Below, piece after piece: positions 1-64,000 of a stretch of DNA of 64,000 nucleotides. The translations under genes and the position numbers were made by a program. The stretch comes from a virus (lineage: Duplodnaviria > Caudoviricetes). The stretch is from the IMG/VR virus record IMGVR_UViG_3300028048_000054; one strand, written 5' to 3'. Each line of letters opens with the position of its first letter. Positions within the stretch are counted from its first letter, which is position 1. The notes below the pieces were generated by a model that was not told the DNA's origin, did no database searches, and saw only the letters and a list, made by a program, of their open reading frames with translations.

Positions 1-53
1 CCGACTCTGGTAGGGGATACGCCCCACTTCAAACCAGAACCGATTCCGCATTA

Positions 54-155
54 TCATAACAACCCTTTACTTTTAAGGACAAGTTCGTTGTATTTTACCA
101 CGCCATTAACAAACTTATCCATAAGTGTTGTTGTCTTTTTTACCATCTTTTTCAT
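54..155 (-). CDS. small basic hypothetical peptide (33 aa, MKKMVKKTTTLMDKFVNGVVKYNELVLKSKGLL)
   Basis: Read by hand (below the ORF-track cutoff). ATG at 155, GGGAG SD about 12 nt upstream, TGA TAA double stop. Confidence 0.5.
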   Translation of the reverse strand: MKKMVKKTTTLMDKFVNGVVKYNELVLKSKGLL

Positions 156-310
156 TATTTACTTCACTCCCTAATTAAGTTAAAACTTATGAGGATTAGA
201 TGGAACCTCTATACAATAGGTAAGTGCCGACCTAATAATTTTGGTGAGTAGGGAATTACACCATACTCAATATAAATTACCATACAGAAACATTTACATT
301 AACATCGTTG

Positions 311-859
311 TTATTCTTGTGTTATAAAAAAGTTACCATATTGTTGTAATTCTACTTCTTCTGGTTTGTCATCATATTTTATACGAACTTCATACCAATA
401 ATCCGCAATGTTTTTTAAATAGTCAGCAGTTATTAAATAATCTACAACATTTGATTTAAAACCATCAGATGGGTATGGGTCAACTTCTGGAGCAACCCAT
501 CTTTTTGTTTCATTAAATATTGCTATGGAATCATCAGCATTTTGATAAGGTAAAATAATAAACTGAACGTGCAGTCCTTCTAGATTGAGAGGTTCACCAT
601 CATCATCAATTAATTCCACACTTATAAGAGATGGTGTATTTTGAACAACGGTGATGTCTTTGTGGTCTACCCCATCCCAACTTACAGTTACTTGAGTTGC
701 GCCCTCCACATAACTTTGAAGAGCCAAAACTAAAAATGTATTATTTGGAGATAACTTGGCCCGTTTTTCAGCCTCATCTAATGCTTCTTGATAAGAGTAG
801 AACCTCTCATTCATCATATGGGCCACACCATTAACTGCAATAATCCAAAACTTTCTCAT
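311..859 (-). CDS. hypothetical protein with C-terminal BppU-like (baseplate upper) beta domain
   Basis: Start moved to MRKFW (AAGGTGG SD). DITVVQN...VELIDDDGEPLNLEG...YWYEVRI...YGNFFI resembles the BppU N-terminal-type fold. Confidence 0.45.
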   Translation of the reverse strand: MRKFWIIAVNGVAHMMNERFYSYQEALDEAEKRAKLSPNNTFLVLALQSYVEGATQVTVSWDGVDHKDITVVQNTPSLISVELIDDDGEPLNLEGLHVQFIILPYQNADDSIAIFNETKRWVAPEVDPYPSDGFKSNVVDYLITADYLKNIADYWYEVRIKYDDKPEEVELQQYGNFFITQE

Positions 860-867
860 ATACCACC

Positions 868-1113
868 TTAACAATTATCTTCTGTTATAATTGACTTATC
901 TTCTTCACTTTCACAACCAATATTTTCGGCATTTAAATAAGTGACCAAATCATTTAATTCACCTTCAGTGAGGGGCTCTGACAAATTAAATTTCCTTCCA
1001 CACCCACCATAATAACAAATCTTGATATAATCATCACCAATCTCTACGCTTTTTACAACGTCCTTGGTCATAATTAAATTTTTGATTTGTAAATAGTGGT
1101 TTGAGTATGTCAT
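868..1113 (-). CDS. hypothetical protein, paralogous to the N-terminus of 4546..5070
   Basis: 81-aa ORF in operon context; visible alignment with 4546..5070. Confidence 0.6.
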   Translation of the reverse strand: MTYSNHYLQIKNLIMTKDVVKSVEIGDDYIKICYYGGCGRKFNLSEPLTEGELNDLVTYLNAENIGCESEEDKSIITEDNC

Positions 1114-1168
1114 AATTTATTTTGTAATTGATTTGAATTGATTTTTGTTTCAGTTATATTTATTAAAA

Positions 1169-2221
1169 TTATTCAGTCGCAGGTAAATCGAACAATACAG
1201 TTGTATTAGTTCCACCAAAACCTTCGGTTACATCTGCCCACGAACCTATTACACTTTGTAAGTTTGACGGGAAATGTACTGTACAACCTGTTACACCTGG
1301 TAACATACGACTAAACTGATTTGTATAAGTACCAAAAGATGTAGATTTAAGAGCTGGAAATGAAACACTAGTTAATGATGGGCAATTATAAAAACAATAA
1401 TAAAAACACTCTCTTGCATCTATTGTATCTAATGAAGGAAATGTCATACTAGTTAAAGCAGTATTTGAAAAAGCACTATTTAATCCACGATATGCTACTT
1501 TCTTTAATGCTGGTAAAGACACGCTAGTTAAATTAACATTATCAGCAAGAACAACCTGAAACCCTTGACTATAGATATTAACTAAAGAAGGAAATCTAGC
1601 TTCTGTTATGTTACAAAATCTAAAAGCATAAGACATGCCTTGAGAAGAAACATTTTGTAAAGAATCAAAATTAATACTGGTTAGAGTTGAACAATTGTTA
1701 CAGACAGAATTTAATCCATTATCTTCTATATCAGTGACACGACCAAGATTTAAAGACGTTATTGATGTAAGTGCTAACATATCTTTCATCCCGCTATAGG
1801 CACTGACTGTTGTTAGTTTAGGAAAAGAGACGGAAGTTAAATTAGAACAACCGAGAAATGCTGCCTCTAAACATTCTCTTTTATTAACATCTTCTAAATC
1901 TGGAAAAGATACTGTGCGAATATCTGGATGACGAGCAAATTCGTACATCATACAATATTCATCAGCAAAACTTTTTAGTCCAGTAAAAATAATGTCGGCT
2001 TGAGTTGCTGGTTCATGATAGGCACCATTCTCATCAATATTGCCAAGTATATCATCTATAGTTATATTGTACTTTTTTCCGCCGCTAGGAATTGAATTAA
2101 TAGCAGTAGGCAAATTACTTAAATCTTGAGTTTGAGGTAAAGTGCCACCTTTACTACTTAATGCTGTATAAGCATCAGCCACCTTTTGTTGAGCATTTTG
2201 AATTGCAGTCGCTATACTCAT
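1169..2221 (-). CDS. BspA/LRR_5-type leucine-rich repeat protein
   Basis: About 25-aa repeats of type AFxxCxxLTSVSFPxLxxV. N-terminal SIATAIQ...AYTAL..KGGTLP...LPTAINSI helical anchor typical of phage LRR proteins. GGAG SD. Confidence 0.8.
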   Translation of the reverse strand: MSIATAIQNAQQKVADAYTALSSKGGTLPQTQDLSNLPTAINSIPSGGKKYNITIDDILGNIDENGAYHEPATQADIIFTGLKSFADEYCMMYEFARHPDIRTVSFPDLEDVNKRECLEAAFLGCSNLTSVSFPKLTTVSAYSGMKDMLALTSITSLNLGRVTDIEDNGLNSVCNNCSTLTSINFDSLQNVSSQGMSYAFRFCNITEARFPSLVNIYSQGFQVVLADNVNLTSVSLPALKKVAYRGLNSAFSNTALTSMTFPSLDTIDARECFYYCFYNCPSLTSVSFPALKSTSFGTYTNQFSRMLPGVTGCTVHFPSNLQSVIGSWADVTEGFGGTNTTVLFDLPATE

Positions 2222-2229
2222 AAATTCTC

Positions 2230-4254
2230 CTATAACGCATTAATAAGTGCTTCTATATTTCCACAAGTATCATAGAATAATTTTGCACTTACATATTCTA
2301 CATCTGTACTAGTATTAGAAACAGATGTTACTAATGATGATTTCCAATCTGGCCAAGTACTTCCTAATTGTTTTAATCTATACAAAGTAACATTTATACC
2401 TTTATCACCATTTAAACTTGGGTAAAAAACCTGAAGTGTTTGAAAATATCCTATAACTGTTCCACTAGCACTAATTGCGCTAACTTGACATAAATAATCT
2501 AAATTTAAATCTACACTTTGCATAGAATAATTAAATTTTACTCTATATAGTCCAGAATCAGTTAAATCATCTACATTAGGTAGTGGTAATGTTCTATTAG
2601 GAAATAATGTTGTATTTTCTGACCAAGATGGAGCATTATATACTTTAATTTCACTGCTTTCTTGAACGAGTAATGGTACCCATTTATAAGATTCTACAGT
2701 ACCAGAAAAACAAGTAAAATTGATTACATCTCCATCAACAAGATTATTGAATGTAATACCTAGGGAACTTAGTGTTCCTACATCAGCGGGAAGTTCTCCT
2801 AATACGTTGCCATTTGCATCTTTAAATGTGAATGTAACTAAATTATCACTTTCATTATACGTTAGATAACCATTAGTTACATTAGCATATGTTTCTGGTA
2901 CAACAGATTTTACTACCAGCCAAAACATTTCTGGAGTTGCAACAACTTTATCTGAATCAAATGTTACAGTTTCACTTGTTGTAGACTCTAATTTACATTG
3001 ATATAAATATCCATTTGTAAAATCAGATGTTGTAGTACCAGAATATAGTTTTACTTGACCTACATTAGAACTACTAGGTGTAGGCATCGTATCTGTTACT
3101 TCTACACTATTTCCAGAAGGTAATCTTTCTGAAAATATTTTGCCAGTATTTCCGTCTAATAAAGGCCATTCATATACTTGTAGCGTTTTGGCGGTGGCGT
3201 TAGTTAGTAACGCGGATGAAGTATTACCGATTTGTATAGCACCTACAGCGTTTGCAGACGTTCCTGCACCTATAGCTATAGCATAATTGGCCTCTGCCTG
3301 CGAATTGTAACCTACTAAAGTACATCTTTCGTGGTAGTGGTCATTGGCACTTGCGCCTAAACACACGGAACGCTGACCGCGAGCCAATGAACTCTTACCT
3401 ATAGACGTGCTATATGAGCCGCCCGCTTCGGCACTTGACCCAATGGCGGTGCTAGCGTAAGCGGTGGCACTCGCCGAATTATTAGACGCATTACCACCGC
3501 CGACAGCGGTCCCATACTCTCCAGCGCGAGCGTTTGCACCAACTGCTGTACTCCCGTTAATGCCGACAGAAGTATTTGCTCCAATGTTCAAACCATAATC
3601 GCTAGTCGCAGGCGTTCCCAAAATAGTAAGCGAGTTTGTGCCCGTAGCAGTATTTTCTAGCTTGTTATCAGTTACCCATTTAATAGCACCATCGGAATTA
3701 TCTTTTTGAATTAATTGTTTATTTCCAGTAGACCCTTTGTGAAAATTGGGTAACATAGCTTCTAATGGATAAATAGTATCTTCCATTAATATATCTTCAA
3801 TTTCAGCATCTCTTTCTATGCAGAACACCATATCTGTACCAATTAGATGATACCAAGCTTCATTAGCCTTATATTGCACTATTTCATATTCCCAAGTAGT
3901 ACCACTATCTGCATATTCTGCTGGTAAAATACCTATAAAATGTAATGGTGCTGTCGGTTCTTCAGACAAACTATCAAAATATGGTGCTTCTAATTCTATT
4001 TCACTTTCATCAATAGTTATTGTTGCATAAACAACATTATCTTCTTCGCAAGTAATTTTTTCCAACGGGTTAGTATTTTGCGGCGCACCACCTGCTTGAG
4101 CATTTAATGTTCCATCAGCTTCAACAGTAAGATTTTCACCAACTTTTATACCACCAAGTCTGTTGGCAGTAGCAGTAGGCAAAACGTAACTTCCGCCACC
4201 ACCAGAATTAGAAATAGAAAATGCACCTAAACTTTTAATATTATTTATTTTCAT
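2230..4254 (-). CDS. tail fibre/adhesin-like protein with YadA-head-like repeats
   Basis: YVLPTATANRLGGIKVGENL fibre motif. About 14-aa S/TAIG/AVG repeats (GSTAVGANARA, ASTAIGSSAEA, YAIAIGAGTSA). C-terminal knob-like domain ending W.DW. Confidence 0.65.
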   Translation of the reverse strand: MKINNIKSLGAFSISNSGGGGSYVLPTATANRLGGIKVGENLTVEADGTLNAQAGGAPQNTNPLEKITCEEDNVVYATITIDESEIELEAPYFDSLSEEPTAPLHFIGILPAEYADSGTTWEYEIVQYKANEAWYHLIGTDMVFCIERDAEIEDILMEDTIYPLEAMLPNFHKGSTGNKQLIQKDNSDGAIKWVTDNKLENTATGTNSLTILGTPATSDYGLNIGANTSVGINGSTAVGANARAGEYGTAVGGGNASNNSASATAYASTAIGSSAEAGGSYSTSIGKSSLARGQRSVCLGASANDHYHERCTLVGYNSQAEANYAIAIGAGTSANAVGAIQIGNTSSALLTNATAKTLQVYEWPLLDGNTGKIFSERLPSGNSVEVTDTMPTPSSSNVGQVKLYSGTTTSDFTNGYLYQCKLESTTSETVTFDSDKVVATPEMFWLVVKSVVPETYANVTNGYLTYNESDNLVTFTFKDANGNVLGELPADVGTLSSLGITFNNLVDGDVINFTCFSGTVESYKWVPLLVQESSEIKVYNAPSWSENTTLFPNRTLPLPNVDDLTDSGLYRVKFNYSMQSVDLNLDYLCQVSAISASGTVIGYFQTLQVFYPSLNGDKGINVTLYRLKQLGSTWPDWKSSLVTSVSNTSTDVEYVSAKLFYDTCGNIEALINAL

Positions 4255-4257
4255 ATG

Positions 4258-4536
4258 TTACTCCTGTTCTTCAATATGTAAGGAGCCATTTTCACATTTA
4301 ACATACAAATCATTTGCACCCTTTTTATAGCCACATTGTTCTTTTGTAACTAATAAAAGACCTTCGTCTTCAATAGGGTTTTGGTCTGTATCAATCAAAT
4401 TTACTGTAAAACCGCCTACATTTGTGATATAGTAATTTGTGTCTGCTTTAAAGGTAAATGTTGAACCTTTAGCAGCAGAAATTAAGTCTTCTACTTTTCT
4501 CCATTCTTTTTCTGTTTTAATATTTGCTATGTGCAT
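4258..4536 (-). CDS. hypothetical small beta-rich protein
   Basis: 92-aa ORF tightly packed in the operon. Confidence 0.6.
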   Translation of the reverse strand: MHIANIKTEKEWRKVEDLISAAKGSTFTFKADTNYYITNVGGFTVNLIDTDQNPIEDEGLLLVTKEQCGYKKGANDLYVKCENGSLHIEEQE

Positions 4537-4545
4537 ATTTAATTC

Positions 4546-5070
4546 CTATAATATATCTAATAAAATTTTTTTCCAAGTTGTACCGTCTGAAAAAGCGATA
4601 CAATCTCTATCTGTAACATACACCAATTTAAAAGCATATTCAACTGGGTCTGGTAATTCATCAAAGATATAAGTTTCAAGTGCTTTAGGTGCATTAATTA
4701 AATTTTCGAGAGTTTGGTGCTCGGCTTCATTTTCTTCTAATTTTTCTAGAAGACCATTGATGGCTGCAATAGGGTGTTGGTTTTCTACATCTAGGTTAAT
4801 AAGTTTTGAATGGTCATCTGTAGTCATATCTACTTGCTGGTCATCACAAGTATTTAATTCCAACAAATATTCTGCAATTTGTGCTGTTGACTTAACTTCT
4901 TTCATTTTGTACTTGTAAGCACAGCAGTCACCCTTTCTATATAAGTAAAGGATGTCACCCTCAAAATCTAGTTTTGAAACATATTTTTTATCAAAAATTA
5001 ACCCATCAATCCTCATATATCTTCTAGGAATATAAGTACTAGAGGATGACGTAGAACAGGAACAAGCCAT
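4546..5070 (-). CDS. hypothetical fibre-associated protein
   Basis: DHSKLINLD...QHPIAAINGL motif and C-terminal LVYVTD...AFSDGTTW motif, both seen in phage fibre proteins. GAGG SD. Confidence 0.55.
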   Translation of the reverse strand: MACSCSTSSSSTYIPRRYMRIDGLIFDKKYVSKLDFEGDILYLYRKGDCCAYKYKMKEVKSTAQIAEYLLELNTCDDQQVDMTTDDHSKLINLDVENQHPIAAINGLLEKLEENEAEHQTLENLINAPKALETYIFDELPDPVEYAFKLVYVTDRDCIAFSDGTTWKKILLDIL

Positions 5071-5081
5071 TATTAGACCTC

Positions 5082-5234
5082 TTAAATTTCTTCAATCGTA
5101 ACTTTATATTTCTTTGTTTTTTTATTTCCCGATTCCAAGTCTGCGGTTTCGGCAAACATTTCAAAGAGTGCTGGGGTATTGTTAATATCCTCTACACAAA
5201 AGTTAGACTCAAGTTCAAATTTGAATTTTGCCAT
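5082..5234 (-). CDS. small hypothetical protein (50 aa, MAKFKFELESNF...VTIEEI)
   Basis: Read by hand; fills the gap between neighbouring ORFs. Confidence 0.55.
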   Translation of the reverse strand: MAKFKFELESNFCVEDINNTPALFEMFAETADLESGNKKTKKYKVTIEEI

Positions 5235-5643
5235 ATCGTCTCTTAAAGTTTTTATTTTGGGTCACTATTTTAACAATCTCATCATAGTCAACTTCACACG
5301 ACCCTCTCTGATAAATATAGAAGTGTAAACCTATGTTCTCCAATTCAGATAATTGGACAGTGTGGTCATAAAAAACAGTAAAACCACAATCCAACGCACG
5401 TCTTAAATATACATCAGATTTATTGTCTGAAACCATTACTTTTAGCCCAGGAAGTGGCTGTATTTTATATAAATCGTCGTATGATGGGTTAAAAACTATG
5501 TAAACGTCTTTATTTTTATATAAATTTTCCATATTTGTTGTGTATATAAACAAAGAGTCGTCTCGGCCCAAGTAATTTTTGAGCATAGACGACATATAGG
5601 AATCATTACTTATAATACAAACTTTAATGCAGGATGGTTTCAT
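5215..5643 (-). CDS. degenerate response-regulator receiver-like protein
   Basis: KVCIISND / DVYIV / KVMVSD / RRALDCGFTVF..HTVQLSEL follows the REC (beta-alpha)5 pattern. Catalytic residues are not conserved. Confidence 0.45.
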   Translation of the reverse strand: MKPSCIKVCIISNDSYMSSMLKNYLGRDDSLFIYTTNMENLYKNKDVYIVFNPSYDDLYKIQPLPGLKVMVSDNKSDVYLRRALDCGFTVFYDHTVQLSELENIGLHFYIYQRGSCEVDYDEIVKIVTQNKNFKRRYGKIQI

Positions 5644-5645
5644 AC

Positions 5646-6920
5646 CTATAATATATACCCTTTTGCCTCCCAATAAATACCAATAGCGCTTGCGGAACCT
5701 GCAAAGATTTGGAAACTAGAAGTTGTTTTGTTTGCGTTATTTATTGTCCTTCTGTCGCCTAATGTAGTGGTGTACGACTCAGTTAAACTTAAACTGTAAT
5801 TTGTGTCTAAAAATGGCTTCGCGAGGGTGATTGTTTGTGTACCCGTAACATTAGTAAAAAAGTTACCCTGTTCACACCAACCATCACTGTAAAGTCTATA
5901 CCAGGCGGTTCCATTAGACCAAGTTTCTACAATATGTGGTATGGTTTTAAATGTGTTTGTATCCAGTAATCTAAGTGGTTCACTACACTCAAATACTGTT
6001 ATTTTGCCATTTACAGCAGAATATTTGCACACGCCACATAAAACACTAATTTCTTCCCAAACACTATCTACTTCACTAAAATTACGAATATAGAATTTAT
6101 TTTTTGTTGTATTAAACCATAGTGTATAACCAACTTTATTAGATGGTTCCCTGTCAGATTCAACAAAATATTTTATAAATCCCAGACCTGTTTGGGTAAG
6201 GTATGCATAATATTCCCCACTTTCATTAGTTGAATTTGATACAGTATATACAGAGGGTGTTGTATATTCTAAGTTTTTTAAAACACCACTGTCAGTTCTG
6301 CCGTTTGGAATTTCATAAGTAATTCCAGGAAAAGAAAAAATAGATGCACCGTGATAACTAAATCCATCAAATACTTGTAGAATTTCAACTATATTAGACC
6401 CATCTGTTCTGAAATATGCAAACGGAATAGACATATTTGTTGTCCAAGTTGTCCCAGTATCACCTGTAAATCGTATTGCATTTTCGGTAGTATTATAAAT
6501 TACTTCATATTGGTCATCAGGTGTCCAAGAACTTTTTGTTGTACAATCCCAAGATGCACTTATAAAAATAGTACCAGAATCAGGTATATAATGTAAAAAA
6601 CCATTTCCAGTCCACTCAACACCTGTATCACACGTTACATCATTAATAATTGTAATTTCATCAAAAACACCAACACCATTGGGAACATACACTTTACTGC
6701 CAGATTTTAATGTAATGGTGTGGTTAGATGTATTTAATTCAACATCTGCTTTTTTTGTAATTGATTTAATATAATTTGAAATGTATTGACCAATAATGTG
6801 AGTGTTCAGTGTAGATGAACTGACTTTACCAAGTGTTTTACCATCTTCACTTAGAGCCATCAAACTTGAATCACTAACGCTTGTTATTTCTGGTAATTCA
6901 TTTATTGATTTTCCAGCCAT
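5646..6920 (-). CDS. tail fibre protein with C-terminal gp53-like domain
   Basis: N-terminal KSINELPEITSV..LMAL motif. C-terminal IVETWSNGTAWYRLYSDGWCEQG...ITLAKPFLDTNYS...YWEAKGY. Confidence 0.75.
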   Translation of the reverse strand: MAGKSINELPEITSVSDSSLMALSEDGKTLGKVSSSTLNTHIIGQYISNYIKSITKKADVELNTSNHTITLKSGSKVYVPNGVGVFDEITIINDVTCDTGVEWTGNGFLHYIPDSGTIFISASWDCTTKSSWTPDDQYEVIYNTTENAIRFTGDTGTTWTTNMSIPFAYFRTDGSNIVEILQVFDGFSYHGASIFSFPGITYEIPNGRTDSGVLKNLEYTTPSVYTVSNSTNESGEYYAYLTQTGLGFIKYFVESDREPSNKVGYTLWFNTTKNKFYIRNFSEVDSVWEEISVLCGVCKYSAVNGKITVFECSEPLRLLDTNTFKTIPHIVETWSNGTAWYRLYSDGWCEQGNFFTNVTGTQTITLAKPFLDTNYSLSLTESYTTTLGDRRTINNANKTTSSFQIFAGSASAIGIYWEAKGYIL

Positions 6921-6922
6921 AT

Positions 6923-7258
6923 TTACTTACCTTGTTGTTCTTCAGTGTCTCTTCTTATTTCTTCAGCCAAATCTTCTAGTTCCTGTGCTCTTGCTTTAGT
7001 GAAGTCAGAGTATTCAGAATTTTCAGCCAAAATACCCTCACGTTGCCAACGATTCATACCATACTCAAATTCTTTTTTGGAAAGTATCTCTTGTTTAGTA
7101 GGAACGTGAATTTCATTTTTTACAATTTTATAAACACGAATACCGTCTTTACTAGCAACTTCTTCAATATGGCACCCATTTTCATTACACCAAATTGCAG
7201 CCTCAGGGGGGTATTTTCCTTCAAAAATCTGTCCCTCTTCGTATGTTAAATTTGTCAT
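6923..7258 (-). CDS. probable tail fibre assembly/chaperone protein
   Basis: Start at MTNLT (AGGAG SD). GQIFEGKYPPEAAIWCNEN...IEE motif; adjacent to the fibre gene. Confidence 0.55.
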   Translation of the reverse strand: MTNLTYEEGQIFEGKYPPEAAIWCNENGCHIEEVASKDGIRVYKIVKNEIHVPTKQEILSKKEFEYGMNRWQREGILAENSEYSDFTKARAQELEDLAEEIRRDTEEQQGK

Positions 7259-7280
7259 AAATAATTCTCCTATAAATTGT

Positions 7281-7367
7281 GGGGACACTGGGTAGTCCCC
7301 TTCACCGTGCTTTCTTTAGCCAAGCATTCAGATAGCTACTGGAACCATTCGCCCAGTCGAATCGAAG
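7281..7367 (-). ncRNA. candidate structured cis-RNA with kissing loops
   Basis: Stems AUUCG/CGAAU (loop ACUGGG), UGCUU/AAGCA and GGGGAC/GUCCCC (loop contains CCCAGU). The two loops are complementary. Confidence 0.5.
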
Positions 7368-7631
7368 TTATTTCAACTTCATTAAAATGTCTTCTAATTT
7401 AAGTACAACTACTTTCTGGTCTTCGATTTCAATTTCTACACCCAAAGTAGAGGGCCACACAACTTTATCACCCTTTTGTACTTTGTCACTTACATCATGA
7501 CTGACTTCTAAAACTGTACCAATGTAAGGTTTTTTCTTTGCTGTATCAGGAACGATGAAGCCATCTTTTTCTTGTTCAACTGTGCCTTCATCGACTTTTA
7601 CTACAATATACTCATTTAGTGGAATCATCAT
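7368..7631 (-). CDS. groES: co-chaperonin GroES (Cpn10)
   Basis: IPLNEYIVVK...GFIVPDTAKKKP..GTVLEV...VQKGDKV...GVEIEIED...VLKLEDIL is the Cpn10 signature. AAAGGAG SD before MMIPL. Confidence 0.9.
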   Translation of the reverse strand: MMIPLNEYIVVKVDEGTVEQEKDGFIVPDTAKKKPYIGTVLEVSHDVSDKVQKGDKVVWPSTLGVEIEIEDQKVVVLKLEDILMKLK

Positions 7632-9804
7632 TTTGTTCTTCTCCTTTCTTATCAATTCCATTCAAGTCAACAAATGTACGTCTATCAAATTCCCAAGTTC
7701 TTCTTACTTTATTCCACGAAGAAACTGGTACGAAGAAACCAACCACACGTGTAAAGTTTGTTACATTTTCACTGTTACATTTTGGGCAGTGATGTGTTTT
7801 GTCTTTTACTACTTCACCACAATCTTCACATTTAGTATATACGGCGTTAAGAGCAAAGTGTTCACAACCACATTTTACAGCATAGTTAATAATTGCTTTT
7901 GCTTGGGTTGGAGTTACATCACTGTTGATTTGAATATGTACGATACCACCACCAGTTAATAAGCGGTTGTATCTACCATCTGCTTCCATTTTTTCATAGA
8001 TGGTAGCGTCTTTCCACAGAGGCACGAATTGATTACTGTAAAGTGGGTCTAAGTTGTAAGGATTGCCATAAATCAAGGCATCTGAACTTGCCAACCGTAC
8101 CGCAAATGACTCACCTGGAATTTCTTCAATATTCCAAATAAAACCATACTTATCACCCATTTCTTTACAGAACGTGTTGTAGGTTGTTAAGATGTCACCA
8201 ATGTAATCAAAGTCAGCCTTACCAAATTTTTCTGTTAATATTTGTTCGGCTTCTACAACACCCATCATACCAAAGGTTGAAAACATACGGGACAGATTAA
8301 TCCAGTAGTTTTTGAGGAAAGGGTGCATACCCATATTGTTTAATTTTTTAAGCAATACACGGTGTGCTTTTAACACTTTTGCAGCACTTTCTGTTCTATC
8401 GTGTAAGCGTTTCAAGTAGTCGTTATAACTCGATGCTTCATACGCCAAACGAGCCAAGTTAACGGTTACTACACGGTGAGAACCCAAACTAATTGAGGAA
8501 CCACCAAACGAGTTAACTGAACTTGCCAAGTCAAGCATATCTTTATCAGAAATCAGACGGCAGCAGGAAGCAACCTTTGTTCCCTCAGACGTAAAAATGT
8601 TGTAACGAGCAATATCTTTTTTGGTAATGTAGTTCAATAATTCATTGTCTTTTTCAATGTAATATTCGCCCGTTTCTTCATTTTTGTGTTTAGACAAGTT
8701 GACCGTTGTAACAGGGAAACGATACTGTAACCCATTGTTCATCGGGTCACCTTTGTCAAAAAATTCAATAAAAACTTTTTGTGCTTCAAAGATGTAGTCA
8801 ATGATAAATTTTTTATAGTCTTCTTCGGTAAGTTTGTAATCTTCTCCACCCAAGTCATTGTCTACTAAAACTTTTGTGTTCTTCGGGAAATACCAACCAT
8901 AATTGTCATCATCAATCAATGCGGTTAATTTTTCTTTATCAAAAATAGACACGTTGGTGAAAGGTGATTCAGAGCCATTGCGTGATAAAAAGTTCACCGA
9001 GTGTACAAATTGTTGGAACTCATTTTCAAGTTGTTTTCTAATGCGTTTATCTTCACGTAAATCTTTTAATGAAATACGTTGTTTATACACCATCAAGTGA
9101 GTAATATCCAAGAAGAAACTACCAATGGCAATAGCACCAGCCAAGTGAGAGGCCATTTGGTGAATAGTTTCGCACAACGCAGAAATGTAAGATGCTACAC
9201 TTTTGCAAGGTTTAGATGGCAACACACCGAAGTTACGACCACTGGTTACCAATTTTGAAGCATCTAAAGCCCAGCAGTAAGGTAATAAAATGTTTGAACT
9301 ATCGGCTAAACCTAATGAAAAATCATACATTTCACCCGATAAGAACTTGGCTTCATCTTGACCATACAGTTCTTTCATTGTACGGTAAAGCATATCGTAA
9401 CCAATGATTTTATCGGCACTTAACTCACAGTCTTTTAACAAACCCTTAATACTTTTTTCGTTTTTATTTGAGTTATCATCAATGGAAACGTCATTTAATT
9501 TTTCGGCCATAAACGTAGAAAATGATTTAATAAAGTCAAATTTTTCTTCGTTCAAACCGTGAATTTTTAATAACTCATTGGCTATATTTGTTAATTTTTC
9601 TTTGTCGGTAATTTTATATTTTTTCTTTAATGTTTTAACGAGTACTTCACGAATATTTTTAATGGTTTTTGTAGTTGCCGCATTAGCAAAGGTGTCATCT
9701 GTAATTTTATTTAATTCTTCGTGATATAAATTATCATCTTCAAATTCAAAAGGTTTATAGTTAATTTTAATCGGTTTTTTAATTTCGTTTACGTCTTGAG
9801 TCAT
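7612..9804 (-). CDS. nrdD: anaerobic (class III) ribonucleoside-triphosphate reductase
   Basis: SPFTNVS, SCCRL, VVTVNLARLA, EEIPGES, GGGIVH, Zn site CEDC...CPKC and glycyl-radical motif TRVVGF. Start at MTQDV (GAGG SD). No obvious ATP cone. Confidence 0.95.
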   Translation of the reverse strand: MTQDVNEIKKPIKINYKPFEFEDDNLYHEELNKITDDTFANAATTKTIKNIREVLVKTLKKKYKITDKEKLTNIANELLKIHGLNEEKFDFIKSFSTFMAEKLNDVSIDDNSNKNEKSIKGLLKDCELSADKIIGYDMLYRTMKELYGQDEAKFLSGEMYDFSLGLADSSNILLPYCWALDASKLVTSGRNFGVLPSKPCKSVASYISALCETIHQMASHLAGAIAIGSFFLDITHLMVYKQRISLKDLREDKRIRKQLENEFQQFVHSVNFLSRNGSESPFTNVSIFDKEKLTALIDDDNYGWYFPKNTKVLVDNDLGGEDYKLTEEDYKKFIIDYIFEAQKVFIEFFDKGDPMNNGLQYRFPVTTVNLSKHKNEETGEYYIEKDNELLNYITKKDIARYNIFTSEGTKVASCCRLISDKDMLDLASSVNSFGGSSISLGSHRVVTVNLARLAYEASSYNDYLKRLHDRTESAAKVLKAHRVLLKKLNNMGMHPFLKNYWINLSRMFSTFGMMGVVEAEQILTEKFGKADFDYIGDILTTYNTFCKEMGDKYGFIWNIEEIPGESFAVRLASSDALIYGNPYNLDPLYSNQFVPLWKDATIYEKMEADGRYNRLLTGGGIVHIQINSDVTPTQAKAIINYAVKCGCEHFALNAVYTKCEDCGEVVKDKTHHCPKCNSENVTNFTRVVGFFVPVSSWNKVRRTWEFDRRTFVDLNGIDKKGEEQNDDSTK

Positions 9805-9805
9805 A

Positions 9806-10303
9806 TCAGTTTCCCTCGTTAAAGTAATAAGTTCCGTCTTTCGACAGTAAGTTAAAGTTTGAATCGTACAAGGATTGGTTGGTTGTTGCAAATCTTATGT
9901 ACTCATCGGTTTTGGTAGCCCCCACAAACTTAGAGGCATCGAATATACCACATTTTACAAATTTAAAGCCCACAATGTCAAGTGCTTTTACTTCATCAAT
10001 TTCTGCCCCAGTGTAGATACAAATGTCATAATCTGAACCTAAGTTAGAGCAAATATACTTTGTGAGTTCAATATTTTTGCTATACAATGGGTCTCCACCA
10101 CATAAAACTATTTTGTTTGTTTTTACACGTTCACAGTACTCCACTAACAGAGCAACTATGAGTTTGTGATTAAACTTAATGTAGTTTTGAAGTTCCGTAT
10201 TGTGGCAACCAGGACAATTTCTATCACAACCACCACAGTAGAAAATAACCGCCAAACTGCTGTTATCTGGGTATTCTAAAAAAGTTTCGGTAATGTATTT
10301 CAA
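9806..10303 (-). CDS. nrdG: anaerobic RNR activating enzyme (radical SAM)
   Basis: GCDRNCPGCHN (CxxxCxxC), LCGGDP, IYTG, KCG.F, TTNQ. Adjacent to nrdD. TTG start with GAGGAG SD. Confidence 0.92.
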   Translation of the reverse strand: MKYITETFLEYPDNSSLAVIFYCGGCDRNCPGCHNTELQNYIKFNHKLIVALLVEYCERVKTNKIVLCGGDPLYSKNIELTKYICSNLGSDYDICIYTGAEIDEVKALDIVGFKFVKCGIFDASKFVGATKTDEYIRFATTNQSLYDSNFNLLSKDGTYYFNEGN

Positions 10304-10782
10304 TTTGCCAACTCCTCAACAATGACGTTATGTGGGTAGCAGGTCTGGTCTTTTGTTTCCGTAACTGCGTTATCAATGTCTTTTTTGTGTGTCTGGCAAA
10401 CTTGAGTCGTAATCCGTAACTTTCTATCTTTGGTTTTAATCAAGAAAGAAGACCTAGTAGGATTTGGAACACCTTGATTTCCGATGGGTTTAGGCAGGTC
10501 TTTCAATTCCTCTTTTGGCTTATCAAACTCAATTTTTAGGTTATTTTCCAGATTTTTTACGTATAATTCACACTTTTCAAGGAAAATATTAACTTTTGAC
10601 TCATCTACAGTTTCAAACTCGTTCTCGGAAAAGAAAGGGAAACAAGAACTGTTGAAAGTGTAAATAGCCCTACCATCTGAGCCAACTAAGACGTTAACTC
10701 TAGGTTCGTTGTTATTTTCAATCTTGAGAAGCACTTTGGCTTTATTCCCAAGAAGTATGAATCGTTTTATATTGTCCTGCAT
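10300..10782 (-). CDS. hypothetical protein, first gene of the left arm
   Basis: 160-aa ORF directly downstream of the leftward promoter; overlaps the nrdG start. Confidence 0.65.
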   Translation of the reverse strand: MQDNIKRFILLGNKAKVLLKIENNNEPRVNVLVGSDGRAIYTFNSSCFPFFSENEFETVDESKVNIFLEKCELYVKNLENNLKIEFDKPKEELKDLPKPIGNQGVPNPTRSSFLIKTKDRKLRITTQVCQTHKKDIDNAVTETKDQTCYPHNVIVEELAN

Positions 10783-10822
10783 ATATGCCTAAATGTAAAC
10801 TTATCTGTCTGTATCTACAAGT

Positions 10823-10851
10823 ATTATACCAAATTCGAAGAAATTTGTCAA
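10823..10851 (-). promoter_or_regulatory. sigma70-type promoter (leftward)
   Basis: Minus strand TTGACA-17 nt-TATAAT with extended -10 TG; perfect consensus. Confidence 0.88.
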
Positions 10852-10975
10852 TACCTACCGAACGCATACGGAGCCTAAAGGGGATTCCTAGGGGTTTAAA
10901 TACAGATTTTAAGGGTGAAATGTTAAGATTCTGTATTGCTGATGTTAAGATTAGGTGTTAAGGTAGTTCTGGTAC

Positions 10976-11004
10976 TTGACAAAATGCTCTAAAAATGGTA
11001 CAAT
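10976..11004 (+). promoter_or_regulatory. sigma70-type promoter (rightward)
   Basis: TTGACA-17 nt-TACAAT with extended -10 TG. Confidence 0.82.
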
Positions 11005-11052
11005 GTTAATGGAAGAGATGGTATAGCAGGTACAAAGAAGGGATGTGTCTAT

Positions 11053-11295
11053 GTGCGAAGCACCCTTTGCGAAGCAAAGGTTATTGTAGTATTCTTCCGA
11101 GACTGCTTGTGTCTCACATATTGTTACTTCTAACGAAGTAACAATATATGATACTACAAATATTCTTTTTTATTCTACTAGCTAGCTAGTATAATGGTAG
11201 AATCTACTAGAATTTTACAAGCTAGTATAATATTATAATATTATAATATTCTGGTATGCAAAAATTTTTAAAATTCTACTAGACATTCTACTAGC
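11053..11295. repeat. hairpin cluster, TCTACTAG repeats and AT-only tract (candidate origin or packaging region)
   Basis: GTGC-GAA-GCAC, CCTTTGC-GAA-GCAAAGG, GAGAC/GTCTC, a 13-bp perfect inverted repeat (11118-11147), four TCTACTAG copies and (TATAATAT)x3. Confidence 0.6.
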
Positions 11296-11348
11296 GCGGT
11301 GGAATTTTAGCAAAATTTGGTCATTTTAGGCATTTTAGACAGAGTTAG

Positions 11349-11369
11349 GTTTACACTTTAGTATTAGGT
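11349..11369 (+). promoter_or_regulatory. putative phage late promoter motif
   Basis: GTTTACA-CTTTA-GTATTAGG upstream of the first right-arm gene; same motif recurs in other intergenic gaps. Confidence 0.6.
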
Positions 11370-11411
11370 GATGGGTATTGATATTACAATTCTTTCGGAG
11401 ATTTATAACAA

Positions 11412-14378
11412 ATGAAACTTTTAAACCAAATTTTGAACAAGATTAGTTCTAAAAAATTTAACCAAGTACACGATTCTTTAGGGGCTTTGAAATTAATTGC
11501 CTCAGCATTAACATCAGATTCAGACATTTTAAGTTCTTTTTGTGTACTAGCATTTGATGAAGTACCAAACAGAAACTTTACCACAAAAGAATACATTAAC
11601 AGAAAAGCAGATGCTAAAAATGGCTTAAATTTAGTACAAAAACACTTAATCGCCAAGGAAGTATCTAAATTACTTAAAGATGCTTCCGCTTTTTATGACT
11701 CAGAACTGCCAAATTTAATTAAAACCCAAGCAGATTTCAAAAGACCTGAAAATGTAAAAGTATTCAAAACAGCAAAATTTGGTGATGTGGCCTTGATTGA
11801 CAATAAATACCATCTTGTAAACCCATTAACAAAAACAGTAACAGCCGAATACATTGTTTTAGCAGCAGATGCTAATTTCGCTAAATTACACGAACTTATT
11901 GCTAAATACAGAGACGAAAAAGATGTAAAATTAACCGAATTAGACGGTCAAATGGTTTTAACAGGGGCTCCAGAAGTAATTAACGAACTTGAACACCTGA
12001 TTAAAGACATTGGTTACTACTGTGAAGCCGTAGATGAATCAACTGGTGTAGAAGGTGAAATTCCAGAATATTCATTAAAAATTTTTACAGATATGAAACA
12101 AGCAGAACCTGAATTTGATATTGAAAAAGCAGCGGCAAAACATAAACAGGTTGGTGAAGATTCTAAATTTTCATACTGGTTACAATTAGAAGACAACTAT
12201 GAAGATGAGGGGTATTTAGATAGTAAAAAGGTTGGTGACCACGTAGGTTTCTTCTATGTAACAGAAAAAGGAACTCAAGCACCAGCACTATTGGTTTCAC
12301 AATTAGGTTTTTCTGGTGATGGTTTAACAGCACAACGAACCTATCCTATGAAGAGCAAGGAACCAGGAAAGACATATTTGTATGAAGAATATGGTTATAC
12401 CGATGATGATTTTGCCGAAGTATATAATTTCTTAAATGATGGGTTAAAAAGTGTATCTCCTGAAATGAATAAGAAAAATTTAGATGGGTTGACCGTAGAT
12501 AATATTGATGCCACAAACCCAAATTTGGAAAAAGACAATCCAATGTTAAATTCAGAATCCGCAAAGGAAGACGTTGTGGAAAAAACAACATCGGCTCAAG
12601 AAGATATTGATAAATCTGCTGAAGAAAAAATTGATTTTGAAAAAGAATTAATGGACGCTGGAGAATCTGAAGGTGCCAAAGATAAAGTTAATGAAACACA
12701 ATTGGCAATGGGAAAAGAAGTAGAAAAAGAACATACAACCAACCCAGAAATTGCCGAAAAAATCACCAGAGACCACCTTGAAGAAATTCCTGATTATTAC
12801 ACTCACTTAAAAGAAATGGAAGATAATGCGAAGAAAAATGATGCAGTTAAATCTTCCTATGCCCCATTTATGACAGTGGATGCAACAATGAAAGAAGAAA
12901 TTAAAATTTATTCTGGTGACCATTTTATTGGTACTTGTAAAACTATTCAAGCGGCATTTGAAAAGAGTTCTAACGAATTTGCATATGACGGGAATGAGGG
13001 TGCAAGAACTACACATAAAATCTATGAAGATGAAAAAATTACTATCACAGCAGAAGACCAAACAGATGAGTACTTTGTAACACTCTATGTAGGTGGTTTA
13101 GACCAATATCCAGTTCACGGTAAATCAATTAATAAAGAAAAATTAATGGCCGATGCTGATAAAGTAAATTTTGCCGAAACTGAAAGTGAAGAAAATCCTA
13201 GATTAAAAGAGTTTGGTGTAACACTTGCAATGTTGGCAAAAGCAGACGAAGAAGCAACAAAAGTATTAAAAGGCGGTACAGACCCAGAAGGAAAAGCAGA
13301 AGCACCTGTAGAAGCAGCAACAAAAACAGAAGTAACAAAAACAGCAGAAGATGTGGAAGACAATGTTTGGGTTGTTGAAAAAACAAGTGCACCTACAATT
13401 GATGACCAATTAACATTAGATATTTTCTATGTTGTAAATAAAAATACACACGTAGTTGCTCACGATGCAGGTTTTGAACCTTTCCTTTTTCCAACACAGG
13501 AAGATGCACAGAAACACGCAGATAAATTAAATAGTCAAAAAGAAGCATCAGCAAAACCAGAAGTAAAAAAAGAAGCAGGTGAATCTTATGGTTGGGTAGT
13601 TAATTCCGAAGATGCCTGGAATAAACTTATGCTTTGGGAAGAAACCGTTGGTGCCGAACAAGCATTAAGAGATGTAGCAAAGGCAATGGGTGACGAAGAG
13701 TTATCAGAGTGTCTCGCTTATATTTTTAGAATGAATGATTTTAAAGAAGGTTGCTCTGATACTGATGATAGTGATGTAGAATCTGCTAAAAAAGAAAACA
13801 TTGAAAAGAAAGCAGATGATGAACTTAAACAATTCGATATGAAACAAGAGTTAGATGGTCAGAAAGAGTTTGAAAAACAAGATGACTTTTCTCAAGTTTC
13901 AGTTCCAGAAGAAAAAGAAGATACATCAGAAGTAACAGAAACAATGGAAGCCAAACCAGAAGAAACAAAGGGTGAATCATTTTCAGCGTCAGAATTTGGA
14001 AATAATATGGCTTATATTCAACAAAATAAACCAGAAGAATTTAAGTCAATTATGAACAATTTGAAACAACTAATGGTAGGTGACCAACAACCAATTTATG
14101 ACTTTTTAGAGAACTGGGCTTCTCATAATTTCCAAGATTTTACAGCAATGACCAGAGAAGACCCCACCTACGCAAGACACTCACAGTATCAAGAACAATT
14201 AAAAAATAATGTTCTTCCAAAATTAAAAGAAATGTCTGAATATAAACAGGCAATGGAAGAAAAAGTGTCTGCGGAAAAAGGTAATGTAGAGGCTTCTGTA
14301 AGAGAATATGATTCTTCTGACCCAGAAGATGCCGCTGTATACAACCATAATGGAGAAGACGAAGGGGAAGAGGATTAA
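11412..14378 (+). CDS. large acidic modular protein, probable internal head/cargo polyprotein; contains a DUF5661-like module
   Basis: QLAMGKEVEKEHT..PEIAEKITRDHLEEIPDYYTHLKEME at about 12690-12821. Many KxA/VxA motifs separate globular blocks. Confidence 0.6.
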   Translation: MKLLNQILNKISSKKFNQVHDSLGALKLIASALTSDSDILSSFCVLAFDEVPNRNFTTKEYINRKADAKNGLNLVQKHLIAKEVSKLLKDASAFYDSELPNLIKTQADFKRPENVKVFKTAKFGDVALIDNKYHLVNPLTKTVTAEYIVLAADANFAKLHELIAKYRDEKDVKLTELDGQMVLTGAPEVINELEHLIKDIGYYCEAVDESTGVEGEIPEYSLKIFTDMKQAEPEFDIEKAAAKHKQVGEDSKFSYWLQLEDNYEDEGYLDSKKVGDHVGFFYVTEKGTQAPALLVSQLGFSGDGLTAQRTYPMKSKEPGKTYLYEEYGYTDDDFAEVYNFLNDGLKSVSPEMNKKNLDGLTVDNIDATNPNLEKDNPMLNSESAKEDVVEKTTSAQEDIDKSAEEKIDFEKELMDAGESEGAKDKVNETQLAMGKEVEKEHTTNPEIAEKITRDHLEEIPDYYTHLKEMEDNAKKNDAVKSSYAPFMTVDATMKEEIKIYSGDHFIGTCKTIQAAFEKSSNEFAYDGNEGARTTHKIYEDEKITITAEDQTDEYFVTLYVGGLDQYPVHGKSINKEKLMADADKVNFAETESEENPRLKEFGVTLAMLAKADEEATKVLKGGTDPEGKAEAPVEAATKTEVTKTAEDVEDNVWVVEKTSAPTIDDQLTLDIFYVVNKNTHVVAHDAGFEPFLFPTQEDAQKHADKLNSQKEASAKPEVKKEAGESYGWVVNSEDAWNKLMLWEETVGAEQALRDVAKAMGDEELSECLAYIFRMNDFKEGCSDTDDSDVESAKKENIEKKADDELKQFDMKQELDGQKEFEKQDDFSQVSVPEEKEDTSEVTETMEAKPEETKGESFSASEFGNNMAYIQQNKPEEFKSIMNNLKQLMVGDQQPIYDFLENWASHNFQDFTAMTREDPTYARHSQYQEQLKNNVLPKLKEMSEYKQAMEEKVSAEKGNVEASVREYDSSDPEDAAVYNHNGEDEGEED

Positions 14379-15079
14379 TGGAAGTAATTAAAGTAAAGAC
14401 AATTCAAGAATTGCCAGATGCAGTAAGAGATGAGATTAGAAGGCTTTATCTCGAAGACGGGATGAGCCCAATTCTCATTATCAAACAAATCGAAAAGAAT
14501 TTTGGATATGCTTTACCAGGTCTTCATACTTTAGTTCAATATATCAAAACATTGAAACCAGAGTTGTCAAAGGAACCAGAATTATCAGTAGAACTTCCAG
14601 ACGACAATGAAGAACCAAAACCAACAGAATTAGCCCCATTTACAGGTAAGTCAACAACAATCGACATCTCATCAGTTAAATCTCAAAATGAAACACTTAA
14701 AGAATTATTAAAACATAAAATTGAATACTTACAAAATAAATCATTAAGTGAAGAGTTTGATAAAGATTCAGAACAGATTTTACAGAGATACATTGTTGAG
14801 TTCTCAAAATTAACACAGAACGAAGTCAAAATTAAAGACGAGTTCAAAGATTCAGATAAAGTAGCACTTACTGATGTAAAATACTATATCAACAAAATAA
14901 TGTCCAGTGTTAGAATTTGTCTATCAAAACACTGCCCAAAAGAAGTTGATAGTATATTTAAAGATTTAAAAATACAATTAGATTATGCGCTCCGTGATAT
15001 AGTGGACCCGCACATATATTCAAGTCAGGCCAGTATAGATTACGAGCAAAATTTAAAGGAAAAGGAAAATGAAAAATAA
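14378..15079 (+). CDS. possible terminase small subunit / N-terminal HTH protein
   Basis: IQELPDAVRDEIRRLYLEDGMSP..IIKQI resembles the DUF3486/Mu gp27-like HTH, followed by helical coiled segments. Confidence 0.45.
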   Translation: MEVIKVKTIQELPDAVRDEIRRLYLEDGMSPILIIKQIEKNFGYALPGLHTLVQYIKTLKPELSKEPELSVELPDDNEEPKPTELAPFTGKSTTIDISSVKSQNETLKELLKHKIEYLQNKSLSEEFDKDSEQILQRYIVEFSKLTQNEVKIKDEFKDSDKVALTDVKYYINKIMSSVRICLSKHCPKEVDSIFKDLKIQLDYALRDIVDPHIYSSQASIDYEQNLKEKENEK

Positions 15080-16526
15080 ATTTGATGTAAGATACCAATT
15101 CACAAAAATTGCACGTGACTTATACAACGTGTATGATTCCACCACAAATACTGGTGCGTTTCTTAACACAAAAGACTTATGTGACGATTTAGTCCAAAAG
15201 CGTGGTGGTGTAGCCCTCACACAAGACATTTATGATATGCTTGAAGGTGCTGGCAATGGTCATACTTTTGGCATTACAGAAAGTGCGTTAGAAATTAATA
15301 AAGCAGCAAGTGCAGACGGTATTGAACCTTGGAAATTGGCAGAAGTAGATGGCAAAGAAGTATTTGTATCTGCTTCAACTGGTTTAGAAGTAGAAGATGA
15401 TGATAAACTAACAAAAAAAGCATCATTAAATAAACCCGTTCATACATATAAGGTAGCAATTCATACAGGTACATTAGCAAAAACAGCCAGAGCGCACGAT
15501 ATTCTAATTGGTGCTGGGTATACTGATGAAAATATGTATATTAATCCAGCCAACCCAGATACTGTAGTAGTAACGGTACAAGATGATAAATGCCCATCAC
15601 AAGTTCAAAAAGCAATGTGTGATAAAATGAACGGCGGTTATGTAGATGTAACAGCAGATGACATTGAGTGCTGCCACGATTTCTGCCCTTGTGGTTGTGA
15701 GCCTTTTGACTACCCAGATATGAAAGCAGATGAGTTTGTGTTGATTATTCCTAACAACAAACCTATGTTCGCAACAAGTGCAGATTCATTAAGAGATTAT
15801 GCTACAGCAAACAATTTTGATAATTTTAAAGTATGTGCTGCCGATGGTTCTTCAGTATATGATTCAGCAATGAGAGATGCTATTAAAGAAATTGATGAAG
15901 CAATGCCACAAAATCAAAAAACAGCAGAACAGACATACAAAATTCGCCTTAAAAAAGAGCACGAACAAGATGCCCCAGAATTGGCTGGTAAAGTATTAGA
16001 ATGGACTATGCCACAAATTTTAGAGGAAATTAATAAGGACCACAGTGACCAATGGACTAATTATGATGCTTCAGATTGGCAAGAAGGGTTAAATGAGTGG
16101 ACTTGGTATGAACCAGTAGAAGAAAAAACAGCAGACTTAACAACTGATAAAACTGTGTTTGAAGACGAAAATACTGGAGAAGTTTTTACCAAAGAACAAT
16201 TGGACGCGGACCCAAATAAAGCAAACAGAACACTGAAAACTCACGAAGTAAATTCTCAATACATTAATGATATGTTCAAAGAAGCATCAACAATTGAACT
16301 TTCTTTAGCACAAAAGAATTTATTAAGAGCAGCATTTCACTACTGTGGTTTTGAAAAAGTAGCCTACTTATCTGAAGATTCTTTCTCAATTAAAGCAGGT
16401 GACGCAGTAATTACAGTAGATAATGACAAAGCATCATCTTTACCATTTGCCTTATTCAATGATGTGGCATTAGGTGAAGATAGCAAAGAAAAAGAAGATT
16501 TAAAATCCGATTCAATTTTGGGGTAG
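15069..16526 (+). CDS. acidic modular protein, probable internal head protein
   Basis: KIA, KAA, KKAS, KTA x3, KEA and KVA motifs. Trp-rich module WTMPQILEEINKDHSDQWTNYDASDWQEGL lies between two KTA sites. Confidence 0.6.
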   Translation: MKNKFDVRYQFTKIARDLYNVYDSTTNTGAFLNTKDLCDDLVQKRGGVALTQDIYDMLEGAGNGHTFGITESALEINKAASADGIEPWKLAEVDGKEVFVSASTGLEVEDDDKLTKKASLNKPVHTYKVAIHTGTLAKTARAHDILIGAGYTDENMYINPANPDTVVVTVQDDKCPSQVQKAMCDKMNGGYVDVTADDIECCHDFCPCGCEPFDYPDMKADEFVLIIPNNKPMFATSADSLRDYATANNFDNFKVCAADGSSVYDSAMRDAIKEIDEAMPQNQKTAEQTYKIRLKKEHEQDAPELAGKVLEWTMPQILEEINKDHSDQWTNYDASDWQEGLNEWTWYEPVEEKTADLTTDKTVFEDENTGEVFTKEQLDADPNKANRTLKTHEVNSQYINDMFKEASTIELSLAQKNLLRAAFHYCGFEKVAYLSEDSFSIKAGDAVITVDNDKASSLPFALFNDVALGEDSKEKEDLKSDSILG

Positions 16527-16530
16527 TAAA

Positions 16531-17265
16531 ATGCCAGAAGAAAGAAAAAACCAAGACACCTATTCAAATGGTGACACAAGTTTTAAAGAAGATAACCAAA
16601 ATAAACGCTGGAAGGGTATTAAGCAAGACCCGAGAAGTGGTAAATTCATCGTTTATATTACAGAATCTTCTGAACGCTTATTTGATGATATTAATAGTGC
16701 TGTAGACTTTATGGTACAGGCATCATATGGTTATGCAATTGAAAAGACAGCAGGTGCCCCAGAATTTGGTGGTGTTGAGCGTGGTCAAGATAATTTAGAG
16801 GGTGTAAAACAAGTAACTATTAAAAGAAAATTGGTGTTAGATAAAGCAACTGGGAAATGGAAAGTTAAAGAAAGTACCAGAACTGATATGGTTGAGAATG
16901 ACCAAGAAGCAGCAAAAAATACTTATACCAATATTGAAGATGCTAAAGACCAGGCTGAAGCAGTTGTTCCAGTAGACCAATACTTAGAGGAACAACAAGA
17001 GGAAGCAAAACAAAAACAGGAACAACAAAAAGATACAAAAGATAAACCTGTTGAAGAAAATGTTGAAGTAGAATCAGCATTGAAAGACTTCCAGCCAGTA
17101 GCAAAATGTGGTCATTGTGGTTGTGCAATTTACCCATATTCAATCAGTGATGAGGCATTTGACAGACAACAATTGGCTGATGCATATTGCCCTGCTTGTG
17201 GTTATGGTTTAGGTGAAGCACAATCTAATGAGCAATCAGTAGACAATTTAATCAAAGGCTATTAA
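16531..17265 (+). CDS. hypothetical head-region protein with C-terminal Zn ribbon
   Basis: CGHCGC...CPACG; VQAS, EKTAG and VESA motifs. Confidence 0.6.
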   Translation: MPEERKNQDTYSNGDTSFKEDNQNKRWKGIKQDPRSGKFIVYITESSERLFDDINSAVDFMVQASYGYAIEKTAGAPEFGGVERGQDNLEGVKQVTIKRKLVLDKATGKWKVKESTRTDMVENDQEAAKNTYTNIEDAKDQAEAVVPVDQYLEEQQEEAKQKQEQQKDTKDKPVEENVEVESALKDFQPVAKCGHCGCAIYPYSISDEAFDRQQLADAYCPACGYGLGEAQSNEQSVDNLIKGY

Positions 17266-17267
17266 TA

Positions 17268-17573
17268 ATGAATAGAGACTATTTTGAAATCTTATCACTC
17301 CTAGCGGGTGGAAATGCAGAGAAGATGGCTGATATGTTTTTAATGTACAAAGCATATACTGGCAGAGATTATGAGCATTTCAAGAAAGCGGTGCATACAG
17401 TAGTTATGTATGGGTTAGTGGAAAGATTAGATATGTCTCTTCCTTTATTTACAGGTAGTGCACGAGTCAAACTTACCAAAAGAGGTTTTGATTCATTAGA
17501 TACATATGAAGAAGGATTCTATAAGGGCACCGAAGAGGGATTATTTATAGACTCCGAATTTTTAGGTGTGTAA
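17268..17573 (+). CDS. winged-helix DNA-binding protein
   Basis: FKKAVHTVVMYGLVER...VKLTKRG is a wHTH wing signature. Confidence 0.55.
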   Translation: MNRDYFEILSLLAGGNAEKMADMFLMYKAYTGRDYEHFKKAVHTVVMYGLVERLDMSLPLFTGSARVKLTKRGFDSLDTYEEGFYKGTEEGLFIDSEFLGV

Positions 17574-17574
17574 A

Positions 17575-20424
17575 ATGGATTTATATGATGTTTCTGATAT
17601 TGTTTCAACATCACTGGATGATTTAGGTGTTCAGTTAGATACGAACAATCCATCAAAACAAGTTTCAAAAGACAAGAGTGAACAGTACAATGATAAACCA
17701 ATTGTACCACAAGTTCGCGCTGGTGAATTTGATGAAGATGTGGATGAAACATTAACACAGATTGAAAATGCTAAATATGCATCTGTGAAAGACCCTATTA
17801 CTCGTGATAATTTCTACCAATCTACCGCTTGTAACTGGAAAGAAACAAAAGAATTATTACAAGAAGACCCAGATTATACAAGTGATAGTGGGTCGATGTA
17901 CTGGTACACAGATGAAGGTGTTTATAGAACTTCCAATCATTGGGGTTTTGGCGTAGGTAGTTGTGATTGGACATTAAACTCAAACCCAGAATTATCACAC
18001 AGAGATGATGAGGGTTTAAGAACTGGTTTTGCCAAATGGACTGATTTTACTCATACAGATGAAAAAACATTTCCACAAATCGTAGAAATGCTCACCCCCA
18101 AAGAAGCAGGTTTAATTGGTGAAACAGACCAAGATACTGAAGTTTATTATGATAACTATCGGTCACGTCAGTTAGAGCCCAAAGAAGATTTTGTAGAAGA
18201 TGTAACTTACCCAGCAGGTATTGAAACCAGACTTTATACTCAATGCGCCGCAGATGGTGAGGGAGCACAACCAACTAATGTGGTAAATAAAGTAGAAGAA
18301 AACCCAGTTGATAATGTGTCTAATAATATTGTGGACCCAGTAAGCGGACAAAATGGTACACCTAGAAATTATGGTAGTAAGAAACCAGGTGCTACATCAT
18401 TTAAGAATTATGCATTTGAATTAACTACCATTGAAAAGATTGCTGAAGAAATGGTTGTAGAAGCAGATTTGGAAAGTAAGAAACCTTATTTATTACAACA
18501 ATTAAATAAGGCGAAAATTACTGGTGATGAAGCGGAAAAAATTATCACACAAATTAATGAGGCCGACCCAACTGGTAATTATGCTACTTATACTCAATGG
18601 TTATTAGGCCAGTATTTAAAAGGTAATTTTAAGTTGGAAGACAAAGATGAAGCAAAAGAATTATTAAAAACTTTCAACGAAGAGACAAAGTCAAAAAGAT
18701 TAAAAGGTGTTAATATTAATCAAAGTAAGTACCAAGACTTAAAAGCAATTTTGGAAGACCATTTGGGTACAAGTGATAAGGCTTCTGATAAGTTGAGTAA
18801 AGAATTAGAAGATACGGACGCAAAATTTATTTCGTCTTATACAAACCCAAATACAGGTGACAAATACGACTTAATTGAAGTTTCAACTCCAGAAGATGCA
18901 GAAAAGTTATTCTCTGGTTCTGATTGGTGTGTACGGCACCCTGATACCGCTGAACGGTATTTAGAGTCTGGTAATTTCTTATTAATTAGAAAAAATGGTG
19001 AAAACTACTTGTTGAAACACCCAGAAGATTTTAAATGTGTTGATGACACAGACCCAAGTGATGAGGAACGAAAAGAAGTACAAGAAATTTTTTCTGATGA
19101 AAAAATAGTAGATAAATTACCGCCTGAGATAACAATTTCTTTTTTAGAATCAGGTGAGATAGAATTAACAGATAAAGTTATATCTGGTTTATTGAATAAT
19201 AAGGATTATTCTGATTATTCAGGTAGACAGTTATTACAACGGGGTATTATCACATATAGTAGTGACCCAGAATTATTTACAAAAATAGTTGAAAAGTTAT
19301 TAAGTAATGGGCATCAATATTTTCTAATTGAAGACAATATTGTTAAACGAGGAGAAACACCTGAACTATTTCATAAAATTTTGCAACAATATATAAATAG
19401 AGACCCATTTTTTGCTAAAATGGTTATCAGAGATAATATTTTAAAGAAAGATGAAGAACCTCAATTATATCAAGATGCGATTAATAGTATTATTAATGAT
19501 AATTATAGAACTAAGAGAGATATTCTTTTTACTTTAAAATTGGTTGGCTATCTTAAAGAAGATGAAGATAGAGAAGATGTGTTGGAATACCTTGTGTCAA
19601 AAGGATTTTTACCTGATTTACTTTTATCTAAATTTTTAAAACCTGAAAATCTGTCAGATGAATTATACAATAAAATTTTAGAGAGAAATGATGACAGAGA
19701 CTTATCCTGGTTAATGGTAGAGCATATTTTAACTCAAGAAAAAAGCCCAGAGGCTTTTAATAGAATTATTGAGAAAGTAATAGATGCAAAAAATACACAT
19801 AAACTTTTACTTACTCAAGTTGTAACAGAGACAACTAATAAAGAGTTATTTAAAGAGTTAATTCATAAATCAATTGACCAGGGTCATCTATGTGACTTAG
19901 TTGACGCAAATATTATAACACGGTCTATGGACCAAGGGATTTTTAATTCTGTACTTGAACAGTGTAATGATAAGGATACTTTAGATTATTTATTACGACA
20001 GGAACTTATTACAGAAGAAGAGTATAACAATCTATTACATAGTGAATCTAGTAATGAAAATATAGATGAAAATGAAACTTCAGAGTCTACATCTATGGAC
20101 GAATCAACCAATGATGATACCAACAAAGAATCTGCTTTTGAGTTTACAGATATTAATAAGTTAGCAGATTTTGTACAAGAATTTAATAGGCAGGATGAAT
20201 TAACAGATGAACAGAAAAATAAATTTGTAAATCATCTGCCAGTAGAAGAAGCAAATAAAGACCTGAAAGATGAACTGAAAGAAGATGCAAAACAAACTGG
20301 AAAGGTTATCACACATATTCCAAAAAGTTTAAACTATCCATACATTGAAGATGAAATGGCTGGAAATCAGTTATTTTATAGTGATATGGATTGGATGGAA
20401 ATGAGCGACCTGTCCGAAATGTAA
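17575..20424 (+). CDS. large acidic modular protein, probable virion cargo
   Basis: Modules SGSMYWYTDEGVYRTSNHWG..VGSCDW and ADPTG..ATYTQWLL...GSDWCV, then helical repeats. Start at MDLYD. Confidence 0.6.
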   Translation: MDLYDVSDIVSTSLDDLGVQLDTNNPSKQVSKDKSEQYNDKPIVPQVRAGEFDEDVDETLTQIENAKYASVKDPITRDNFYQSTACNWKETKELLQEDPDYTSDSGSMYWYTDEGVYRTSNHWGFGVGSCDWTLNSNPELSHRDDEGLRTGFAKWTDFTHTDEKTFPQIVEMLTPKEAGLIGETDQDTEVYYDNYRSRQLEPKEDFVEDVTYPAGIETRLYTQCAADGEGAQPTNVVNKVEENPVDNVSNNIVDPVSGQNGTPRNYGSKKPGATSFKNYAFELTTIEKIAEEMVVEADLESKKPYLLQQLNKAKITGDEAEKIITQINEADPTGNYATYTQWLLGQYLKGNFKLEDKDEAKELLKTFNEETKSKRLKGVNINQSKYQDLKAILEDHLGTSDKASDKLSKELEDTDAKFISSYTNPNTGDKYDLIEVSTPEDAEKLFSGSDWCVRHPDTAERYLESGNFLLIRKNGENYLLKHPEDFKCVDDTDPSDEERKEVQEIFSDEKIVDKLPPEITISFLESGEIELTDKVISGLLNNKDYSDYSGRQLLQRGIITYSSDPELFTKIVEKLLSNGHQYFLIEDNIVKRGETPELFHKILQQYINRDPFFAKMVIRDNILKKDEEPQLYQDAINSIINDNYRTKRDILFTLKLVGYLKEDEDREDVLEYLVSKGFLPDLLLSKFLKPENLSDELYNKILERNDDRDLSWLMVEHILTQEKSPEAFNRIIEKVIDAKNTHKLLLTQVVTETTNKELFKELIHKSIDQGHLCDLVDANIITRSMDQGIFNSVLEQCNDKDTLDYLLRQELITEEEYNNLLHSESSNENIDENETSESTSMDESTNDDTNKESAFEFTDINKLADFVQEFNRQDELTDEQKNKFVNHLPVEEANKDLKDELKEDAKQTGKVITHIPKSLNYPYIEDEMAGNQLFYSDMDWMEMSDLSEM

Positions 20425-20449
20425 GAGAAGAATTAATACGAGGAAAATT

Positions 20450-22717
20450 ATGGACTTAAACGAATTATTTAAAGATGTAACTTCATTTAACAAAGAAGCA
20501 GCAATGAAAGAAAATATGCGTATGGGTGAATTAAAAGATAGTGTAACTGCTCAAGCATTTCGTGATGCACAAAGAAAATTAGCATCACACGTCAATATTA
20601 TTAAAATTGACTCACCAGAATCAAATTTAACAGAATTTTCGCGCAATAAATTAAGTGGTAAAATGAAAGCAATGTTGTCAGTATCAACGACAGCGGGCTT
20701 AAAAAGATTACCAATTCACTTTGTTGTAAAAGCATCTGTTCCTTCATTGGTAGAAACTCCAGAACAAGTTGTGGCCGCCTTGGATAATGTAGAAGGTAGT
20801 ATCGACAAAGAAGTAAAAGAAATTTTAGAAAAACAAAAACAAATGGCTGCTTATCATAACGAAGATATTGAAGTAAAAGCAGAAGATAAAAAATTTCATA
20901 TTCATTTACCTGGAAATTTTTATACACAAGAAATTTATGGTAAAACTATTGAAGAAGCCTTAGAAAATTATGGATATAAGATGGAAGACATTGTTGAGTG
21001 GTATGACGATGAAGGTAATGGAGAGTATGTAAAAAAAGACTCTTCAGCAAACTCAAACATCACAGTACAAGCCAAGAAGAAAGAAATTGATTTAGGTGTA
21101 AGAGAAAATTCATCAGCCTCACAATTTCCAGTAAAATTATTGGTCTATCCTAAAACCTACTTACCTGAATTAAAGAAAGGTGATATTTTAAACGTAGGTG
21201 GTTTCAAATACAGATACATCGGGGACGAACCAACAATCAGTGGTGATACAGAAAACGGTATTAATGCCCGCTTTGAATTAGTGGTAAATACTAAAAAAGC
21301 ATCATTAAATGTAGTCGCTGATGATACTCAAAACAGTGACCGTTCAGAAAAAACAAAACAAGGTATTGAACAAGCAAAAAAAGATAAGGCCGAGTATGAT
21401 GAAGCACAAGAATATTTAAAAGGATTAACCCCAGAAGATATTGAAAAGATGAGTGAGGATGAATTAGCATTGACTGCTATTCAATGCCGTGACTATGGTG
21501 TTACAAAACCTACTGCACTGACAAAGGCACTAGCAGCACATCCAAATGCCCTGTTGAAATTTTTAAGTATTCCAGATATTTCCTTATTTAATATTGATGA
21601 AGAAGCAACTCCAGCGATGTTAAAGGTTATTGAAGACAGCCCAAAAAATGCACTAGAAGTTTTAAAGACACATAAAAATGAGGTGGAAAAAGTCCCTAAT
21701 TTTGATGGATTACCAGAGTTCTTTAAAAAACCATTGAAGTCAGATTTGGGTGTACAAATTGAAATTGCGAAAACAATGCCCAGTATTTTTGATGAAGAAA
21801 TGGCTAACAATATTATTAGTGGTTCCGAATCTGATGCTGTTGATATTGGGTTAGGTGATGCAACTAATTCTAAAAATCCAGCATACAATCTATTAACTGA
21901 GTTTGCAAAGTCAAAAGATTATAGTAATCAAACTAAGAATGATAAGGAATTGGATATAGAAGATGTTGAATTAGACAATGATACATTCCACACTCCTACA
22001 CACGAAGAAATTAATAATGATTTTCGTGAAGTATATGAAGATTCAAAAACCAAAACAAAAAATCAAGACGGTGCTAGATTGGACAGCCAAGAGTTAGAAG
22101 GACTTGGCAACAATGTTTCTGATGCTATTAGAGAAGAAGAACAGAGACAGCAACAAGAAAATGAAGAGGGTGACAAAGAAGACATCTTAGATGATAATCA
22201 AGAAGCACCAAAAGATGATGATAAAGATGTAAAAAAAAAGACTGAAAGTGAACCAGTAATTGAGAAGGATGCTGCAACCACGGAAGACCTGTCATTTAGA
22301 GCATCTTTAAATCAAGACAACTTTGTTGATTTTACGGCTGGTGAAGATGAAAAGATTCAGTTATTTAAAAATAAATATTCTGAACTTAAAGACATTCCTA
22401 ATGATTGGATTACTGTAAAAGATGAAAAGTGGTCTGGATATATTGAGTGGGCAGTAGATATGGATGCTAGAGAGTGGGGATTATCATCTTTTTCCATTGT
22501 TTGTAAGCCAACTAAAGTAACATATAGTGCAAATTTGGAGTATTTTCCAAACTCAGAATCTGCTGATTTAGGTGAAAGCACAGATGATTGGTTCGAAGTA
22601 GAAATTGATTTAACAAAAATAGATACACAGGTTGAAAGTGTACTAAATGAAGGTTCACAACTTCTAATGCAAAAGATTGAAATTGGCTCGGATAACACAG
22701 CCCTAGCCTACTTCTAA
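20450..22717 (+). CDS. large acidic modular protein, probable virion cargo
   Basis: KEAA, KLAS, VKAE, VQAK, KKAS, KDAA and FRAS punctuate distinct blocks. GAGG SD. Confidence 0.6.
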   Translation: MDLNELFKDVTSFNKEAAMKENMRMGELKDSVTAQAFRDAQRKLASHVNIIKIDSPESNLTEFSRNKLSGKMKAMLSVSTTAGLKRLPIHFVVKASVPSLVETPEQVVAALDNVEGSIDKEVKEILEKQKQMAAYHNEDIEVKAEDKKFHIHLPGNFYTQEIYGKTIEEALENYGYKMEDIVEWYDDEGNGEYVKKDSSANSNITVQAKKKEIDLGVRENSSASQFPVKLLVYPKTYLPELKKGDILNVGGFKYRYIGDEPTISGDTENGINARFELVVNTKKASLNVVADDTQNSDRSEKTKQGIEQAKKDKAEYDEAQEYLKGLTPEDIEKMSEDELALTAIQCRDYGVTKPTALTKALAAHPNALLKFLSIPDISLFNIDEEATPAMLKVIEDSPKNALEVLKTHKNEVEKVPNFDGLPEFFKKPLKSDLGVQIEIAKTMPSIFDEEMANNIISGSESDAVDIGLGDATNSKNPAYNLLTEFAKSKDYSNQTKNDKELDIEDVELDNDTFHTPTHEEINNDFREVYEDSKTKTKNQDGARLDSQELEGLGNNVSDAIREEEQRQQQENEEGDKEDILDDNQEAPKDDDKDVKKKTESEPVIEKDAATTEDLSFRASLNQDNFVDFTAGEDEKIQLFKNKYSELKDIPNDWITVKDEKWSGYIEWAVDMDAREWGLSSFSIVCKPTKVTYSANLEYFPNSESADLGESTDDWFEVEIDLTKIDTQVESVLNEGSQLLMQKIEIGSDNTALAYF

Positions 22718-22735
22718 TTTGGAGATTTAACACAT

Positions 22736-23857
22736 ATGATTAATTATAAACAAGCAGGTTATAACACATTAAATGAGATGTTTGATGCTATGCTCAAAAA
22801 GCAAGCAGACGGGGACCACATTGGTTTTATTAAAATGAGTTCCTTATTAACATCAAATCAAAAAGTAGCATTTATTGAACACAGTAAAGGACACGAAGTA
22901 TTTGCTGGTGCTATGAAAGATTTAGTAACAGAATCTTGTGGTGACTATCGTGTAGGTAAAGACTACGCAGAATACATCAAAATGGCATTAGCAAAAGGTG
23001 GTTATATTGTAACTCCCAAACCAGAAGATGGTTGTTGCTGTGGTGACAACTGGTCATACCCAGAAGTATATTTCACTGATGGTCAACTAATTGAAGGGTA
23101 TGTAGCATTGTTCCAAAAAGAAGTACACTTGAAAGCAGTAGATGCGAAAGAACGTATTTATAATAAATCAATTACTTACTTGGACGAAACAGACTTAATT
23201 GAAAGTATTGACCACTTCAAACACGATATTGAAGAAACTTTTAATGAAGTAGGTGCTCCTGAAATTTCTGCCGATGCTTCTATTGAAACAAAAGCAGAGG
23301 GTCAAGATACAGAGTGGGCCAAAAATGAATTACAAATGTGCATTGAAAATGACCCACAATTATACTATCAACAAATTGAACCTATTTGTAAAAATTTAGC
23401 ACGTAAAAAACAAAAAGGTGTGTATGACCCAGAATTAGCTATTAAATTATGGTACTACTGCGTACAAAATGGTTATAAAAAATATCGTCAAGAAATTGAT
23501 TCAAATTTCAAGTTATCTACAGCAGATAGACGTGAAGTAGCCGAAAATTTACGTGACCATTATGATGAAGAAGTAGATGCTTGGGTAGCAGAGTTATTTG
23601 GACCCCAAAATGAACAAGAAGAACAAGTAAATGCTGCATTAGATAAGGCAGCGGAAGCGGGTGATTCTTCAGATGGTGTTGCTACATTATCACAGTATTT
23701 ACAAGTAGACCCAACTGAAGTAACAACTGAAGATGGTGAAAATTATTCAGTAAATGGTAAAACTGAAACATATAAAGTAAGTGATACAGCATTAGATTTA
23801 GCCGAACAAGGTTATCAAAATGCTATGCACGATAACAAATATATTTATTGGAAATAA
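22736..23857 (+). CDS. acidic modular head-region protein
   Basis: KQAG and KQAD motifs. Module ELQMCIENDPQLYYQQIEPICKNLARKKQKGVYDPELAIKLW. Confidence 0.6.
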   Translation: MINYKQAGYNTLNEMFDAMLKKQADGDHIGFIKMSSLLTSNQKVAFIEHSKGHEVFAGAMKDLVTESCGDYRVGKDYAEYIKMALAKGGYIVTPKPEDGCCCGDNWSYPEVYFTDGQLIEGYVALFQKEVHLKAVDAKERIYNKSITYLDETDLIESIDHFKHDIEETFNEVGAPEISADASIETKAEGQDTEWAKNELQMCIENDPQLYYQQIEPICKNLARKKQKGVYDPELAIKLWYYCVQNGYKKYRQEIDSNFKLSTADRREVAENLRDHYDEEVDAWVAELFGPQNEQEEQVNAALDKAAEAGDSSDGVATLSQYLQVDPTEVTTEDGENYSVNGKTETYKVSDTALDLAEQGYQNAMHDNKYIYWK

Positions 23858-23859
23858 CT

Positions 23860-24213
23860 ATGGCAGACTTTGAGATTGAAAATGTGAACCCAGAAGATGT
23901 TTACTCCAACAAGGAACTCCAAGATAACTACACAAAACTGTCTATTAATGGTGAAACTGTTGCGGTAATTATTCCTTTTCACAAATCTCAAGCACCACAA
24001 TCTGATGAAAAAGTGGTAAATATTTCAGAGTTAATTCGTGAAGAAGAAAGTAACAACGAAGTAGTGCCAGAAGAGCAGGATACAGAAAACAAAGAACGTG
24101 GTGATTTCAGAAAGAGATTACTTGAAAAAGGACATACGGTGGACGTTCCAGATGATGGTAATCAAGTTTATACTAATTCCTCGTTTGAATTAACCACCAT
24201 TGATAAATTATAA
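23860..24213 (+). CDS. acidic hypothetical protein ending in FELTTIDKL
   Basis: Start at MADFE; C-terminal motif shared with 17575..20424. Confidence 0.6.
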   Translation: MADFEIENVNPEDVYSNKELQDNYTKLSINGETVAVIIPFHKSQAPQSDEKVVNISELIREEESNNEVVPEEQDTENKERGDFRKRLLEKGHTVDVPDDGNQVYTNSSFELTTIDKL

Positions 24214-24224
24214 GGTGAATTGAT

Positions 24225-25055
24225 ATGGATACGAAAAAGAGCAGAAGTTGTTATAATTTAGCCATTGTAAAGAAAGGAAGTAGATTTGATATTGTCAGAT
24301 ACAACAATGGTTTTGACAGAGAACCAGTTACTATTTTACGTAACGTGGACAAAAATGAAATTAATTCCAAATTCCAAAGAGCAATTAAACTTATTGGAAG
24401 TACAATGAGTTTATTTAGTGTCTTTATTCGCCCATTTGATAAAAATCAATTGGTTGAGTTGGTATTAATGTTGGAAGATTCTGGAATCGCACAGGGTGAT
24501 ATTAAAATACAGGCCAATGGAACCGTGTATTTTAAGATGCAAGGCGAAGATGATAAATATGTGCGTGATAATATTGAATCATTATTAAGAGAGAATAACT
24601 TTGATTTTGATTCAGATATGATTACAGTGGCCCGTGGTGATGCTATGGAACCAACACCAGTTAAAAAAGCATCAGTACAACCTATGGAACCAGTTAAAAA
24701 AGAAGTAGTAAAAACTTCAAATTTAACGGCAGAGGAACAAGAAGAACTGGAAACAATTCAAATGTACCCAGAACTTATGGCCAATCCAGAATTGAAAGCA
24801 AAGTATGAAGAATTGATGAAGAAGTCTGGTTCTACCGTACAACCCTCTCCATCGATGGATGAAAATGACATTGACCCTATTAATACTGTTACTCCTAAAG
24901 TTAATAAGGCAGAACAATTTCTAACTTCAACACCAAACAAATATGACAGTGGTGAGAAGTTAGTACAGGCAATGTTGGACAATGGAATTTCTGTAGAAGA
25001 AATTAAAGAGTGCTATAAAAATAAACCTGAATTGTTAAAATCAGCACTCCAATAG
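24225..25055 (+). CDS. hypothetical head-region protein
   Basis: 276-aa ORF, AAGGTG SD; KKAS, VKTS, KKSG and LKSA motifs. Confidence 0.6.
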   Translation: MDTKKSRSCYNLAIVKKGSRFDIVRYNNGFDREPVTILRNVDKNEINSKFQRAIKLIGSTMSLFSVFIRPFDKNQLVELVLMLEDSGIAQGDIKIQANGTVYFKMQGEDDKYVRDNIESLLRENNFDFDSDMITVARGDAMEPTPVKKASVQPMEPVKKEVVKTSNLTAEEQEELETIQMYPELMANPELKAKYEELMKKSGSTVQPSPSMDENDIDPINTVTPKVNKAEQFLTSTPNKYDSGEKLVQAMLDNGISVEEIKECYKNKPELLKSALQ

Positions 25056-25075
25056 TTTACAGTTTAGTATTTAGT
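25055..25075 (+). promoter_or_regulatory. putative phage late promoter motif
   Basis: GTTTACA-GTTTA-GTATTTAGT before terL. Confidence 0.6.
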
Positions 25076-25083
25076 AGGATGAT

Positions 25084-26712
25084 ATGATAGAAGGACAAGA
25101 ACTGAGAGACTATATCATCAAAGTTACTGATGAGGCGGTTATAACCAATTCGTCATTACAGAATTGGGCAGAGAGTATTGGTGTTCACTTGTGGGACAAC
25201 CAACTTGAAATTCTTGATACTATATTGAATCCTTCTATTAGAAATATATGCGTCACGGCTGCTCGTGGTGCTGGTAAAACATTTATTATCTCTATTGCTG
25301 TTATTAAGCAGTGTATAGAGAATAAAAATTACCGTGTTCTTTTATTCGGTCCAAAAGCAGAGTTGGCAGCCCGTATATTGGCTGATGGTGTTAGACCACT
25401 GTGTATGAACAACGCAATTCTATCGGCAGAGGTAGATTGGGACGTTTGTAAACAGAAAGAGTTTAGATTCAAAAATGGTTCGTGGATAAGATGTTTGGGT
25501 GCTAATGATAATACCCAAATCGAAGGTTATCACTGCGATATGATAGTGCTGGACGAAAGCCACCAAATTTCTACGCAGTTTTATAACTTACGTATCTCTC
25601 CAATGAACTCTGATTCTAAAAACCCAAAAAACATCAAAATTGGTATTACTTTGTATGATAATCACTTCAGACAATCAGCAAAGTCACCAAAGTGGACTTG
25701 GTTAAATTACCCTTGGTATAAATGTCAAAACATTTATAATCCAAATGATTTAATTGAGATTAATGGGGTTAAATATCCTAATGATATTGTAGAAAAGATG
25801 CCACTTTCAATGAAAATGAAAAGATGGCCAAATAACCCAGAAGTTCACTATGAGTCTTCCGTAGGTATGTCCGAAGAAGATTTTAAAACACAGTATGAGA
25901 TGGAGTGGGTAGACTCAATTTCAGGTCTATTAACAGGGGAAGACCAGGATAAATTAGAGGGATTTCACGATTATCTGTATCGTGGGCTTCCAGACGAGAA
26001 ATATTATTTTGGTCTAGATTGTGCAGGAGGCTCACTAGTTAAAGAGGGGAACGACCGTGACTTTACTGAACTAGTTATTGGTCGTATTACACCAGAACAC
26101 CAGAAGCAAATTGTGGCTCTTTACCAATGGCAGGGTGACTTAACAGTTCAAGCAGAAGAAATTATGCACATCATTACAGATGTGTTTCCTTGCCAGTTTG
26201 GGTGTGCTGACTATTCGACAATGGGAACAGCAATTGTCGACCAGTTTTTAAGTAAAAAGATACCAATAGCAGGTATCGCTTATAAGAAAACAGACCCAGT
26301 GTCTGGTAAAAATTATAAGAACTCAATCTTCGACCAGTTCGTGTATGAGTTAAGACACGATAGGGTAAAATATCCTTCATTGAAGTCGTTATTAGACGAA
26401 GATGGAAAGATAACAACCAATGAAGCACAACTTCTCAATAAGCATTTAATTGAGTGGGGTGCTGTGGAAAGAAGAAAGAAAGCAGTAGGTATTAATGATG
26501 ACATTTCCGCACCAAAAGGCGGTGGTTATCACGATGATTGTGTAAATGCGGCGGCCCTCTTTGTCTGGGCTTGTGACAAGTGTGATGAAGACAAAAAGAG
26601 GGTTGGTTTATTTACAAAAAATTTTAAATTTGTAATGCCAAAATTCGGTTCTACAACGGCACAGGCAAGAAGTTCGTTAGGTAAACCGATAAGTTCAGGG
26701 TGGATGAGATGA
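25084..26712 (+). CDS. terL: terminase large subunit
   Basis: Q-motif LWDNQ, Walker A AARGAGKT, Walker B IVLDE, FKTQYEMEW, RNase H-like YFGLD...D and HDDCV. Confidence 0.93.
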   Translation: MIEGQELRDYIIKVTDEAVITNSSLQNWAESIGVHLWDNQLEILDTILNPSIRNICVTAARGAGKTFIISIAVIKQCIENKNYRVLLFGPKAELAARILADGVRPLCMNNAILSAEVDWDVCKQKEFRFKNGSWIRCLGANDNTQIEGYHCDMIVLDESHQISTQFYNLRISPMNSDSKNPKNIKIGITLYDNHFRQSAKSPKWTWLNYPWYKCQNIYNPNDLIEINGVKYPNDIVEKMPLSMKMKRWPNNPEVHYESSVGMSEEDFKTQYEMEWVDSISGLLTGEDQDKLEGFHDYLYRGLPDEKYYFGLDCAGGSLVKEGNDRDFTELVIGRITPEHQKQIVALYQWQGDLTVQAEEIMHIITDVFPCQFGCADYSTMGTAIVDQFLSKKIPIAGIAYKKTDPVSGKNYKNSIFDQFVYELRHDRVKYPSLKSLLDEDGKITTNEAQLLNKHLIEWGAVERRKKAVGINDDISAPKGGGYHDDCVNAAALFVWACDKCDEDKKRVGLFTKNFKFVMPKFGSTTAQARSSLGKPISSGWMR

Positions 26713-26939
26713 GCACTATATCACACATTAAACACGTAGTAAGAACTGTTCAACCAGTTTTAGAAGAAGTAACACAAGCAACAATGAACTGCCTAGAAGA
26801 GTTGCGTGCCTGTGGCATTTTTACCGAAGAAATGCAAGATTTAGCGAACGCAATTGAGTGTTTGGAAAATACACACAGTAATTTAAACGACAGATTAATT
26901 GCTTTCAGAGAATATGAAGATTTGAACGAGGATGACTAA
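26709..26939 (+). CDS. small helical hypothetical protein
   Basis: ATGA overlap with the terL stop; stop overlaps the portal start. Confidence 0.55.
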   Translation: MSTISHIKHVVRTVQPVLEEVTQATMNCLEELRACGIFTEEMQDLANAIECLENTHSNLNDRLIAFREYEDLNEDD

Positions 26940-28651
26940 TGCCTAAGAATTTAATTACGGGTAAAAAGAGTACACCTATTAGTAAAAAATTTAGTAAGTT
27001 TGCTAACCCTACATTTATTACAAAACATAATAATATTTTAAGTGGAACTGGTTTTGGTAAAGAAGCTTTTTACGATACAGAGTCCACGATTCCTAATTTT
27101 TACACACCAGAATTAACACCTGATACTTGGTTACTGCCTCGTTCCAGAGCCGAGATTTTAAGATGGTGTCGTTTATTCTTTAACTTAGACCCGTACATTA
27201 ACTCGATTTTAACAATGCACGCTCAATATCCAGTGTGCAACTTCAGATTAAAATATAAAGACAAAGAAACTGAAGCATTTTTTAATAGAAAACTTTTTGA
27301 TAATAAAGAGTTCAGTTGGATTGATTTCTTGGAACAAGTAATGCTCTCATACTGGAAACTTGGTGAAGCAGTGGTATGGGGTGATTTTAACGAAGCCAAA
27401 GGAACCTGGAATAGTTTCTCATTAATTGACCCATCTTTAATTGAATATAAAGAAGACCCGATGTCTGGTGAAGTAGAGATGTCAATTATTCCTACAAGAG
27501 AATTGAAACAGATGCTCGCCGAGGGGTTAAAACAGGGTAGAAGTGATATTCCAGTAGAATATATTCGGTGTGTACAAGAAAACCAAAAGATTCCATTAGA
27601 CGCAACTGGAACAGAAGCAAACTACTTAACTGGTAAAAAATATTCTCCTGCCAAAGTATTTATGCTTGCTCGTAAAACAGACCCAGGTGCTACTCGTGGT
27701 ACTCCAATTATTCAATCACTTTTCAAAACACTTATCTATTCTGATAAGATTAGACTTGCTCAAATTGCTATCGCCGACAGACTTCACTTGCCAATGGAAA
27801 TTTGGTCAATTGGTGAATATACAGGCGACCCAAATACATCAATTATTCCAGATGATGGGATGATTGCTAATGTCCGTGAAGCAATTAGAGAAGCCACAAT
27901 GCAACCTCCATTTTCAATTTTCGTTCCACCTTACATTAAATATGAAGCAGTAGGTGTGAACGGTAAATTATTGTCAGTCTATGAAGATTTAGGATATGTT
28001 GAGAACTGTATCTTCGTAGCATTGGGTGTAAATAAGAATTTAATTTTAGGTCAAGGTCCCTCTTTCTCATCAAGTAAACAGACATCATTATTCAAATTGA
28101 TTAAGATGTATAAAATGATGCGCTTGAAATTGGAAGCCTTTATTAAACGGTATATTATTCTTCCAATTGCTAAAGCCAATGATGTTAAAGATGAGTATGG
28201 TGACTATGTAGTACCAGACATCGATTGGGAAGAAAGTTTAAACCCAGAACAAGATGTAGAGAAATTTAACAATATCCTCAAATTGTGGGATAAAGGTTTG
28301 GTTTCCACTACTACATTATATGAATACTTCCCTGGCAAATTAGATATTAACCTTGAAAAACAAAGACTGGAAGAAGAAAAATTAACAGTATTTGATAAAG
28401 GTACAGATAGATTAGGAAGTAAAGCACAACGCGCTGATTTGAAGAATAATGATGCAAATAAGGGTAAGAATCCAACTCCAAGTGATGGCTCTAAACCAGC
28501 CGAAAACTTACCACCCCCATTGGAAGGTGGTGTAAAGGACGAGGGTGAAGGCCCAGCAGGTCCAGATGCTCCTGGTGGTGAAGATAAAGCACCAGAGGGT
28601 GGTGAAGGACCAGAAGCCCCTGATACGAACGCAGGACCAGAAGGAGAATAA
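26939..28651 (+). CDS. portal protein
   Basis: Follows terL. WCRLFF..DPYINS, YWKLGEA, RGTPIIQSLF, IFVALGVNK.LI.G; low-complexity acidic C-tail. Confidence 0.88.
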   Translation: MPKNLITGKKSTPISKKFSKFANPTFITKHNNILSGTGFGKEAFYDTESTIPNFYTPELTPDTWLLPRSRAEILRWCRLFFNLDPYINSILTMHAQYPVCNFRLKYKDKETEAFFNRKLFDNKEFSWIDFLEQVMLSYWKLGEAVVWGDFNEAKGTWNSFSLIDPSLIEYKEDPMSGEVEMSIIPTRELKQMLAEGLKQGRSDIPVEYIRCVQENQKIPLDATGTEANYLTGKKYSPAKVFMLARKTDPGATRGTPIIQSLFKTLIYSDKIRLAQIAIADRLHLPMEIWSIGEYTGDPNTSIIPDDGMIANVREAIREATMQPPFSIFVPPYIKYEAVGVNGKLLSVYEDLGYVENCIFVALGVNKNLILGQGPSFSSSKQTSLFKLIKMYKMMRLKLEAFIKRYIILPIAKANDVKDEYGDYVVPDIDWEESLNPEQDVEKFNNILKLWDKGLVSTTTLYEYFPGKLDINLEKQRLEEEKLTVFDKGTDRLGSKAQRADLKNNDANKGKNPTPSDGSKPAENLPPPLEGGVKDEGEGPAGPDAPGGEDKAPEGGEGPEAPDTNAGPEGE

Positions 28652-28652
28652 T

Positions 28653-28781
28653 ATGTTTAAAATTACAGGTTCAGTTAAAAAAATTGAAGTAGTAACACCT
28701 AAACAAGCAGAAGAATTTAACAAAGAGGCTGAAGTAAAAGAAGCCCCAAAAGCAAAAAAAGGTAAAAAACAAGCCAAATAA
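28653..28781 (+). CDS. 42-aa charged peptide with four KxA motifs
   Basis: AAGGAG SD; MFKITGSVKKIEVVTPKQAEEFNKEAEVKEAPKAKKGKKQAK. Confidence 0.6.
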   Translation: MFKITGSVKKIEVVTPKQAEEFNKEAEVKEAPKAKKGKKQAK

Positions 28782-28793
28782 GTTTTGAAATTG

Positions 28794-28814
28794 GTATACA
28801 CTTTTATATTAGGT
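28794..28814 (+). promoter_or_regulatory. putative phage late promoter motif
   Basis: GTATACA-CTTTT-ATATTAGGT upstream of ATG 28827. Confidence 0.6.
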
Positions 28815-28826
28815 GTAAGGGTAAAT

Positions 28827-29087
28827 ATGGCTAATAAGGTAAATTTAAGTTCTGCGATTAAGCAAGTAGTGTTGAAAGAACTTTTAGGCAGTGTAATTGA
28901 TTTAACTCGTATTTCAGAAATGAGTGAAAGAGCACACCGCCAATTCTGCATTACTATTAAAAAAGAGTTCTTTGAAAAAGTAGAACTATTAAATACCTTA
29001 TTTGAAAAGGCCGATGGATTCGAAGTTACTCCCACCGAAGAAGTGATGAACTCTTTACGGAGTAAGAAAGATGATACCCACAACTAA
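28827..29087 (+). CDS. hypothetical protein
   Basis: Start moved to MANKV (AAGGG SD). Confidence 0.6.
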   Translation: MANKVNLSSAIKQVVLKELLGSVIDLTRISEMSERAHRQFCITIKKEFFEKVELLNTLFEKADGFEVTPTEEVMNSLRSKKDDTHN

Positions 29088-29856
29088 ACATTGGCTAAAT
29101 GGTTTAAATGTTACTGCTGTTGGAAATGAAAATAGTGGTGACCGAAAAACTGTTAAACCACAAGATATGAGTTTGGACACTCTGATAATGCTCTTAAATG
29201 AGGGGTATGATAGAGTGACCTGGATTGGAAGTGACAGAGATAAAGCAGAAAATGAAATCTGTCAGCGTTATGATTCAAACCAAACAACGTGGTCTTTGGA
29301 AGCCTTTATAAATGTTAACGCAGACTATTTAGGTGGTATTCAAAAAACTGCTGCATTATCGAAAGAAGACTATTCAATTGATGAGTGGCAGGAATTATTA
29401 ACCAGTCCTGGAAGAGCATTAAAGTATGCACAACAACATAACTTTCAGGATTTACCACAGGAAGTAATAGATAGTATAGCGGAAGATGGTCTTTCATCAT
29501 ATAGGTTTGTAAATAGATTTTTAAAAGTAAATCAAACAGACCCAATTCCACAATCAATCGTGGATGCTACATTAAGTGATGAAGACCAACTTGACTATCT
29601 ATATGAAATTTATAAAGACCAACCAAACTTCCCAGATACATACAGAGATATGTATGAGGGTATAGCGAGAGATAGACAACGTGAAGTGCATTATCATAAC
29701 AATCAAAAAGGTACAAAATTTGATAAAAGTAATGCAAAAATTCCTTTTGATGCCCCAATCTTTTCACACTCTCACGTTGGGTGTCAGTGTTATTTAAAAG
29801 TGTGGAAATCTACAGACCCAGATGATTGTGTGTTTGTAGATGCAAATGGATGGTAA
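29071..29856 (+). CDS. MuF/gpF-like head morphogenesis protein with internal insert
   Basis: VTWIGS...C and C-terminal SHSHVGCQC (compare the HPNCRC motif of MuF); lies between portal and protease. Confidence 0.5.
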   Translation: MIPTTKHWLNGLNVTAVGNENSGDRKTVKPQDMSLDTLIMLLNEGYDRVTWIGSDRDKAENEICQRYDSNQTTWSLEAFINVNADYLGGIQKTAALSKEDYSIDEWQELLTSPGRALKYAQQHNFQDLPQEVIDSIAEDGLSSYRFVNRFLKVNQTDPIPQSIVDATLSDEDQLDYLYEIYKDQPNFPDTYRDMYEGIARDRQREVHYHNNQKGTKFDKSNAKIPFDAPIFSHSHVGCQCYLKVWKSTDPDDCVFVDANGW

Positions 29857-29865
29857 TTAACTAAA

Positions 29866-32800
29866 ATGGCATTTTTAAAATTAGGTTCAACTTTACAGAT
29901 TTTACAACCAAATCAAGTGTTGTATAAAACTGCTTCTAAAGAATTAGATAATGTCGTGGCTGAAAAGAACGACAACTTTACCTATTTCCAAACTATTGCT
30001 CTACACTCTGATGTCCCAAATCTTAATGGGGACATCTTTCCTTTAGATGAATTAAAAAAGTCTTACAAATCATTTATTGGTCGTGGGTTATATTTAGACC
30101 ACAATGCCCAATCAGTGGCAAATGCAGTAGGTAAAGTATTTGATGCTAAGTTAATTGAAATTCCAGGGGCTACAGAAGAAGAGGGGAAATATGGTGTTGT
30201 ATGTCTCTGTGGTGTTGATAAAACAACACACCCAGACATCGCCAAAAAAGTAGCAAGTGGGGTAATTGATAGTGTTTCAATGGGTGCGTCCGTAGGTTCT
30301 TGTACTTGTGGAATTTGTGGTGTAAAATGCTCAACCCCAGAAGAATTTTGTGTACACTTACAACATCAAGGGCAAGTAGACCCAGATACTGGTAAGAAAT
30401 GTACATCAATCAACCACGATGTATCTTTCACCGAATTATCATTAGTAGGTGTTCCAGCAGACCCATACGCCAAAATGCAAAAAGTATTCGCAGACTTCGT
30501 AGGTGGTATAACAAAAATTGCTGGTGAAGAAAAACAATTTTTAGAAAAGTTCTCATTTAGTATTCCTTGTGGTAATGAGAAACTTTGCGAAATGATTTAT
30601 AACCTTTTAGACGGTTATAAAAAACAAGGAATTATGGACTTGTCGGCTGATGGGTCTATATTAAAACTTTCTGTAGAAGCCAAAAGCGAAGCAGAAGCAT
30701 TAAAAAAATTAGAGTCAATCAGCCAAGAACAGGGGTTGGACGTTGAAAAACCTCTGAAAAAAGAGGAGAAATCAATGTCAGAAGAAATTAAACCTGTTGA
30801 AGAACAAGTAGAAAAAACTGCTGATGTAGATGAAGCAGCAGCGACCGAAGAAGCACAAAAAATTATCGACAATTTTGAACCAGTTCGTCTTGAGATGGAT
30901 GGTGGTGATGGTACATATGCATCAGTTTTAGTTGGAGATAAAAATTCAGATTTTACAGCCTGGATTGATGTTACAATTAAAAATGATGATGTAGAGTGCG
31001 ACTGGAACCAATTTATTACAAACTTACGTGATACAAACGAAGTAATTAATAAAAAAGTTCGTGATGATAATAAAGTATTTGAATTAGCAACAAGTGAAGC
31101 AATTCAAACTTTACAAGATAAAAATATTATTACTCAAGATGAGAAAGGTTTTTGGCATTGGGCAACCAAACAAGCCGAAGTAAACCCAGATTTGCAAGAA
31201 GTACAATCTTCAAATACTCAATCAAATGAGGTAAAAGACGTGAAAGCAGAAGAAAAGAAAGAAGAAGTAAAACAGGAAAAAACTGCTGCTATGGTCCCAC
31301 CATTCACTGACACAAAAGCACCTGCTGCTCCTGTAGCAGACCCCATTGTGGCCCCAGTGAAAGAACCAGAAGCCAAGCCAGAAATTCCTGCTCCTGCCCC
31401 AGAAGTGAAACCTCTGAAAGATGCTCCATTGGCTGATGCTCCTATGGGTGATAAACCTTTAGGTGACAAACCTATGGCAGATAAACCAGCGGTCCCACCA
31501 ATGGCAGACGGAAAAGAGAAATTTGAAGAAGTTAAACCAGAAGCACCTGCCGACAAAATTAAGACAACACAAGATGCTGCTAAAGCATTATTAGATGCCT
31601 TAAAAGCAGGTGAAAATGCGGACCTCAAAGCCCTTGAAGATGTCATTAATTTCTTAAAAGCAGATAAAAAAGAAGCACCTGCTAAAGAAGAAAAGAAAGA
31701 CGATAAAAAGGACGAAAAGAAAGACGACAAAAAAGAGGACGCTCCTAAAGCAGAAGAAAAGAAAGACGCTCTTAAAGAAGATAAAAAGGACGATAAAGAA
31801 CCTGCTAAGGAAGAAAAGAAAGACGACAAACCTGCTGAAGAAAAGAAAGCGGAAGCCGAACCTGCTCAAGAAGTAGTGGCCGAACCTACAACCGAAGAAA
31901 TTCCTGTAGAAGCCAAAGAAGAGAAGGAAGAAGCAAAAGAAGTGGAATCTGAAGCCAAACCCGCTGAAGAAGTGAAAGAAGTAGAAGCGGCAGCAGATAC
32001 CAAAGAAGAAGAAAAGAAAGAAGCAAATTGTGAAGCCGAAGTGAAACCCACTTTTGCAAATGTAACAAGAGTTTCTTTACTCAAAACCGCAAATATTTTA
32101 GACAGCAAATGGGTATTCCACTTGAAAGGTACAAACAAAGTTGCTTGCTTGAGCATCAAAAACTTGTTACCTGGCGTAGCGGAAAAAGTCGCCTATTTAA
32201 CTTCTAAAGAATTTTACAACGAGATGATGAGTACATTAGAAAAACACGCCGAACTCAATGAAGGTGCCGTAAAAGAAATTACAGCAAACTTCAACGAAAA
32301 AGTGAAAGTGGATTCTGACGAAAAGAAATCTCAAATTGCGAAAGCCACCAATAAAGTTAAAGTAGAAACAGATGCGAAGAAAGTATCCGATACTGCTTCC
32401 AAAGTAACAGAATCTTTAACTGATGATGGTAAAGCACAAAAACAGGACAAGGTGAACTCCAAAGAAGATGCTGGGGCAATTGAATCAGCGTCTAAAAAAG
32501 CACCTGCTGAAACTGATATTAAAGTAGATGCGGCTATGGAATCTAAACTGAAACAAGTAACAGCAGCCTTAGAAGCCAAAGAAGCAGAACTTAACCAATT
32601 GAAGTTACAGCAAGCATTAGAAGCCAAAACTGCTAAAGCACGGAACATTGTTTCTATGTCAATCAAAGCAGGGTTGGTGAAATGCAATGAACAATTTAGA
32701 CAGGAAGAATTACTCAAACAAGCATCACCTGTAAAAGCAAAAGAAGAAGCGATGAAACGCACTGCTGATGCTATGGTGAAAGACTTATTGGGTATGTCCG

Positions 32801-32949
32801 ATGAAGAATTGGATAGACAAGCATCTTATCTGTCAAATTTTAAGGTTGAGGCGGAAGTAAAACAGCTTAAACCGATTAAAATAGAAGCCTCATACAACGA
32901 AAGTAATGAGGAAAGTATCATCAAAGCATTAGCCGCCGAGATGATGTAA
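29866..32949 (+). CDS. prohead maturation protease fused to scaffolding protein
   Basis: PNLNGDIFP..EL..SYKSF.G..LYLDH...AVGKV, VSMG, CxxC insert, FTELSLVGVPADPYA. Long charged Pro/Lys/Glu-rich region and C-terminal coiled coil; precedes the capsid genes. Confidence 0.88.
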   Translation: MAFLKLGSTLQILQPNQVLYKTASKELDNVVAEKNDNFTYFQTIALHSDVPNLNGDIFPLDELKKSYKSFIGRGLYLDHNAQSVANAVGKVFDAKLIEIPGATEEEGKYGVVCLCGVDKTTHPDIAKKVASGVIDSVSMGASVGSCTCGICGVKCSTPEEFCVHLQHQGQVDPDTGKKCTSINHDVSFTELSLVGVPADPYAKMQKVFADFVGGITKIAGEEKQFLEKFSFSIPCGNEKLCEMIYNLLDGYKKQGIMDLSADGSILKLSVEAKSEAEALKKLESISQEQGLDVEKPLKKEEKSMSEEIKPVEEQVEKTADVDEAAATEEAQKIIDNFEPVRLEMDGGDGTYASVLVGDKNSDFTAWIDVTIKNDDVECDWNQFITNLRDTNEVINKKVRDDNKVFELATSEAIQTLQDKNIITQDEKGFWHWATKQAEVNPDLQEVQSSNTQSNEVKDVKAEEKKEEVKQEKTAAMVPPFTDTKAPAAPVADPIVAPVKEPEAKPEIPAPAPEVKPLKDAPLADAPMGDKPLGDKPMADKPAVPPMADGKEKFEEVKPEAPADKIKTTQDAAKALLDALKAGENADLKALEDVINFLKADKKEAPAKEEKKDDKKDEKKDDKKEDAPKAEEKKDALKEDKKDDKEPAKEEKKDDKPAEEKKAEAEPAQEVVAEPTTEEIPVEAKEEKEEAKEVESEAKPAEEVKEVEAAADTKEEEKKEANCEAEVKPTFANVTRVSLLKTANILDSKWVFHLKGTNKVACLSIKNLLPGVAEKVAYLTSKEFYNEMMSTLEKHAELNEGAVKEITANFNEKVKVDSDEKKSQIAKATNKVKVETDAKKVSDTASKVTESLTDDGKAQKQDKVNSKEDAGAIESASKKAPAETDIKVDAAMESKLKQVTAALEAKEAELNQLKLQQALEAKTAKARNIVSMSIKAGLVKCNEQFRQEELLKQASPVKAKEEAMKRTADAMVKDLLGMSDEELDRQASYLSNFKVEAEVKQLKPIKIEASYNESNEESIIKALAAEMM
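31660..31860 (+). repeat. low-complexity KEEKKDDK-type coding repeats in the scaffold
   Basis: APAKEEKKDDKKDEKKDDKKED...PAKEEKKDDKPAEEKK; 5-aa P-x-x-D-K repeats also at about 31420-31490. Confidence 0.7.
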
Positions 32950-32969
32950 TTTAAGGAGAACAAACTAAT

Positions 32970-33494
32970 ATGGCAATTAAAGTAATTTCGCCTGTAAACT
33001 TAGACGAAGGCCACTTAGTAAAACTCGATGCCAACGGCCAGATGGTAGCAGCCGATGCAGTATTGGGTGGACAAGTGGTAAAATTAGTAACCTCTGCCGA
33101 TGCACAATACGGTGGTGAGTTACACATTGAAGTGTCCAAGGGTACTGACGCATTGGCCACAGCAACACCTTATGGTTTCTGCTACAAAGCCTCTGTCGCT
33201 CAACCTGAAAACAACCTTTATATTCCTTTCAATCAATATAAAGCCCCTCTGAACAGACAATCTGTGGTATTAACCAAAGGTTTCCGTGCAGAATTTTGGA
33301 ACGATGGTACTGGTGCAGTATTTGCTGATGACGTAATTGGTGCACAAGCAGGTACAGCATTATACATCAATGCCAATGGTCTTTTAACAACAACCGCTGG
33401 TTCTGCTGACACAGTAGGCTCATTAGTAGTCGCTTCTGTAGAAGTAGCTCCTGCTGATGCAAACGGTGTGTTAGTAGCCAAAGTGGAATTATAA
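32970..33494 (+). CDS. head decoration/cement protein
   Basis: Between scaffold and MCP; GTALYINANGLLTT beta-tulip-like motif; strong SD. Confidence 0.7.
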   Translation: MAIKVISPVNLDEGHLVKLDANGQMVAADAVLGGQVVKLVTSADAQYGGELHIEVSKGTDALATATPYGFCYKASVAQPENNLYIPFNQYKAPLNRQSVVLTKGFRAEFWNDGTGAVFADDVIGAQAGTALYINANGLLTTTAGSADTVGSLVVASVEVAPADANGVLVAKVEL

Positions 33495-33513
33495 GAGTTA
33501 GGAGAATCTGAAA

Positions 33514-34452
33514 ATGGAAAACTTTGCTAAAATGAACACAATTGAAAAAGAAGCAGCATTAAACGCAATGTACGCTTCTCCAAACGGTTTGCAAAAAATT
33601 GCTGCCGTAATGTTGAACCCTATCATTCGTGATTTATTACACGAAGGTCGTGGTCGTCAATGCTTAGCCATCGATAAACTTCAACAAGGTATGGATGCAA
33701 CATACGATTCTGATATTTCAGCCAAAGCCTGCGTATGCAGTGCTGACGGTGTACCTCAATTATCAGTAATTGAATCAGGTCGTTTCATTGTACCAACCTT
33801 CCCTATCGGTGTACAAGCATCAATCAAATGGGTAGAATCAAACTATCGTAAATTTGATATGATTAACCGCACACAAGAACGTGCGAAATCAGCCTTACAA
33901 TCAATCGAAGATAAAAGAATCTTTGATTTAATTGCTTTCTCATCAAAGCAACACTATGCTGCACAACAAACAACAGAAACTGGCCGTGTAACCCTGTTAG
34001 ACTTAGCGAAAGCCAAAGCCAAACTCGAAAAAGGCCGTGTACCTGCTGCTAAAATGATTATGACACCAATCCGTGCAGTAGACGTGGAATTACTTTACAA
34101 TGGTGCTACAGCAATGGGTCCTCTGTTCTTACCTCAAACCTCTGAAGCAAACGTAAACAAAGGTTTAGGCAAAAACATCTTGGGCTTAGACATTGTAACA
34201 GTACCAGATGGTGACACAGTAACTCGTGTAATCAACGGTAAAGAAGTGATTGAAGACCTTCCTATTATCTCGGATAACGAAATCTATGTCTTAGGCCGCC
34301 CAGAAATGGTAGGTATTATGACAATTCGTCAAGACGTGTTAGTAGAAACCCAAAAATGGGTACGTGGTTTAGAAGACTTGTTCGCAATCTATGAAATCGT
34401 AGGTTTCGCAGTCCGCTATGCCAAAGGTCAAATCAACGTACACGTTAAATAA
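33514..34452 (+). CDS. major capsid protein (HK97 fold)
   Basis: Synteny and highly expressed codon style. KIA.VM.NPI...L, VPTFPI, FDMINR.QERAK..LQ..ED..IF, YEIVGF.V motifs. Confidence 0.88.
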   Translation: MENFAKMNTIEKEAALNAMYASPNGLQKIAAVMLNPIIRDLLHEGRGRQCLAIDKLQQGMDATYDSDISAKACVCSADGVPQLSVIESGRFIVPTFPIGVQASIKWVESNYRKFDMINRTQERAKSALQSIEDKRIFDLIAFSSKQHYAAQQTTETGRVTLLDLAKAKAKLEKGRVPAAKMIMTPIRAVDVELLYNGATAMGPLFLPQTSEANVNKGLGKNILGLDIVTVPDGDTVTRVINGKEVIEDLPIISDNEIYVLGRPEMVGIMTIRQDVLVETQKWVRGLEDLFAIYEIVGFAVRYAKGQINVHVK

Positions 34453-34460
34453 AACCTTTA

Positions 34461-34542
34461 AGTCGGGAGAGGGTTCTAGCCCTCTCTCGGCTCACTGTGG
34501 TATAAATTAAGTATTTTACGAAGTATTTAATTGATAGCATAG
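34461..34542 (+). terminator. two RNA hairpins 3' of the capsid gene (terminator, stabiliser or processing site)
   Basis: AGUCGGGAGAGGG/CCCUCUCUCGGCU stem, then a long imperfect stem with a UACG loop. No poly-U tail. Confidence 0.6.
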
Positions 34543-34565
34543 ACTTGAACTGAAAGGAATTATTT

Positions 34566-35186
34566 ATGGAATACTTTATCTATAATAACACAGATTATAC
34601 CGTATCTGTTCCAGATGTACATTATAATAATACGTTTGAAGCAGGTGTAGGTGGAAGTTTCGGAACCACCAATGTTTTTAGAATTGAACCCCACTCTTGG
34701 AATACCACTCGTAGATGTAAGAGTGATGAAGTAGAAGCAAGTATCTCAGGTGGGATTTTATATGGTTCGGCGAAGAAAGGAAATGTGCTTGTTTGTACAC
34801 GGGAAGAGTATGAACAAAAAACTCGTGAACAAGCATCAAATAGATTAGAGTCTTCTATGGGTATTTCTGGACAGGAAAAGGAAGCAAAACAAGACTTTGG
34901 ATTCTTAAATAAAGTAGTTAAACGGTCAGCCCCAGCCCCAATGGACATCAACGATTTTATTGTTGGTGACGTGGTAGAGGAAGAAGAACCAGAAGTGGTA
35001 TCAGAACCAGTAAAAGATGACCGTATTACAACGCTAGAAACGGAAGTTGCTAGTATGAAAGGTGCCTTAAATGATATTGTTGGTCTTTTAAAAGCACAGC
35101 AAGCACCTAAAAAAACAGTAAAAAAAGCAGTTAAAAAGACTGTAACTAAAAAGAAAGCCAATGTACAAAATAAACACAGAAAATAG
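34566..35186 (+). CDS. hypothetical protein with Lys-rich tail
   Basis: Post-capsid ORF; short coiled coil and KKTVKKAVKKTVTKKK. Confidence 0.6.
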   Translation: MEYFIYNNTDYTVSVPDVHYNNTFEAGVGGSFGTTNVFRIEPHSWNTTRRCKSDEVEASISGGILYGSAKKGNVLVCTREEYEQKTREQASNRLESSMGISGQEKEAKQDFGFLNKVVKRSAPAPMDINDFIVGDVVEEEEPEVVSEPVKDDRITTLETEVASMKGALNDIVGLLKAQQAPKKTVKKAVKKTVTKKKANVQNKHRK

Positions 35187-35673
35187 TGGAAGTTGCGGGT
35201 GTGGTTGCGGGAGAATGGACATCCCAGATTTATTAGAACGTGCTCGTACCGTAATGTCCGAGTATTTTAATAATAAATTTGAGGATGATACTTTAGTTGG
35301 TTTAATGCAACTCGTATTAGATGAAATTAATTACACAACCCCAATGACCTATTATTCTTTGTGTAATGCTCCAAAACACTGGAGTTCTGCTATTATAGTT
35401 GGTTTAAAATTTTTCTTATTACTATCATTACAAGAGACTCTGGCGATGAAAGATTTTTCATATAGTGACCAGGGATTATCATTAACTCTTAATCGTGTAC
35501 AAAATTTAGAAGTACCTATTAAAACAGTTCGAAAGATGTTTGAACAAATGGCGTGGAATTGTAAAAAAGTCATTATTCTTCGTCAGGGTCCAAAGATGCT
35601 AACAACACCAAGACATCAGGCTACCATCAGTGGTTTTATGAGAATACTATATGGTGTCAGTTGGTCTATGTAG
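35161..35673 (+). CDS. head-tail adaptor (neck) protein
   Basis: Helical; FEDDTL...LDEIN..P and FSYSDQGLSLTLNR; synteny. Confidence 0.65.
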   Translation: MYKINTENSGSCGCGCGRMDIPDLLERARTVMSEYFNNKFEDDTLVGLMQLVLDEINYTTPMTYYSLCNAPKHWSSAIIVGLKFFLLLSLQETLAMKDFSYSDQGLSLTLNRVQNLEVPIKTVRKMFEQMAWNCKKVIILRQGPKMLTTPRHQATISGFMRILYGVSWSM

Positions 35674-35693
35674 TTTACAATTTGTAATTTATA
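35673..35693 (+). promoter_or_regulatory. putative phage late promoter motif
   Basis: GTTTACA-ATTTG-TAATTTATA before the endonuclease leader. Confidence 0.5.
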
Positions 35694-35772
35694 GAGTAGG
35701 ACATAGGGCAGCTCCCTCGGTTAAATACCTCTGATGTTTAATCTTACTACTCACAATTAATATTTTCAGAGG
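35694..35772 (+). ncRNA. structured leader with anti-SD loop upstream of the homing endonuclease gene
   Basis: Stems GAGUAG/CUACUC, AGGG/CCCU and GGUUAAAUA/UGUUUAAUC. Loop CCUCUGA is complementary to UCAGAGG, which contains the SD. Confidence 0.65.
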
Positions 35773-35779
35773 AAATATA

Positions 35780-36724
35780 GTGGTAAAGAAATATTATACA
35801 CTGGAGTCTTTCAAAGAAGAAATTGAACGACGGTTTCCAGATAAATATGACCTCTCTGGGTTAACAGAATTTAAAAACCAAAATACCACGGTTGAGGTTC
35901 GTTGTAAAAAGCACGGTACAATAAGAGTAAAGGGAAGTACTCTTCTACGTGGTTTTGGGTGTAAAAAGTGCAGGTATGATAAGGCATCAAAATCATTGAA
36001 ACATACATTTAACACTTTTATTCAAGATGCCAATGTTGTTCACAATAATAAATATTTATATGATGCGGCAGAATATGTGAACAAGTCAACAAAAATAAAA
36101 ATTATCTGCCCAATTCACGGACCATTTTATCAAACCCCACATATGCATTTACGGGGAGTAGGGTGTCCAAAGTGTGGTGCATTAAAACGAGGGAAGTCAC
36201 GTAGATTAACGAAAGAAGTTTTTATATCTAGGGCGACTACCAAGCATAATAATTTTTATGACTATACTTTAGTTGATTATAAAACAACTACTACAAAGGT
36301 AAAAATAATTTGTCCTATACACGGAGTTTTTGAGCAGAGTCCATCAAACCATTTATTTGGAAATGGATGCCCAAAATGTAAGCAATCTAAGGGTGAGAAA
36401 TCTATAAAATATTTTCTTGATAAAAATAATATTTCTCACACTACACAATATAAGTACAAGGATTGTGTTTACAAGAAAGAATTACCATTTGACTTTGCAG
36501 TATTAAATAAAGATGGTTTGGTTAAGTTTCTTATAGAGTATCAAGGCGAGCAACATTTTAATAAATTTAGGTTTATCAACGGCGATAAAAATTTTGAGAC
36601 TAGACAATTAAGAGACAAAATCAAATATAACTACTGTAAAGAACATAATATACCACTTTACTATATTACTTATAAGGACAATATAGAAGAAAAGTTAAAA
36701 GAATTACCATTTGATGGAGATTAA
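35780..36724 (+). mobile_element. free-standing homing endonuclease (DUF723/Hef-like Zn repeats plus C-terminal PD-(D/E)xK-like nuclease)
   Basis: Three C..HG...GC.KC repeats (IICPIHG.F.Q.P..HL.G.GCPKC), SKGEK.I...L and LPFDF...LIEYQGEQHF; inserted between neck genes. Confidence 0.8.
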
Positions 36725-37159
36725 ATGACAAATTGGTTTGATGAAGAAATCAGAGCATCGTTAGAACAAGAAGAACAACAGGCTCCTGTACAAGACATTA
36801 ATAAGATGAAAGAAGCATTGAGTTCCCTTGGTTTTGATGTTTCTAGTATTAATATTTCAGCGGTAGAGAAAAACTTAGAAGATAACATTGGTAAAAGAGC
36901 CTGTGTTAAATCTAACATTGTAGTTGCGTCAAACATCTTAATTAAAACCAATTATAATCTCTATCATATTTCACAGGTTGTTCTTCCCAAAGGTTATATT
37001 GGTGTAATCGGTGGAGTAAAAGACGGAAAATATACCATAGACTTTGATGCTAATTTGCCAGTACAAGCGTCAGATGTAATTGAGGGGTATGATGGCTCTG
37101 AACTAACATATCCATTAGATAATTTTGAACTGGCTGATAACGAAGTACAGATTTTATAG
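36725..37159 (+). CDS. hypothetical protein
   Basis: 144-aa ORF with GGAG SD. Confidence 0.6.
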   Translation: MTNWFDEEIRASLEQEEQQAPVQDINKMKEALSSLGFDVSSINISAVEKNLEDNIGKRACVKSNIVVASNILIKTNYNLYHISQVVLPKGYIGVIGGVKDGKYTIDFDANLPVQASDVIEGYDGSELTYPLDNFELADNEVQIL

Positions 37160-37170
37160 AGGGTAAGCGT

Positions 37171-38091
37171 ATGGCATATAAATTGCCGTACCCAAAGTTC
37201 AAAGTTCAGAATTTATTAAATAGAACAAGCACCTATGGGACGGCTAGAAAATTAACGTGGAAAGCGGTAAATAAGGCCGAAAATTACAATATTTATCGGT
37301 CCTATATTCCATACGGTGATTTTAAACTTTTAACTACAGTTCCAGGTACAACAACTGAGTACGTGGATGATAAAGTAGGAATCATATCTTCAAACGATTT
37401 TTCAGACTTAGAAGACTTAACTGTAAATACTTGGCGTGGGTGGTATTACAGAATGTCCGCAGTTAGGGCAGATGGGTCAGAAGGATATATTTCAGACCCT
37501 ATATCGGACCAAGAGTCAACATTATTGAATAACCCACCATTTGGTAGTTATCAAGTTGGAGATGGAAAGCAGTACTCATATTGTTCTTCATCTGATTTAC
37601 CAACAGAAGATGATACAGAGTATTTTTTAGAAATTAGAAACCGTGACTTAAATGTACTACAAAGAGATGGGCAATGGGTGTGGTACTTTAAGCAGAGAGC
37701 AGAGGGGGAGAGATGCCCATATTGGTTGGACACTCTTCATCAATGTAAACGCGGTAAAAATTGTCCTATTTGCCACGGTACAGGACTTACCCAGACTGGT
37801 TATTATGACCCAGTTAAGATATTAGTTAGACTAGTAGGTTCTGATAGAAAATTAACACAGTATAATCACGGATTACAAGTAGAGTATGTTGCACGGTCTT
37901 GGACAGTATGGACACCAATTTTAGCAAATAGAGACATTATCGTAACAAATGATGGTAGACGTTACGAAATATTAGATGTAACACCATCAATTATTCGTGG
38001 TGGTGTTATAACCCATCAAGATTTTACAGTTAAAGAAAAGATGCCCAAAGACTTCGTGTATTCATTAGAAGTACCTGGGCCATTGTACTAG
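37171..38091 (+). CDS. probable head closure/neck protein
   Basis: FN3-like N-terminus (LTWKAV...YNIYRS...YYRMSAV), C...CPICHGTG...GY, C-terminal RDIIV..DGRRYEI. Confidence 0.6.
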   Translation: MAYKLPYPKFKVQNLLNRTSTYGTARKLTWKAVNKAENYNIYRSYIPYGDFKLLTTVPGTTTEYVDDKVGIISSNDFSDLEDLTVNTWRGWYYRMSAVRADGSEGYISDPISDQESTLLNNPPFGSYQVGDGKQYSYCSSSDLPTEDDTEYFLEIRNRDLNVLQRDGQWVWYFKQRAEGERCPYWLDTLHQCKRGKNCPICHGTGLTQTGYYDPVKILVRLVGSDRKLTQYNHGLQVEYVARSWTVWTPILANRDIIVTNDGRRYEILDVTPSIIRGGVITHQDFTVKEKMPKDFVYSLEVPGPLY

Positions 38092-38094
38092 AAT

Positions 38095-38748
38095 ATGGCA
38101 AGAGAAAGTGAGGTTTTTAATAAGGAAGTAGCAACTTTTGCTACAAGTAAAATTGGTCTGACCTCATTTATACAGGACACCAATATCACATTCTTGCGCC
38201 AATATTTTAAGACGATGAAACCGATGAATACACAAAACCCAATCTACGACCAGGATATTATTGCAACCAATATTCAAGTCGAGGGTGAGTTTCCAAGAAG
38301 ACAGGTATCGTATCCTTTGGTAGTCGTGTCTACAATGAATAGGAGTCAGGACCTAATGAATAAACTGATAGGTCGAGAGTTATATACTCCTCTTTATGAT
38401 AAGACGAGCAAGAAAAAGATAGGATATTCTATGGCAGGGACATTTACTACTGGTTTCTCAATCAGTGTAGCCAGTGAGTCCACGGCAGAAAGACGGGATT
38501 TATTGGATTTAATTGTAATGCTATACAGAACTATCGGCTCTGACTACTTGAAAAAATTTAGAGTAAATATAACTGGAATGAGTTATGGCTCTGGCAGAAC
38601 CGAATTACTGGCGAATGACTTAATCTACTTTGATACATTAAATTTAACTGTACAAACAGAGTGGAAGCAAGTAATTCAAAATATACCTCTAATCACAAGT
38701 ATTAATGTTGATGAGGTGACGGTTGCAGAAGAAGAACCAATCTTTTAG
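38095..38748 (+). CDS. probable tail terminator/completion protein
   Basis: EFP...YPLVVV, ISVASESTAERRDL.D.I; immediately before the sheath. Confidence 0.6.
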   Translation: MARESEVFNKEVATFATSKIGLTSFIQDTNITFLRQYFKTMKPMNTQNPIYDQDIIATNIQVEGEFPRRQVSYPLVVVSTMNRSQDLMNKLIGRELYTPLYDKTSKKKIGYSMAGTFTTGFSISVASESTAERRDLLDLIVMLYRTIGSDYLKKFRVNITGMSYGSGRTELLANDLIYFDTLNLTVQTEWKQVIQNIPLITSINVDEVTVAEEEPIF

Positions 38749-38773
38749 GTTATTTTAAGGAGAATACTATAAT

Positions 38774-40159
38774 ATGGCTACAAATGCAGAATTGGGACGT
38801 ATGCCTGGTGTTCGTGTAAAAGAAATCTTAAATGCGGACTTAGGTATTATATCTCCCCAATTTAGAATCGCTGGGTTAGTAAGCACTTCATTCACATCAC
38901 TATTAAAAAGAGATATTGCTGTGATTCGTGGTACTGGTGACACAGATACTCTAACCGATTTTACCGCTGATGAAGTCACAAGTGTTGAGTGCATCAGCCC
39001 GTATCAAGAAGCATATGGCACACAGCGTATTAAATTAACCCCTACAACAGATTACACTGTAGAGGATAATGTAATTACTTTCACAACCGCTGGTAAAGCC
39101 AAAGTTGCTGCTGGTGATACTTATTATGTAACAGCAAAAATTTCAAAATTATCTGACCATTTCTTTGCTCCAATTGAAATGCAAAACTTTTCACAAGTTG
39201 TGAAAGAATATGGTCCAGAATATGATGCTACAAACCAAACAGTTAACTCTATGGTCGCTATGGCGCATTTGATGTTTAATGCTGGCGCAAAAAGAATTGT
39301 TTGTGTTCAAGCAAAAACAGCATCAGCACAAGACTACACAGACGCAATTGCAAAATTAGAAGAAGTAGGTGTTCAGTATGTACTCTGTTCTGGTAACAAT
39401 GTAACAGGTGTCAACGAAGCCTTATTAACACACGTTGTAAAAATGAGCACAGTTGAAAACAGTATGCCACGTGTTGGTTTCACCTCAACTGTACAACTAG
39501 AACCCACCGTAGACCAAGTGATTACAGCAGCAAATGCATTAAAATCACAAAATATGGTTTTAACTGCACCAGGTAAAGTATTGATTGTTGTTGAAGATGA
39601 AAATGGAACTTCTTATGAAAAATGGGTATCTGGTAACTATGCCAACGCTGCAATTATTGGTATGTTATGCAATCCATCAAGAAGATTGGCAACACCTTTA
39701 ACAAGAAAAGATATTACACAGTATGGTATTTTGGATGCATTTGTTCACTATAAAAAACAAGATACTGAAAAAATGGCTGCCAATGGTGTTAACGTATTAT
39801 TACAGAGAAAATCTTCTAATACAATTGTGGTAAACCAAGGTTTGACTACAGATAACACTAACTATGGTTCATACTATTTGAACATTGTATGCTGCAAATA
39901 TGAAGTTGCAAGATTATTACAAGCATACTTAGACGAAACTTTTGTTGGTACTGAAATCTTAGAAGATACAGTATCATTAGTACAAAGTTCAATTAGAAAT
40001 ACGCTGGATGGGTTTAAAGGGTTATATTTAAATAACTACAAAGACCTTTCAGTAACACGCGATGCCGATATTCCAACGAAACTCAATGTAAGATTCAAAA
40101 TGAGTGGTATCTTTGGATTGGACTACATCGATATGGAATTTAGCGTGTACGTTCAATAA
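38774..40159 (+). CDS. tail sheath protein
   Basis: N-terminal PGVRVKE, YTDAI.KL, GVNVL...QGLTT, C-terminal PT.LNVRF...LDYI. Confidence 0.88.
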   Translation: MATNAELGRMPGVRVKEILNADLGIISPQFRIAGLVSTSFTSLLKRDIAVIRGTGDTDTLTDFTADEVTSVECISPYQEAYGTQRIKLTPTTDYTVEDNVITFTTAGKAKVAAGDTYYVTAKISKLSDHFFAPIEMQNFSQVVKEYGPEYDATNQTVNSMVAMAHLMFNAGAKRIVCVQAKTASAQDYTDAIAKLEEVGVQYVLCSGNNVTGVNEALLTHVVKMSTVENSMPRVGFTSTVQLEPTVDQVITAANALKSQNMVLTAPGKVLIVVEDENGTSYEKWVSGNYANAAIIGMLCNPSRRLATPLTRKDITQYGILDAFVHYKKQDTEKMAANGVNVLLQRKSSNTIVVNQGLTTDNTNYGSYYLNIVCCKYEVARLLQAYLDETFVGTEILEDTVSLVQSSIRNTLDGFKGLYLNNYKDLSVTRDADIPTKLNVRFKMSGIFGLDYIDMEFSVYVQ

Positions 40160-40179
40160 GGATTTAGAGGAGATTTACA

Positions 40180-40773
40180 ATGCAAGTAGATTATACATAT
40201 GCTCCAGACCCATATAATGAAGACGGCAAAGTAATGTTAATGTCTGCTCTGAAATTATATGCAGAAGTCTTAAACAAAGATACATCAAAAACACTCGTAC
40301 CAATTGGTATGGCAAATTCAATGGACGTAGATGAAAGAAGACAAGTTATCTATAACTTCGTAATTGGTAACAGAGACCCATCTACAGCCAGAGACTTAAT
40401 TGCTGGTCCTGTTGAACAAAGTACATTGTCAGTGGGCACAATCGTTATGTACAAAGCCAACTTGATTGGTTTAGTATCAGAAGATGCTAAAGCCCCACAC
40501 GTACAAGGTGCAAGATACTCAGCATCAATTCGTTCACAGACAAGACCATTCACAATGATTGAAACTTGGACGAACCCAGCAACAGAACAAGTTGTATTAA
40601 CCCAATCTTATATGGGTTGTATGATTGAGTCCTGCCGTAAACAAAGAAGTATGCAAAATACAGACTGGCGTGTTCTTGAAGATTTAGTAATTCACTTCAA
40701 AACAACCAAACTGGAAATTAACCAAGATGCTATCAACGACCCATCTCTTGGGAACCTTGAATTAGAAGCATAA
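40180..40773 (+). CDS. tail tube protein
   Basis: Follows the sheath; IG...S.D...R, YMGC.I.S, beta-rich. Confidence 0.75.
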   Translation: MQVDYTYAPDPYNEDGKVMLMSALKLYAEVLNKDTSKTLVPIGMANSMDVDERRQVIYNFVIGNRDPSTARDLIAGPVEQSTLSVGTIVMYKANLIGLVSEDAKAPHVQGARYSASIRSQTRPFTMIETWTNPATEQVVLTQSYMGCMIESCRKQRSMQNTDWRVLEDLVIHFKTTKLEINQDAINDPSLGNLELEA

Positions 40774-40794
40774 TAGATAGTATTTTCAAACCTA

Positions 40795-40827
40795 AGCACC
40801 CTCACTTATGTGGGGGTGTTCTGTTTT
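40795..40827 (+). terminator. Rho-independent terminator
   Basis: AGCACCCUCAC-UUAU-GUGGGGGUGUU followed by CUGUUUU. Confidence 0.75.
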
Positions 40828-40828
40828 G

Positions 40829-40849
40829 GTATACATTTTGGCATTTAGT
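40829..40849 (+). promoter_or_regulatory. putative phage late promoter motif
   Basis: GTATACA-TTTTG-GCATTTAGT immediately after the terminator. Confidence 0.65.
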
Positions 40850-40878
40850 GTAAGACATTATATTATGAGGTGAACTGA

Positions 40879-41271
40879 ATGGATAGTTTATTAAGTTTAT
40901 TTAAGGCTGAGCCCTTTAAGAAAGAGTACGAAATTAACGGGGTAAAAGTAACACTCCGTATGTTGAGCAGAAAAGAGTATGATGATATTATGAGTCGTGC
41001 AAGTATTTCCGCCGATGATTTAGTATCAAAAGAAGCATTACTTAGAAGACCCATTCTTGGTTATTCATTACAAGACATCAATGGTGTTAGTGTAAAGGAT
41101 ATTCCAGAAGTCAAAGCAGTTTTAGATAAAAATCCAAACTTACCCTTAAACCTTGCTGTAGAACAGGTATTGGGTGATTTTGATGCATTTTTAATTGATG
41201 GTCTATATGCTTTATACAATACTCTAATAGAAGATGACGAAAAAAATAGAGAAGAACTAAAAAAAGATTAG
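40879..41271 (+). CDS. tail assembly chaperone (gpG-like)
   Basis: VTLRMLSRKE motif; between tube and tape measure; ends at CTA AAA AAA GAT TAG. Confidence 0.75.
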   Translation: MDSLLSLFKAEPFKKEYEINGVKVTLRMLSRKEYDDIMSRASISADDLVSKEALLRRPILGYSLQDINGVSVKDIPEVKAVLDKNPNLPLNLAVEQVLGDFDAFLIDGLYALYNTLIEDDEKNREELKKD

Positions 41272-41627
41272 GTAGTAAGTTTGGGCGTTCATTATGGCAA
41301 CTTTTTAAAGTCATAGGGAATGTACCAGACTTTATCAACTTTATTTCAGACGAGACCCTTCTTGGTTGGGCTACCGATAACATACAGAAAGATTGGGACG
41401 ATGATGCACGCGAGTGGGAATTGAAGTTCGATGCTGTAAAGCCTTGGCTAAATCCTCAAATGTATGATTATATGGAAAAACAAAAGAAGAGAAAAGAGGA
41501 ACTGAAATCAATGGCAGCAAGTGTTCTTAAAATTGATAGTAAGAAAGTTGTTGTTAAAAACGCCTTTGAAGATGAGTTACGCAAGATGGGTATGACTGAA
41601 GAACAAATTAAGAGTATAAATAGTTAA
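41259..41627 (+). CDS. -1 frameshift extension of the tail chaperone (gpGT-like)
   Basis: Slippery A AAA AAA G at 41259-41266. The -1 frame is open (RLGSKFGRSLWQLFK...) and runs into ORF 41421..41627. Confidence 0.75.
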   Translation, partial: KKRLGSKFGRSLWQLFKVIGNVPDFINFISDETLLGWATDNIQKDWDDDAREWELKFDAVKPWLNPQMYDYMEKQKKRKEELKSMAASVLKIDSKKVVVKNAFEDELRKMGMTEEQIKSINS

Positions 41628-41629
41628 TT

Positions 41630-43582
41630 ATGGCCGACCAAACTACAACTGTTACAGACCAAGATTCATTACAGACAGCATTATCACAGTTAGCATTAGG
41701 TGTTAAAGAAACATCTGATGCTTTACGTGCCAATTCTGAAGTTGGAACTTTGCTTGCAAATGTGTTATCCACTACTATGGATGAGAAGACACGCAACAGA
41801 GTTTTAGATATTGCTACTGACCCAAGACTGTCTCGTAGAGATAGACGTATTGCTACACGCGATGCGATGGCCACCCATATTAGTAAATTAGCCAACTCAT
41901 TTAAGGGATTTACAACAACTAATACTTATTTAGCAAAAAATAATGGGTTGTTACAAAAGTTGGTGACAACAGTTGAGGCATTACATAGTAGTGTTAGTTC
42001 GGTAGCAAAAAAAACAACAAGCCAGACACCTAGTGTACAAACGTCTAGTGGTTCACAAAAAAAATCTTTATATCAACAGAGAAGAAAACGTGAATCAGAA
42101 GAAGATAGACGTATAAATTACGCTGCTCGTAAAATTAATAGAAATTTTGCTAGAAATCCTTTATTGCGTACACTATTACCAAATAGTGTTGCACGGTATG
42201 CTCGTGGTTTTGCTGCTACAAGTGATTCAATGAGATTACTTGGTAGAGGTTTGAGAGCACGTGGCCACACAACAACAGGTAATTTTCTTGTCAATTCAGG
42301 AAAATCGTTAGGAAGATTGGCTGGTGGTGCTGCTGGAGCATCTTTTGGGGCTATGGCTGCGGTTGGTGGAATAGCAGTGTTAGCGGCAATAGCGGTTATG
42401 GTTGCTAAACGTGCAATGACATCCTATTCTTCAGTTCTAAAAATGCAAGGTAGAACTGGAGATAATAGATATAATTTATGGGGTCAGACTCTATTAGAAT
42501 TTAAAGCGGGAACGTGGGGCTATTCACAAAAAGATGTAGCAAAAAAGCAAATGGAGTTTGCTAAAGCAGGGTTTACAGAGACAGCAGACACAGGGATTTT
42601 AGAAAGTGGTCTTCGGTCAGAAAAATATTTTGGTGTTGACAATACGGCACAGTATTTTCAGACATTGAGACGTTCAACGGATGCTATACGACGGTATGGA
42701 AGCGACTTAGGTAAAGAATTTTTTAGTTTAAGAACAATTGTACGTAATACTGGTATGGGGTTGGAAGAACTGCAACAACATCAGACTGGTTTTATGGAAT
42801 CCTTTAAGGGTGCTACAACACCATTTCAACTTGGGCAATTAGATGCTTTGATGTCTAATTTTAAGGATTTATTAACCAGTAAGGAAACGACTGGAACAGA
42901 ATTGGCATCATTTTATAATGCAAACCAAAGAGTAGATACAAACACTATGTTAACATCTGCCTGGTTTGCAGAACGGGGTGGATATAAATTTAGAAATCAA
43001 AATGGAGATTTGTTAGATAAAGCCTTTGAATTACGCCATATGGGTTCTGGTGACCTTGCAGGAAGAGCCAGAGCATTTCAGGCAGAATTAAAGGGTATTT
43101 ATAATCAATTTGGTGTTTCAAAATTTAGTCAATTAAGTGGTAGCCAAAAGTTTATTGTAACTGAACAATTAATGCCACAGTTATTAGGTATTGATGCTTC
43201 AAAACTCCCCTCTATTGATACGTTTATGTCCAGATTTGATAGAGGTGCTGGAATAACTGGCATAGATAAAGATACTGAAGACCAAATTAAGAAAGCACAA
43301 GAAACAGATACAGATAGAATAGTTCAAAAAATGTCTTTATTGGAAAATCCATTAAATACAATTGCCAATATTATTATGAGATGGGCTACTTTCAATGTGC
43401 TTGGTGCTCGCAGTTATGTTAAAGATGCAGAAAGAAAAGCAAATGATGAAAAAGGAAAGCAGACCGTGCAAGATTTTGCAGTATCTGTTTATAACTTGAC
43501 AGATGAAAAATTAGCAGTAAAAAAGGGTAAACCAGGTCAAAAGGCACAAGTAGTCGAAAAGATACAAGGTGGAACTAAATAA
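41630..43582 (+). CDS. tape measure protein
   Basis: Directly after the frameshifted chaperones; helical with a Gly/Ala hydrophobic stretch. Confidence 0.7.
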   Translation: MADQTTTVTDQDSLQTALSQLALGVKETSDALRANSEVGTLLANVLSTTMDEKTRNRVLDIATDPRLSRRDRRIATRDAMATHISKLANSFKGFTTTNTYLAKNNGLLQKLVTTVEALHSSVSSVAKKTTSQTPSVQTSSGSQKKSLYQQRRKRESEEDRRINYAARKINRNFARNPLLRTLLPNSVARYARGFAATSDSMRLLGRGLRARGHTTTGNFLVNSGKSLGRLAGGAAGASFGAMAAVGGIAVLAAIAVMVAKRAMTSYSSVLKMQGRTGDNRYNLWGQTLLEFKAGTWGYSQKDVAKKQMEFAKAGFTETADTGILESGLRSEKYFGVDNTAQYFQTLRRSTDAIRRYGSDLGKEFFSLRTIVRNTGMGLEELQQHQTGFMESFKGATTPFQLGQLDALMSNFKDLLTSKETTGTELASFYNANQRVDTNTMLTSAWFAERGGYKFRNQNGDLLDKAFELRHMGSGDLAGRARAFQAELKGIYNQFGVSKFSQLSGSQKFIVTEQLMPQLLGIDASKLPSIDTFMSRFDRGAGITGIDKDTEDQIKKAQETDTDRIVQKMSLLENPLNTIANIIMRWATFNVLGARSYVKDAERKANDEKGKQTVQDFAVSVYNLTDEKLAVKKGKPGQKAQVVEKIQGGTK

Positions 43583-44430
43583 TGAGTATAACAACTAATA
43601 TAATGGGTAATGAACACGCATATCAATTTATAATTGGTAATACAAAATTGCCATTTTTCTATATGCCATATGAGAACCCAAATATTATGGAAATCACCAA
43701 CAAGAAAGAGTATAACAGAACTCAAACTATTGGTGGACAAGCCTTTGAACACTGGGGTGAACAACCAGCATTAATGCACGTTTCGATGCGTATTAGAAAA
43801 AATAGTTATTCTGGTAATATTATTGGTTTGTACAACGATAAAAAATACGATTTAGAAGACCCTATGTTCTGTACAGAATTAGAAGTTATGCAGATGATGT
43901 ATAAAATGGACAGACGTAAATTGAGATGGAACATAGGTGATGCGTCCTGGTTAGGTGGTAGTGGAATTTCAAATAAAACATCAGGTATGAAAAGTTCTGT
44001 ATTAAGTGTTGCCACAGGTGCTGTTGGGAATGTTATAACACCAGCAAAGACATTAAATACTTCATCTTTTACATTTACAAAAGAAAGTGATATACTGTCA
44101 GGCACTGCTGCTACATCACAGGAAAAAGGAACCAACTTTTTGAATAATTTATCTGATACTATTATTATTTTTAAGAATGAAATTTACTCTGGTTTTTTTA
44201 CAAATTTTAAAGTCACAGAGGATGGTTCATTTCCATTTGTTAATGTTGTTACTTTTGATTTTACAATAACTCATACACTCCGTGATTCAATGTATGAGGG
44301 GTTGGCAAATGGGTCTGTTGGTAGACACATACTTGCTGGACTTGGTTTGGTTACCACAGCAACCGCAGCAGGATATGCTATTGACTCAATTACTTCTGGT
44401 GCACAATCTATTGTTGATGGTATTATTTAA
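43582..44430 (+). CDS. tail tube initiator / baseplate hub-associated protein
   Basis: NP......K..NRTQTIGG..FEHWGEQ and YSGFF.NF.V.ED...PF...FDF. Confidence 0.6.
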   Translation: MSITTNIMGNEHAYQFIIGNTKLPFFYMPYENPNIMEITNKKEYNRTQTIGGQAFEHWGEQPALMHVSMRIRKNSYSGNIIGLYNDKKYDLEDPMFCTELEVMQMMYKMDRRKLRWNIGDASWLGGSGISNKTSGMKSSVLSVATGAVGNVITPAKTLNTSSFTFTKESDILSGTAATSQEKGTNFLNNLSDTIIIFKNEIYSGFFTNFKVTEDGSFPFVNVVTFDFTITHTLRDSMYEGLANGSVGRHILAGLGLVTTATAAGYAIDSITSGAQSIVDGII

Positions 44431-47400
44431 TGGCTTATATTGAAAAAAGTTTGAATACAGCACATTTCACTAGACCAGCGGTTGTATTATTTAAGAAACC
44501 GCTTGCTACTAATGAAGAAATGACCGCCGAATTGGAGAAACTTATAGGTGATGCGTATCCTATGGAAACGCATACACTGACCAGTTATTCTGGTAAAGGG
44601 AATCCAAAGGCGATTTTTTATTGTGTTTCTACAGGTGCTTATAAGGTAGTCAACTATGATGAGAACGCCTATTTCCATATTATTGATTATAAGGATACCA
44701 AAGAAAACATACTTTCTAAAAAAATAGATTTTGATTTAGCAACAGCAAAGGCACCTGTTATTAATTCTTCATTTAGACGTAAGTTGTGGAAAACGGCTGT
44801 GGACTCTGTTTCACTTGCAAATCCAGCGACTGCTTTACCATATATTATTGGTATTTTTCTTAAAAAGAGTACTACAACAATACTTCAAAACACGGGCAAA
44901 ATACTTACTAATGACTTTTTAAAAGAAGCAATAGATAAGTATTATGATGGTGTTGATAAGGAATCAGAAGATTCTTTAACAAATACTCTTAATAGAACGT
45001 GGTATGTATTTTCACTTGATGATGATTATTATGTTCCTGAAATTAAATATAATGTGAAAGAAACATTAGGAACCAATTATCAAGAAGAACACTATGTAGA
45101 ACACGGACCAGCAGGGGTAGAGAGTACAGCAAAAGTTCCAGAATCATTTGGAACTACTGGGTATGGTATATCTACATTGGACACACACGTTGTACAATCT
45201 ACTTGTTCTTTAACTAAAAATGCGTTTATTCGTTCCGCAGCATTTGCTAGAAACCGAGAGAAATTAATTGAAATTTTTGCAAAATATAAAATATTGAGTA
45301 TCTATCAAGTAGTACTTCAAGAATCTGTAGATTGCAAAGATATTACAAAAGTTACTTATAAGCAGGCATTAGATGATTTTAATAATTATATGAAAAATGC
45401 TAATGCCAAGGCATTTGCTGAATTTAATTGTGAAATTGCAACATTTTACAATAGTATGTATAATAAGTACTCTTTTAGAGCAGAGTATTATAAAGCAACT
45501 GATGAAAAAAACTTTCGTATTATAGATAAGTTTTCTGCGTCAGCATCAAAGTTCCTTTCAACTGATAAATATAAAATTAAAGTAACCACATTGTTTCCAG
45601 AGTTAAACAGAGACCTACTACTTGCGATGAACCCTAAAATTGCAAACGGTGTGGAATATCCTTTGTCTGCATTTAAAGGTGCTTTTAGGTCATTATATAA
45701 CTTGTCATATTATGTGGACTCAGAAGGTGGTAACTCAAAAGTTGGTTACATAGTATTTACAGAGTCAGACACATTTAGAGATGCTGTGGACGCTTATTAC
45801 TTTCTAGCAGAACGTATTAATAGAAGTATAAATGCTGTAGATGCAAAGACAGAACAGCAGTTGTTAAAGTATTATAATGTAAGTGCGGAATTTCCATTAA
45901 GATATAAATATCAAGAACTTACGACAGGTTCTATGATGGCTATTTCAGCAAGTGTATTAAAAGATGACTATAATACTTATGGAAGTGACCAAAAAGAACA
46001 AAAAGTACATATTAATGACAATAATGCGGTACAGCCAACTGGTATTAGGAAGTCCAATACAATTCAGTTTAGAGCATTTTTGGAATCAATGAACCGTGGA
46101 AGAATAGGAACACGTGAAAGCACCACAATAACCTATACGTCACGTAAGATGGGTGGTTTTAATCCACTTATGATTGATTTTAAATTAATGTACTATATGA
46201 TGATAAAGTACAATGTTGTATTACCAAAGTATAATAAATTGGAACCTGAATTTATACACGGAAATAATTCTAATAGTACAGTACGTATGTTTCCAATTAA
46301 CTTTTTTACTGCTACTGGAAAGTTAGAGTCTGGTACATTTTCTAATATTTCTGGTATAAGTAGGAAACAAAAAAATTCAGATGGAACCACCAATTATGCT
46401 TTTGATTTTGAGTCAATTAAAAAACTTCCCATAAAAGATAAAAAACGTCTAGTTTCTATGTATGAGAGCGTGTACTATGGTGGTTGGGCTGGGTTTTATT
46501 ATACTAATGCCACAACTTACTCAGAAGATATTGCACCATATTATAATACACAATTGTCTGATGAAGTACTTACTACTATTCAGGAAGTATTAAACGAAGA
46601 AGATGAAAGTAACTATACTGAAAAATTCAGTCCACTAACAGACTTTACAGATTTTAGATATTTAACTGAATTAAACGATGTTAAAAATTCAGATGTGTCT
46701 GATATTGTTGTTTCGCGCCAAACAATGGGCAAAAGTCAGGCTACAATTACTCTAAAGAATAATGATAATAAATATGTGTTCAAAGATGGTATATTTAAAG
46801 GTGAGTGTATATTTGAACCTATGGACGAGGTGAGTATTTACTTACCAACAACCAGCGGTGGACTCACACTGTCATTTACAGGATTTTTAGACTCTACAGA
46901 TGTTGCATCAACTAATGGTTATAATATGATTAGTTTGCAATGTTCGTGCCCTATTAAGTTATTGGAAATTAATCGTACAAATGTGAAACCTTCTATGTCT
47001 GGTGGTCTTGAAGCAGACTATGCACCATTAAACCCATTTTTAGTTCCACCAAAGATGATGGAGTCTATGGAAAAGTGGGTCCCATTTATGTTTGTCCAAC
47101 CACTAACATATATGACTTCTATGTTGGGTGATATTACTTCACCAGAATCAACTTATACTTATAAAACAGTTGAGTTAGCAAGTGAGGGCGGATACCATAT
47201 TTTTGGACCTAAATTTGAGGACGATTTATTACAGTACTTGTGGTCACGTAGAAGCCAACATATAAAAGATTCTGAAGCAGCGAATTTAGCACTTAAAAAT
47301 TTAATTGATAAATATACTGATACGGTAACTTACAAAAATGGTGAAGAGTTAGGTAGTGAGAAACCAGAACCTGGTATCAAAGACTTGCAAGAGAAGTATT

Positions 47401-48740
47401 CATACAATAGTAAGTCAAATAAGAAAGATTATGTGAAGTGTGAGTATAATGTTTATGCTCAACGTAGTGATAATTTTCTATCTGAATCTGGTACACGCAA
47501 AGCGGTAGCACAATTAACAGGTACACTACAACCCGCATTTGCATTAGGTGCATCAGAAATTCCATTAGTATTCTCAAATTATAAGACCAATCTTGAATTA
47601 TTGACAGAAACAGCAGAAAAGTTTAATTTCTTCTTATATTCAAATAGGTTTGGTGTTGTACGGTTCGCACCTCCTATGGTTTCATTGGCAAATTTAAGTA
47701 TTCGTGATGGTGTATTAAATGAATCTGCAAGAGATGATGAGTATGACTATTCATATTATACAGACTCACCAGATATTTTGAGTAAACAGAACACTATTTC
47801 ATTTAGAGAAAGTTGTGATGACTCAAAATTGGTAACCTGGATTCAATTAACTGGTGGTCTAGTAGCATCAGCAAGTTTAGATGTCTCAAAGGCTGGTGTT
47901 GCCACACCTGTTGCTAACTGGCCATTGATTAAAAAATATGGTTATCACTCACAGAAACAGCAAGCAGTTATTGGTATTAATAGTTTGCCAGCATTAAGAG
48001 CCTATGGTATGGCCCTTATGGACAGAGCAAATAAAAATTTTAGAACTGCTACTTGTGATACAATGGGTAGCGGTGATATAGATATTAATAAGACCGTTTA
48101 TAGTTCTATTAATAATACTGTGTATCTGCGTGTAGGTTTAAGTTCTCACTATCAGGCTGGTAATACTTTTATAACTTCTTCAACATTAAACTGGGGTAGA
48201 AAGCCACTATGTACATTTTTTGAAGAAGTGGTCGAGAAGTCATCAACATATACAGAATACAACACTGATGAGTCTGGTGGATATTTGAGTAAACCAGAAA
48301 ATGTTTCAATATTACCAAAATTAACAACTCTGACAAGAGAAACAATGTCAAGAGATGTAAATATTGATGCGTTTAAAACTAGTTTAGAGACATTATTTAA
48401 GCAGAATTTAATTACTAATGCTTATTACAGACAGATAAAGGGGTTGTTATCGGCTTACGATACCAATAAGAATTATAAACAATTGTTCTATTCCTTTATA
48501 TTTAATGGGTACTTCTGGGAAGGTGTACCGTCTATTTCATTTGAAGACTTATCAACAGAGTTCTATTCTGAAAATGTTGCTAATGGGTTAGAAGAATCTG
48601 TATTTAGTGGGCAGAATCCTAATGATAAAAAAGGTAAGAAGAAGCCCAAAACAAAAGAAATTAACAATACAACTTCTGTGTTCCTTGGGTTATTTGACCA
48701 ATCTTCTGTGAGTAAGATGCAGGACACTTATACATCATAA
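44430..48740 (+). CDS. large baseplate hub protein
   Basis: C-terminal half ATITLKN, EPMDEV.I, FTGF, ETAEKF.F.LY....GVVRF.PP, LIKKYG; synteny. Confidence 0.6.
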   Translation: MAYIEKSLNTAHFTRPAVVLFKKPLATNEEMTAELEKLIGDAYPMETHTLTSYSGKGNPKAIFYCVSTGAYKVVNYDENAYFHIIDYKDTKENILSKKIDFDLATAKAPVINSSFRRKLWKTAVDSVSLANPATALPYIIGIFLKKSTTTILQNTGKILTNDFLKEAIDKYYDGVDKESEDSLTNTLNRTWYVFSLDDDYYVPEIKYNVKETLGTNYQEEHYVEHGPAGVESTAKVPESFGTTGYGISTLDTHVVQSTCSLTKNAFIRSAAFARNREKLIEIFAKYKILSIYQVVLQESVDCKDITKVTYKQALDDFNNYMKNANAKAFAEFNCEIATFYNSMYNKYSFRAEYYKATDEKNFRIIDKFSASASKFLSTDKYKIKVTTLFPELNRDLLLAMNPKIANGVEYPLSAFKGAFRSLYNLSYYVDSEGGNSKVGYIVFTESDTFRDAVDAYYFLAERINRSINAVDAKTEQQLLKYYNVSAEFPLRYKYQELTTGSMMAISASVLKDDYNTYGSDQKEQKVHINDNNAVQPTGIRKSNTIQFRAFLESMNRGRIGTRESTTITYTSRKMGGFNPLMIDFKLMYYMMIKYNVVLPKYNKLEPEFIHGNNSNSTVRMFPINFFTATGKLESGTFSNISGISRKQKNSDGTTNYAFDFESIKKLPIKDKKRLVSMYESVYYGGWAGFYYTNATTYSEDIAPYYNTQLSDEVLTTIQEVLNEEDESNYTEKFSPLTDFTDFRYLTELNDVKNSDVSDIVVSRQTMGKSQATITLKNNDNKYVFKDGIFKGECIFEPMDEVSIYLPTTSGGLTLSFTGFLDSTDVASTNGYNMISLQCSCPIKLLEINRTNVKPSMSGGLEADYAPLNPFLVPPKMMESMEKWVPFMFVQPLTYMTSMLGDITSPESTYTYKTVELASEGGYHIFGPKFEDDLLQYLWSRRSQHIKDSEAANLALKNLIDKYTDTVTYKNGEELGSEKPEPGIKDLQEKYSYNSKSNKKDYVKCEYNVYAQRSDNFLSESGTRKAVAQLTGTLQPAFALGASEIPLVFSNYKTNLELLTETAEKFNFFLYSNRFGVVRFAPPMVSLANLSIRDGVLNESARDDEYDYSYYTDSPDILSKQNTISFRESCDDSKLVTWIQLTGGLVASASLDVSKAGVATPVANWPLIKKYGYHSQKQQAVIGINSLPALRAYGMALMDRANKNFRTATCDTMGSGDIDINKTVYSSINNTVYLRVGLSSHYQAGNTFITSSTLNWGRKPLCTFFEEVVEKSSTYTEYNTDESGGYLSKPENVSILPKLTTLTRETMSRDVNIDAFKTSLETLFKQNLITNAYYRQIKGLLSAYDTNKNYKQLFYSFIFNGYFWEGVPSISFEDLSTEFYSENVANGLEESVFSGQNPNDKKGKKKPKTKEINNTTSVFLGLFDQSSVSKMQDTYTS

Positions 48741-48742
48741 TA

Positions 48743-48763
48743 GTATACACTTTGGCATTAAGT
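48743..48763 (+). promoter_or_regulatory. putative phage late promoter motif
   Basis: GTATACA-CTTTG-GCATTAAGT before ATG 48776. Confidence 0.65.
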
Positions 48764-48775
48764 GAGGAATGTGAT

Positions 48776-50296
48776 ATGTCTGATATAGGTGATGTTTTAC
48801 GTGATATTGATAAGCCAGATGTCTCTGATTTAGGTGATTATACCAAGAGTATTCGGTTTGCACGTATTTTAAATGTTTATGACGCATCTATATTAGAAGC
48901 CTCTGCTAGTGCTAAAAATAAGTATGGTAAGGCAGATATACTGTTTTTAGATGGTTTAGGAACTGTACCAGTAGAAATTCCTATATTAACAAACTGGTTT
49001 TCGTGGACTCGTGGTTCTGGTATTATGTTTATGCCAGAGCAGAATGATATAGTAGCCTGTTTAATGCAGCATAATGGGTACCCAATTATTATTGGATTTT
49101 TGCCATATAAGTGGGACGAGACAACTGAAAAACCAGTAAAATTAAGAAAGACCTCTGTTGGATATACAAAACCACTTTATAAAGGTGAGGTATTGATAAA
49201 ATCATCTTCTGGTGGAAATATCCTACTAAATAAAAGTGGTTCAGTAGAGGTTAGCGGCGTAGATAGTTCTATTAATGAAATGGTTATATCTGAAATAGAT
49301 GGAAATAACCAAGAAGTAATGTTTAATAGAACATTAGATGGTAATGAGGCTGGTGTATCAAAAACAGTTGTTGGTAAAAGATACCTGCCAGATGGAACAC
49401 CAAAATACGTAGGAAATTTTCCACAGATTTTTGAAAGTGGGGTTTCAACACATTATACACAGTCTATAGAACTTCCTTATGCTGAAAGTATGTCTTTTAA
49501 TCTTCAGGAAGATGCAGAAATCACTGAAGTTACATCTGTAGAGGTGGTGTCAAGAGCAGGGAACACATCAAAGACATATACTCTAGGTGAAAAACAATAC
49601 TCGCTTGTTGCAGAGAATATTTATACACCTGGTTCTAGTAATGATAATGAGTTGTACTATAAACCCGCTACTATAGAGAAAAATTCTATAAAATACACTT
49701 TAATTATTCCTAATAAGGGATTCTCTAATGCAACCGTAAAATTAACTTATGAGGCAAAGGTATTTGTTGGCGGTGTTAGAGTCAATAGTGGTGGGGACTT
49801 ATTTTTAGATGGACGCAATGTTATAGTACGTTCAGCAAATGAAAATGCAACACTCGCTTTAACAGATGATGGTAGAGCAACATTACGTGGTGGTGGTAAT
49901 ACCAGTATTGGTAATGCATATGGTGGTGTATTAAGGTGTACACAAGCAGGTGTAATGTACAGTAATGGTATCGGAAGGGACTCTATGGGAGACCCTGATG
50001 CACCAATCACCAAGATGTCATTGTGGTCCGCATTAGGTGCTGAAGATAAGGAATTTGGTTCACTGTTTTATATATCGGACAACTTACCATTATTTAGATT
50101 GTTTAAGAGTGGAGATGTGTGGGACTACAAAGCAGTGACAGATAGTGAATATGCGTCGTTATCAACAAAATCTAGAGCCACAGTTAATAAATTAACCATT
50201 TCATTATGTGGATTCTTCCTAACCAAAGAAAAATTAGCAAAACTATTATTAGAAGATGCCACATCATATGGTGATTTGAAAGCAGGTGTGAAGTGA
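48776..50296 (+). CDS. baseplate central spike/gp5-like OB-fold protein
   Basis: ARI..V...GIMFMPEQNDIV...PIIIGFL, L.KGEV.I.S..G..I.L...G. Start at MSDIG (GAGG SD). Confidence 0.6.
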   Translation: MSDIGDVLRDIDKPDVSDLGDYTKSIRFARILNVYDASILEASASAKNKYGKADILFLDGLGTVPVEIPILTNWFSWTRGSGIMFMPEQNDIVACLMQHNGYPIIIGFLPYKWDETTEKPVKLRKTSVGYTKPLYKGEVLIKSSSGGNILLNKSGSVEVSGVDSSINEMVISEIDGNNQEVMFNRTLDGNEAGVSKTVVGKRYLPDGTPKYVGNFPQIFESGVSTHYTQSIELPYAESMSFNLQEDAEITEVTSVEVVSRAGNTSKTYTLGEKQYSLVAENIYTPGSSNDNELYYKPATIEKNSIKYTLIIPNKGFSNATVKLTYEAKVFVGGVRVNSGGDLFLDGRNVIVRSANENATLALTDDGRATLRGGGNTSIGNAYGGVLRCTQAGVMYSNGIGRDSMGDPDAPITKMSLWSALGAEDKEFGSLFYISDNLPLFRLFKSGDVWDYKAVTDSEYASLSTKSRATVNKLTISLCGFFLTKEKLAKLLLEDATSYGDLKAGVK

Positions 50297-50297
50297 T

Positions 50298-50630
50298 ATG
50301 AAAAAAGAAAAGAAAGAATTTAGAACCGTTAAATGTGCTTGTTGTGGTAGATATGAAAAACAAGTAGACAGCAGGGTTGTTGATTGGTATTGTTCTGATT
50401 GTTCATTTGGTAATGGTAATTTTTTTAGAAAACAGGCTGGCAGACCAATTATTAAACCAGCAACAGGCGTAAAGAAGGGTTCCATTGTTAAATCTGTTTT
50501 TGGAAAAGAATACAAAGTTTTAGGGATTGGTTATAAATTCCAAAATACAACTTATTATTTTGTTGTAGAAAAAAATGCACAGGACGGGGTTCCTAGTTTT
50601 TTAGGGGACTACCAGATAATTAGCAAATGA
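50298..50630 (+). CDS. small Zn-ribbon protein
   Basis: CACCG...CSDC. Confidence 0.55.
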   Translation: MKKEKKEFRTVKCACCGRYEKQVDSRVVDWYCSDCSFGNGNFFRKQAGRPIIKPATGVKKGSIVKSVFGKEYKVLGIGYKFQNTTYYFVVEKNAQDGVPSFLGDYQIISK

Positions 50631-51103
50631 CATTAATGGACTCATTGAGTAATCAGGGGATAGAAATATCACAATATATGTCTGCAACAACTATTATCAA
50701 ATATGTTAGCAGTTTAGGTGCATTGATGCCTGTATTTCCAAATGTATTCTCAATGATTAATACATTACAGTCTTATGTTGATAAATATAAGAGTGCTGTT
50801 CAAGCACTGGATAAAGCGCAAGGTGTTGTAGATAATGCACAAGCAAAATTAGAACAAGCAAAGGATATGTATAACAAAATTTTAAATACTCCTACAGCGT
50901 ATATTGGAACTGGAATTGGAACAGTATCAATCAATCCGTCAGCAACTATAGCCTATCACGCAGCAATTGAGGCTGCACAAAAGGCACTAGACCAAGCAGA
51001 AAAAGCATTAGAGAAAGCAAGACAGAAAGTGGATAGTATATATGACCAGATTGAGAAATATAAAGACACTGTAGTAAATCAATTGATGTCAATAAAGGTA
51101 TAA
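50627..51103 (+). CDS. coiled-coil hairpin protein
   Basis: Two Q/A/K heptad helices (QALDKAQ / KALDQAE) around a Gly-rich turn. Confidence 0.55.
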   Translation: MTLMDSLSNQGIEISQYMSATTIIKYVSSLGALMPVFPNVFSMINTLQSYVDKYKSAVQALDKAQGVVDNAQAKLEQAKDMYNKILNTPTAYIGTGIGTVSINPSATIAYHAAIEAAQKALDQAEKALEKARQKVDSIYDQIEKYKDTVVNQLMSIKV

Positions 51104-51105
51104 AA

Positions 51106-52521
51106 ATGGCAATTACAAAAGACACATTATTAAGTTTATCAAGAAAATTAATATCAGCCAGAAATAATAACATTGACTTAACAACTGGTACAGTATTAAG
51201 TGATTTAGGTGTTGATGCTACAGCACAAATTTTAGCATCGATTTCTGCTGATATAGATAGAATTATAGGGCAACAAGCATTAAATAGTGAGTATTTCACA
51301 GATGAAGAAGCAGATATGCTTGTTCAGTCTTTTGGTATTAAGAGAAAAGAACCTGGTTTTGCCACAGGTAATATTACCTTTGCAACACGCGACCTTCCTT
51401 CAGCGTCATCTCCTATTGTTATTCCAGTAGGTACACAAGTTTATACTTCGTCAGAAAACAATTCTGCAAGTTATTACTATGAAACAACTTCATCTGGGTC
51501 AATAACAAGCACAGCACCATTTAATACAACTACTGGGTACTATGAGGTTACAGTAAGTATTAAAGCAATGTCACCAGGAACTGATTACAATGTGGGTATT
51601 GGTTATATTAATGGTTTAAGAAGTTCTATCTCTGGTGTATCAGCGGTTTATAATAAAAATGCTATTGTTAATGGTACAGACACTGAATCGACTGAATCGC
51701 TATTAAATAAATTTTTAATCTATTGGCGTGGAAGAAATAGAAACACAGAACCTGGTATTTTGGCTTGGACCTATGAAAATCCAGTTGTAGAAGAAGCAAA
51801 AGTAATTGGTCCAGATAATGACTTTGCTTTACGCGGTCCAGGTGCTGTTGACGTGTATGTTCGTGGTATTACCGATTTAACTTATACACAAACCATTACA
51901 ACAATAACTAAAGAGGTTCTTTTTGCTAAACAGCCTGTTATTAACATTGACACACTGTATGTAACAGTTGGTTCGGACAACTTTACTATTAATGATGGTG
52001 TATTTTCTATTGTAAAAGATACCGAAACAATTTATCAAGGTTCAAATGCTGCCCACGATAAACTAGTGTGGACTGATGATGGTTATGATATTGTAAAAAA
52101 TGTAACATCATACACCATAACATACTCATACAATTCATTAATCGATGATTTGCAAAGTATGTATGATAATGATGAAGAACGGTTAATTACAGGGGATATT
52201 CTGGCAAGAGAAACTTATAAAGTAGAAGTTGTAATGGAATTTGGTATTACAACTTTTCCTGGTGTTGATAAAGCCACAACAATATCTTTGGTCAAAACCA
52301 ATATTCAAAACTTTGTAAATACGACACCTTTAAATACTGACTTAAAACAGTCAGATATTGTTGCAATTATTGAGGGTACCGATGGTGTATCCTATACTGC
52401 ACTGCCATTTCTGCAATTCCACAGAGTAGGTGAAACTGACGAGAATAAGTGGGTGGCAGACATCGATTCATCTCCATTAGAATATTTTAGAGTTCAAAAC
52501 GAGAATATTATTATTGGTTAA
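51106..52521 (+). CDS. baseplate J-like wedge protein
   Basis: GIKRK...ATG.ITF, IPVGT.V, A..PG..YNV..G.I, NGTDTES.ESL, GPGAVDVYV. Confidence 0.88.
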   Translation: MAITKDTLLSLSRKLISARNNNIDLTTGTVLSDLGVDATAQILASISADIDRIIGQQALNSEYFTDEEADMLVQSFGIKRKEPGFATGNITFATRDLPSASSPIVIPVGTQVYTSSENNSASYYYETTSSGSITSTAPFNTTTGYYEVTVSIKAMSPGTDYNVGIGYINGLRSSISGVSAVYNKNAIVNGTDTESTESLLNKFLIYWRGRNRNTEPGILAWTYENPVVEEAKVIGPDNDFALRGPGAVDVYVRGITDLTYTQTITTITKEVLFAKQPVINIDTLYVTVGSDNFTINDGVFSIVKDTETIYQGSNAAHDKLVWTDDGYDIVKNVTSYTITYSYNSLIDDLQSMYDNDEERLITGDILARETYKVEVVMEFGITTFPGVDKATTISLVKTNIQNFVNTTPLNTDLKQSDIVAIIEGTDGVSYTALPFLQFHRVGETDENKWVADIDSSPLEYFRVQNENIIIG

Positions 52522-52523
52522 TT

Positions 52524-53360
52524 ATGATAGACGCAAAGTACATTAATGTTTGTAATCATAGGTTAGTGTGCGAGCCAATTGAACTAGAAGTTTTAGATTC
52601 TAGTGCTGGCACATATAAAGCAACCCTTCCTTATCCAGCAATTACAGAGAAGGCGTTGGTTTTTATTAGAACTTATGATGATGAAAAAAAGTACTTTCAC
52701 GATGAATCTAGTTATTTGGAAACTCTAAATTATTCTTACCGTACTGTAACAGGTTCAATGGATGAATTACCAGAAGGTGGACTTATTAAACACATAGGTA
52801 TTACAAACTATGAGTTTATGTCCGATACGGAAATTGTTTTTGGTACTATTCAAGGTGATGATACAATTAATAAAATTGATTTAACAGAAGGTCGTGTTCC
52901 AAAACAAATTATTCTCATAGATTACAATGTTAAAGCAGATAAGTGTCCTATTTGTAATGGTACTGAAATTACACAAGATATAAATTTTAGTGGTACTGGT
53001 GAAGTAATGACTAATGAGGGACACGATAAGATTGTTTCTCGTGTATTAAAAGCCTTACTAACACCTTATGGGGAATCAGCAGAAGACATTGCGTTTGGTT
53101 CTGCATTAGATACATTGATAGGAAATGAATTGGACTTAACTATTTCTGCTACAATTCAAAAGCATATATATGATACTATCAGTTATTTGATAAAATTACA
53201 AAGTAATGTTGAACTACAGCCAGAGGAAATTATAACAGGAGTTGAAAGTATTACAGTTAAACAGGACGATAAGATACCTACTAAATTAAATATAACAGTA
53301 GTTGTCACAGACTACAATGGTGAAAAAGTTCCCTGTGTACTTTCATTAGATGTTGACTAA
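52524..53360 (+). CDS. baseplate wedge protein with gp25/GPW-like C-terminus
   Basis: CPICNG, KALLTPYG....FGS.L..LIG, PEEII..VESI.V. Confidence 0.7.
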   Translation: MIDAKYINVCNHRLVCEPIELEVLDSSAGTYKATLPYPAITEKALVFIRTYDDEKKYFHDESSYLETLNYSYRTVTGSMDELPEGGLIKHIGITNYEFMSDTEIVFGTIQGDDTINKIDLTEGRVPKQIILIDYNVKADKCPICNGTEITQDINFSGTGEVMTNEGHDKIVSRVLKALLTPYGESAEDIAFGSALDTLIGNELDLTISATIQKHIYDTISYLIKLQSNVELQPEEIITGVESITVKQDDKIPTKLNITVVVTDYNGEKVPCVLSLDVD

Positions 53361-53361
53361 T

Positions 53362-53793
53362 ATGCCTAAATTTGGAAATAAATCATTAAGTATTTTACAA
53401 AACGCCCACCCAGAATTAAGACGGGTACTAAATGAGGCAATTAAATATTTTGATTTCTCTGTAATTGAGTCAGTTAGAACTCAAGAACAACACGAAGCAA
53501 ATGTAAAGGCTGGAAAGACAAAAACAACTTGGGAGAAGTCAAAACATCGTGCTCGTTTAGATAATGAGGGTCGTATGACTTCTTGGGCGGTCGATATTGT
53601 TCCATATCCTTGTGATTGGTCAGATAAAGCCAGTTTCGCATTAATGGCAGGGTATGTATTAGGAATCGCTGCCGTTTTACATAGACAGGGATTTTTAACA
53701 CATAAGTTACGTTGGGGTGGGGATTGGTCAGGTGACGGAAAGACAAATGATGAACGATTCTACGATGGACCGCACTTTGAACTGGTAGATTAA
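53362..53793 (+). CDS. endolysin, M15-family peptidase
   Basis: F...S...L...HPEL, RT.EQ, SKH, AVDIVP, RWGGDW, DGPHFEL. Confidence 0.9.
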   Translation: MPKFGNKSLSILQNAHPELRRVLNEAIKYFDFSVIESVRTQEQHEANVKAGKTKTTWEKSKHRARLDNEGRMTSWAVDIVPYPCDWSDKASFALMAGYVLGIAAVLHRQGFLTHKLRWGGDWSGDGKTNDERFYDGPHFELVD

Positions 53794-53795
53794 TT

Positions 53796-54119
53796 ATGAC
53801 AGACTTATCAACATTAGTAGTTTTATGTTCAGTAGGTACAATAGGTGTAATTCAGTGGACTAAAGAATTGGTTCAATCTGTTTCCACTAAGAACTTTGAC
53901 CACCTATATCAAGTTTTATTGTCTTTATTTCTATCAATAGTATCTGGTTTCTTTATTTGGAAAATTAAATATTCCACAGAAACATACTATATGGTATTCC
54001 CTCTAACACTTGGGGTGTTATCAGTAGTGCAATTAGGGTATGATAACATTATTAAATATCTTCAACAGGCCATTGAAGGTATAATGAAAAAGTTTATTTC
54101 AAATGAACAAGATAAATAA
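53796..54119 (+). CDS. holin
   Basis: 107 aa with three hydrophobic segments and QLGYD near the C-terminus; adjacent to the endolysin. Confidence 0.7.
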   Translation: MTDLSTLVVLCSVGTIGVIQWTKELVQSVSTKNFDHLYQVLLSLFLSIVSGFFIWKIKYSTETYYMVFPLTLGVLSVVQLGYDNIIKYLQQAIEGIMKKFISNEQDK

Positions 54120-54657
54120 AATAATCATTTTTATGTTACTCCTGGTTCTAGGTGTTTTGTTATTTCAAAACTACCTACTTCGCCGTAATGTAAAAGAGGC
54201 CGTAGAACAAGGTGGAACATTACCTCCAGGTGTACAGCAAGAAGTAACTGTTAAGCAGGACCACGTTACAATTAAAGAGAAAGAAACCAATACTGTAACA
54301 GGGGAAGTGATGGTTAACACTCAGACATTATATGTACCACCAGAAGGTCAAGTGGTTATTACAACAACTGATGAGGGTAAGACATCAGTGAAACTAACTA
54401 ATAAGGGATTTACATTTACACCAGGTTTAGTATTTGTACCATCAAAAGATATGAATATTGGTGTAAATGCTAGATTAGTGTACTGGAATAGATTTGGTGC
54501 TGGTGTTGGTGGTATTATTTCAATCACAGATGACCCAAAACCAGCGGGAATTGGTTTTGTAGATTATAGATTTTATAAGAATTTTGCAGTAGGTGTGGCA
54601 TATAGAGAAGCAATAACTGAACGTGGTATAGGTGCAACTCTTACATACTACTTTTAA
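54103..54657 (+). CDS. membrane-anchored protein with C-terminal amphipathic beta strands (candidate spanin-like)
   Basis: N-terminal TM IIIFMLLLVLGVLLF; C-terminus GIGATLTYYF. Confidence 0.5.
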   Translation: MNKINKIIIFMLLLVLGVLLFQNYLLRRNVKEAVEQGGTLPPGVQQEVTVKQDHVTIKEKETNTVTGEVMVNTQTLYVPPEGQVVITTTDEGKTSVKLTNKGFTFTPGLVFVPSKDMNIGVNARLVYWNRFGAGVGGIISITDDPKPAGIGFVDYRFYKNFAVGVAYREAITERGIGATLTYYF

Positions 54658-54668
54658 GGAAGATAACA

Positions 54669-55178
54669 ATGGGCTATAAGAAAAGAACTCCAAATACATA
54701 TGATTTACTAGCAACTAAAGTTCTAACATATGTTAATGAAGAAGATAAGAACGGCAGAGAAGTTGCGTGGGTTGTTGACGAATATGAAGATACTAAGATT
54801 CGTGAGTGGAACTCGGTTATTGATTTAGGAAAAGATGATGCCGAAGAATTGGTAGAGCCAGATTTGGTACAAGAAGCCCGTTATGAACTGTTAACTCCAT
54901 CTGTAGACGGAAATGTTGACCTACACTTAGCAGACGGTACTTTTACTGAAGAAGATGGAACTGCTTCAACAGCAACATCTCGTATGTATACAAAAACTAC
55001 ATATGTAAAAGTAATCGACAAAGAACACTATAATTTTAATGATTTAATGATTTTTAAGAACGGTACTCTTCAAGATAAAGTAAAAGATATTGCTTTTGCA
55101 GGGGAAGATACCATTCGTTTTGTTTTACCATTAGACGCTGGAGATATTATCCACGTAAGAAAACAAATTGGCTTATAA
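54669..55178 (+). CDS. hypothetical virion protein
   Basis: C-terminal LMIFKNG.LQ....IRF..PL.AGD.I motif typical of tail/baseplate beta domains. Confidence 0.55.
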   Translation: MGYKKRTPNTYDLLATKVLTYVNEEDKNGREVAWVVDEYEDTKIREWNSVIDLGKDDAEELVEPDLVQEARYELLTPSVDGNVDLHLADGTFTEEDGTASTATSRMYTKTTYVKVIDKEHYNFNDLMIFKNGTLQDKVKDIAFAGEDTIRFVLPLDAGDIIHVRKQIGL

Positions 55179-55191
55179 GGAGTTCTGGTAA

Positions 55192-55677
55192 ATGTCAATT
55201 AACTTATTAGACCTTAGACATTTAAGAGTTGGTACAAAGTCAGAAATTGCTGCTATTACCAATATCAGAGATGGACAGTTCTCAATGTGTACTGAGAACA
55301 GAACACTTTACACTTTTGTATTAAGTGGGGCACAGTATTTAATTGACAATGAAAAGGTACTTCGTTCAGATGTATCTGCCAATGCTAGATGGGTATATGC
55401 CAACATAAATGTGCCTTTTGGGTATGTTTATGACTTTGTAGTAAGGGATTGGGAAGAAGATAGTGAAAATGATGTGTACAGATTAACCATTGAGGACCCC
55501 AATACTGTTATTCAGACTGATAAGACTATGATTCAGTTGTACGACTCACAATCTAATTTAGTAGGAGTTTCAAATATTGGGAAGGATGAAAATGGGTTAT
55601 ATGTTTTAACAACGTGTACAGAACCTGATGGACGTTTTAATGGGCGGGCCATCATCATTCCAACTAATAAAGTATAG
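55192..55677 (+). CDS. hypothetical virion/fibre-associated protein
   Basis: 161-aa beta-rich ORF with AAGGAG SD. Confidence 0.55.
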   Translation: MSINLLDLRHLRVGTKSEIAAITNIRDGQFSMCTENRTLYTFVLSGAQYLIDNEKVLRSDVSANARWVYANINVPFGYVYDFVVRDWEEDSENDVYRLTIEDPNTVIQTDKTMIQLYDSQSNLVGVSNIGKDENGLYVLTTCTEPDGRFNGRAIIIPTNKV

Positions 55678-55679
55678 TT

Positions 55680-56870
55680 ATGGAATTTATAGAAATTATT
55701 AAAATTATTTGGCACGATATGATTACAACACCGTGGGGAGCATTACTCGGTATTGTGATTCTAATTTTGTTCTTATTTAAGGAACAAATTCGGGAAATTA
55801 TTGATTTTATAATGAAACGTAAAAGTGCATCTTATGGTAAATCCGAGTATAGTAAAAAAGATGTTTTGAACCACCCTATTTTCAGAGACTTAGATTATTG
55901 GATTAATAAAGGTATTAAATTAGTAAAAATTGAGAAGTCGTATGCCAAAGAACTTATTATGAAGGATGTACTTTATATTAAGTTTAATGTGATAAAAGAC
56001 CTATTGACAAATACCATTAAAAATGATACTATAGATAGTATGAACAATTATGATTTAAAGAAGTTTTTCCAGGAACTCTTTAGAGATATGGATGCCCAAC
56101 AGGTAATTGGATGGAGAAATGCTGGTATACCTGAAGTATTTATTAGAAAATATTTAACTATGCAAAGAATGGGGCAAGAAGTTGTTCAGAATACAATTAA
56201 AGTATTTTTAAGCAGTGCTATTGATGCCACCACTTACACAAAGTGTTATTTGATTTTATCCGTATTAGATGCACAATTAACGAACGTATATGCAAATGCT
56301 GTATCTACGGCTTTATCATTAAACGGGGACTTAAATGGTACGATTTATAAGGGGGTTATTATTGGCACGTCTCACACAATGTATGCCATAGATGCCCCAA
56401 TATCTGAGGATTTAATTGTATCAAGACTGGATGAGTTGCTTTCAAAAGTACATTGTTCACGTGCAGGAGTCGTTTTATTTCACGAATATCCAGCAGACGA
56501 CCCATTTGATGGGAAATTTTCTATTGTATATGAACAATGCTCACCAGGAGTTTCAGTGGATAAGAAAGATGTACAATATATGCCAGCATACTTATTAAAT
56601 GAGTTTAAATCCCCATTTGAGAAGGGAGAATTAGTTGTTGGAACAATTTTTGATTTTGATTATGGTGTGGGTAAGATAATGCGGGAGAACGGGACAGAAG
56701 TTTTGGCGGTGTACCCACTTAAAGATAATAGTACATTAAAAGGATTTATTAAATTGAATTGGCTTTCTAAAAATAAGTATCAATCAGATATAAAACAGGT
56801 TGACTTATTAAAAGAGTTACAAGACAGTTCAGAAGATATTAAAAAATTATTATTAGGGCATAAACAATGA
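55680..56870 (+). CDS. TM-anchored protein with C-terminal GAF-like domain
   Basis: TM GALLGIVILILFLF. C-terminal LDELL....CSRAGV..FH...FS.VYEQ...G....VYPLK....LKGFI.L.W fits the GAF pattern. Confidence 0.6.
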   Translation: MEFIEIIKIIWHDMITTPWGALLGIVILILFLFKEQIREIIDFIMKRKSASYGKSEYSKKDVLNHPIFRDLDYWINKGIKLVKIEKSYAKELIMKDVLYIKFNVIKDLLTNTIKNDTIDSMNNYDLKKFFQELFRDMDAQQVIGWRNAGIPEVFIRKYLTMQRMGQEVVQNTIKVFLSSAIDATTYTKCYLILSVLDAQLTNVYANAVSTALSLNGDLNGTIYKGVIIGTSHTMYAIDAPISEDLIVSRLDELLSKVHCSRAGVVLFHEYPADDPFDGKFSIVYEQCSPGVSVDKKDVQYMPAYLLNEFKSPFEKGELVVGTIFDFDYGVGKIMRENGTEVLAVYPLKDNSTLKGFIKLNWLSKNKYQSDIKQVDLLKELQDSSEDIKKLLLGHKQ

Positions 56871-57307
56871 AAATATATGGCGACCAACAAGTACAAGGTA
56901 TTGCAAATGTATCTAGACGTGTTGTAGAGGGCCTAAAAGCCCAGTTGGTAAGTGGGGAATACTCATTAACAGCACGTTCTGAGAAATTTCATAGATTTAC
57001 GGCTACAGCAGCAGCCTCTGTAGTACTTCCAAATGCTACCACATTAACCAGCGGGTATGAGTTTATATTTTATACCACATCTTCAAATATTACACTAAAG
57101 AATTATTCTGGGTCAGCATTGCAAGTATTTGAACCTGGTGTTATGTATTTTGTATACTTGATGGGAAACTCTACCGCTGACGGTGAGTGGGTTATCACTA
57201 TGGATACTTCATATGATATTGCGGTGGGTTCTGCCGATACTCCATCCGCAGGTGTTCGCGCTTATTTCAAAACTGTGTCAGAATATACAGGAAGTTTGAC
57301 TGATTAG
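56867..57307 (+). CDS. fibre-associated beta protein
   Basis: V.LPNATTL..G..F and NSTADGEW motifs seen in phage fibre domains. Confidence 0.55.
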   Translation: MKIYGDQQVQGIANVSRRVVEGLKAQLVSGEYSLTARSEKFHRFTATAAASVVLPNATTLTSGYEFIFYTTSSNITLKNYSGSALQVFEPGVMYFVYLMGNSTADGEWVITMDTSYDIAVGSADTPSAGVRAYFKTVSEYTGSLTD

Positions 57308-57318
57308 GAGAATTACAG

Positions 57319-59148
57319 ATGGCTGGATTAAGAAAAAAATATATTACAAAACCAGAAAGAATTTATGCAGACCCCCTACACCCGTCTACATCTGATTATG
57401 ATGTTGTAATTCCTCAATCAACAACCGACGCTGTATTGGTCGAAGGTACAAACGAAATATTAACCGATTACTTGAAAGACGTTGGTGGTGTAAAAGTAGA
57501 ACAGCGCAATACAATGATTGCTGGAGATGAGGTTGTCAAGGTTAATGGCAATAATATAACAGTTGGTAATTATGCTGTTTCTATTGCTGATGGGTTTAAT
57601 GAAAAAGGTGTTCCACAGGATTCAATTTATTACACTACTACATATACATCAGTTGCAACACCTACAGCAAATGATAATTATTTATTAATTTTGAAAAATG
57701 GCACTTTTGCGTATTGTACGTATTTTGATGGTGGGCGTGATTTTCCAACAACCAATTTAATTACCAATCAAGTATTTTTTAATGAACAGTTAAGACGTGC
57801 CTATAAATATGATGGTTCTACGTGGGTTGAATATCCTTGTACGGCCATAGCTCGGTTTGAAAATGCTCAACTTGCAGAAATACTTCCATTTAATACGTGG
57901 TGGTGGGATGAAGTAGTGTGGGAAAATCACGAAGCAGATATTCCAGCGGGTATGCAAGTGTCTGTTTATGAAGATTCAAATGGTGACAACTATCTTAGAG
58001 TTAGAAAAGGCGGTGTAATTGATGCAGGGCACATATTTACACTAGAAAATGATATATACAAAAAAGTACAATTACCATTTTCTGTTGGTCAAGAGGGTGG
58101 TAGTAATGATGGTAATTATACTAATGTAATGACAAATATTATTCCTGTAGATATTACGTCAGATAATCTTCAAGGATTCTCTGTAAGCGGGAACAATGTC
58201 TCAGAAGTGTTCAATGCTTTAAATCCAACATTGGCTCCAAGTAGTCCAAGGTGGCAAGAGAGTGGTGCTCCTGCATACTTTAGTATATCTTTTCCACAAG
58301 CAAAATCAATAAACAAGTACATAATTACATCATACGCGGATGACAATGAAGTTGGGCGTATTGCTAATAGTTGGGTGCTACTAGGTTCTAATGACGGTGT
58401 GCATTGGGATGTTATCGATGAGATTAATAACGCAGGTTTTACAGGTGTTGGTCAACCAAAGTCGTTTAGTCCAACAAATGTTAAATCCTATAGTTCTATT
58501 AAATTTATTGTTAAAGGGACTGTTGGAAACGCTAACTCATATGTATCTGTTGGACAAGTTAGATTTTACTCATCCGTTCCAGAATTAAATGTGTTTGTAA
58601 TTACTAATGATGCAGGAACAACAGATGTGTTAACCTCTCCATATTCTGGACCAACACTTCCAGTTGGATTCACATATTATCATAGAATTGGTAAAATAAG
58701 TATCGGGGAGACAGCAAACCTCTTTGGTGCTTTCCCATCTGTGTCTATTGGCATTGATGCTGCTGGAAAGTATGAAACCGCCAGCACAGAAATTGATAAA
58801 AAAGCTAATTCTTCATTAAATAACTTAAATTCTGAAGCAATGAAGTTGGTATCTACATTGAGTGCTCCACGTATGGATATGCATAACAGTTCTGTATTAA
58901 GTAATATGGTTGTTTACCAAGCCCCTGTAAGTGGATATGTAATTGTTTATAATACAGTAAATACAACGCTGGTTTATAACCACAGTGCCAGTGAATTAGT
59001 ATCTCAGAACTCGGCAGACGCTCTTGCTGGGGGCTCTGCTCCTGGTATTCCGTGTTCAGTTTGTGTTGCACAGGGTTCATACTATAAGATTAATTCCACA
59101 GGGGCTACATTAATGAAATTTGTACCATCAGTGGGTGCTACTTTATAA
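57319..59148 (+). CDS. tail fibre with discoidin (F5/8 type C)-like domain
   Basis: W...G.PAYFSISFPQAK.INKY.I...SWVLLGSNDG..WDVID...Y..IKF.V; KANSSLNNL trimerisation-like motif. Confidence 0.7.
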   Translation: MAGLRKKYITKPERIYADPLHPSTSDYDVVIPQSTTDAVLVEGTNEILTDYLKDVGGVKVEQRNTMIAGDEVVKVNGNNITVGNYAVSIADGFNEKGVPQDSIYYTTTYTSVATPTANDNYLLILKNGTFAYCTYFDGGRDFPTTNLITNQVFFNEQLRRAYKYDGSTWVEYPCTAIARFENAQLAEILPFNTWWWDEVVWENHEADIPAGMQVSVYEDSNGDNYLRVRKGGVIDAGHIFTLENDIYKKVQLPFSVGQEGGSNDGNYTNVMTNIIPVDITSDNLQGFSVSGNNVSEVFNALNPTLAPSSPRWQESGAPAYFSISFPQAKSINKYIITSYADDNEVGRIANSWVLLGSNDGVHWDVIDEINNAGFTGVGQPKSFSPTNVKSYSSIKFIVKGTVGNANSYVSVGQVRFYSSVPELNVFVITNDAGTTDVLTSPYSGPTLPVGFTYYHRIGKISIGETANLFGAFPSVSIGIDAAGKYETASTEIDKKANSSLNNLNSEAMKLVSTLSAPRMDMHNSSVLSNMVVYQAPVSGYVIVYNTVNTTLVYNHSASELVSQNSADALAGGSAPGIPCSVCVAQGSYYKINSTGATLMKFVPSVGATL

Positions 59149-59157
59149 GGAGTTGAT

Positions 59158-59487
59158 ATGATTTGTGTACATTATGATAGAATTACTGGAAAGATTTTAG
59201 GTGCATTTGATAGTAAAATGGATAATATTCCAACACCTAATGTACGTGTCACTGAAGAATATTGGGCTGACTTAGATGGAAAAGATAAGAAAGTTGACCT
59301 AAAAACACTTGCTGTAGTTGGTATTAATAAAGTTGTTCAACCCAATATTGACGAACTAAGAAGACAGGCATATGTAAAAGAAGCAGACCCACTTTTCTTC
59401 AAATGGCAGCGTAAAGAATGCACCAAAACTGATTGGATGAATAAAATTAAAGAAATTAAGAAACGTTACCCAAAATCCACTGATTAG
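59158..59487 (+). CDS. tail fibre assembly chaperone
   Basis: VHYD..TG.ILG, LRR.AY..EADPLFF.WQR...W...I.EIK.RYP. Confidence 0.75.
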   Translation: MICVHYDRITGKILGAFDSKMDNIPTPNVRVTEEYWADLDGKDKKVDLKTLAVVGINKVVQPNIDELRRQAYVKEADPLFFKWQRKECTKTDWMNKIKEIKKRYPKSTD

Positions 59488-59507
59488 TATACATTTGCAT
59501 ATTAAGT
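59487..59507 (+). promoter_or_regulatory. putative phage late promoter motif
   Basis: GTATACA-TTTGC-ATATTAAGT before ATG 59524. Confidence 0.6.
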
Positions 59508-59523
59508 GGATACAGGTGGATTA

Positions 59524-61245
59524 ATGTATAACAGATATAGAATTTTTGACTGGTATTTACAAGATGCTACAAACTACTCCAAAACAAGTTATTTGGGTGT
59601 GGGTTGTGGCTCTTTGTCTGTAGGGGAAGAAACAGAATTTAATACAGATACCTATTTTTATAATGTAATAAATATCTTCCCAAATTCTATTGGAAATACA
59701 TTTGCGGCCAGAGTAGCGGTAACAACAGACACTCCTATCGAGATGGCTATAGAGGATGGCACATATAATTTACCATTGATGATTTCTGAAAGTGGAGTTA
59801 TAATAGAGGGCACCTCAATAGCAGTAGATGCAACACAATTTCACGATTATTGGTTATGTTTAAAAGGAACTAGTGCCAAATTATACATTGATAACCAATT
59901 AAAGTGGTCTGGCGAACCGTCTCTAACTACGTCGGAACAGATGCACCATATAGGGTTTAAGAATTATGTAAGTGGTGAATCTACCATTTACATTAAACTT
60001 TTAAGATGTACTTATGGTGAAAGACACCCAATTGATTTTGATAATTTAAATTTTGAAGTAGAAGTTGATACTATCGATACTTTTGATTCACCAAACTTAA
60101 AAACATACTATAATGTAGGTGACAAGGTTTATTGTAGGCAAGACCAGACAGTAGAGTCAGAGGCACACGGGAATAAACGCGCCCGTTCCTTTAGAATACC
60201 ACTTATTCAAAGACAGCCTGATATGCCATATTTTTTCTTTTACCGTGTTCGTGTATTAGGAGAAAATAATCAAACATCAGATTGGGCCTACTATTTATTT
60301 GACCAACCAGATAATCCATTTATTTTTGCTACTAAATTACAGTTAACCACAGTAAACAATGCGTTACCAAATTTAGTAGTGTTTTGTGAAGAGAATAGGT
60401 CATCATACATTTTTATAAAAGGTACACGACAAGACTATGATGGTGAGAATTATATCTATGATAGCCTATCACTAGGGTATTGGAAAAAGGTTAACAACTC
60501 TTACTTTATGTTAGACCCAGACTTAACAGACGTTATTTGGCAACATATGTATGAGGACAGATTGCCAGGAGCAAATGTATATTCTCGTTATAATAAATCT
60601 GGTAATGTATCAACAATTTTAGAAGCAGATGCTATTATGATTGATGAAGTAAGAACTAAGTTACTTCAAACAATTAGAAACTCGTGTATTCAATTAGCAT
60701 CTGATACTGTTTTAGAAGATAACTTTGGTAAAAAATACAATTTATCAAAAGATTATTTTGACAATTTATTAGAGTATAGATATGCTCTTTTAACAATTCA
60801 AAATGCTTACTGTTTTCCTGGTGAATACAACTGGATGGAACAAATTTTTGAAACTATCACAGGTGTAAAGCCAGACATTTTTGAATTGAAAAACTCAACA
60901 GGTTGGGTGATATGGGATGACGTAGATATGTTCTACGCTCCAGACGATGAAAAGTTCGTATTAATGGACGATACAACTTTATATCCAGCATATAAAGAAG
61001 CCGTACTTTATTCTGACAATGAGTTGGCGTTTGGGTTTGATATAAGTATTTATAATCCATACGATATGAAATTGCCAGAAAAGATGGTAAAAGAAATTAT
61101 AACTAATTTCAAACCAGCAGCATCATCGGCAAATATCATTATGCACGATGCCGATGGTAGAGAGTATCAATATCCTGGTTATTATGGGTTTGCTCACTAT
61201 GCCAGAGACTTGTATTACCCAGCAACATTTGAGGAAGAACATTGA
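59524..61245 (+). CDS. baseplate wedge (gpI/gp7-like) protein
   Basis: LP..NVY, LEDNFG, YR..L...AY..PG, TG..P.IFE, FKPA near the C-terminus. Confidence 0.6.
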   Translation: MYNRYRIFDWYLQDATNYSKTSYLGVGCGSLSVGEETEFNTDTYFYNVINIFPNSIGNTFAARVAVTTDTPIEMAIEDGTYNLPLMISESGVIIEGTSIAVDATQFHDYWLCLKGTSAKLYIDNQLKWSGEPSLTTSEQMHHIGFKNYVSGESTIYIKLLRCTYGERHPIDFDNLNFEVEVDTIDTFDSPNLKTYYNVGDKVYCRQDQTVESEAHGNKRARSFRIPLIQRQPDMPYFFFYRVRVLGENNQTSDWAYYLFDQPDNPFIFATKLQLTTVNNALPNLVVFCEENRSSYIFIKGTRQDYDGENYIYDSLSLGYWKKVNNSYFMLDPDLTDVIWQHMYEDRLPGANVYSRYNKSGNVSTILEADAIMIDEVRTKLLQTIRNSCIQLASDTVLEDNFGKKYNLSKDYFDNLLEYRYALLTIQNAYCFPGEYNWMEQIFETITGVKPDIFELKNSTGWVIWDDVDMFYAPDDEKFVLMDDTTLYPAYKEAVLYSDNELAFGFDISIYNPYDMKLPEKMVKEIITNFKPAASSANIIMHDADGREYQYPGYYGFAHYARDLYYPATFEEEH

Positions 61246-61364
61246 AAGAACGACCTTTATTAAGATGTACTAAGTGTCATAATACAGAGTTTAATTGTAA
61301 GTTTGACAGAAGAGAAGGAAAATTAGTTTTTATTTGTGCGAAATGTGATAACATAATTTATTAG
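61242..61364 (+). CDS. 40-aa Zn-ribbon peptide (MKERPLLRCTKC...ICAKCDNIIY)
   Basis: Read by hand. TTG start overlaps the upstream TGA; GAGGA SD; two CxxC motifs. Confidence 0.6.
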   Translation: MKERPLLRCTKCHNTEFNCKFDRREGKLVFICAKCDNIIY

Positions 61365-61373
61365 GTAAGTAAA

Positions 61374-63953
61374 ATGGCAAAATCAAATAGTTTAATTATT
61401 CTTAAAAACTCTTCCTATGCAAAAGGAAGAAAATATGTGGTAGATGCCAATGATTTGATGACTAACTTCAAAATCATTTTGGACTCTGCTGGCACATCTT
61501 CTATTCGTGATGTTATCGAAGCAACTGGTCAGTATTTCAATCCGTTGGTATCAGACCAATTATTAAATGCCATTACACAACTTACCTTAGCAGCAAATTA
61601 TTTTAAAGATATTGGTCGCACAAATGAAGTAATTCTAGAACCATATACTGTTGGATATGGTACTCCAACACAGTATGTTCATAAAATGGTTGTAAAATTT
61701 AGACCATCAAGACCAAATACTGGACCAACAACACTTGCATTTAATGGTACAACTGGTGTTTCTCTACTCACAGATATGTATGAGGAATTAACATCAGGTG
61801 TATTATTACCAACATCAGATTATACCGCAGAGTATGATGCAGATAGAAATGCGTTTATTTTGTCATCATCATTAGAGGATAGTGGTAGTGTAGCACTCCA
61901 AGAAATTCGTAGATTAGTAGAGAGTGCTGGACTTATTTATTCATCAGTACTAGAACAACAATTAATGCAGGCAGTTGCAACTTATGCGCTTCAACCATCA
62001 TATGTTTGTTTTTCTGATGAAAACAATGTTAGAATTAATAATTATGTACTTAAACCATATGGTGTATTTGCACAAATGCCAAAATACACCGATGGTATGG
62101 TAATTAGATTTAGACCAAACTTTTCAAATACTTTATCGAATCCAACCATACAAGTATATGGGATGGAAAGATACCCACTGGTTGCCGCTAACGGTGACAC
62201 AATTCCAACTGGTTCTATTTCTACAGATTTTGATGTTGTTGTAAAATATGATTCGGAAAAATTTTATTTAGTGTCCAATGGGCTGTCATCATTAAAGTTA
62301 CAAGATGGCCCAGTTGTTACAAAGATTTCGAATGATACATCTTTAGGTGATGGAGCATCTGATAAGTTAACAACAGAATTTGCTGTAAAAACATATGTTG
62401 ATGCCAAAGTAAATGCTACTAAGAACTATGCGGTAGCATCTGGTAAAGAAGATGTAGACGGTAAACCAGATTTTCTTGAAAAAACAGATGATACAACAGT
62501 AACAATTATGGCTGGGGAAAATGGTAAACCTAGTTATATTGATATGACTTCAATAGATAATGCAGTAGCATCTGAGTGTAAGGACCCAACAACCGATATA
62601 GATGAGGACGGGGATGAAGTAACAACAACTTATGATTTGGCAAATTGTTTTGATGGTGATAATGATACTTATTATGAAACCAAAAAACAAGGGGCTGATG
62701 TAGAGGGTATCAAAAATGCTGAAATGGAGGGTCAGTATATTGTAATGCCAGAATTTGTTGGTGCCACTGGGTTAGATACTGCTGTGTCAAAAGTAAGGTT
62801 TTTAGGTAACTCATCGGTATCTTTGCCTAGGTCAGTATTCTTCCAGTATTCTATTGATGGTGGAGAACATTGGCAGGATGTAGGAACTGAGACATACCAA
62901 CAAGCAGATGCTGATGGTGAAATTAAAACTTACGTAAAGCGTGATATTTACCAGGTTGACTTTAACTCTGGTGAGTATTCAGATGTTGACGTTGATATTA
63001 TACCTTACGTAGATGCAACAAATCCAGATTTAGGTGTTGCGGATACCTATGATGTTAGATGTTATGCGTATGAATTTTTAGGTACAACGGGTTGGCAATT
63101 AGTAAATTATCAATTTTGTAAAGAGTCTGTTGAAATTAAACCTTTAGTTCTTACTTATGCAGACGGAACATCTGAAGTAATTACAGAAAAGATTCCATTA
63201 TCAACAGCAGACTTGGGTGAATTAGAGACCTCTGCTGTTATTATAAAACACTATGGGGGACAGTTTGAGTTGGTAGATGGTTCAAAGTATAAAGAAGCAT
63301 TCATTGAGCCTACACCAGCAAACGGTGTATTATGGGTAAAATTAGGTAGTGCCCATTTATCAACATACTACTATAATGAAGTCGAAGAGGGAGTAATTCA
63401 ACGACAAGAAGACAAGTTTGTTAAAGTTGGTAGAATTAGTGTTAACAACCGCGTAATTTCAAGTTGTTTTCCTGGTGCATTTAATGGTGAGTACTCTGTT
63501 TCTAATCTACCGTTAGCAGATAATACATCTATCTCGCATAATATTGGTAGTTTAAATAGTGCTAAAATGTTTATTACGTGTATTGGTTCAAATGGTGGGT
63601 ATGTGGATGGTGACACAGTAGAATTAGTTACACAGGCAATTGATGCAAATTTTAGCCAAATGTTTTCAGTATCAACTACAGTAAATGGAACAGACATTAC
63701 GATTAATCCGTTGAATATTGGTGGGGTAGATTATAATATAACCTATTCACCAAATCCACATAATCATACGGCAACAAGCACTGTTACAAGTAGTGCCTCT
63801 ACACAACCTACATATCGTGTTGTGACAAGTGGATTAGAAACCGCTGTATTAAGATATAACAGTATTGTATTACCAAATAAAAATACTGGCACTCTATTTG
63901 CTATAAATCCAGCACTTTGGAGATTGAGTGTGTTTTGCTCTAGGAGTTTTTAA
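61374..63953 (+). CDS. tail fibre/baseplate protein with duplicated N-terminal domain
   Basis: Two copies of I..(V/L)(I/V)E..G.....QL..A + Y...MV..FRP...NT; ISND.SL...KL.TE.AVKTYVD; FDGDNDTYY discoidin-like segment. Confidence 0.65.
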   Translation: MAKSNSLIILKNSSYAKGRKYVVDANDLMTNFKIILDSAGTSSIRDVIEATGQYFNPLVSDQLLNAITQLTLAANYFKDIGRTNEVILEPYTVGYGTPTQYVHKMVVKFRPSRPNTGPTTLAFNGTTGVSLLTDMYEELTSGVLLPTSDYTAEYDADRNAFILSSSLEDSGSVALQEIRRLVESAGLIYSSVLEQQLMQAVATYALQPSYVCFSDENNVRINNYVLKPYGVFAQMPKYTDGMVIRFRPNFSNTLSNPTIQVYGMERYPLVAANGDTIPTGSISTDFDVVVKYDSEKFYLVSNGLSSLKLQDGPVVTKISNDTSLGDGASDKLTTEFAVKTYVDAKVNATKNYAVASGKEDVDGKPDFLEKTDDTTVTIMAGENGKPSYIDMTSIDNAVASECKDPTTDIDEDGDEVTTTYDLANCFDGDNDTYYETKKQGADVEGIKNAEMEGQYIVMPEFVGATGLDTAVSKVRFLGNSSVSLPRSVFFQYSIDGGEHWQDVGTETYQQADADGEIKTYVKRDIYQVDFNSGEYSDVDVDIIPYVDATNPDLGVADTYDVRCYAYEFLGTTGWQLVNYQFCKESVEIKPLVLTYADGTSEVITEKIPLSTADLGELETSAVIIKHYGGQFELVDGSKYKEAFIEPTPANGVLWVKLGSAHLSTYYYNEVEEGVIQRQEDKFVKVGRISVNNRVISSCFPGAFNGEYSVSNLPLADNTSISHNIGSLNSAKMFITCIGSNGGYVDGDTVELVTQAIDANFSQMFSVSTTVNGTDITINPLNIGGVDYNITYSPNPHNHTATSTVTSSASTQPTYRVVTSGLETAVLRYNSIVLPNKNTGTLFAINPALWRLSVFCSRSF

Positions 63954-64000
63954 TGAAACGTGTAAATTGGTTTTCAGGTCAACAAGTTCAAAAAGAAGAT
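63953..64000 (+). CDS. partial baseplate/fibre protein (N-terminus MKRVNWFSGQQVQKED)
   Basis: AGGAG SD and TAATG overlap. R.N(W/F)F.GQ.V...D N-terminal motif. Runs off the window. Confidence 0.55.
   Translation, partial: MKRVNWFSGQQVQKED

What the first reader, a model, noticed from the sequence alone, without database searches (positions are those of the whole stretch)
11412..33560. Candidate virion cargo polyprotein system: small modules bracketed by K-x-A / V-x-A sites across the head region
Seen: the acidic ORFs from 11412 to 25055, the portal N-terminus (SKFA, GKEA), a 42-aa peptide (KQA, KEA, KEA, KQA), the MuF-like protein (QKTAA), the protease-scaffold (YKTAS, TKIAG, EKTAD, TKQAE, EKTAA, LKTAN, EKVAY, EKHAE, VEAE, IEAS) and the MCP N-terminus (EKEAA) carry many (K/V/I)-x-(A/S) motifs. 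These sit in linkers between 50-120-aa aromatic-rich globular blocks. By eye they are much less conspicuous in tail proteins. Established: prohead proteases cleave short motifs in head proteins (T4 gp21 at I/L-x-E, phiKZ gp175 at S/A/G-x-E), and T4 packages internal proteins such as the anti-restriction protein IPI. Inference: these ORFs are polyproteins packaged with the scaffold and cut after Ala into many small acidic peptides that are injected with the DNA. This would be a plug-in payload platform, possibly for anti-defence or host-takeover effectors.
Basis: partly seen in the sequence, partly recalled or inferred. Interest (0 to 1): 0.9.

Follow-up and report, generated by a model that had tools for sequence, protein, structure and literature searches.

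The report
Protease-cut cassette polyproteins in phage head
An uncultured large phage strings swappable small protein modules into long acidic proteins, joined by a short peptide (Lys/Val-x-Ala, then Ser or an acidic residue) that looks like the cutting site of the phage's own head-maturation protease; the modules are therefore probably loaded into the capsid and cut apart there, though no cut has yet been observed.

Summary
The enriched word is [K/V]-x-A-[S>D/A/E] with a hydrophobic residue two positions before the K/V. I-x-A and Ser at the Ala position are not enriched.

- **Window:** K-x-A-[SADE] occurs 25 times in the acidic block against 9 expected (z 5.3 after local-composition control). 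Tail proteins show no excess.
- **Relatives:** the excess recurs in four of five relatives (weak in the most distant). In two complete relative genomes the five most enriched of 200 and 225 proteins all lie in the acidic block, the protease-scaffold or the MCP.
- **Protease family:** extensions of 82 diverse members of this protease family show [KV]-x-A-S 161 times against 68 expected.
- **Conservation:** K-x-A is the best-conserved of 92 X-x-Y pairs.
- **Modules:** about 14 independent large indels start and end at sites, including one hotspot with at least five unrelated cassettes, each flanked by the motif.
- **Protease:** it has the T4 gp21/assemblin fold and is fused to the scaffold. A conserved site follows the protease domain (also in phage G), and a (V/I)-x-A|S lies about 19 residues from the C-terminus, as in herpesvirus UL26.

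Cleavage, packaging and injection are inferred. Anti-defence function is untested. Only four of the ten acidic ORFs carry a clear excess. The scan has noted analogous polyproteins in other phages, mostly T4-type with hydrophobic-x-Glu.

The parts
11412..14378 (+). Acidic ORF1, 988 aa: beads-on-a-string polyprotein with 14 [KV]xA[SADE] sites vs 4.9 expected
   Evidence: orthologs are 775-1420 aa with modules present or absent at junctions
12687..12824 (+). DUF5661 module inside ORF1; in relatives it always starts after K-x-A|(E/D)EKI(D/N)FEK and sits at another position in L039
13779..13814 (+). Recurring junction peptide ESAKKENIEKKA (|D); in relatives, copies of it separate modules X, Y and Z
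14378..15079 (+). Acidic ORF2, 233 aa; no motif excess
15069..16526 (+). Acidic ORF3, 485 aa: 9 sites vs 2.2 expected; K and A of seven K-x-A sites are (nearly) invariant in 26 homologs
15927..16133 (+). 69-aa Trp-rich acidic cassette between QKTA|E (15918-15926) and EKTA|D (16125-16133). It is absent from a 98%-identical homolog and replaced by at least four unrelated cassettes in others. Its flanks share 13 identical nt
16531..17265 (+). Acidic ORF4, 244 aa; no individual excess
17268..17573 (+). Acidic ORF5, 101 aa; N-terminal AEKMA|D at residue 21
17566..20424 (+). Acidic ORF6, 952 aa (relatives start at the ATG at 17575)
18415..18444 (+). Tag copy 1, FELTTIEKIA (|E)
18445..20166 (+). 574-aa optional module (probably helical repeats), precisely absent from the 373- and 375-aa orthologs of L036 and L039
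20137..20166 (+). Tag copy 2, FEFTDINKLA (|D); only 24 of 42 nt identical to copy 1
20450..22717 (+). Acidic ORF7, 755 aa: 8 sites vs 2.9; conserved N-terminal FNKEA|A (residue 17) and KLA|S (residue 45)
22736..23857 (+). Acidic ORF8, 373 aa: conserved N-terminal YKQA|G (residue 7) and KKQA|D (residue 24)
23848..24213 (+). Acidic ORF9, 121 aa: ends with the tag FELTTIDKL-stop (24184-24210); orthologs in L036 and G2 run on past the tag into extra modules
24225..25055 (+). Acidic ORF10, 276 aa; no individual excess
25084..26712 (+). Large terminase
26939..28651 (+). Portal protein; N-terminal KFA|N and KEA|F are weak candidates
28653..28781 (+). 42-aa Lys-rich ORF with KQA|E, KEA|E, KEA|P and KQA|K; small ORFs at the same place in L033 and L035
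29866..32949 (+). Prohead protease (about aa 34-210) fused to scaffold, 1027 aa; 20 sites vs 9.3
29920..29934 (+). N-terminal site LYKTA|S (Ala23); an equivalent site is present in all six phages
30508..30522 (+). Release-site analogue ITKIA|G (K217 and A219 invariant in six phages; same position in phage G gp19)
30823..31176 (+). 118-aa globular module inside the scaffold, between VEKTA|D (Ala319) and ATKQA|E (Ala437); relatives diverge here
32881..32889 (+). Maturation-site analogue IEA|S, 19 residues from the C-terminus (VQA|S in L033, VNA|S in L035)
32970..33494 (+). 174-aa Ala-rich protein at the position of phage G's decoration protein gp26
   Evidence: position only
33514..34452 (+). 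Major capsid protein (31% identical to phage G gp27); candidate N-terminal site IEKEA|A at 33541-33555, conserved in four phages

Best explanation
The window is the head region of an uncultured myovirus of about 160-170 kb. Its prohead serine protease has the HK97 S78 / T4 gp21 / herpesvirus assemblin fold and is fused to the scaffold.

I propose that this protease cuts after Ala in the word hydrophobic-x-(K/V)-x-A|(S>D/A/E). Under this reading it frees itself from the scaffold at ITKIA219|G, trims its own N-terminus, removes the last 19 residues of the scaffold at IEA1008|S, and probably removes 14 residues from the MCP.

The long acidic proteins encoded just upstream of the terminase would be further substrates, at least ORFs 11412, 15069, 17566 and 20450. 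They would be co-assembled into the prohead core and cut at the motif-bearing junctions into separate modules.

Because each junction carries the same peptide, recombination can insert, delete or swap a module and still leave a cuttable protein. That would explain the cassette turnover among relatives.

Shown here: motif enrichment, specificity, conservation, coincidence with module boundaries, and association with the protease family.

Inferred: cleavage, presence in the prohead, and the fate of the fragments. My odds for the fate are about 45% retained and delivered with the DNA, 35% cleared like scaffold, and the rest mixed.
For: (1) Spacing- and order-specific excess in the acidic block and head proteins only. 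It replicates in G2 and G3 and in L033 and L035, where K-x-A ranks 3rd of 233 and 1st of 255 without being chosen beforehand.

(2) Blind genome-wide ranking: the top 5 of 200 (G3) and top 5 of 225 (G2) proteins are all in the acidic block, the protease-scaffold or the MCP.

(3) Purifying selection: K-x-A is the best-conserved of 92 X-x-Y pairs (63% vs a median of 35%), and Ala inside the motif is conserved 73% vs 45% outside. K and A are invariant in 26 ORF3 homologs.

(4) A context PSSM trained only on distant upstream blocks separates K-x-A sites of head proteins it never saw from tail and other sites (p 0.013 to 0.0005).

(5) Module boundaries lie at sites. The raw count is 68 of 88 ends vs 14 expected. 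My consolidation gives about 23 of 28 ends for about 14 independent events, against a null of 0.16.

(6) Peptide-level rather than DNA-level conservation of the tag: 24 of 42 nt identical.

(7) Protease identity: PHROG head maturation protease at E 6e-20, conserved LDH / SVSMG / ELSLVxxPADP motifs, and T4 gp21 as the top fold hit of 48,161 chains (Z 8.2, rmsd 2.7 A over 119 aa; VZV protease Z 5.4).

(8) Sites flank the protease domain in all six phages and in phage G gp19. The junction lies in the lowest-confidence segment of the model.

(9) Family-wide: 60 of 92 diverse members have a site within 45 aa after the domain end vs about 24-27 expected, although some of these hits are a conserved V-F-A inside the domain's last helix. 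Their extensions hold [KV]xAS 161 times vs 68 (z 13), while T4-type A-x-E and [ILV]-x-E are not enriched.

(10) N-terminal sites occur in 16 of 55 candidate substrates vs 13 of 417 other proteins (p 3e-9).

(11) Precedent: PrV assemblin sites are YLQA-T and VQA-S, and the latter cut removes a C-terminal MCP-binding tail (PMC4498786). SPN3US gp245 cuts propeptides at multiple A-x-E sites with Ser preferred at P1' (PMC10052503).
Against: - No cleavage, virion proteomics or expression data exist for this phage or its close relatives.
- The motif was refined after looking at the window, though it was then tested on other genomes.
- Relatives are homologous, so pooled z-values overstate independence.
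- Six of the ten acidic ORFs show no individual excess.
- Several motif matches lie inside predicted secondary structure or inside the protease and MCP folds and cannot all be cut.
- The signal is weak in the most distant locus, L034 (z 1.8).
- Both AlphaFold models are of low confidence (pLDDT 58 and 51).
- The MCP N-terminal site is not conserved in phage G.
- Strongly acidic proteins are unusual companions for packaged DNA.
- A sigma-70-like promoter precedes the block, and I found no late-promoter signature, so expression timing is unknown.
Confidence: 0.65

Rival explanations
1. The proteins are substrates of the head protease, but they are auxiliary core or scaffold components. They would help build the prohead, be chopped into small acidic pieces and be expelled before or during DNA packaging, so nothing is delivered to the host.
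For: They are very acidic (pI 4.3-5.2), like scaffolds. Sites are dense in some N-terminal regions, e.g. ORF 15069 residues 1-118. Multiple cuts are thought to ease clearance of propeptides in SPN3US (PMC5694885). The block lies in one tight gene string with the terminase and portal genes.
Against: Optional modules differ between near-identical phages (98% identity with and without a cassette; 574-aa module present or absent). That pattern is unexpected for parts needed in assembly and typical of accessory, host-facing proteins. These proteins diverge much faster (40-60% identity) than TerL, portal and MCP (85-90%).
Confidence: 0.3
2. The motif-bearing junctions are recombination linkers: conserved boundary sequences that let modules shuffle, with no proteolysis. 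The proteins would act as intact multidomain proteins.
For: The ORF 15069 cassette is flanked by 13 identical nucleotides. The ORF 11412 junction recurs as a 12-14-aa repeat. Module exchange exactly at the repeats is what homologous recombination would give.
Against: The two ORF 17566 tag copies share only 24 of 42 nt, with many synonymous changes. The motif is also conserved where no module exchange occurs, at the protease-scaffold junction (including phage G), near the scaffold C-terminus, at the MCP N-terminus and at the N-termini of ORFs 20450 and 22736. It is enriched across a 2,400-member protease family and absent from tail-fibre-like and other proteins.
Confidence: 0.1
3. The peptide is a docking or targeting signal (for scaffold, portal or a chaperone such as the phage Cpn10 system) rather than a cleavage site.
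For: The longer tags (FELTTIxK(I/L)A, ESAKKENIxKxA) are larger than a minimal protease site. T4 uses a short capsid-targeting sequence (PMC9026906, listed).
Against: Only four positions plus P5 are shared across all contexts. The placement directly after the protease domain and about 19 aa from the scaffold C-terminus mirrors known autoprocessing sites. A stop codon substitutes for the site in ORF 23848.
Confidence: 0.08
4. Chance or composition: K, A, S, D and E are common in these proteins, and the motif was picked after the fact.
For: K-x-A alone ranks only 6th of 273 pairs in the window. In the protease-scaffold, K-x-A is no more enriched than K-xx-A.
Against: Window-shuffle and rearrangement controls. 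Replication in four of five other genomes (weak in L034) and in 82 diverse family members. A flat 97,000-aa control set, top conservation rank and boundary coincidence.
Confidence: 0.02

Closest known systems
T4 internal proteins IPI-III and Alt with prohead protease gp21; phiKZ and SPN3US ejection / inner-body proteins with gp175 / gp245
   Same: Head-internal proteins carry the cognate protease's short motif and lose N-terminal propeptides. Propeptides are cut at several sites, and the protease processes itself (PMC10052503, PMC5694885, PMC9026906). The protease fold is shared.
   Different: The motif ends in Ala (K/V-x-A|S), not Glu (I/L-x-E, S/A/G-x-E, A-x-E). Here the motif separates many unrelated modules within single long ORFs. 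There is no sequence similarity to IPs or inner-body proteins. No shared N-terminal targeting sequence was found. Nothing has been shown experimentally.
Herpesvirus UL26 protease-scaffold (assemblin) with release and maturation sites
   Same: An N-terminal protease is fused to the scaffold. One site lies directly after the protease domain and one near the scaffold C-terminus, removing a short tail. Cutting is after Ala, with V at P3 and S at P1' at the maturation site (PrV YLQA-T and VQA-S; PMC4498786; compare IEA|S, VQA|S and VNA|S).
   Different: Lys is the main P3 residue here. The scaffold part carries extra globular modules and about 20 sites. Further substrate proteins are encoded in a separate 13.6-kb block. 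An in-frame scaffold-only product like UL26.5 was not examined.
Polyvalent proteins of phages and conjugative elements (Iyer et al. 2017, PMC5512222)
   Same: Long multi-module proteins are encoded beside portal and terminase genes and predicted to be packaged and delivered. They show extensive module shuffling.
   Different: Polyvalent proteins are defined by recognisable enzymatic or effector domains, and any processing is ascribed to their own peptidase domains. Here the modules are orphans (only DUF5661 is recognised) and are separated by a motif linked to the prohead protease.
Protease-punctuated cargo polyproteins noted earlier in this scan in other phages (e1-5362820, e1-5689061, e1-5704478, e1-5322423, e1-5730267, e1-5659907)
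   Same: The architecture and reasoning are the same: modules joined and reshuffled at the presumed head-protease motif (unchecked AI notes).
   Different: Those are mostly T4-type heads with hydrophobic-x-Glu. This case has an S78/phage-G-type protease-scaffold fusion and an Ala-ending, herpesvirus-like motif.

Membership tests
Prohead serine protease of the HK97 S78 / T4 gp21 / herpesvirus assemblin fold | Sequence match to family profiles | tested here: met
   phrog_18299 'head maturation protease' at E 5.7e-20 over aa 42-198. Pfam Peptidase_S78_2 matches only at E 0.045, below the cut-off. There are 2,426 homologs at E<=1e-3, some annotated as head maturation protease in cultured phages.
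Prohead serine protease of the HK97 S78 / T4 gp21 / herpesvirus assemblin fold | Assemblin-like fold | tested here: met
   The best of 48,161 chains is T4 gp21 (5jbl_A; Z 8.2, rmsd 2.7 A, 119 aa aligned, model residues 34-195). VZV protease 1vzv gives Z 5.4. The model is of low confidence (pLDDT 51), so support is moderate.
Prohead serine protease of the HK97 S78 / T4 gp21 / herpesvirus assemblin fold | Conserved catalytic His and Ser | tested here: inconclusive
   D78-H79 and S136/S138 (in SVSMG) are invariant in six phages. Assigning them as catalytic residues rests on motif resemblance, not on a residue-level superposition.
Prohead serine protease of the HK97 S78 / T4 gp21 / herpesvirus assemblin fold | Gene lies between portal and major capsid protein | tested here: met
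Prohead serine protease of the HK97 S78 / T4 gp21 / herpesvirus assemblin fold | Proteolytic activity and mapped specificity | not testable with these tools
   No cleavage mapping was found for this family, including in the phage G papers.
Protease-processed head internal / ejection proteins (T4 IP/Alt, phiKZ, SPN3US type) | Carry the cognate protease's motif, typically near the N-terminus | tested here: met
   16 of 55 candidate substrates vs 13 of 417 others have a site within residues 4-30, and these sites are conserved in ORFs 20450 and 22736. The motif itself is inferred, not mapped.
Protease-processed head internal / ejection proteins (T4 IP/Alt, phiKZ, SPN3US type) | Present in proheads or virions and found cleaved | not testable with these tools
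Protease-processed head internal / ejection proteins (T4 IP/Alt, phiKZ, SPN3US type) | Shared capsid-targeting sequence | tested here: inconclusive
   No common N-terminal sequence was found. The FELTTIxK(I/L)A tag is shared only by ORFs 17566 and 23848.
Protease-processed head internal / ejection proteins (T4 IP/Alt, phiKZ, SPN3US type) | Sequence homology to known internal proteins | tested here: not met
   No PHROG or Pfam match apart from DUF5661. This is therefore an analogue, not a member.
Polyvalent proteins (Iyer et al. 2017) | Two to fifteen recognisable effector or enzymatic domains in one polypeptide | tested here: not met
   Only DUF5661 is recognised. Fold and atlas searches gave generic or weak matches.
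Polyvalent proteins (Iyer et al. 2017) | Encoded with portal, terminase and head genes | tested here: met
Herpesvirus-type protease-scaffold fusion with R- and M-sites | N-terminal protease fused to scaffold, with a site right after the protease domain | tested here: met
   K217-x-A219 is invariant in six phages, sits at the same position in phage G gp19, and is over-represented across the family. Cleavage is untested.
Herpesvirus-type protease-scaffold fusion with R- and M-sites | Site a few tens of residues from the scaffold C-terminus | tested here: met
   IEA|S, VQA|S or VNA|S about 19-20 residues from the end in five of six phages; compare PrV VQA-S.
Herpesvirus-type protease-scaffold fusion with R- and M-sites | Separate in-frame scaffold-only product (UL26.5-like) | not tested
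   Internal starts were not examined.

The most novel reading that the evidence does not exclude
The 2,400-member phage-G/S78-type protease-scaffold family uses a herpesvirus-like (K/V)-x-A|S rule. Phages that carry it have built on this rule a general 'plug-in' delivery platform: any small protein placed between two copies of the junction peptide is loaded into the capsid, excised and injected. On this reading the hypervariable acidic cassettes seen here would be a rapidly exchanged arsenal of host-takeover or anti-defence mini-proteins.
Probability: 0.3. Interest if true: 0.85.

Novelty: new variant of a known kind. Interest (0 to 1): 0.7.

Why it matters
If the motif is the cleavage rule, three things follow.

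1. It assigns a substrate specificity to a very large, uncharacterised family of phage head proteases. Members occur in phage G, cluster C mycobacteriophages, and Erwinia and Burkholderia jumbo phages. The specificity resembles that of herpesvirus assemblin, which extends the shared ancestry from fold to substrate rule.
2. It lets head-internal proteins be predicted from sequence alone in many uncultured phages.
3. It shows a simple evolutionary device for swapping capsid cargo, namely identical cuttable junctions. The same device could be copied to load chosen proteins into phage heads.

The hypervariable cassettes are candidates for new proteins that act at the first moments of infection. 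All of this can be tested directly in cultured relatives.

Tried and rejected
- **Whole genome:** none is held for the window.
- **MCP-based locus scan:** it returned only the same five loci.
- **PDB sequence search with the protease domain:** no hit.
- **Pfam on head proteins:** nothing beyond the terminase ATPase domains.
- **Paralogy among the acidic ORFs:** none by BLASTP.
- **Fold of ORF 15069:** only a generic ferredoxin-like alpha/beta domain (best Z 7.5, within the tool's noise range). Atlas matches all had TM below 0.3 apart from a 73-aa SPOR-like row.
- **ORF 17566 module:** weak helical-repeat leads only (DUF4116, LRV, Ank).
- **Shared small alpha/beta domain in ORF 15069 and the scaffold:** both models hit the same RAM/ferredoxin entries, but hhalign gave a probability of 0.2%, so I dropped the idea.
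- **Common late-promoter motif in intergenic regions:** none found. The promoter and terminator scans were at shuffle level.
- **Welch et al. 1991 (PMC53017):** not held. Two paper searches failed on term length, and one returned off-topic 'assembling' papers.
- **First domain-end regex:** it had the wrong spacing and was corrected.
- **Complex prediction:** not used. The tool advises against enzyme-substrate jobs, and the protease model is poor.
- **Portal N-terminal sites and the 'MuF-like' label for ORF 29071:** considered and not upheld.

Full report
**What is in the window.** The + strand from 11412 onward is one tightly packed structural gene string of a large myovirus. It holds ten acidic ORFs with almost no database matches (11412-25055; pI 4.3-5.2; the only family hit is DUF5661 inside the first ORF). 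After these come the large terminase, a 79-aa ORF, the portal, a 42-aa ORF, two small ORFs and a 1027-aa protein whose first ~210 residues are a head-maturation protease. Then follow an Ala-rich 174-aa protein, a major capsid protein 31% identical to phage G gp27, and the tail sheath, baseplate and other tail genes. No gap longer than 40 nt occurs between 11412 and the end of the portal gene. Complete relatives are 158 and 170.5 kb. NrdD, NrdG and a Cpn10 gene lie on the other strand.

The contexts pointed to a tighter word. K-x-A followed by S, A, D or E occurs 25 times in the acidic block against 9.2 expected (z 5.3), even when residues are shuffled only within 30-aa windows. Rearranged versions of the same residues are far weaker, and other K/A spacings are flat. 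Tail proteins show nothing (10 vs 12.4).

Because I refined the word after seeing the window, I tested it elsewhere.
- In two complete relatives (TerL about 85% identical, acidic ORFs only 40-60%), K-x-A is about two-fold and K-x-A-[ADESG] about three-fold over-represented in the orthologous block. The tail genes and the remaining 156-176 proteins are flat.
- In two more distant loci (TerL 65% and 57% identical), an unbiased scan ranks K-x-A 3rd of 233 and 1st of 255. In the most distant locus (46%) it is weak.
- Pooled position scans give K or V at P3, Ala at P1 and Ser then D/A/E at P1', with a hydrophobic residue at P5. A 97,000-aa control set is flat at every position. Ile at P3 and Ser at P1 are not enriched.
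- Ranking every protein of the two complete genomes by excess puts five members of the acidic block, protease-scaffold or MCP in the top five of 200 and of 225.
- In the window the excess is carried by ORFs 11412, 15069, 20450 and 17566, the protease-scaffold and the MCP. The other six acidic ORFs are not individually significant.

**Selection on the sites.** In three-way ortholog alignments, K-x-A is the best-conserved of 92 testable X-x-Y pairs (63% vs a median of 35%). Ala inside the motif is conserved 73% of the time vs 45% outside. In 26 homologs of ORF 15069 (down to 46% identity), the K and A of seven sites are invariant or nearly so. A context matrix trained only on the distant upstream blocks scores K-x-A sites of head proteins it never saw higher than those of tail and other proteins (p 0.013-0.0005). 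Sites within the first 30 residues occur in 16 of 55 candidate substrates vs 13 of 417 other proteins (p 3e-9), and they are conserved in ORFs 20450 and 22736.

**Modules begin and end at the sites.** This is the strongest result.
- *ORF 15069 family.* Short forms have one site (…MPQxx-K-T/Q/K-A-D-LTTD…). Long forms carry at that same spot at least five mutually unrelated cassettes of 55-90 aa. Four have a motif copy on both sides; the fifth (P0031/P0032) has only variant, non-matching flanks (KQATA on the left, KPKA on the right in P0031). A 98%-identical homolog lacks the window's cassette.
- *ORF 11412 family.* A recurring junction, ESAK(K/E)EN(I/V)-x-K-x-A|(E/D), separates modules X, Y and Z. 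These occur as none (window), Z, X+Y or X+Y+Z in four phages. The DUF5661 module always starts right after a site.
- *ORF 17566.* A 574-aa module lies between two copies of the tag FE(L/F)T(T/D)I-x-K-(I/L)-A. Two relatives have exactly the excised form, and a third lacks a 104-aa block bounded by two other sites.
- *ORF 23848.* It ends, by a stop codon, inside the tag one residue before the would-be Ala, whereas two orthologs continue past it into extra modules.
- *Count.* Across pairwise alignments, 68 of 88 ends of large indels with well-aligned flanks lie within 6 residues of a site vs 14 expected. That count repeats hotspots. My own consolidation gives about 14 independent events with about 23 of 28 ends at a site, against a per-end null of 0.16.
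- *DNA level.* The two ORF 17566 tags share only 24 of 42 nt, so the peptide is what is conserved. The ORF 15069 cassette flanks share 13 nt, as expected after a recent recombination.
- *Structure.* In the AlphaFold model of ORF 15069 (pLDDT 58), five of six favoured sites fall in segments with pLDDT below 50. Sites with disfavoured P1' residues sit in helices or strands.

**Link to the protease.** The protease domain matches PHROG 'head maturation protease' (E 6e-20) and weakly matches Pfam Peptidase_S78_2. It keeps LDH, SVSMG and ELSLVxxPADP in six phages. Although modelled with low confidence, its best structural match among 48,161 chains is T4 gp21 (Z 8.2, rmsd 2.7 A, 119 aa), and a herpesvirus protease also appears (Z 5.4).

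In all six phages an otherwise variable linker right after the domain keeps hydrophobic-x-K-x-A (ITKIA, IKKTA, LRKSA, INKKA, LEKTA, MKKQA). Each protease also has a site within its first ~30 residues. Five of the six have I-E-A|S, V-Q-A|S or V-N-A|S about 19-20 residues from the scaffold C-terminus.

Phage G gp19, only about 36% identical, has GLVKTA|A before the domain and ILEKVA|S immediately after it. Among 92 diverse representatives of the family, 60 have a site within 45 residues after the domain end, vs about 24-27 expected. Part of that excess is a conserved V-F-A inside the last helix; a second peak at offset 15-20 is the junction. In the C-terminal extensions of 82 members (67,000 aa), [KV]-x-A-S occurs 161 times vs 68 expected, while T4-type A-x-E and [ILV]-x-E are not enriched.

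The layout matches herpesvirus UL26. That protein is a protease-linker-scaffold fusion cut at a release site after the protease and at a maturation site near the C-terminus, which frees the scaffold from the capsid protein. The pseudorabies virus sites are given as YLQA-T and VQA-S (PMC4498786). That (V/L)-x-A|S is the general herpesvirus consensus is my own recollection (Welch et al. 1991), and I could not retrieve that paper.

**Most likely mechanism.** The protease-scaffold assembles the prohead core and then cuts after Ala in hydrophobic-x-(K/V)-x-A|(S/D/A/E). This would release the protease, detach the scaffold from the shell and trim the MCP N-terminus (IEKEA14|A, conserved in four phages but not in phage G). 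The long acidic proteins would be co-assembled substrates cut at their junctions. An in-silico digest of the acidic block gives 57 fragments with a median of 53 aa; 27 of the 32 fragments of at least 40 aa are acidic. Not all matches need be cut.

My probabilities are about 0.75-0.8 that the motif is the protease's site, and about 0.65 for the whole chain (the site, plus these proteins being prohead-internal substrates). The fate of the fragments is open. Cassette turnover between near-identical phages and fast divergence argue for accessory, host-facing cargo. Acidity and dense cutting argue for clearance like scaffold.

**Comparison with known systems.**
- The closest systems are T4 IPs/Alt with gp21 and the phiKZ/SPN3US ejection proteins with gp175/gp245, which cut after Glu and cleave propeptides at several sites (PMC10052503, PMC5694885). 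This case works like them but is not a member, having a different motif, a different protease subfamily and no sequence similarity.
- Polyvalent proteins (PMC5512222) share the multi-module, head-gene-linked layout but are defined by recognisable effector domains, which are absent here.
- I found no published cleavage rule for this protease family, and the phage G papers report particle proteomics without site mapping.
- The scan itself has noted analogous protease-punctuated polyproteins in several other phages, mostly T4-type with hydrophobic-x-Glu, and one actinobacterial phage with a protease fused to about 19 modules. Those are unchecked notes that I did not test.

**Verdict.** I class it as a new variant of a known kind.

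Noticed in passing
L003:11884-14409 (G3 portal, 841 aa); L035:13792-16632: The portal gene of relative G3 carries two intein-like insertions (C…HN|C and C…GN|T boundaries) that the window and G2 lack. The 946-aa portal-position ORF of L035 has precomputed Intein_splicing and HNH hits.
   Followed up: partly
window 35780-36724 (+); L004:417-1397; L038:11523-12182; L039:11253-11912: An HNH homing endonuclease sits between head and tail genes. A 42%-identical copy lies just upstream of a TerL ORF that starts at residue ~146 in the near-identical fragments L004 and L005. Another HNH ORF is inserted between the ORF 15069 and ORF 16531 orthologs in L038 and L039. Mobile endonucleases are therefore active in this region.
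   Followed up: partly
window 30298-30366 (protease residues ~145-167): A Cys/His cluster (C-x-C-x2-C … C … C-x-H) is inserted in the protease domain between the catalytic-Ser motif and the ELSLV motif. C148, C151, C162 and H164 are invariant in six phages, which suggests a zinc ribbon. Phage G gp19 has a similar cluster.
   Followed up: no
window 10823-11115: Divergent, near-consensus sigma-70-like promoters (12/12 on the minus strand, 11/12 with a TG extension on the plus strand) lie in the 630-nt gap before the acidic block. A terminator-like GC-GAA-GC hairpin follows at 11064-11080. Expression timing of the block is therefore unclear.
   Followed up: partly
window 7368-10303 (-) and 1169-2221 (-): Anaerobic ribonucleotide reductase NrdD and its activase NrdG, a Cpn10 co-chaperonin and a BspA-type leucine-rich-repeat protein are encoded here. 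This points to an anaerobic or facultative host.
   Followed up: partly
window 17566-17575: The listed GTG start of ORF 17566 is probably wrong. Close relatives begin at the ATG three codons later (17575), directly after the stop of the preceding ORF.
   Followed up: partly
L003:5145-7511 (G3 ortholog of ORF 20450): A G3-specific insert of about 35-45 aa with two CxxC pairs (zinc-ribbon-like) lies between KKA|K and KKA|A sites.
   Followed up: no
window 34453-34500: A GC-rich hairpin (GGGAGAGGG…CCCTCTCTC) lies directly after the MCP gene and is probably a terminator or RNA-stability element.
   Followed up: no
proteins P0065-P0209: Most representatives of this protease family are 700-2,460 aa long, so an N-terminal head protease with a very long C-terminal extension is the rule rather than the exception.
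   Followed up: partly

Follow-up and report, generated by a model that had tools for sequence, protein, structure and literature searches.

In the window (the whole 64,000-nucleotide stretch of viral DNA that was analysed), the portal gene (26939-28651) is followed by a 261-aa ORF, a gene encoding a predicted protease-scaffold fusion, a 174-aa ORF and the major capsid gene. The same portal-to-capsid order was seen in loci L001, L002, L023 and L024, and a separate scaffold gene is absent between the portal and capsid genes. The features of the fusion gene and the capsid gene are as follows.

29866..32949, + strand: head-maturation protease/scaffold fusion P0001, 1027 aa (ORF and PHROG match)
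29866..30489, + strand: protease domain, aa 1-208, with a predicted assemblin/T4 gp21 fold (conserved residues and AlphaFold2)
30490..30765, + strand: conserved small folded domain, aa 209-300, folded at about 225-290 (orthologs and AlphaFold2)
30763..30777, + strand: possible internal start of a nested scaffold, GAGGAG with a 6-nt spacer and the ATG of Met304
30802..30825, + strand: left joint EQVEKTAD (EKTA in an earlier note on this DNA), which fits the joint consensus given below
30814..31176, + strand: the module, aa 317-437, 13.7 kDa, pI 4.3 (AlphaFold2, family and ortholog comparison)
31165..31179, + strand: right boundary TKQAE (TKQA in the earlier note), which fits the core K-x-A-(D/E/G)
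31267..31290, + strand: joint-type site VKQEKTAA in an invariant downstream linker
32101..32946, + strand: third domain, aa 746-835, and putative C-terminal scaffold tail, aa 836-1027 (conservation)
33514-34452: major capsid gene (phrog_2522)
33541..33558, + strand: motif IEKEAA, aa 10-15 of the major capsid protein

P0001 has 120 homologs, which are metagenomic, and its residues 42-198 matched phrog_18299 'head maturation protease' with an E value of 5.7e-20 in PHROG profiles; the protease region gave no Pfam match and no PDB sequence match. Across 26 diverse homologs, down to 33% identity, H79, S138 (in an SMG motif) and E190 were unchanged, as were C148, C151, C162 and H164, and H79 and S138 probably form the catalytic pair of the predicted protease. 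AlphaFold2 confidence was high over aa 40-200 (pLDDT > 90), and the best Foldseek matches of this model in the PDB were T4 gp21 (5jbl) and six herpesvirus proteases, with probabilities of 0.97-1.0 and with weak E values (about 0.01-0.05) and TM scores (0.3-0.5).

The earlier note had described the remainder of the scaffold as otherwise low in complexity, which is contradicted by the protease, by two further folded domains and by a conserved helical tail. The domain at aa 209-300 (pLDDT about 80-85, with weak Pcc1/Gon7-like fold matches) is kept in P0003-P0092 except for the fragment P0080. The third domain and tail are 63-100% identical in P0003-P0074 and 40-47% identical in P0075-P0092, and are missing from the truncated clusters P0078, P0079, P0081, P0082 and P0091. 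All 46 proteins compared contain the site LD(R/K)QASYLS in the tail, 42 aa before the C-terminus. Met304 is present in 85 of 90 orthologs, and at each of the five loci for which DNA was available its ATG is preceded, at a distance of 6-7 nt, by an AGAGGAG-like purine run (AGAGGA in L006), so that a nested scaffold without the protease is perhaps begun there. From position and architecture alone, we infer that the C-terminal part of P0001 serves as the scaffold.

The limits that the earlier note gave for the module proved exact (30814 opens codon 317 and 31176 closes codon 437), and the Trp-containing block that it quoted is present (FTAWIDVTIKNDDVECDWNQFITNL…GFWHWA, with four Trp), with KTA at its start (aa 317-319) and KQA at its end (aa 435-437). 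AlphaFold2 modelled the module as a simple α-β4-α2-β2 domain with a mean pLDDT of 94 and a pTM of 0.85, and its folded core spans aa 323-432 (nt 30832-31161), leaving both K-x-A motifs outside. A search among 1.84 billion representatives returned 160 matches that define an unnamed family, consisting mostly of free phage proteins of about 100-150 residues, with the conserved core SVLV-DKNS-F-AW-DV…DWNQYIF. Stand-alone homologs, which had been proposed as a check, exist (P0133 and P0144 are examples): 105 of the 147 family matches that were re-scored are 200 aa or shorter, and the free-standing copies lie on phage contigs among small genes, near a gene for SSB, dUTPase or a Cas4-like nuclease. 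The block folds on its own, and the unnamed family to which it belongs is widespread.

No functional match to the module was obtained in PHROGs, NCBIfam or PDB sequence profiles, and Pfam returned just a sub-threshold match to Fn3_Dep-1, which at 19.6 bits against a cut-off of 26 was judged to be chance. The fold gave best E values of about 0.09-0.2 with Foldseek against PDB and BFVD, a best score of 0.78 in the ESM Atlas, and a best Z of 5.4 (SpoVG), which is under the meaningful level, in the wide VIA-align comparison. Nothing matched the module in a tblastn search of 50,697 GenBank phages, and no paralog of it was found elsewhere within the window. The match to P0130 (4644 aa, '11 stretches'), which is a mucin-like repeat protein, was discarded as spurious.

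The comparison of 68 orthologs showed that the module is carried by 7 of them and is lacking in the other 61. As the earlier note had anticipated for a motif-bounded indel, the module is missing from orthologs with flanking domains as similar as 95-100% in identity, and an empty site occurs in some orthologs. The empty site in L001 reads EEQVEK-TDLQEV, and the DNA alignment with this locus places the indel at window positions ~30819-31178 (breaks at 30818/31179), a few bases off the limits given above. P0009 is among the orthologs whose flanks are 96-100% identical yet which carry other modules. Over the 68 orthologs, the site holds arrays of 0-5 modules, which fall into 23 piece clusters of which about 20 are real modules belonging to unrelated families; every insertion is in frame and consists of folded domains, and all of the modules are acidic (pI 4.2-5.0). 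No Pfam match at E <= 0.01 was obtained in eight cassette-rich orthologs, or for the module family. In P0094 and P0095, whose proteases are 44-46% identical to that of P0001, a homologous module lies elsewhere in the protein, and in L023 a related module (M0) is encoded by a separate 245-aa gene, after a leader of about 20 aa that ends in TKKA-N.

These comparisons establish that the module is a precise, in-frame indel and that the cassette site which holds it in the protease-scaffold gene is hypervariable, and they show domain-level mosaicism inside an essential assembly gene, even if no cleavage takes place. The module is well folded and lies within the scaffold polypeptide, as would be expected of a constant structural part such as a core-forming or size-determining domain. 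However, its absence from 61 of 68 orthologs, some of them with flanking domains that are 96-100% identical, and the occurrence of empty-site versions make such a structural role extremely improbable.

The module has also moved between phages independently of its surroundings. Relative to L002, it is 95.9% identical in nucleotide sequence (91.7% at third codon positions), as compared with 70.6% (52.4%) for the protease and 71.9% (53.6%) for the tail; over all conserved flanks the DNA identity is 71-79%, versus ~96% for the module. The left joint EQVEKTAD accompanies the module in L002. This pattern shows that the module was exchanged recently between diverged phages. Such an element might be a neutral or selfish passenger that is tolerated in a disordered acidic spacer and has no role for the phage, and several observations are consistent with this. 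The empty site occurs in an intact gene with intact neighbours, and the module is therefore dispensable for assembly; the content of the cassette turns over fast; and the GC3 of the module is 0.165, versus 0.25-0.40 in the rest of the gene. However, two copies of the module differ with a dN/dS of about 0.20, indicating purifying selection, and core residues are strongly conserved over the 160 family members. The insertions, moreover, are without exception folded domains in frame, their shared acidic pI points to a common constraint, and no intein, homing-endonuclease or Hint domain was detected in the module with Pfam, PHROG or NCBIfam. We consequently consider a passenger without function very unlikely.

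We then asked what is conserved at the boundaries of the modules. From 54 distinct junction 16-mers we obtained the joint consensus E-(N/Q)-(I/V)-E-K-(K/T)-A-(D/E/G). At the positions that were not imposed by the search pattern, E was found in 39/50, N/Q in 38/50, I/V/M in 41/50, and D/E/G after the Ala in 49/50, in a motif that was defined after the junctions were seen and from junctions that are not independent, because many share ancestry. The earlier note had the module bounded by EKTA and TKQA; the left boundary belongs to the conserved joint, and the right-hand TKQA is absent in the near-identical carriers P0004-P0007. K-x-A is likewise wanting after the last module of most arrays, and the M6-M2 boundary is also without the motif. 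Within P0001 alone, the two K-x-A motifs are not significant in a protein this rich in K, E and A, and the weight of these motifs comes from comparison with relatives. The codons of the motif vary between sites, and what is conserved is therefore the peptide and not the DNA.

The motif also recurs beyond the boundaries of this module. In the head region (ORFs from 11412 to 34452), [ED]K[KTEQ]A[DEGA] was found 7 times as compared with 1.06 expected, a count that 0 of 1000 shuffles reached, and in the other 30 ORFs of the window it was found 0 times (0.32 expected). Downstream of the module, QEKTAA or QEKTAE is kept in P0001, P0003-P0029, P0031 and P0032, and a group at ~70% identity has ADKKAS there. 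In P0146 and P0156 another class of motif, (F/Y)-A-K-G-G, was seen. Among seven related loci, the residues before the capsid IEKEAA are variable and those after it are conserved; this N-terminal motif was not retained in the two distant lineages examined (L023 and L024), and being kept in the close lineage only, it was downgraded to weak support for cleavage. Two further head-region genes contain motif-bounded segments:

15918..16127, + strand: Trp-rich insert of ~70 aa in ORF 15069-16526, between QKTAE and EKTAD
13578..13763, + strand: module in ORF 11412-14378, aa 723-784, with KKEAG before it and ENIEKKAD after it

Two complete relatives, G002 and G003, have orthologs that lack the first of these, and the empty site in G003 (L019) reads MPQ-EKQADL, which shows that an indel in another gene of the head region is likewise bounded by the joint motif. 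The second has 68% identity to M21 in the scaffold cassette of P0073 and 67% identity to a portion of a 763-aa gene of L023. Some modules are therefore common to scaffold cassettes and other proteins of the head region.

It is possible that the modules are never excised, that the joint is a flexible, recombination-prone linker, and that the modules function without leaving the scaffold. They might then act late in the infected cell, where they could, for instance, hide the protease or scaffold from host sensors or bind a host factor, or they might act within the procapsid and then leave or be degraded with the scaffold. The boundaries that lack the motif, including the unconserved right boundary of this module, agree with such a linker, as do the recombination scars found within linkers (for example TAELEPTVSQETIQKCKELDEQ in P0022). 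The DNA of the right boundary is an imperfect repeat of that of the left joint (AACAAGTAGAAAAAAC versus AACAAGCCGAAGTAAAC), so that an imperfect direct repeat of ~17 bp lies on both sides of the module, and the majority of the family are ordinary free cytoplasmic proteins with no leader. Phage prohead proteases and virion assembly proteins are also reported to be capable of triggering or evading CBASS immunity. However, a mere linker would not be expected to conserve a peptide despite different codons, to keep it only in the head region and there in proteins that are not homologous, or to present a related motif (V-(Q/N/H)-K-K-A-(E/D)) on both sides of the homologous module in a scaffold as diverged (44-46%) as those of P0094 and P0095. 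An active-looking protease is, in addition, predicted in the same polypeptide. On balance, we think it unlikely that the modules remain uncut.

We instead favour, with a probability of roughly 0.6, the reading in which the module is a laterally exchanged accessory domain in a protease-scaffold cassette, packaged by way of the scaffold and freed at joints that the protease recognises. The arrangement suggests that this rumen phage may use the scaffold to bring exchangeable passenger proteins into its capsid. As a covalent part of the scaffold (perhaps also of the nested scaffold begun at Met304), the module would enter every procapsid at scaffold copy number. The fused protease, with its predicted assemblin fold, would recognise the joint peptide, and the modules would be released during maturation; if the joint is cut, candidate peptide starts are TADVDEAAATEE, ADVDE or DVDE. 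T4-type proteases have Glu at P1 and herpesvirus proteases cut at Ala|Ser, and neither rule is assignable to the joints by sequence alone. New modules would come by recombination in the short repeated DNA that encodes the joints, and selection would preserve joints that are in frame and cleavable.

The fate of the freed proteins is more speculative. These proteins of 7-30 kDa may remain in the head, exit together with the DNA and have an early role in the next host; they are acidic, unlike the internal proteins of T4, and acidic proteins might instead be expelled when DNA is packaged. A doubtful possibility, which we put forward tentatively, is that the scaffold is a natural cargo loader whose hot spot takes interchangeable domains, each between the protease's own cutting sites, such that up to hundreds of copies per capsid of a strain-specific set would be injected with the DNA, as first responders for anti-defence or take-over before phage genes are expressed.

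Provided that the joints are cleaved and the modules stay in the particle, the phage would have natural scaffold-mediated cargo loading, which to our knowledge is otherwise known only as an engineering trick with P22. It would also be a new route of pre-loading for the next infection, in addition to fusions with MuF or portal and to targeting peptides of the T4 type. The cassette site offers a catalogue of small, unnamed domain families, about 20 in number, under rapid exchange, which is the pattern expected of counter-defence factors, and it is a defined spot where foreign proteins might be put into a phage head.

The predicted layout of P0001 resembles that of P2 gpO, lambda C/Nu3 and herpesvirus UL26/UL26.5, in which an assemblin-fold serine protease is followed by a linker and a C-terminal scaffold, and the possible nested in-frame scaffold start is a further likeness. 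The sites of the herpesvirus enzymes are of the type (V/L)-x-A|S, with the cut after Ala, and one lies near the scaffold C-terminus; the LD(R/K)QA-SYLS site of P0001, 42 aa from its end, may be compared with it. We know of no fusion of the P2 gpO, lambda C/Nu3 or UL26 type with exchangeable globular domains in its linker.

The T4 internal proteins are basic and their cleavage motif is (L/I)-x-E, whereas the joint here is E-K-x-A-(D/E/G) and the modules are acidic. T4 IPI, IPII, IPIII and Alt carry a capsid-targeting sequence and are cleaved by gp21 (PMC9026906, PMC9958956). As in T4, small accessory proteins would be placed in the prohead core from loci that are highly variable between related phages; an assemblin-fold protease that frees them at a short motif, and their delivery with the DNA, are proposed here from sequence alone. 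The T4 cargo is encoded by separate genes with an N-terminal targeting peptide, whereas the modules are embedded in the protease-scaffold polypeptide; this module is not made from a gene of its own with a capsid-targeting peptide or propeptide at the N-terminus. The ejection proteins of the giant phages phiKZ, 201phi2-1 and SPN3US have propeptides that the prohead protease cuts at A-X-E (PMC10052503, PMC5694885). The proposed likeness lies in the many head-internal proteins, a short lineage-specific motif, an essential prohead protease and propeptide cuts at multiple sites, and the difference in that those proteins are encoded by separate genes with N-terminal propeptides, whereas the modules are internal to the scaffold and have another motif.

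Polyvalent proteins are chains of domains encoded beside virion genes, and the proposal is that they are packaged, are processed by a peptidase within the chain and reach the host (PMC5512222). They share with the cassettes the presence of several unrelated domains per chain, each also found alone and in variable combinations. Their carriers are MuF, portal, virion RNA polymerase and similar proteins, whereas here the carrier is the protease-scaffold; the word 'scaffold' appears nowhere in the text of Iyer et al. 2017 and 'prohead' appears once (PMC5512222). The modules, in contrast, are small and without recognisable enzymes, and none has a Pfam match, including to the polyvalent LPD domains. 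Full-text searching, with incomplete coverage that leaves absence unproven, found no paper on exchangeable domains inside a protease-scaffold protein. P22 scaffold-cargo fusions have been engineered to load virus-like particles (PMC9962691), and in these, as proposed here, cargo is fused to the scaffold and loaded at scaffold copy number. Whereas the P22 system is man-made, the cassette would be its equivalent in nature and would have release sites as well as a repertoire that can be exchanged.

The block of 30814-31176, which the earlier note had read as a cargo domain riding on the scaffold, lies in frame with the protease-scaffold gene and corresponds to residues 317-437 of its product (P0001); the peptide quoted in that note was found there with its four Trp residues, KTA at its start and KQA at its end. 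The head genes concerned are located as follows.

26939-28651: portal gene, upstream of the protease-scaffold gene (portal PHROGs, E down to 7e-19)
29866-32949, + strand: protease-scaffold gene, an ORF of 1027 residues (P0001)
33514-34452: major capsid gene, downstream of the protease-scaffold gene (phrog_2522, E 7e-22)

A 261-aa ORF lies directly upstream of the protease-scaffold gene, and a 174-aa ORF separates it from the major capsid gene. A PHROG of head-maturation proteases covers residues 42-198 of P0001 (E 5.7e-20). Across 26 aligned homologs, the most distant at 33% identity, H79, S138 and E190 never vary. Among PDB structures, an AlphaFold2 model of residues 1-300, confident over residues 40-200, came closest to T4 gp21 and the herpesvirus proteases (probability 0.97-1.0, with weak E-values). 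Because of this gene position, protease match, set of invariant residues and fold similarity, the carrier is taken to be a fusion of protease and scaffold like P2 gpO or herpesvirus UL26. C148, C151, C162 and H164 of the protease domain are likewise invariant in the 26-homolog alignment; these residues (about 30307-30357; aa 148-164) resemble a small insert that binds zinc. The conserved domain that follows the protease (30490-30765; aa ~225-290) gave weak matches to Pcc1/Gon7-like folds (probability about 0.99, target TM about 0.5) and may be a small module for dimerisation.

The module itself is a real domain, modelled by AlphaFold2 from its family alignment with a pLDDT of 94 and a pTM of 0.85. 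Its predicted topology is α-β4-α2-β2 over residues 323-432, with both boundary motifs outside the fold. The 121-residue query matched 160 of 1.84 billion representative proteins at E <= 0.001, and 55 of these reached E <= 1e-10. One mucin-like protein was rejected as spurious, after which 147 of the listed matches were re-scored. Stand-alone homologs were indeed present, as 105 of these 147 are of 200 aa or less, and 100 of the 105 are without a leader motif. The family shares the core SVLV-DKNS-F-AW-DV…DWNQYIF…, in which a single Trp never varies, and no function or known fold was assigned to it by Pfam, PHROG, NCBIfam or PDB profiles, Foldseek (PDB, BFVD), VIA-align or ESM Atlas. Free-standing copies occur among small genes of phage contigs, some beside SSB and dUTPase genes and others beside a Cas4-like nuclease gene. 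Two such homologs stand in tandem on one small metagenomic contig (L012:1-195 and L012:213-539).

Comparison of orthologs established that the module is an indel bounded by the motif. Segment-wise BLAST of 120 P0001 homologs, recovered from metagenomic contigs of up to 187 kb, showed conservation throughout of the protease (aa 1-208), the domain after it (aa 209-300), the third domain (aa 746-835) and the tail (aa 836-1027). The module is carried only by the near-identical P0003-P0008, by P0028, and by the distant P0094 and P0095 (42% identity). P0009 and similar orthologs have flanks that are 96-100% identical and a wholly different sequence at the module site, and in P0019-P0021 the site is empty (…IKPVEEQVEK-TDLQEVQSS…). 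At the DNA level, the alignment of the empty-site relative L001 to the window stops at 30818 and resumes at 31179; the insert ends form an imperfect direct repeat, coding EQVEKT and KQAEVN. When the region between two anchors was split at the joint motif in 68 orthologs and the pieces were clustered, 23 clusters were obtained. About 20 of these are real modules, each 65-250 aa long, and the arrays hold from 0 to 5 of them. Every cluster is acidic (pI 4.2-5.0), and the window's module is present in 7 of the 68. The portal ortholog of L001 (L001:946-3729) has 927 aa, with intein-splicing and HNH matches, relative to 570 aa in the window, and the DNA alignment places a ~1.07-kb insertion at ~27726.

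The history of the module was evaluated against L002, a locus encoding P0028 and having another module upstream of this one.

Identity between the window and L002, by segment of the protease-scaffold gene
Module: nucleotide 95.9%, third position 91.7%
Protease: nucleotide 70.6%, third position 52.4%
Third domain: nucleotide 75.6%, third position 60.0%
Tail: nucleotide 71.9%, third position 53.6%

The rise to high identity starts exactly at the joint codons EQVEK, and dN/dS between the two module copies is about 0.20. At the level of sequence, this comparison shows recent lateral exchange of the module and purifying selection on it.

From 54 distinct junction 16-mers, the joint consensus is E-(N/Q)-(I/V)-E-K-(K/T)-A-(D/E/G), and conservation extends to positions free of the search pattern. 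The joint codons differ between sites, and therefore what is conserved is the peptide and not a DNA signal. The distant scaffolds P0094 and P0095 have the homologous module elsewhere in the protein, with V-(Q/N/H)-K-K-A-(E/D) on both sides, and in L023 a cassette module has a gene of its own, where it follows a short leader with TKKA-N at its end. In the 15 ORFs between 11412 and 34452, the pattern [ED]K[KTEQ]A[DEGA] was counted 7 times, versus 1.06 expected (0 of 1000 shuffles reached 7); the other 30 ORFs of the window have none. Some module boundaries are without the motif, the right-hand KQA of this module is absent in P0004-P0007, and the IEKEAA at the N-terminus of the capsid protein is kept only in the close lineage. 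The joint motif is consistent with, and does not prove, a site that the fused protease recognises. In herpesvirus enzymes the cut comes after Ala, and in T4-type enzymes after Glu. For SPN3US the rule is A-X-E (PMC10052503).

Two further ORFs of the window show comparable features.

15918-16127: ~70-aa Trp-rich insert (aa 284-353) in ORF 15069-16526, bounded by QKTAE and EKTAD
13578-13763: small domain (aa 723-784) in ORF 11412-14378, ending ENIEKKAD

The first is absent from the orthologous ORFs of the complete related phages G002 and G003, with the empty site in G003 reading MPQ-EKQADL, and thus repeats the K-x-A-bounded indel pattern of the scaffold module. The second is 68% identical to a module in the scaffold cassette of another phage (P0073) and shares 67% identity with a portion of a 763-aa gene of L023; modules are therefore common to the scaffold and to the large acidic ORFs upstream of terminase. 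Outside the window, the metagenomic multi-module proteins P0126, P0127, P0146 and P0156, a class apart, have module homologs between repeated (F/Y/M)-A-K-G-G motifs (six in P0146, four in P0156); these motifs may signal the joints in a separate processing system.

A candidate nested start lies just ahead of the module.

30763-30777: GAGGAG, 6-nt spacer and ATG (Met304), inside the protease-scaffold gene

Of 90 orthologs, 85 retain Met304, and an AGAGGAG-like purine run stands 6-7 nt upstream of it in all five loci with DNA. By analogy with lambda C/Nu3, Met304 may start a protease-less scaffold; with this start in use, the module would come first among the domains of a scaffold made in excess.

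The observation of the earlier note is confirmed and its interpretation is partly supported: the domain, the indel, the stand-alone relatives, the lateral exchange and the joint motif were all demonstrated, while excision of the module and its carriage in the virion are steps that we infer. Full-text searches of an incomplete literature collection turned up no account of exchangeable domains within a protease-scaffold protein. Most similar among known systems are the T4 internal proteins, the ejection proteins of giant phages, protease-scaffold fusions, and the polyvalent proteins. For the last of these, the text of Iyer et al. names MuF and portal carriers and no scaffold, whereas the carrier here is the protease-scaffold protein.

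Follow-up and report, generated by a model that had tools for sequence, protein, structure and literature searches.

The window analysed here is the whole 64-kb stretch of phage DNA (64,000 nucleotides). The phage is a myovirus with a G+C content of 35%, and its close relatives are 158-184 kb in size. Three adjoining genes on the plus strand make up the locus. The first (53350..53793) encodes a 147-aa endolysin, a T5-type L-alanyl-D-glutamate (M15) peptidase with a single domain and without a wall-binding module. This protein matched the PHROG endolysin family phrog_465 (E 4e-34) and, weakly, Peptidase_M15_4 in Pfam. By tblastn it matched 1,367 phage records, among which all ten of the most frequent host genera were Gram-negative (Vibrio, Salmonella, Escherichia, Klebsiella and others). 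The second gene (53796..54119, plus strand) starts 3 nt past the endolysin ORF and encodes a 107-aa holin-like protein with three hydrophobic segments and a charged C-terminal tail; its match to the PHROG holin family phrog_2073 was weak (E 0.025).

The third gene (54103..54657, plus strand) has an ATG start and encodes the 184-aa, Cys-free protein that we call X. It begins inside the last 17 nt of the holin-like gene, an overlap that indicates translational coupling of the two. Baseplate genes lie on one side of the trio (Baseplate_J, E 2e-19) and tail-fibre-like genes on the other. A preliminary description of this DNA had presented the ORF at 54103-54657 as the third gene of an endolysin-holin cassette, and the ORF calls and the phrog_465 match bear this out. 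The features that it had listed for the protein were likewise recovered, namely the lack of Cys, an N-terminal hydrophobic helix, a beta-rich middle and six amphipathic strands ending in YYF.

Family distribution and gene neighbourhood

Close relatives of X number 22, with identities of 52-97%. All are metagenomic and unnamed, and every one ends in YYF. Among 1.84 billion cluster representatives, a profile search picked out 250 clusters (50% identity) at E <= 0.001, nearly all of them 160-215 aa in length with an N-terminal hydrophobic segment and a C-terminal F or L. P0031, a 4,104-aa match from the same search, is a eukaryotic cadherin-repeat protein and was discarded as a false positive. 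When 172 family sequences were compared by BLAST, 165 formed one group linked at no less than 35% identity over at least 100 residues, and seven fell outside it. Motifs of the family include Y-[VI]-P-P-E-G, K-G-F-x-F-x-P-G, Y-W-x-R-x-G and N-T-S.

Comparison of X and 101 members with Pfam and PHROG found no covering family, with scattered single weak matches only. X and two distant members had no match in DNA and protein searches of GenBank phages (50,697 records), and PHROG and BFVD searches found no similarity of X to phage structural proteins. The 30 ESM Atlas clusters nearest to X are viral hypothetical proteins, and our literature search found no description of a lysis protein of this type. 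X thus belongs to a large, previously undescribed protein family.

Prophage copies were detected with the family HMM in 42 of 301 Elusimicrobiota genomes. The same HMM had no match in 401 genomes from the phylum of a Clostridium, 401 from the phylum of a Pseudomonas and 251 from Planctomycetota, and a single partial match, N-terminal only, in 251 from Patescibacteria; these 1,304 non-Elusimicrobiota genomes represent four phyla. As the family occurs almost only in Elusimicrobiota among the genomes searched, it serves as a marker that predicts the host phylum of the window phage and of its rumen and gut relatives. Judged from this one gene family, the most probable host of the window phage is a rumen- or gut-dwelling bacterium of the Elusimicrobiota. 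One database name within the family points to Endomicrobium.

Five Elusimicrobiota genomes that carry the family were checked for envelope functions. Omp85/BamA (PF01103) scored over the cut-off in all five, Lgt was found in all five and LolA in four, indicating that the hosts have an outer membrane, a barrel-assembly machine and a lipoprotein pathway. The family is thus restricted, among the genomes searched, almost entirely to a phylum with two membranes. As LolA and Lgt are present in these numbers, we rejected the idea that a lipoprotein spanin is lacking because the hosts have no Lol pathway.

Family loci were collected with degenerate two-motif DNA patterns, whose matches were mostly due to chance and were removed by filtering with the family HMM; genomes were also searched directly. 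The preliminary description had called for a survey of co-occurrence with lysis genes, and the outcome was uniform: in every recovered context the X gene follows a small holin-like membrane protein, a cell-wall hydrolase or both. At all 11 loci of the first round, a protein of 70-116 aa with hydrophobic membrane segments is encoded directly upstream or within 81 nt, and its gene usually overlaps that of X. The overlap measures 17 nt in the window and at loci L001, L107 and L113, 32 nt at L028 and 47 nt at L111. Several of these upstream proteins are homologous to the holin-like protein of the window, which shares 29% identity over 89 aa (pairwise E 4e-8) with the protein in the same position of an Elusimicrobiota prophage.

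The usual order at 12 loci from Elusimicrobiota genomes is hydrolase, holin-like gene and X; at two of them (L114 and L124) an M15 peptidase is followed directly by X with no holin between. The hydrolase itself varies among lineages. It is of the T5-type M15 class in the window, and elsewhere X lies beside Peptidase_M15_3 (E about 1e-13 to 1e-19), Phage_lysozyme (E about 1e-17 to 1e-19) or DUF5675 (E 2e-36). A conserved X beside interchangeable hydrolases is typical of a lysis-cassette mosaic. The family is also present in a cultured organism with a complete chromosome, Elusimicrobium posterum Dip510, whose X is 40% identical to that of the window (E 2e-39). Here the order is tail fibre, M15 peptidase, holin-like gene and X, and X, at about 826.8 kb of NZ_CP152277.1, closes the prophage next to tRNA-Glu and tRNA-Lys.

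These data support X as a conserved member of the lysis cassette. A place beside lysis genes does not by itself establish a function, as illustrated by lambda bor, which adjoins Rz/Rz1 yet has no lytic role.

The N-terminal helix and the search for spanins

The structure of X was predicted by AlphaFold2 with a 101-sequence alignment (mean pLDDT 93.6, pTM 0.75). The model consists of a helix at residues 3-36, five strands within residues 46-98 and six strands within residues 101-183, and a model from a shallow alignment had the same topology with a pLDDT of 72. The N-terminal helix is predicted with a pLDDT of 85-95 and contains a putative uncleaved inner-membrane anchor at 54121..54180 on the plus strand (residues 7-26). 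Its hydrophobic core is an uncharged run of 15 residues (7-21), extending to residue 26 when QNYLL is counted, and is followed by RR. The helix is strongly hydrophobic and rich in Ile, Leu and Phe, and a SAR-domain reading was rejected on these grounds.

About a fifth of the family (34 of 172 members) has a Cys just past the helix, and the other 138 have none near the helix end. The residues before the Cys, where it occurs, are mostly non-canonical (LRGC, LPYC, FHYC and similar), in contrast to the LAAC of a true Elusimicrobiota lipoprotein encoded nearby. We rejected the lipoprotein reading as a family feature, since the Cys is a minority trait in a mostly non-canonical motif.

The preliminary description had noted no nested or adjacent lipoprotein ORF by X, and this held in all of our scans. 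The 64-kb window, scanned in all frames from all possible starts, contained no credible lipobox ORF and none adjoining X; the only candidates were short ORFs with TTG or GTG starts that lie inside or antisense to larger ORFs. The same scan of G003, a complete, terminally repeated 158-kb relative of the window phage, likewise found none that was credible, with a few TTG or GTG ORFs antisense to or inside real genes. No lipobox ORF was present inside the cassettes of 20 family loci. Nor did the window or G003 encode a small protein with an anchor and a coiled coil near the cassette. Canonical spanins located elsewhere, which had been named as evidence against the proposed role of X, were found neither in the 64-kb window nor in G003.

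Several Elusimicrobiota prophage cassettes do encode, just upstream of the lysozyme, a protein of 73-106 aa that combines a hydrophobic segment at its N-terminus with a coiled coil, a layout resembling that of an i-spanin. Such proteins could act as partners if X were exported with its N-terminus cleaved. X would then be either a free small outer-membrane protein that weakens the membrane alone or a barrel-type o-spanin working with an inner-membrane partner. The hydrophobic run is short enough for this, as the uncharged N-terminal run of the family has a median of only 15 residues, a length also found in cleavable signal peptides, and the outer-membrane features and cassette evidence would apply equally. 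Three observations argue against cleavage. As read from the sequence, no small-x-small motif follows the hydrophobic run of X, whereas a secreted protein of a related phage has one in an ordinary cleavable signal ending in VLAQS. The QN..LL at the helix end is invariant in the close relatives of X, which would be unusual for a signal peptide that is discarded. Finally, neither the window phage nor G003 has a candidate for the small partner protein near its cassette. We consider a cleaved X unlikely and favor a retained inner-membrane anchor.

Beta domains and comparison with known systems

The five predicted strands after the helix make up a soluble-type beta domain, putatively periplasmic, at 54238..54399 on the plus strand (residues 46-99). 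In this region V or I alternates with K, E or T throughout the family, and the face that is not hydrophobic is 38% charged with 1% Gly. The composition changes in the six-strand up-and-down barrel domain predicted at 54403..54654 on the plus strand (residues 101-184; strands 101-113, 117-128, 131-140, 147-156, 161-169 and 174-183). These 84 residues of X contain 15 aromatics, compared with one in the 64 residues before. The C-terminal strands of 101 family members alternate between large hydrophobic residues (mean 0.75) and small residues (26% Gly), and 32 positions in residues 101-184 belong to the hydrophobic face. As a family-wide pattern, this alternation is not due to chance. The aromatics of X cluster at the barrel end that holds both termini and two-residue turns, and longer charged loops are at the opposite end; taken from the sequence together with the predicted strand list, this is the usual topology of outer-membrane proteins.

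The signal recognized by the BAM machinery consists of a terminal aromatic or hydrophobic residue, alternating hydrophobics and a Gly at position -5. The last strand of X, IGATLTYYF (54628..54654, plus strand; residues 176-184), has a similar ending. Of 101 family members, 68% end in F and 32% in L, positions -2 and -4 are large and hydrophobic in 89% and 93%, respectively, and position -5 is occupied by small residues, with Gly in 61%. The resulting consensus, G-[LIV]-x-[VIL]-x-[FL], appears to fit the BAM beta-signal. The family thus has the signal-like ending of a candidate BAM substrate, and BamA is present in the five carrier genomes checked; the host of the window phage is predicted to belong to the same phylum.

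The preliminary description had proposed that X inserts an oligomeric barrel and suggested AlphaFold models as a check. A closed barrel was indeed predicted, but the AlphaFold2 model closes its six strands within one chain and so does not support the oligomer as proposed. The best structural match of residues 98-184, and the sole match above background, was the designed barrel BBn6 (Z 8.0, rmsd 2.0 Å over 72 residues). BBn6 (PDB 9xzt) is a de novo designed soluble six-strand barrel (n = 6, shear number 8), a fold that according to its designers occurs rarely if ever in nature (PMC12478100). It has a hydrophobic core and is unrelated to X. A barrel of these dimensions (n = 6, S = 8, radius about 6 Å) would, by a rough estimate that suggests rather than demonstrates it, hold the small face of the X strands and not some 30 large hydrophobic side chains. 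As the interior would be too small for them, we infer that the exterior of the barrel would be greasy.

Other searches returned weaker matches. Alignments of X with eight-strand outer-membrane barrels scored Z 4.2-5.7, values that may arise by chance. Foldseek searches were uninformative: the PDB yielded low-TM matches (0.2) to factor-H-binding-protein-type lipoproteins, and BFVD nothing at E <= 0.001. The top matches of a PDB sequence search were FadL-type outer-membrane barrels (TodX, E 0.13, not significant), and single family members matched OMP_b-brl and OmpA_like in Pfam weakly (E 0.003-0.004). An LptC-like or beta-taco lipid bridge was also considered and rejected, as its representatives LptG and TamB (Z 4.3-5.4) rank under the closed-barrel match.

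X shares its up-and-down antiparallel strands with the small outer-membrane barrels OmpX, PagL, OmpW, NspA, the N-domains of OmpA and OprF, and the designed PDB 6x9z. Common to these proteins and X are a hydrophobic or aromatic face opposed to a small or polar one, aromatic strand ends and a terminal Phe. They differ in that the small barrels have eight strands and a cleavable signal, whereas X has six modelled strands and appears to keep its membrane helix. The predicted barrel of X is closed and even-numbered, but its six strands fall below the eight or more that define outer-membrane barrels. Eight is the smallest strand number that we know of in a natural barrel of the outer membrane. X would thus fit the definition of an outer-membrane protein in part, having six strands and no evident cleavable signal.

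These outer-membrane features bear on whether X might instead regulate the timing of lysis, as an antiholin or holin partner anchored in the inner membrane, with periplasmic beta domains that would contact the holin or monitor the envelope without entering the outer membrane. The coupling of X to the holin is tight and conserved, the two co-vary across lineages, and T4 RI, a membrane-tethered periplasmic antiholin, is a precedent. However, neither some 32 exposed large hydrophobic positions and 15 aromatics nor an invariant aromatic or Leu end of the beta-signal type is expected of a soluble periplasmic domain. The holin is missing between the M15 peptidase and X at L114 and L124, and these phages would still be without any disruptor of the outer membrane. 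A regulatory role therefore seems to us quite improbable, and disruption of the outer membrane is the role that we pursue below.

The closest functional analogy is the T1 protein gp11, the prototype unimolecular spanin or u-spanin (Kongari et al. 2018, PMC6139136). In both cases a single protein is proposed to link the two membranes, the gene is the last of the lysis cassette, and the periplasmic part is predicted to be beta-rich and is without Cys (PMC6139136 for gp11); both are paired with different endolysin types. The anchors differ: gp11 carries at its N-terminus a lipoprotein signal, by which it is lipid-anchored to the outer membrane, and at its C-terminus a TM helix, whereas X starts with a helix and ends in a barrel-type domain. 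X would be analogous to gp11 but inverted in polarity, with a barrel substituting for the lipid anchor. PHROG and Pfam searches gave no match that would relate the two sequences. X has no Cys that could form a lipobox, and its C-terminus is modelled as a beta strand ending in YYF in place of a TM helix.

Lambda Rz resembles X in its N-in, C-out inner-membrane layout, with an N-terminal helix followed by basic residues, which appears to apply to X as well, and the genes of Rz/Rz1 and X are located at the cassette end. Rz has a coiled-coil periplasmic domain, needs the lipoprotein Rz1 and requires intermolecular disulfides (PMC6139136). X, in contrast, is beta-rich and Cys-free and has no embedded, overlapping or adjacent lipoprotein ORF; it shares the N-terminal helix of an i-spanin, but in the model is all beta after residue 45 with no coiled coil.

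Disruptins offer a further comparison, as gp28 of phage phiKT and X may both be non-spanin answers to the problem of outer-membrane disruption. The disruptin gp28 is short and helical. It is described as cationic and antimicrobial-peptide-like, from a phage without spanins (bioRxiv 10.1101/515445). X differs from it in being 184 aa long, beta and, by its model, membrane-anchored, and it is not cationic, with 14 K+R and 14 D+E past residue 36. X falls in neither spanin class, having no lipobox, C-terminal helix or coiled coil, and is not a disruptin; it may have a spanin-like function.

Proposed role in lysis

We propose that X is the outer-membrane disruptor of its lysis cassette, bridging the envelope as a single chain, and put the probability of this reading at roughly 45%. 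The N-terminal helix (about residues 7-26) would escape cleavage and hold X in the inner membrane as a signal anchor, and residues 37-100, approximately, would form a small periplasmic beta domain. Residues 101-184 would fold into a very narrow six-strand barrel with its Gly-rich face inward and its aromatic and hydrophobic face outward, which the BAM machinery of the host would insert in the outer membrane through the C-terminal beta-signal-like strand. Once the holin has triggered and the endolysin has degraded the wall, the tether would collapse or cluster, and the outer membrane would be ruptured or fused with the inner one. The collapse step follows, by analogy, that proposed for the T1 unimolecular spanin. 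The folded periplasmic part of X (about 65 residues) looks too short for a periplasm of ~20 nm unless it is partly extended.

That X is an envelope protein unrelated to lysis, acting in superinfection exclusion, as a receptor mask or as part of the virion or baseplate, is very improbable: the window cassette is embedded between baseplate and tail-fibre genes, accessory genes are frequent at prophage ends, and lambda lom and bor are outer-membrane proteins adjoining late genes, but X overlaps the holin frame and so would be made only along with a lethal holin, it keeps its position beside four unrelated hydrolase types in both virulent-looking phages of ~160-185 kb and small prophages, and it has no similarity to structural proteins. 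Superinfection exclusion, which the preliminary description had kept as its alternative, is unlikely in particular, because lysogens should not express an X whose translation is coupled to that of the holin.

The proposed role can be taken one step further, to a third kind of disruptor in Elusimicrobiota phages, in which BAM inserts a lumen-less six-strand barrel while the N-terminus is kept in the inner membrane. This barrel would be a natural one, smaller than any known outer-membrane protein. We hold this extended reading only tentatively and regard it as doubtful.

To our knowledge, the last step of lysis is essentially unknown outside Proteobacteria. No spanin can be recognised in about 13% of the phages that infect Gram-negative hosts (PMC6139136). 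The X family provides a concrete, testable candidate for the outer-membrane disruptor of a whole phylum, with Elusimicrobium posterum Dip510 available as a cultured lysogen. Disruption of the outer membrane is already known in phage lysis; what is new is the protein family and the proposed barrel anchor. Should the barrel exist and lie embedded in the membrane, it would lower the known minimum size of outer-membrane proteins and would mean that a BAM substrate can stay tethered to the inner membrane. Together, the helix and the small barrel predicted for X suggest, without proving it, that phages have a further, new means of breaching the outer membrane.

Cysteines of the candidate disruptor family and a conserved downstream protein

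We noted where Cys residues occur near the N-terminal helix in the family of the candidate outer-membrane disruptor. The window protein (184 aa; 54103-54657, plus strand) has no Cys just after this helix, whereas 34 of 172 family members carry one there, at about residues 20-30. The contexts of these residues were non-canonical (LRGC, LPYC, FHYC and similar). Such a Cys may join two chains by a disulfide bond, as in lambda spanins, or may be lipidated.

A 396-aa protein with a single N-terminal hydrophobic segment is encoded 1 kb downstream of the disruptor gene (window 55680-56870, plus strand). The window encodes just four strongly hydrophobic proteins, of which this is one. It matched phrog_18926, a PHROG of unknown function (E 2e-20), and was kept both in L001, another locus carrying a gene of the disruptor family, and in G003, a complete 158-kb relative of the window phage.

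Other genes at the family loci

Several Elusimicrobiota prophage cassettes encode a protein of 73-106 aa directly upstream of the lysozyme gene (L113 2533-2754 and L115 2803-3111, both minus strand, with equivalents of the latter in L121, L123 and L125). Each combines a hydrophobic segment at the N-terminus with a coiled coil, a layout that resembles that of an i-spanin. No counterpart of this protein was found in the window.

The place that the endolysin occupies in other family loci was taken by DUF5675 proteins in L117 (2698-3084, minus strand; E 2e-36) and L122 (1142-1501, minus strand; E 3e-28), and this position suggests a cell-wall hydrolase function for the domain. In L117, the DUF5675 gene is separated from the holin region by a gene for a 118-aa protein (2333-2686, minus strand). 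The match of this protein to the Acb2/Tad1 hairpin domain scored 23 bits (E 8e-5), below the cut-off of 27; the protein may be an anti-defence sponge. In L122, an Elusimicrobiota locus, the start of the disruptor gene is overlapped not by a holin gene but by that of a staphylococcal-nuclease homologue (2030-2551, minus strand; PF00565, E 1e-18) with an N-terminal hydrophobic segment.

Approximately 10-270 nt downstream of the disruptor gene, the Elusimicrobiota prophages L115 (1052-1228, minus strand), L116, L117, L119 and L120 carry an ORF of 59-64 aa that matched only the extreme C-terminus, the glycyl-radical region, of the anaerobic ribonucleotide reductase NrdD (PF13597, E 5e-12). Its product could be a glycyl-radical protein that the prophage carries as a spare part.

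Host of the window phage

The window phage is an uncultured rumen/gut myovirus with close relatives of 158-184 kb. The candidate disruptor family and the homologue of the window's holin-like protein (53796-54119, plus strand) were present in 14% of sampled Elusimicrobiota genomes and near-absent from four other phyla. Therefore, the host of the phage as a whole (window 1-64000) probably belongs to the Elusimicrobiota.
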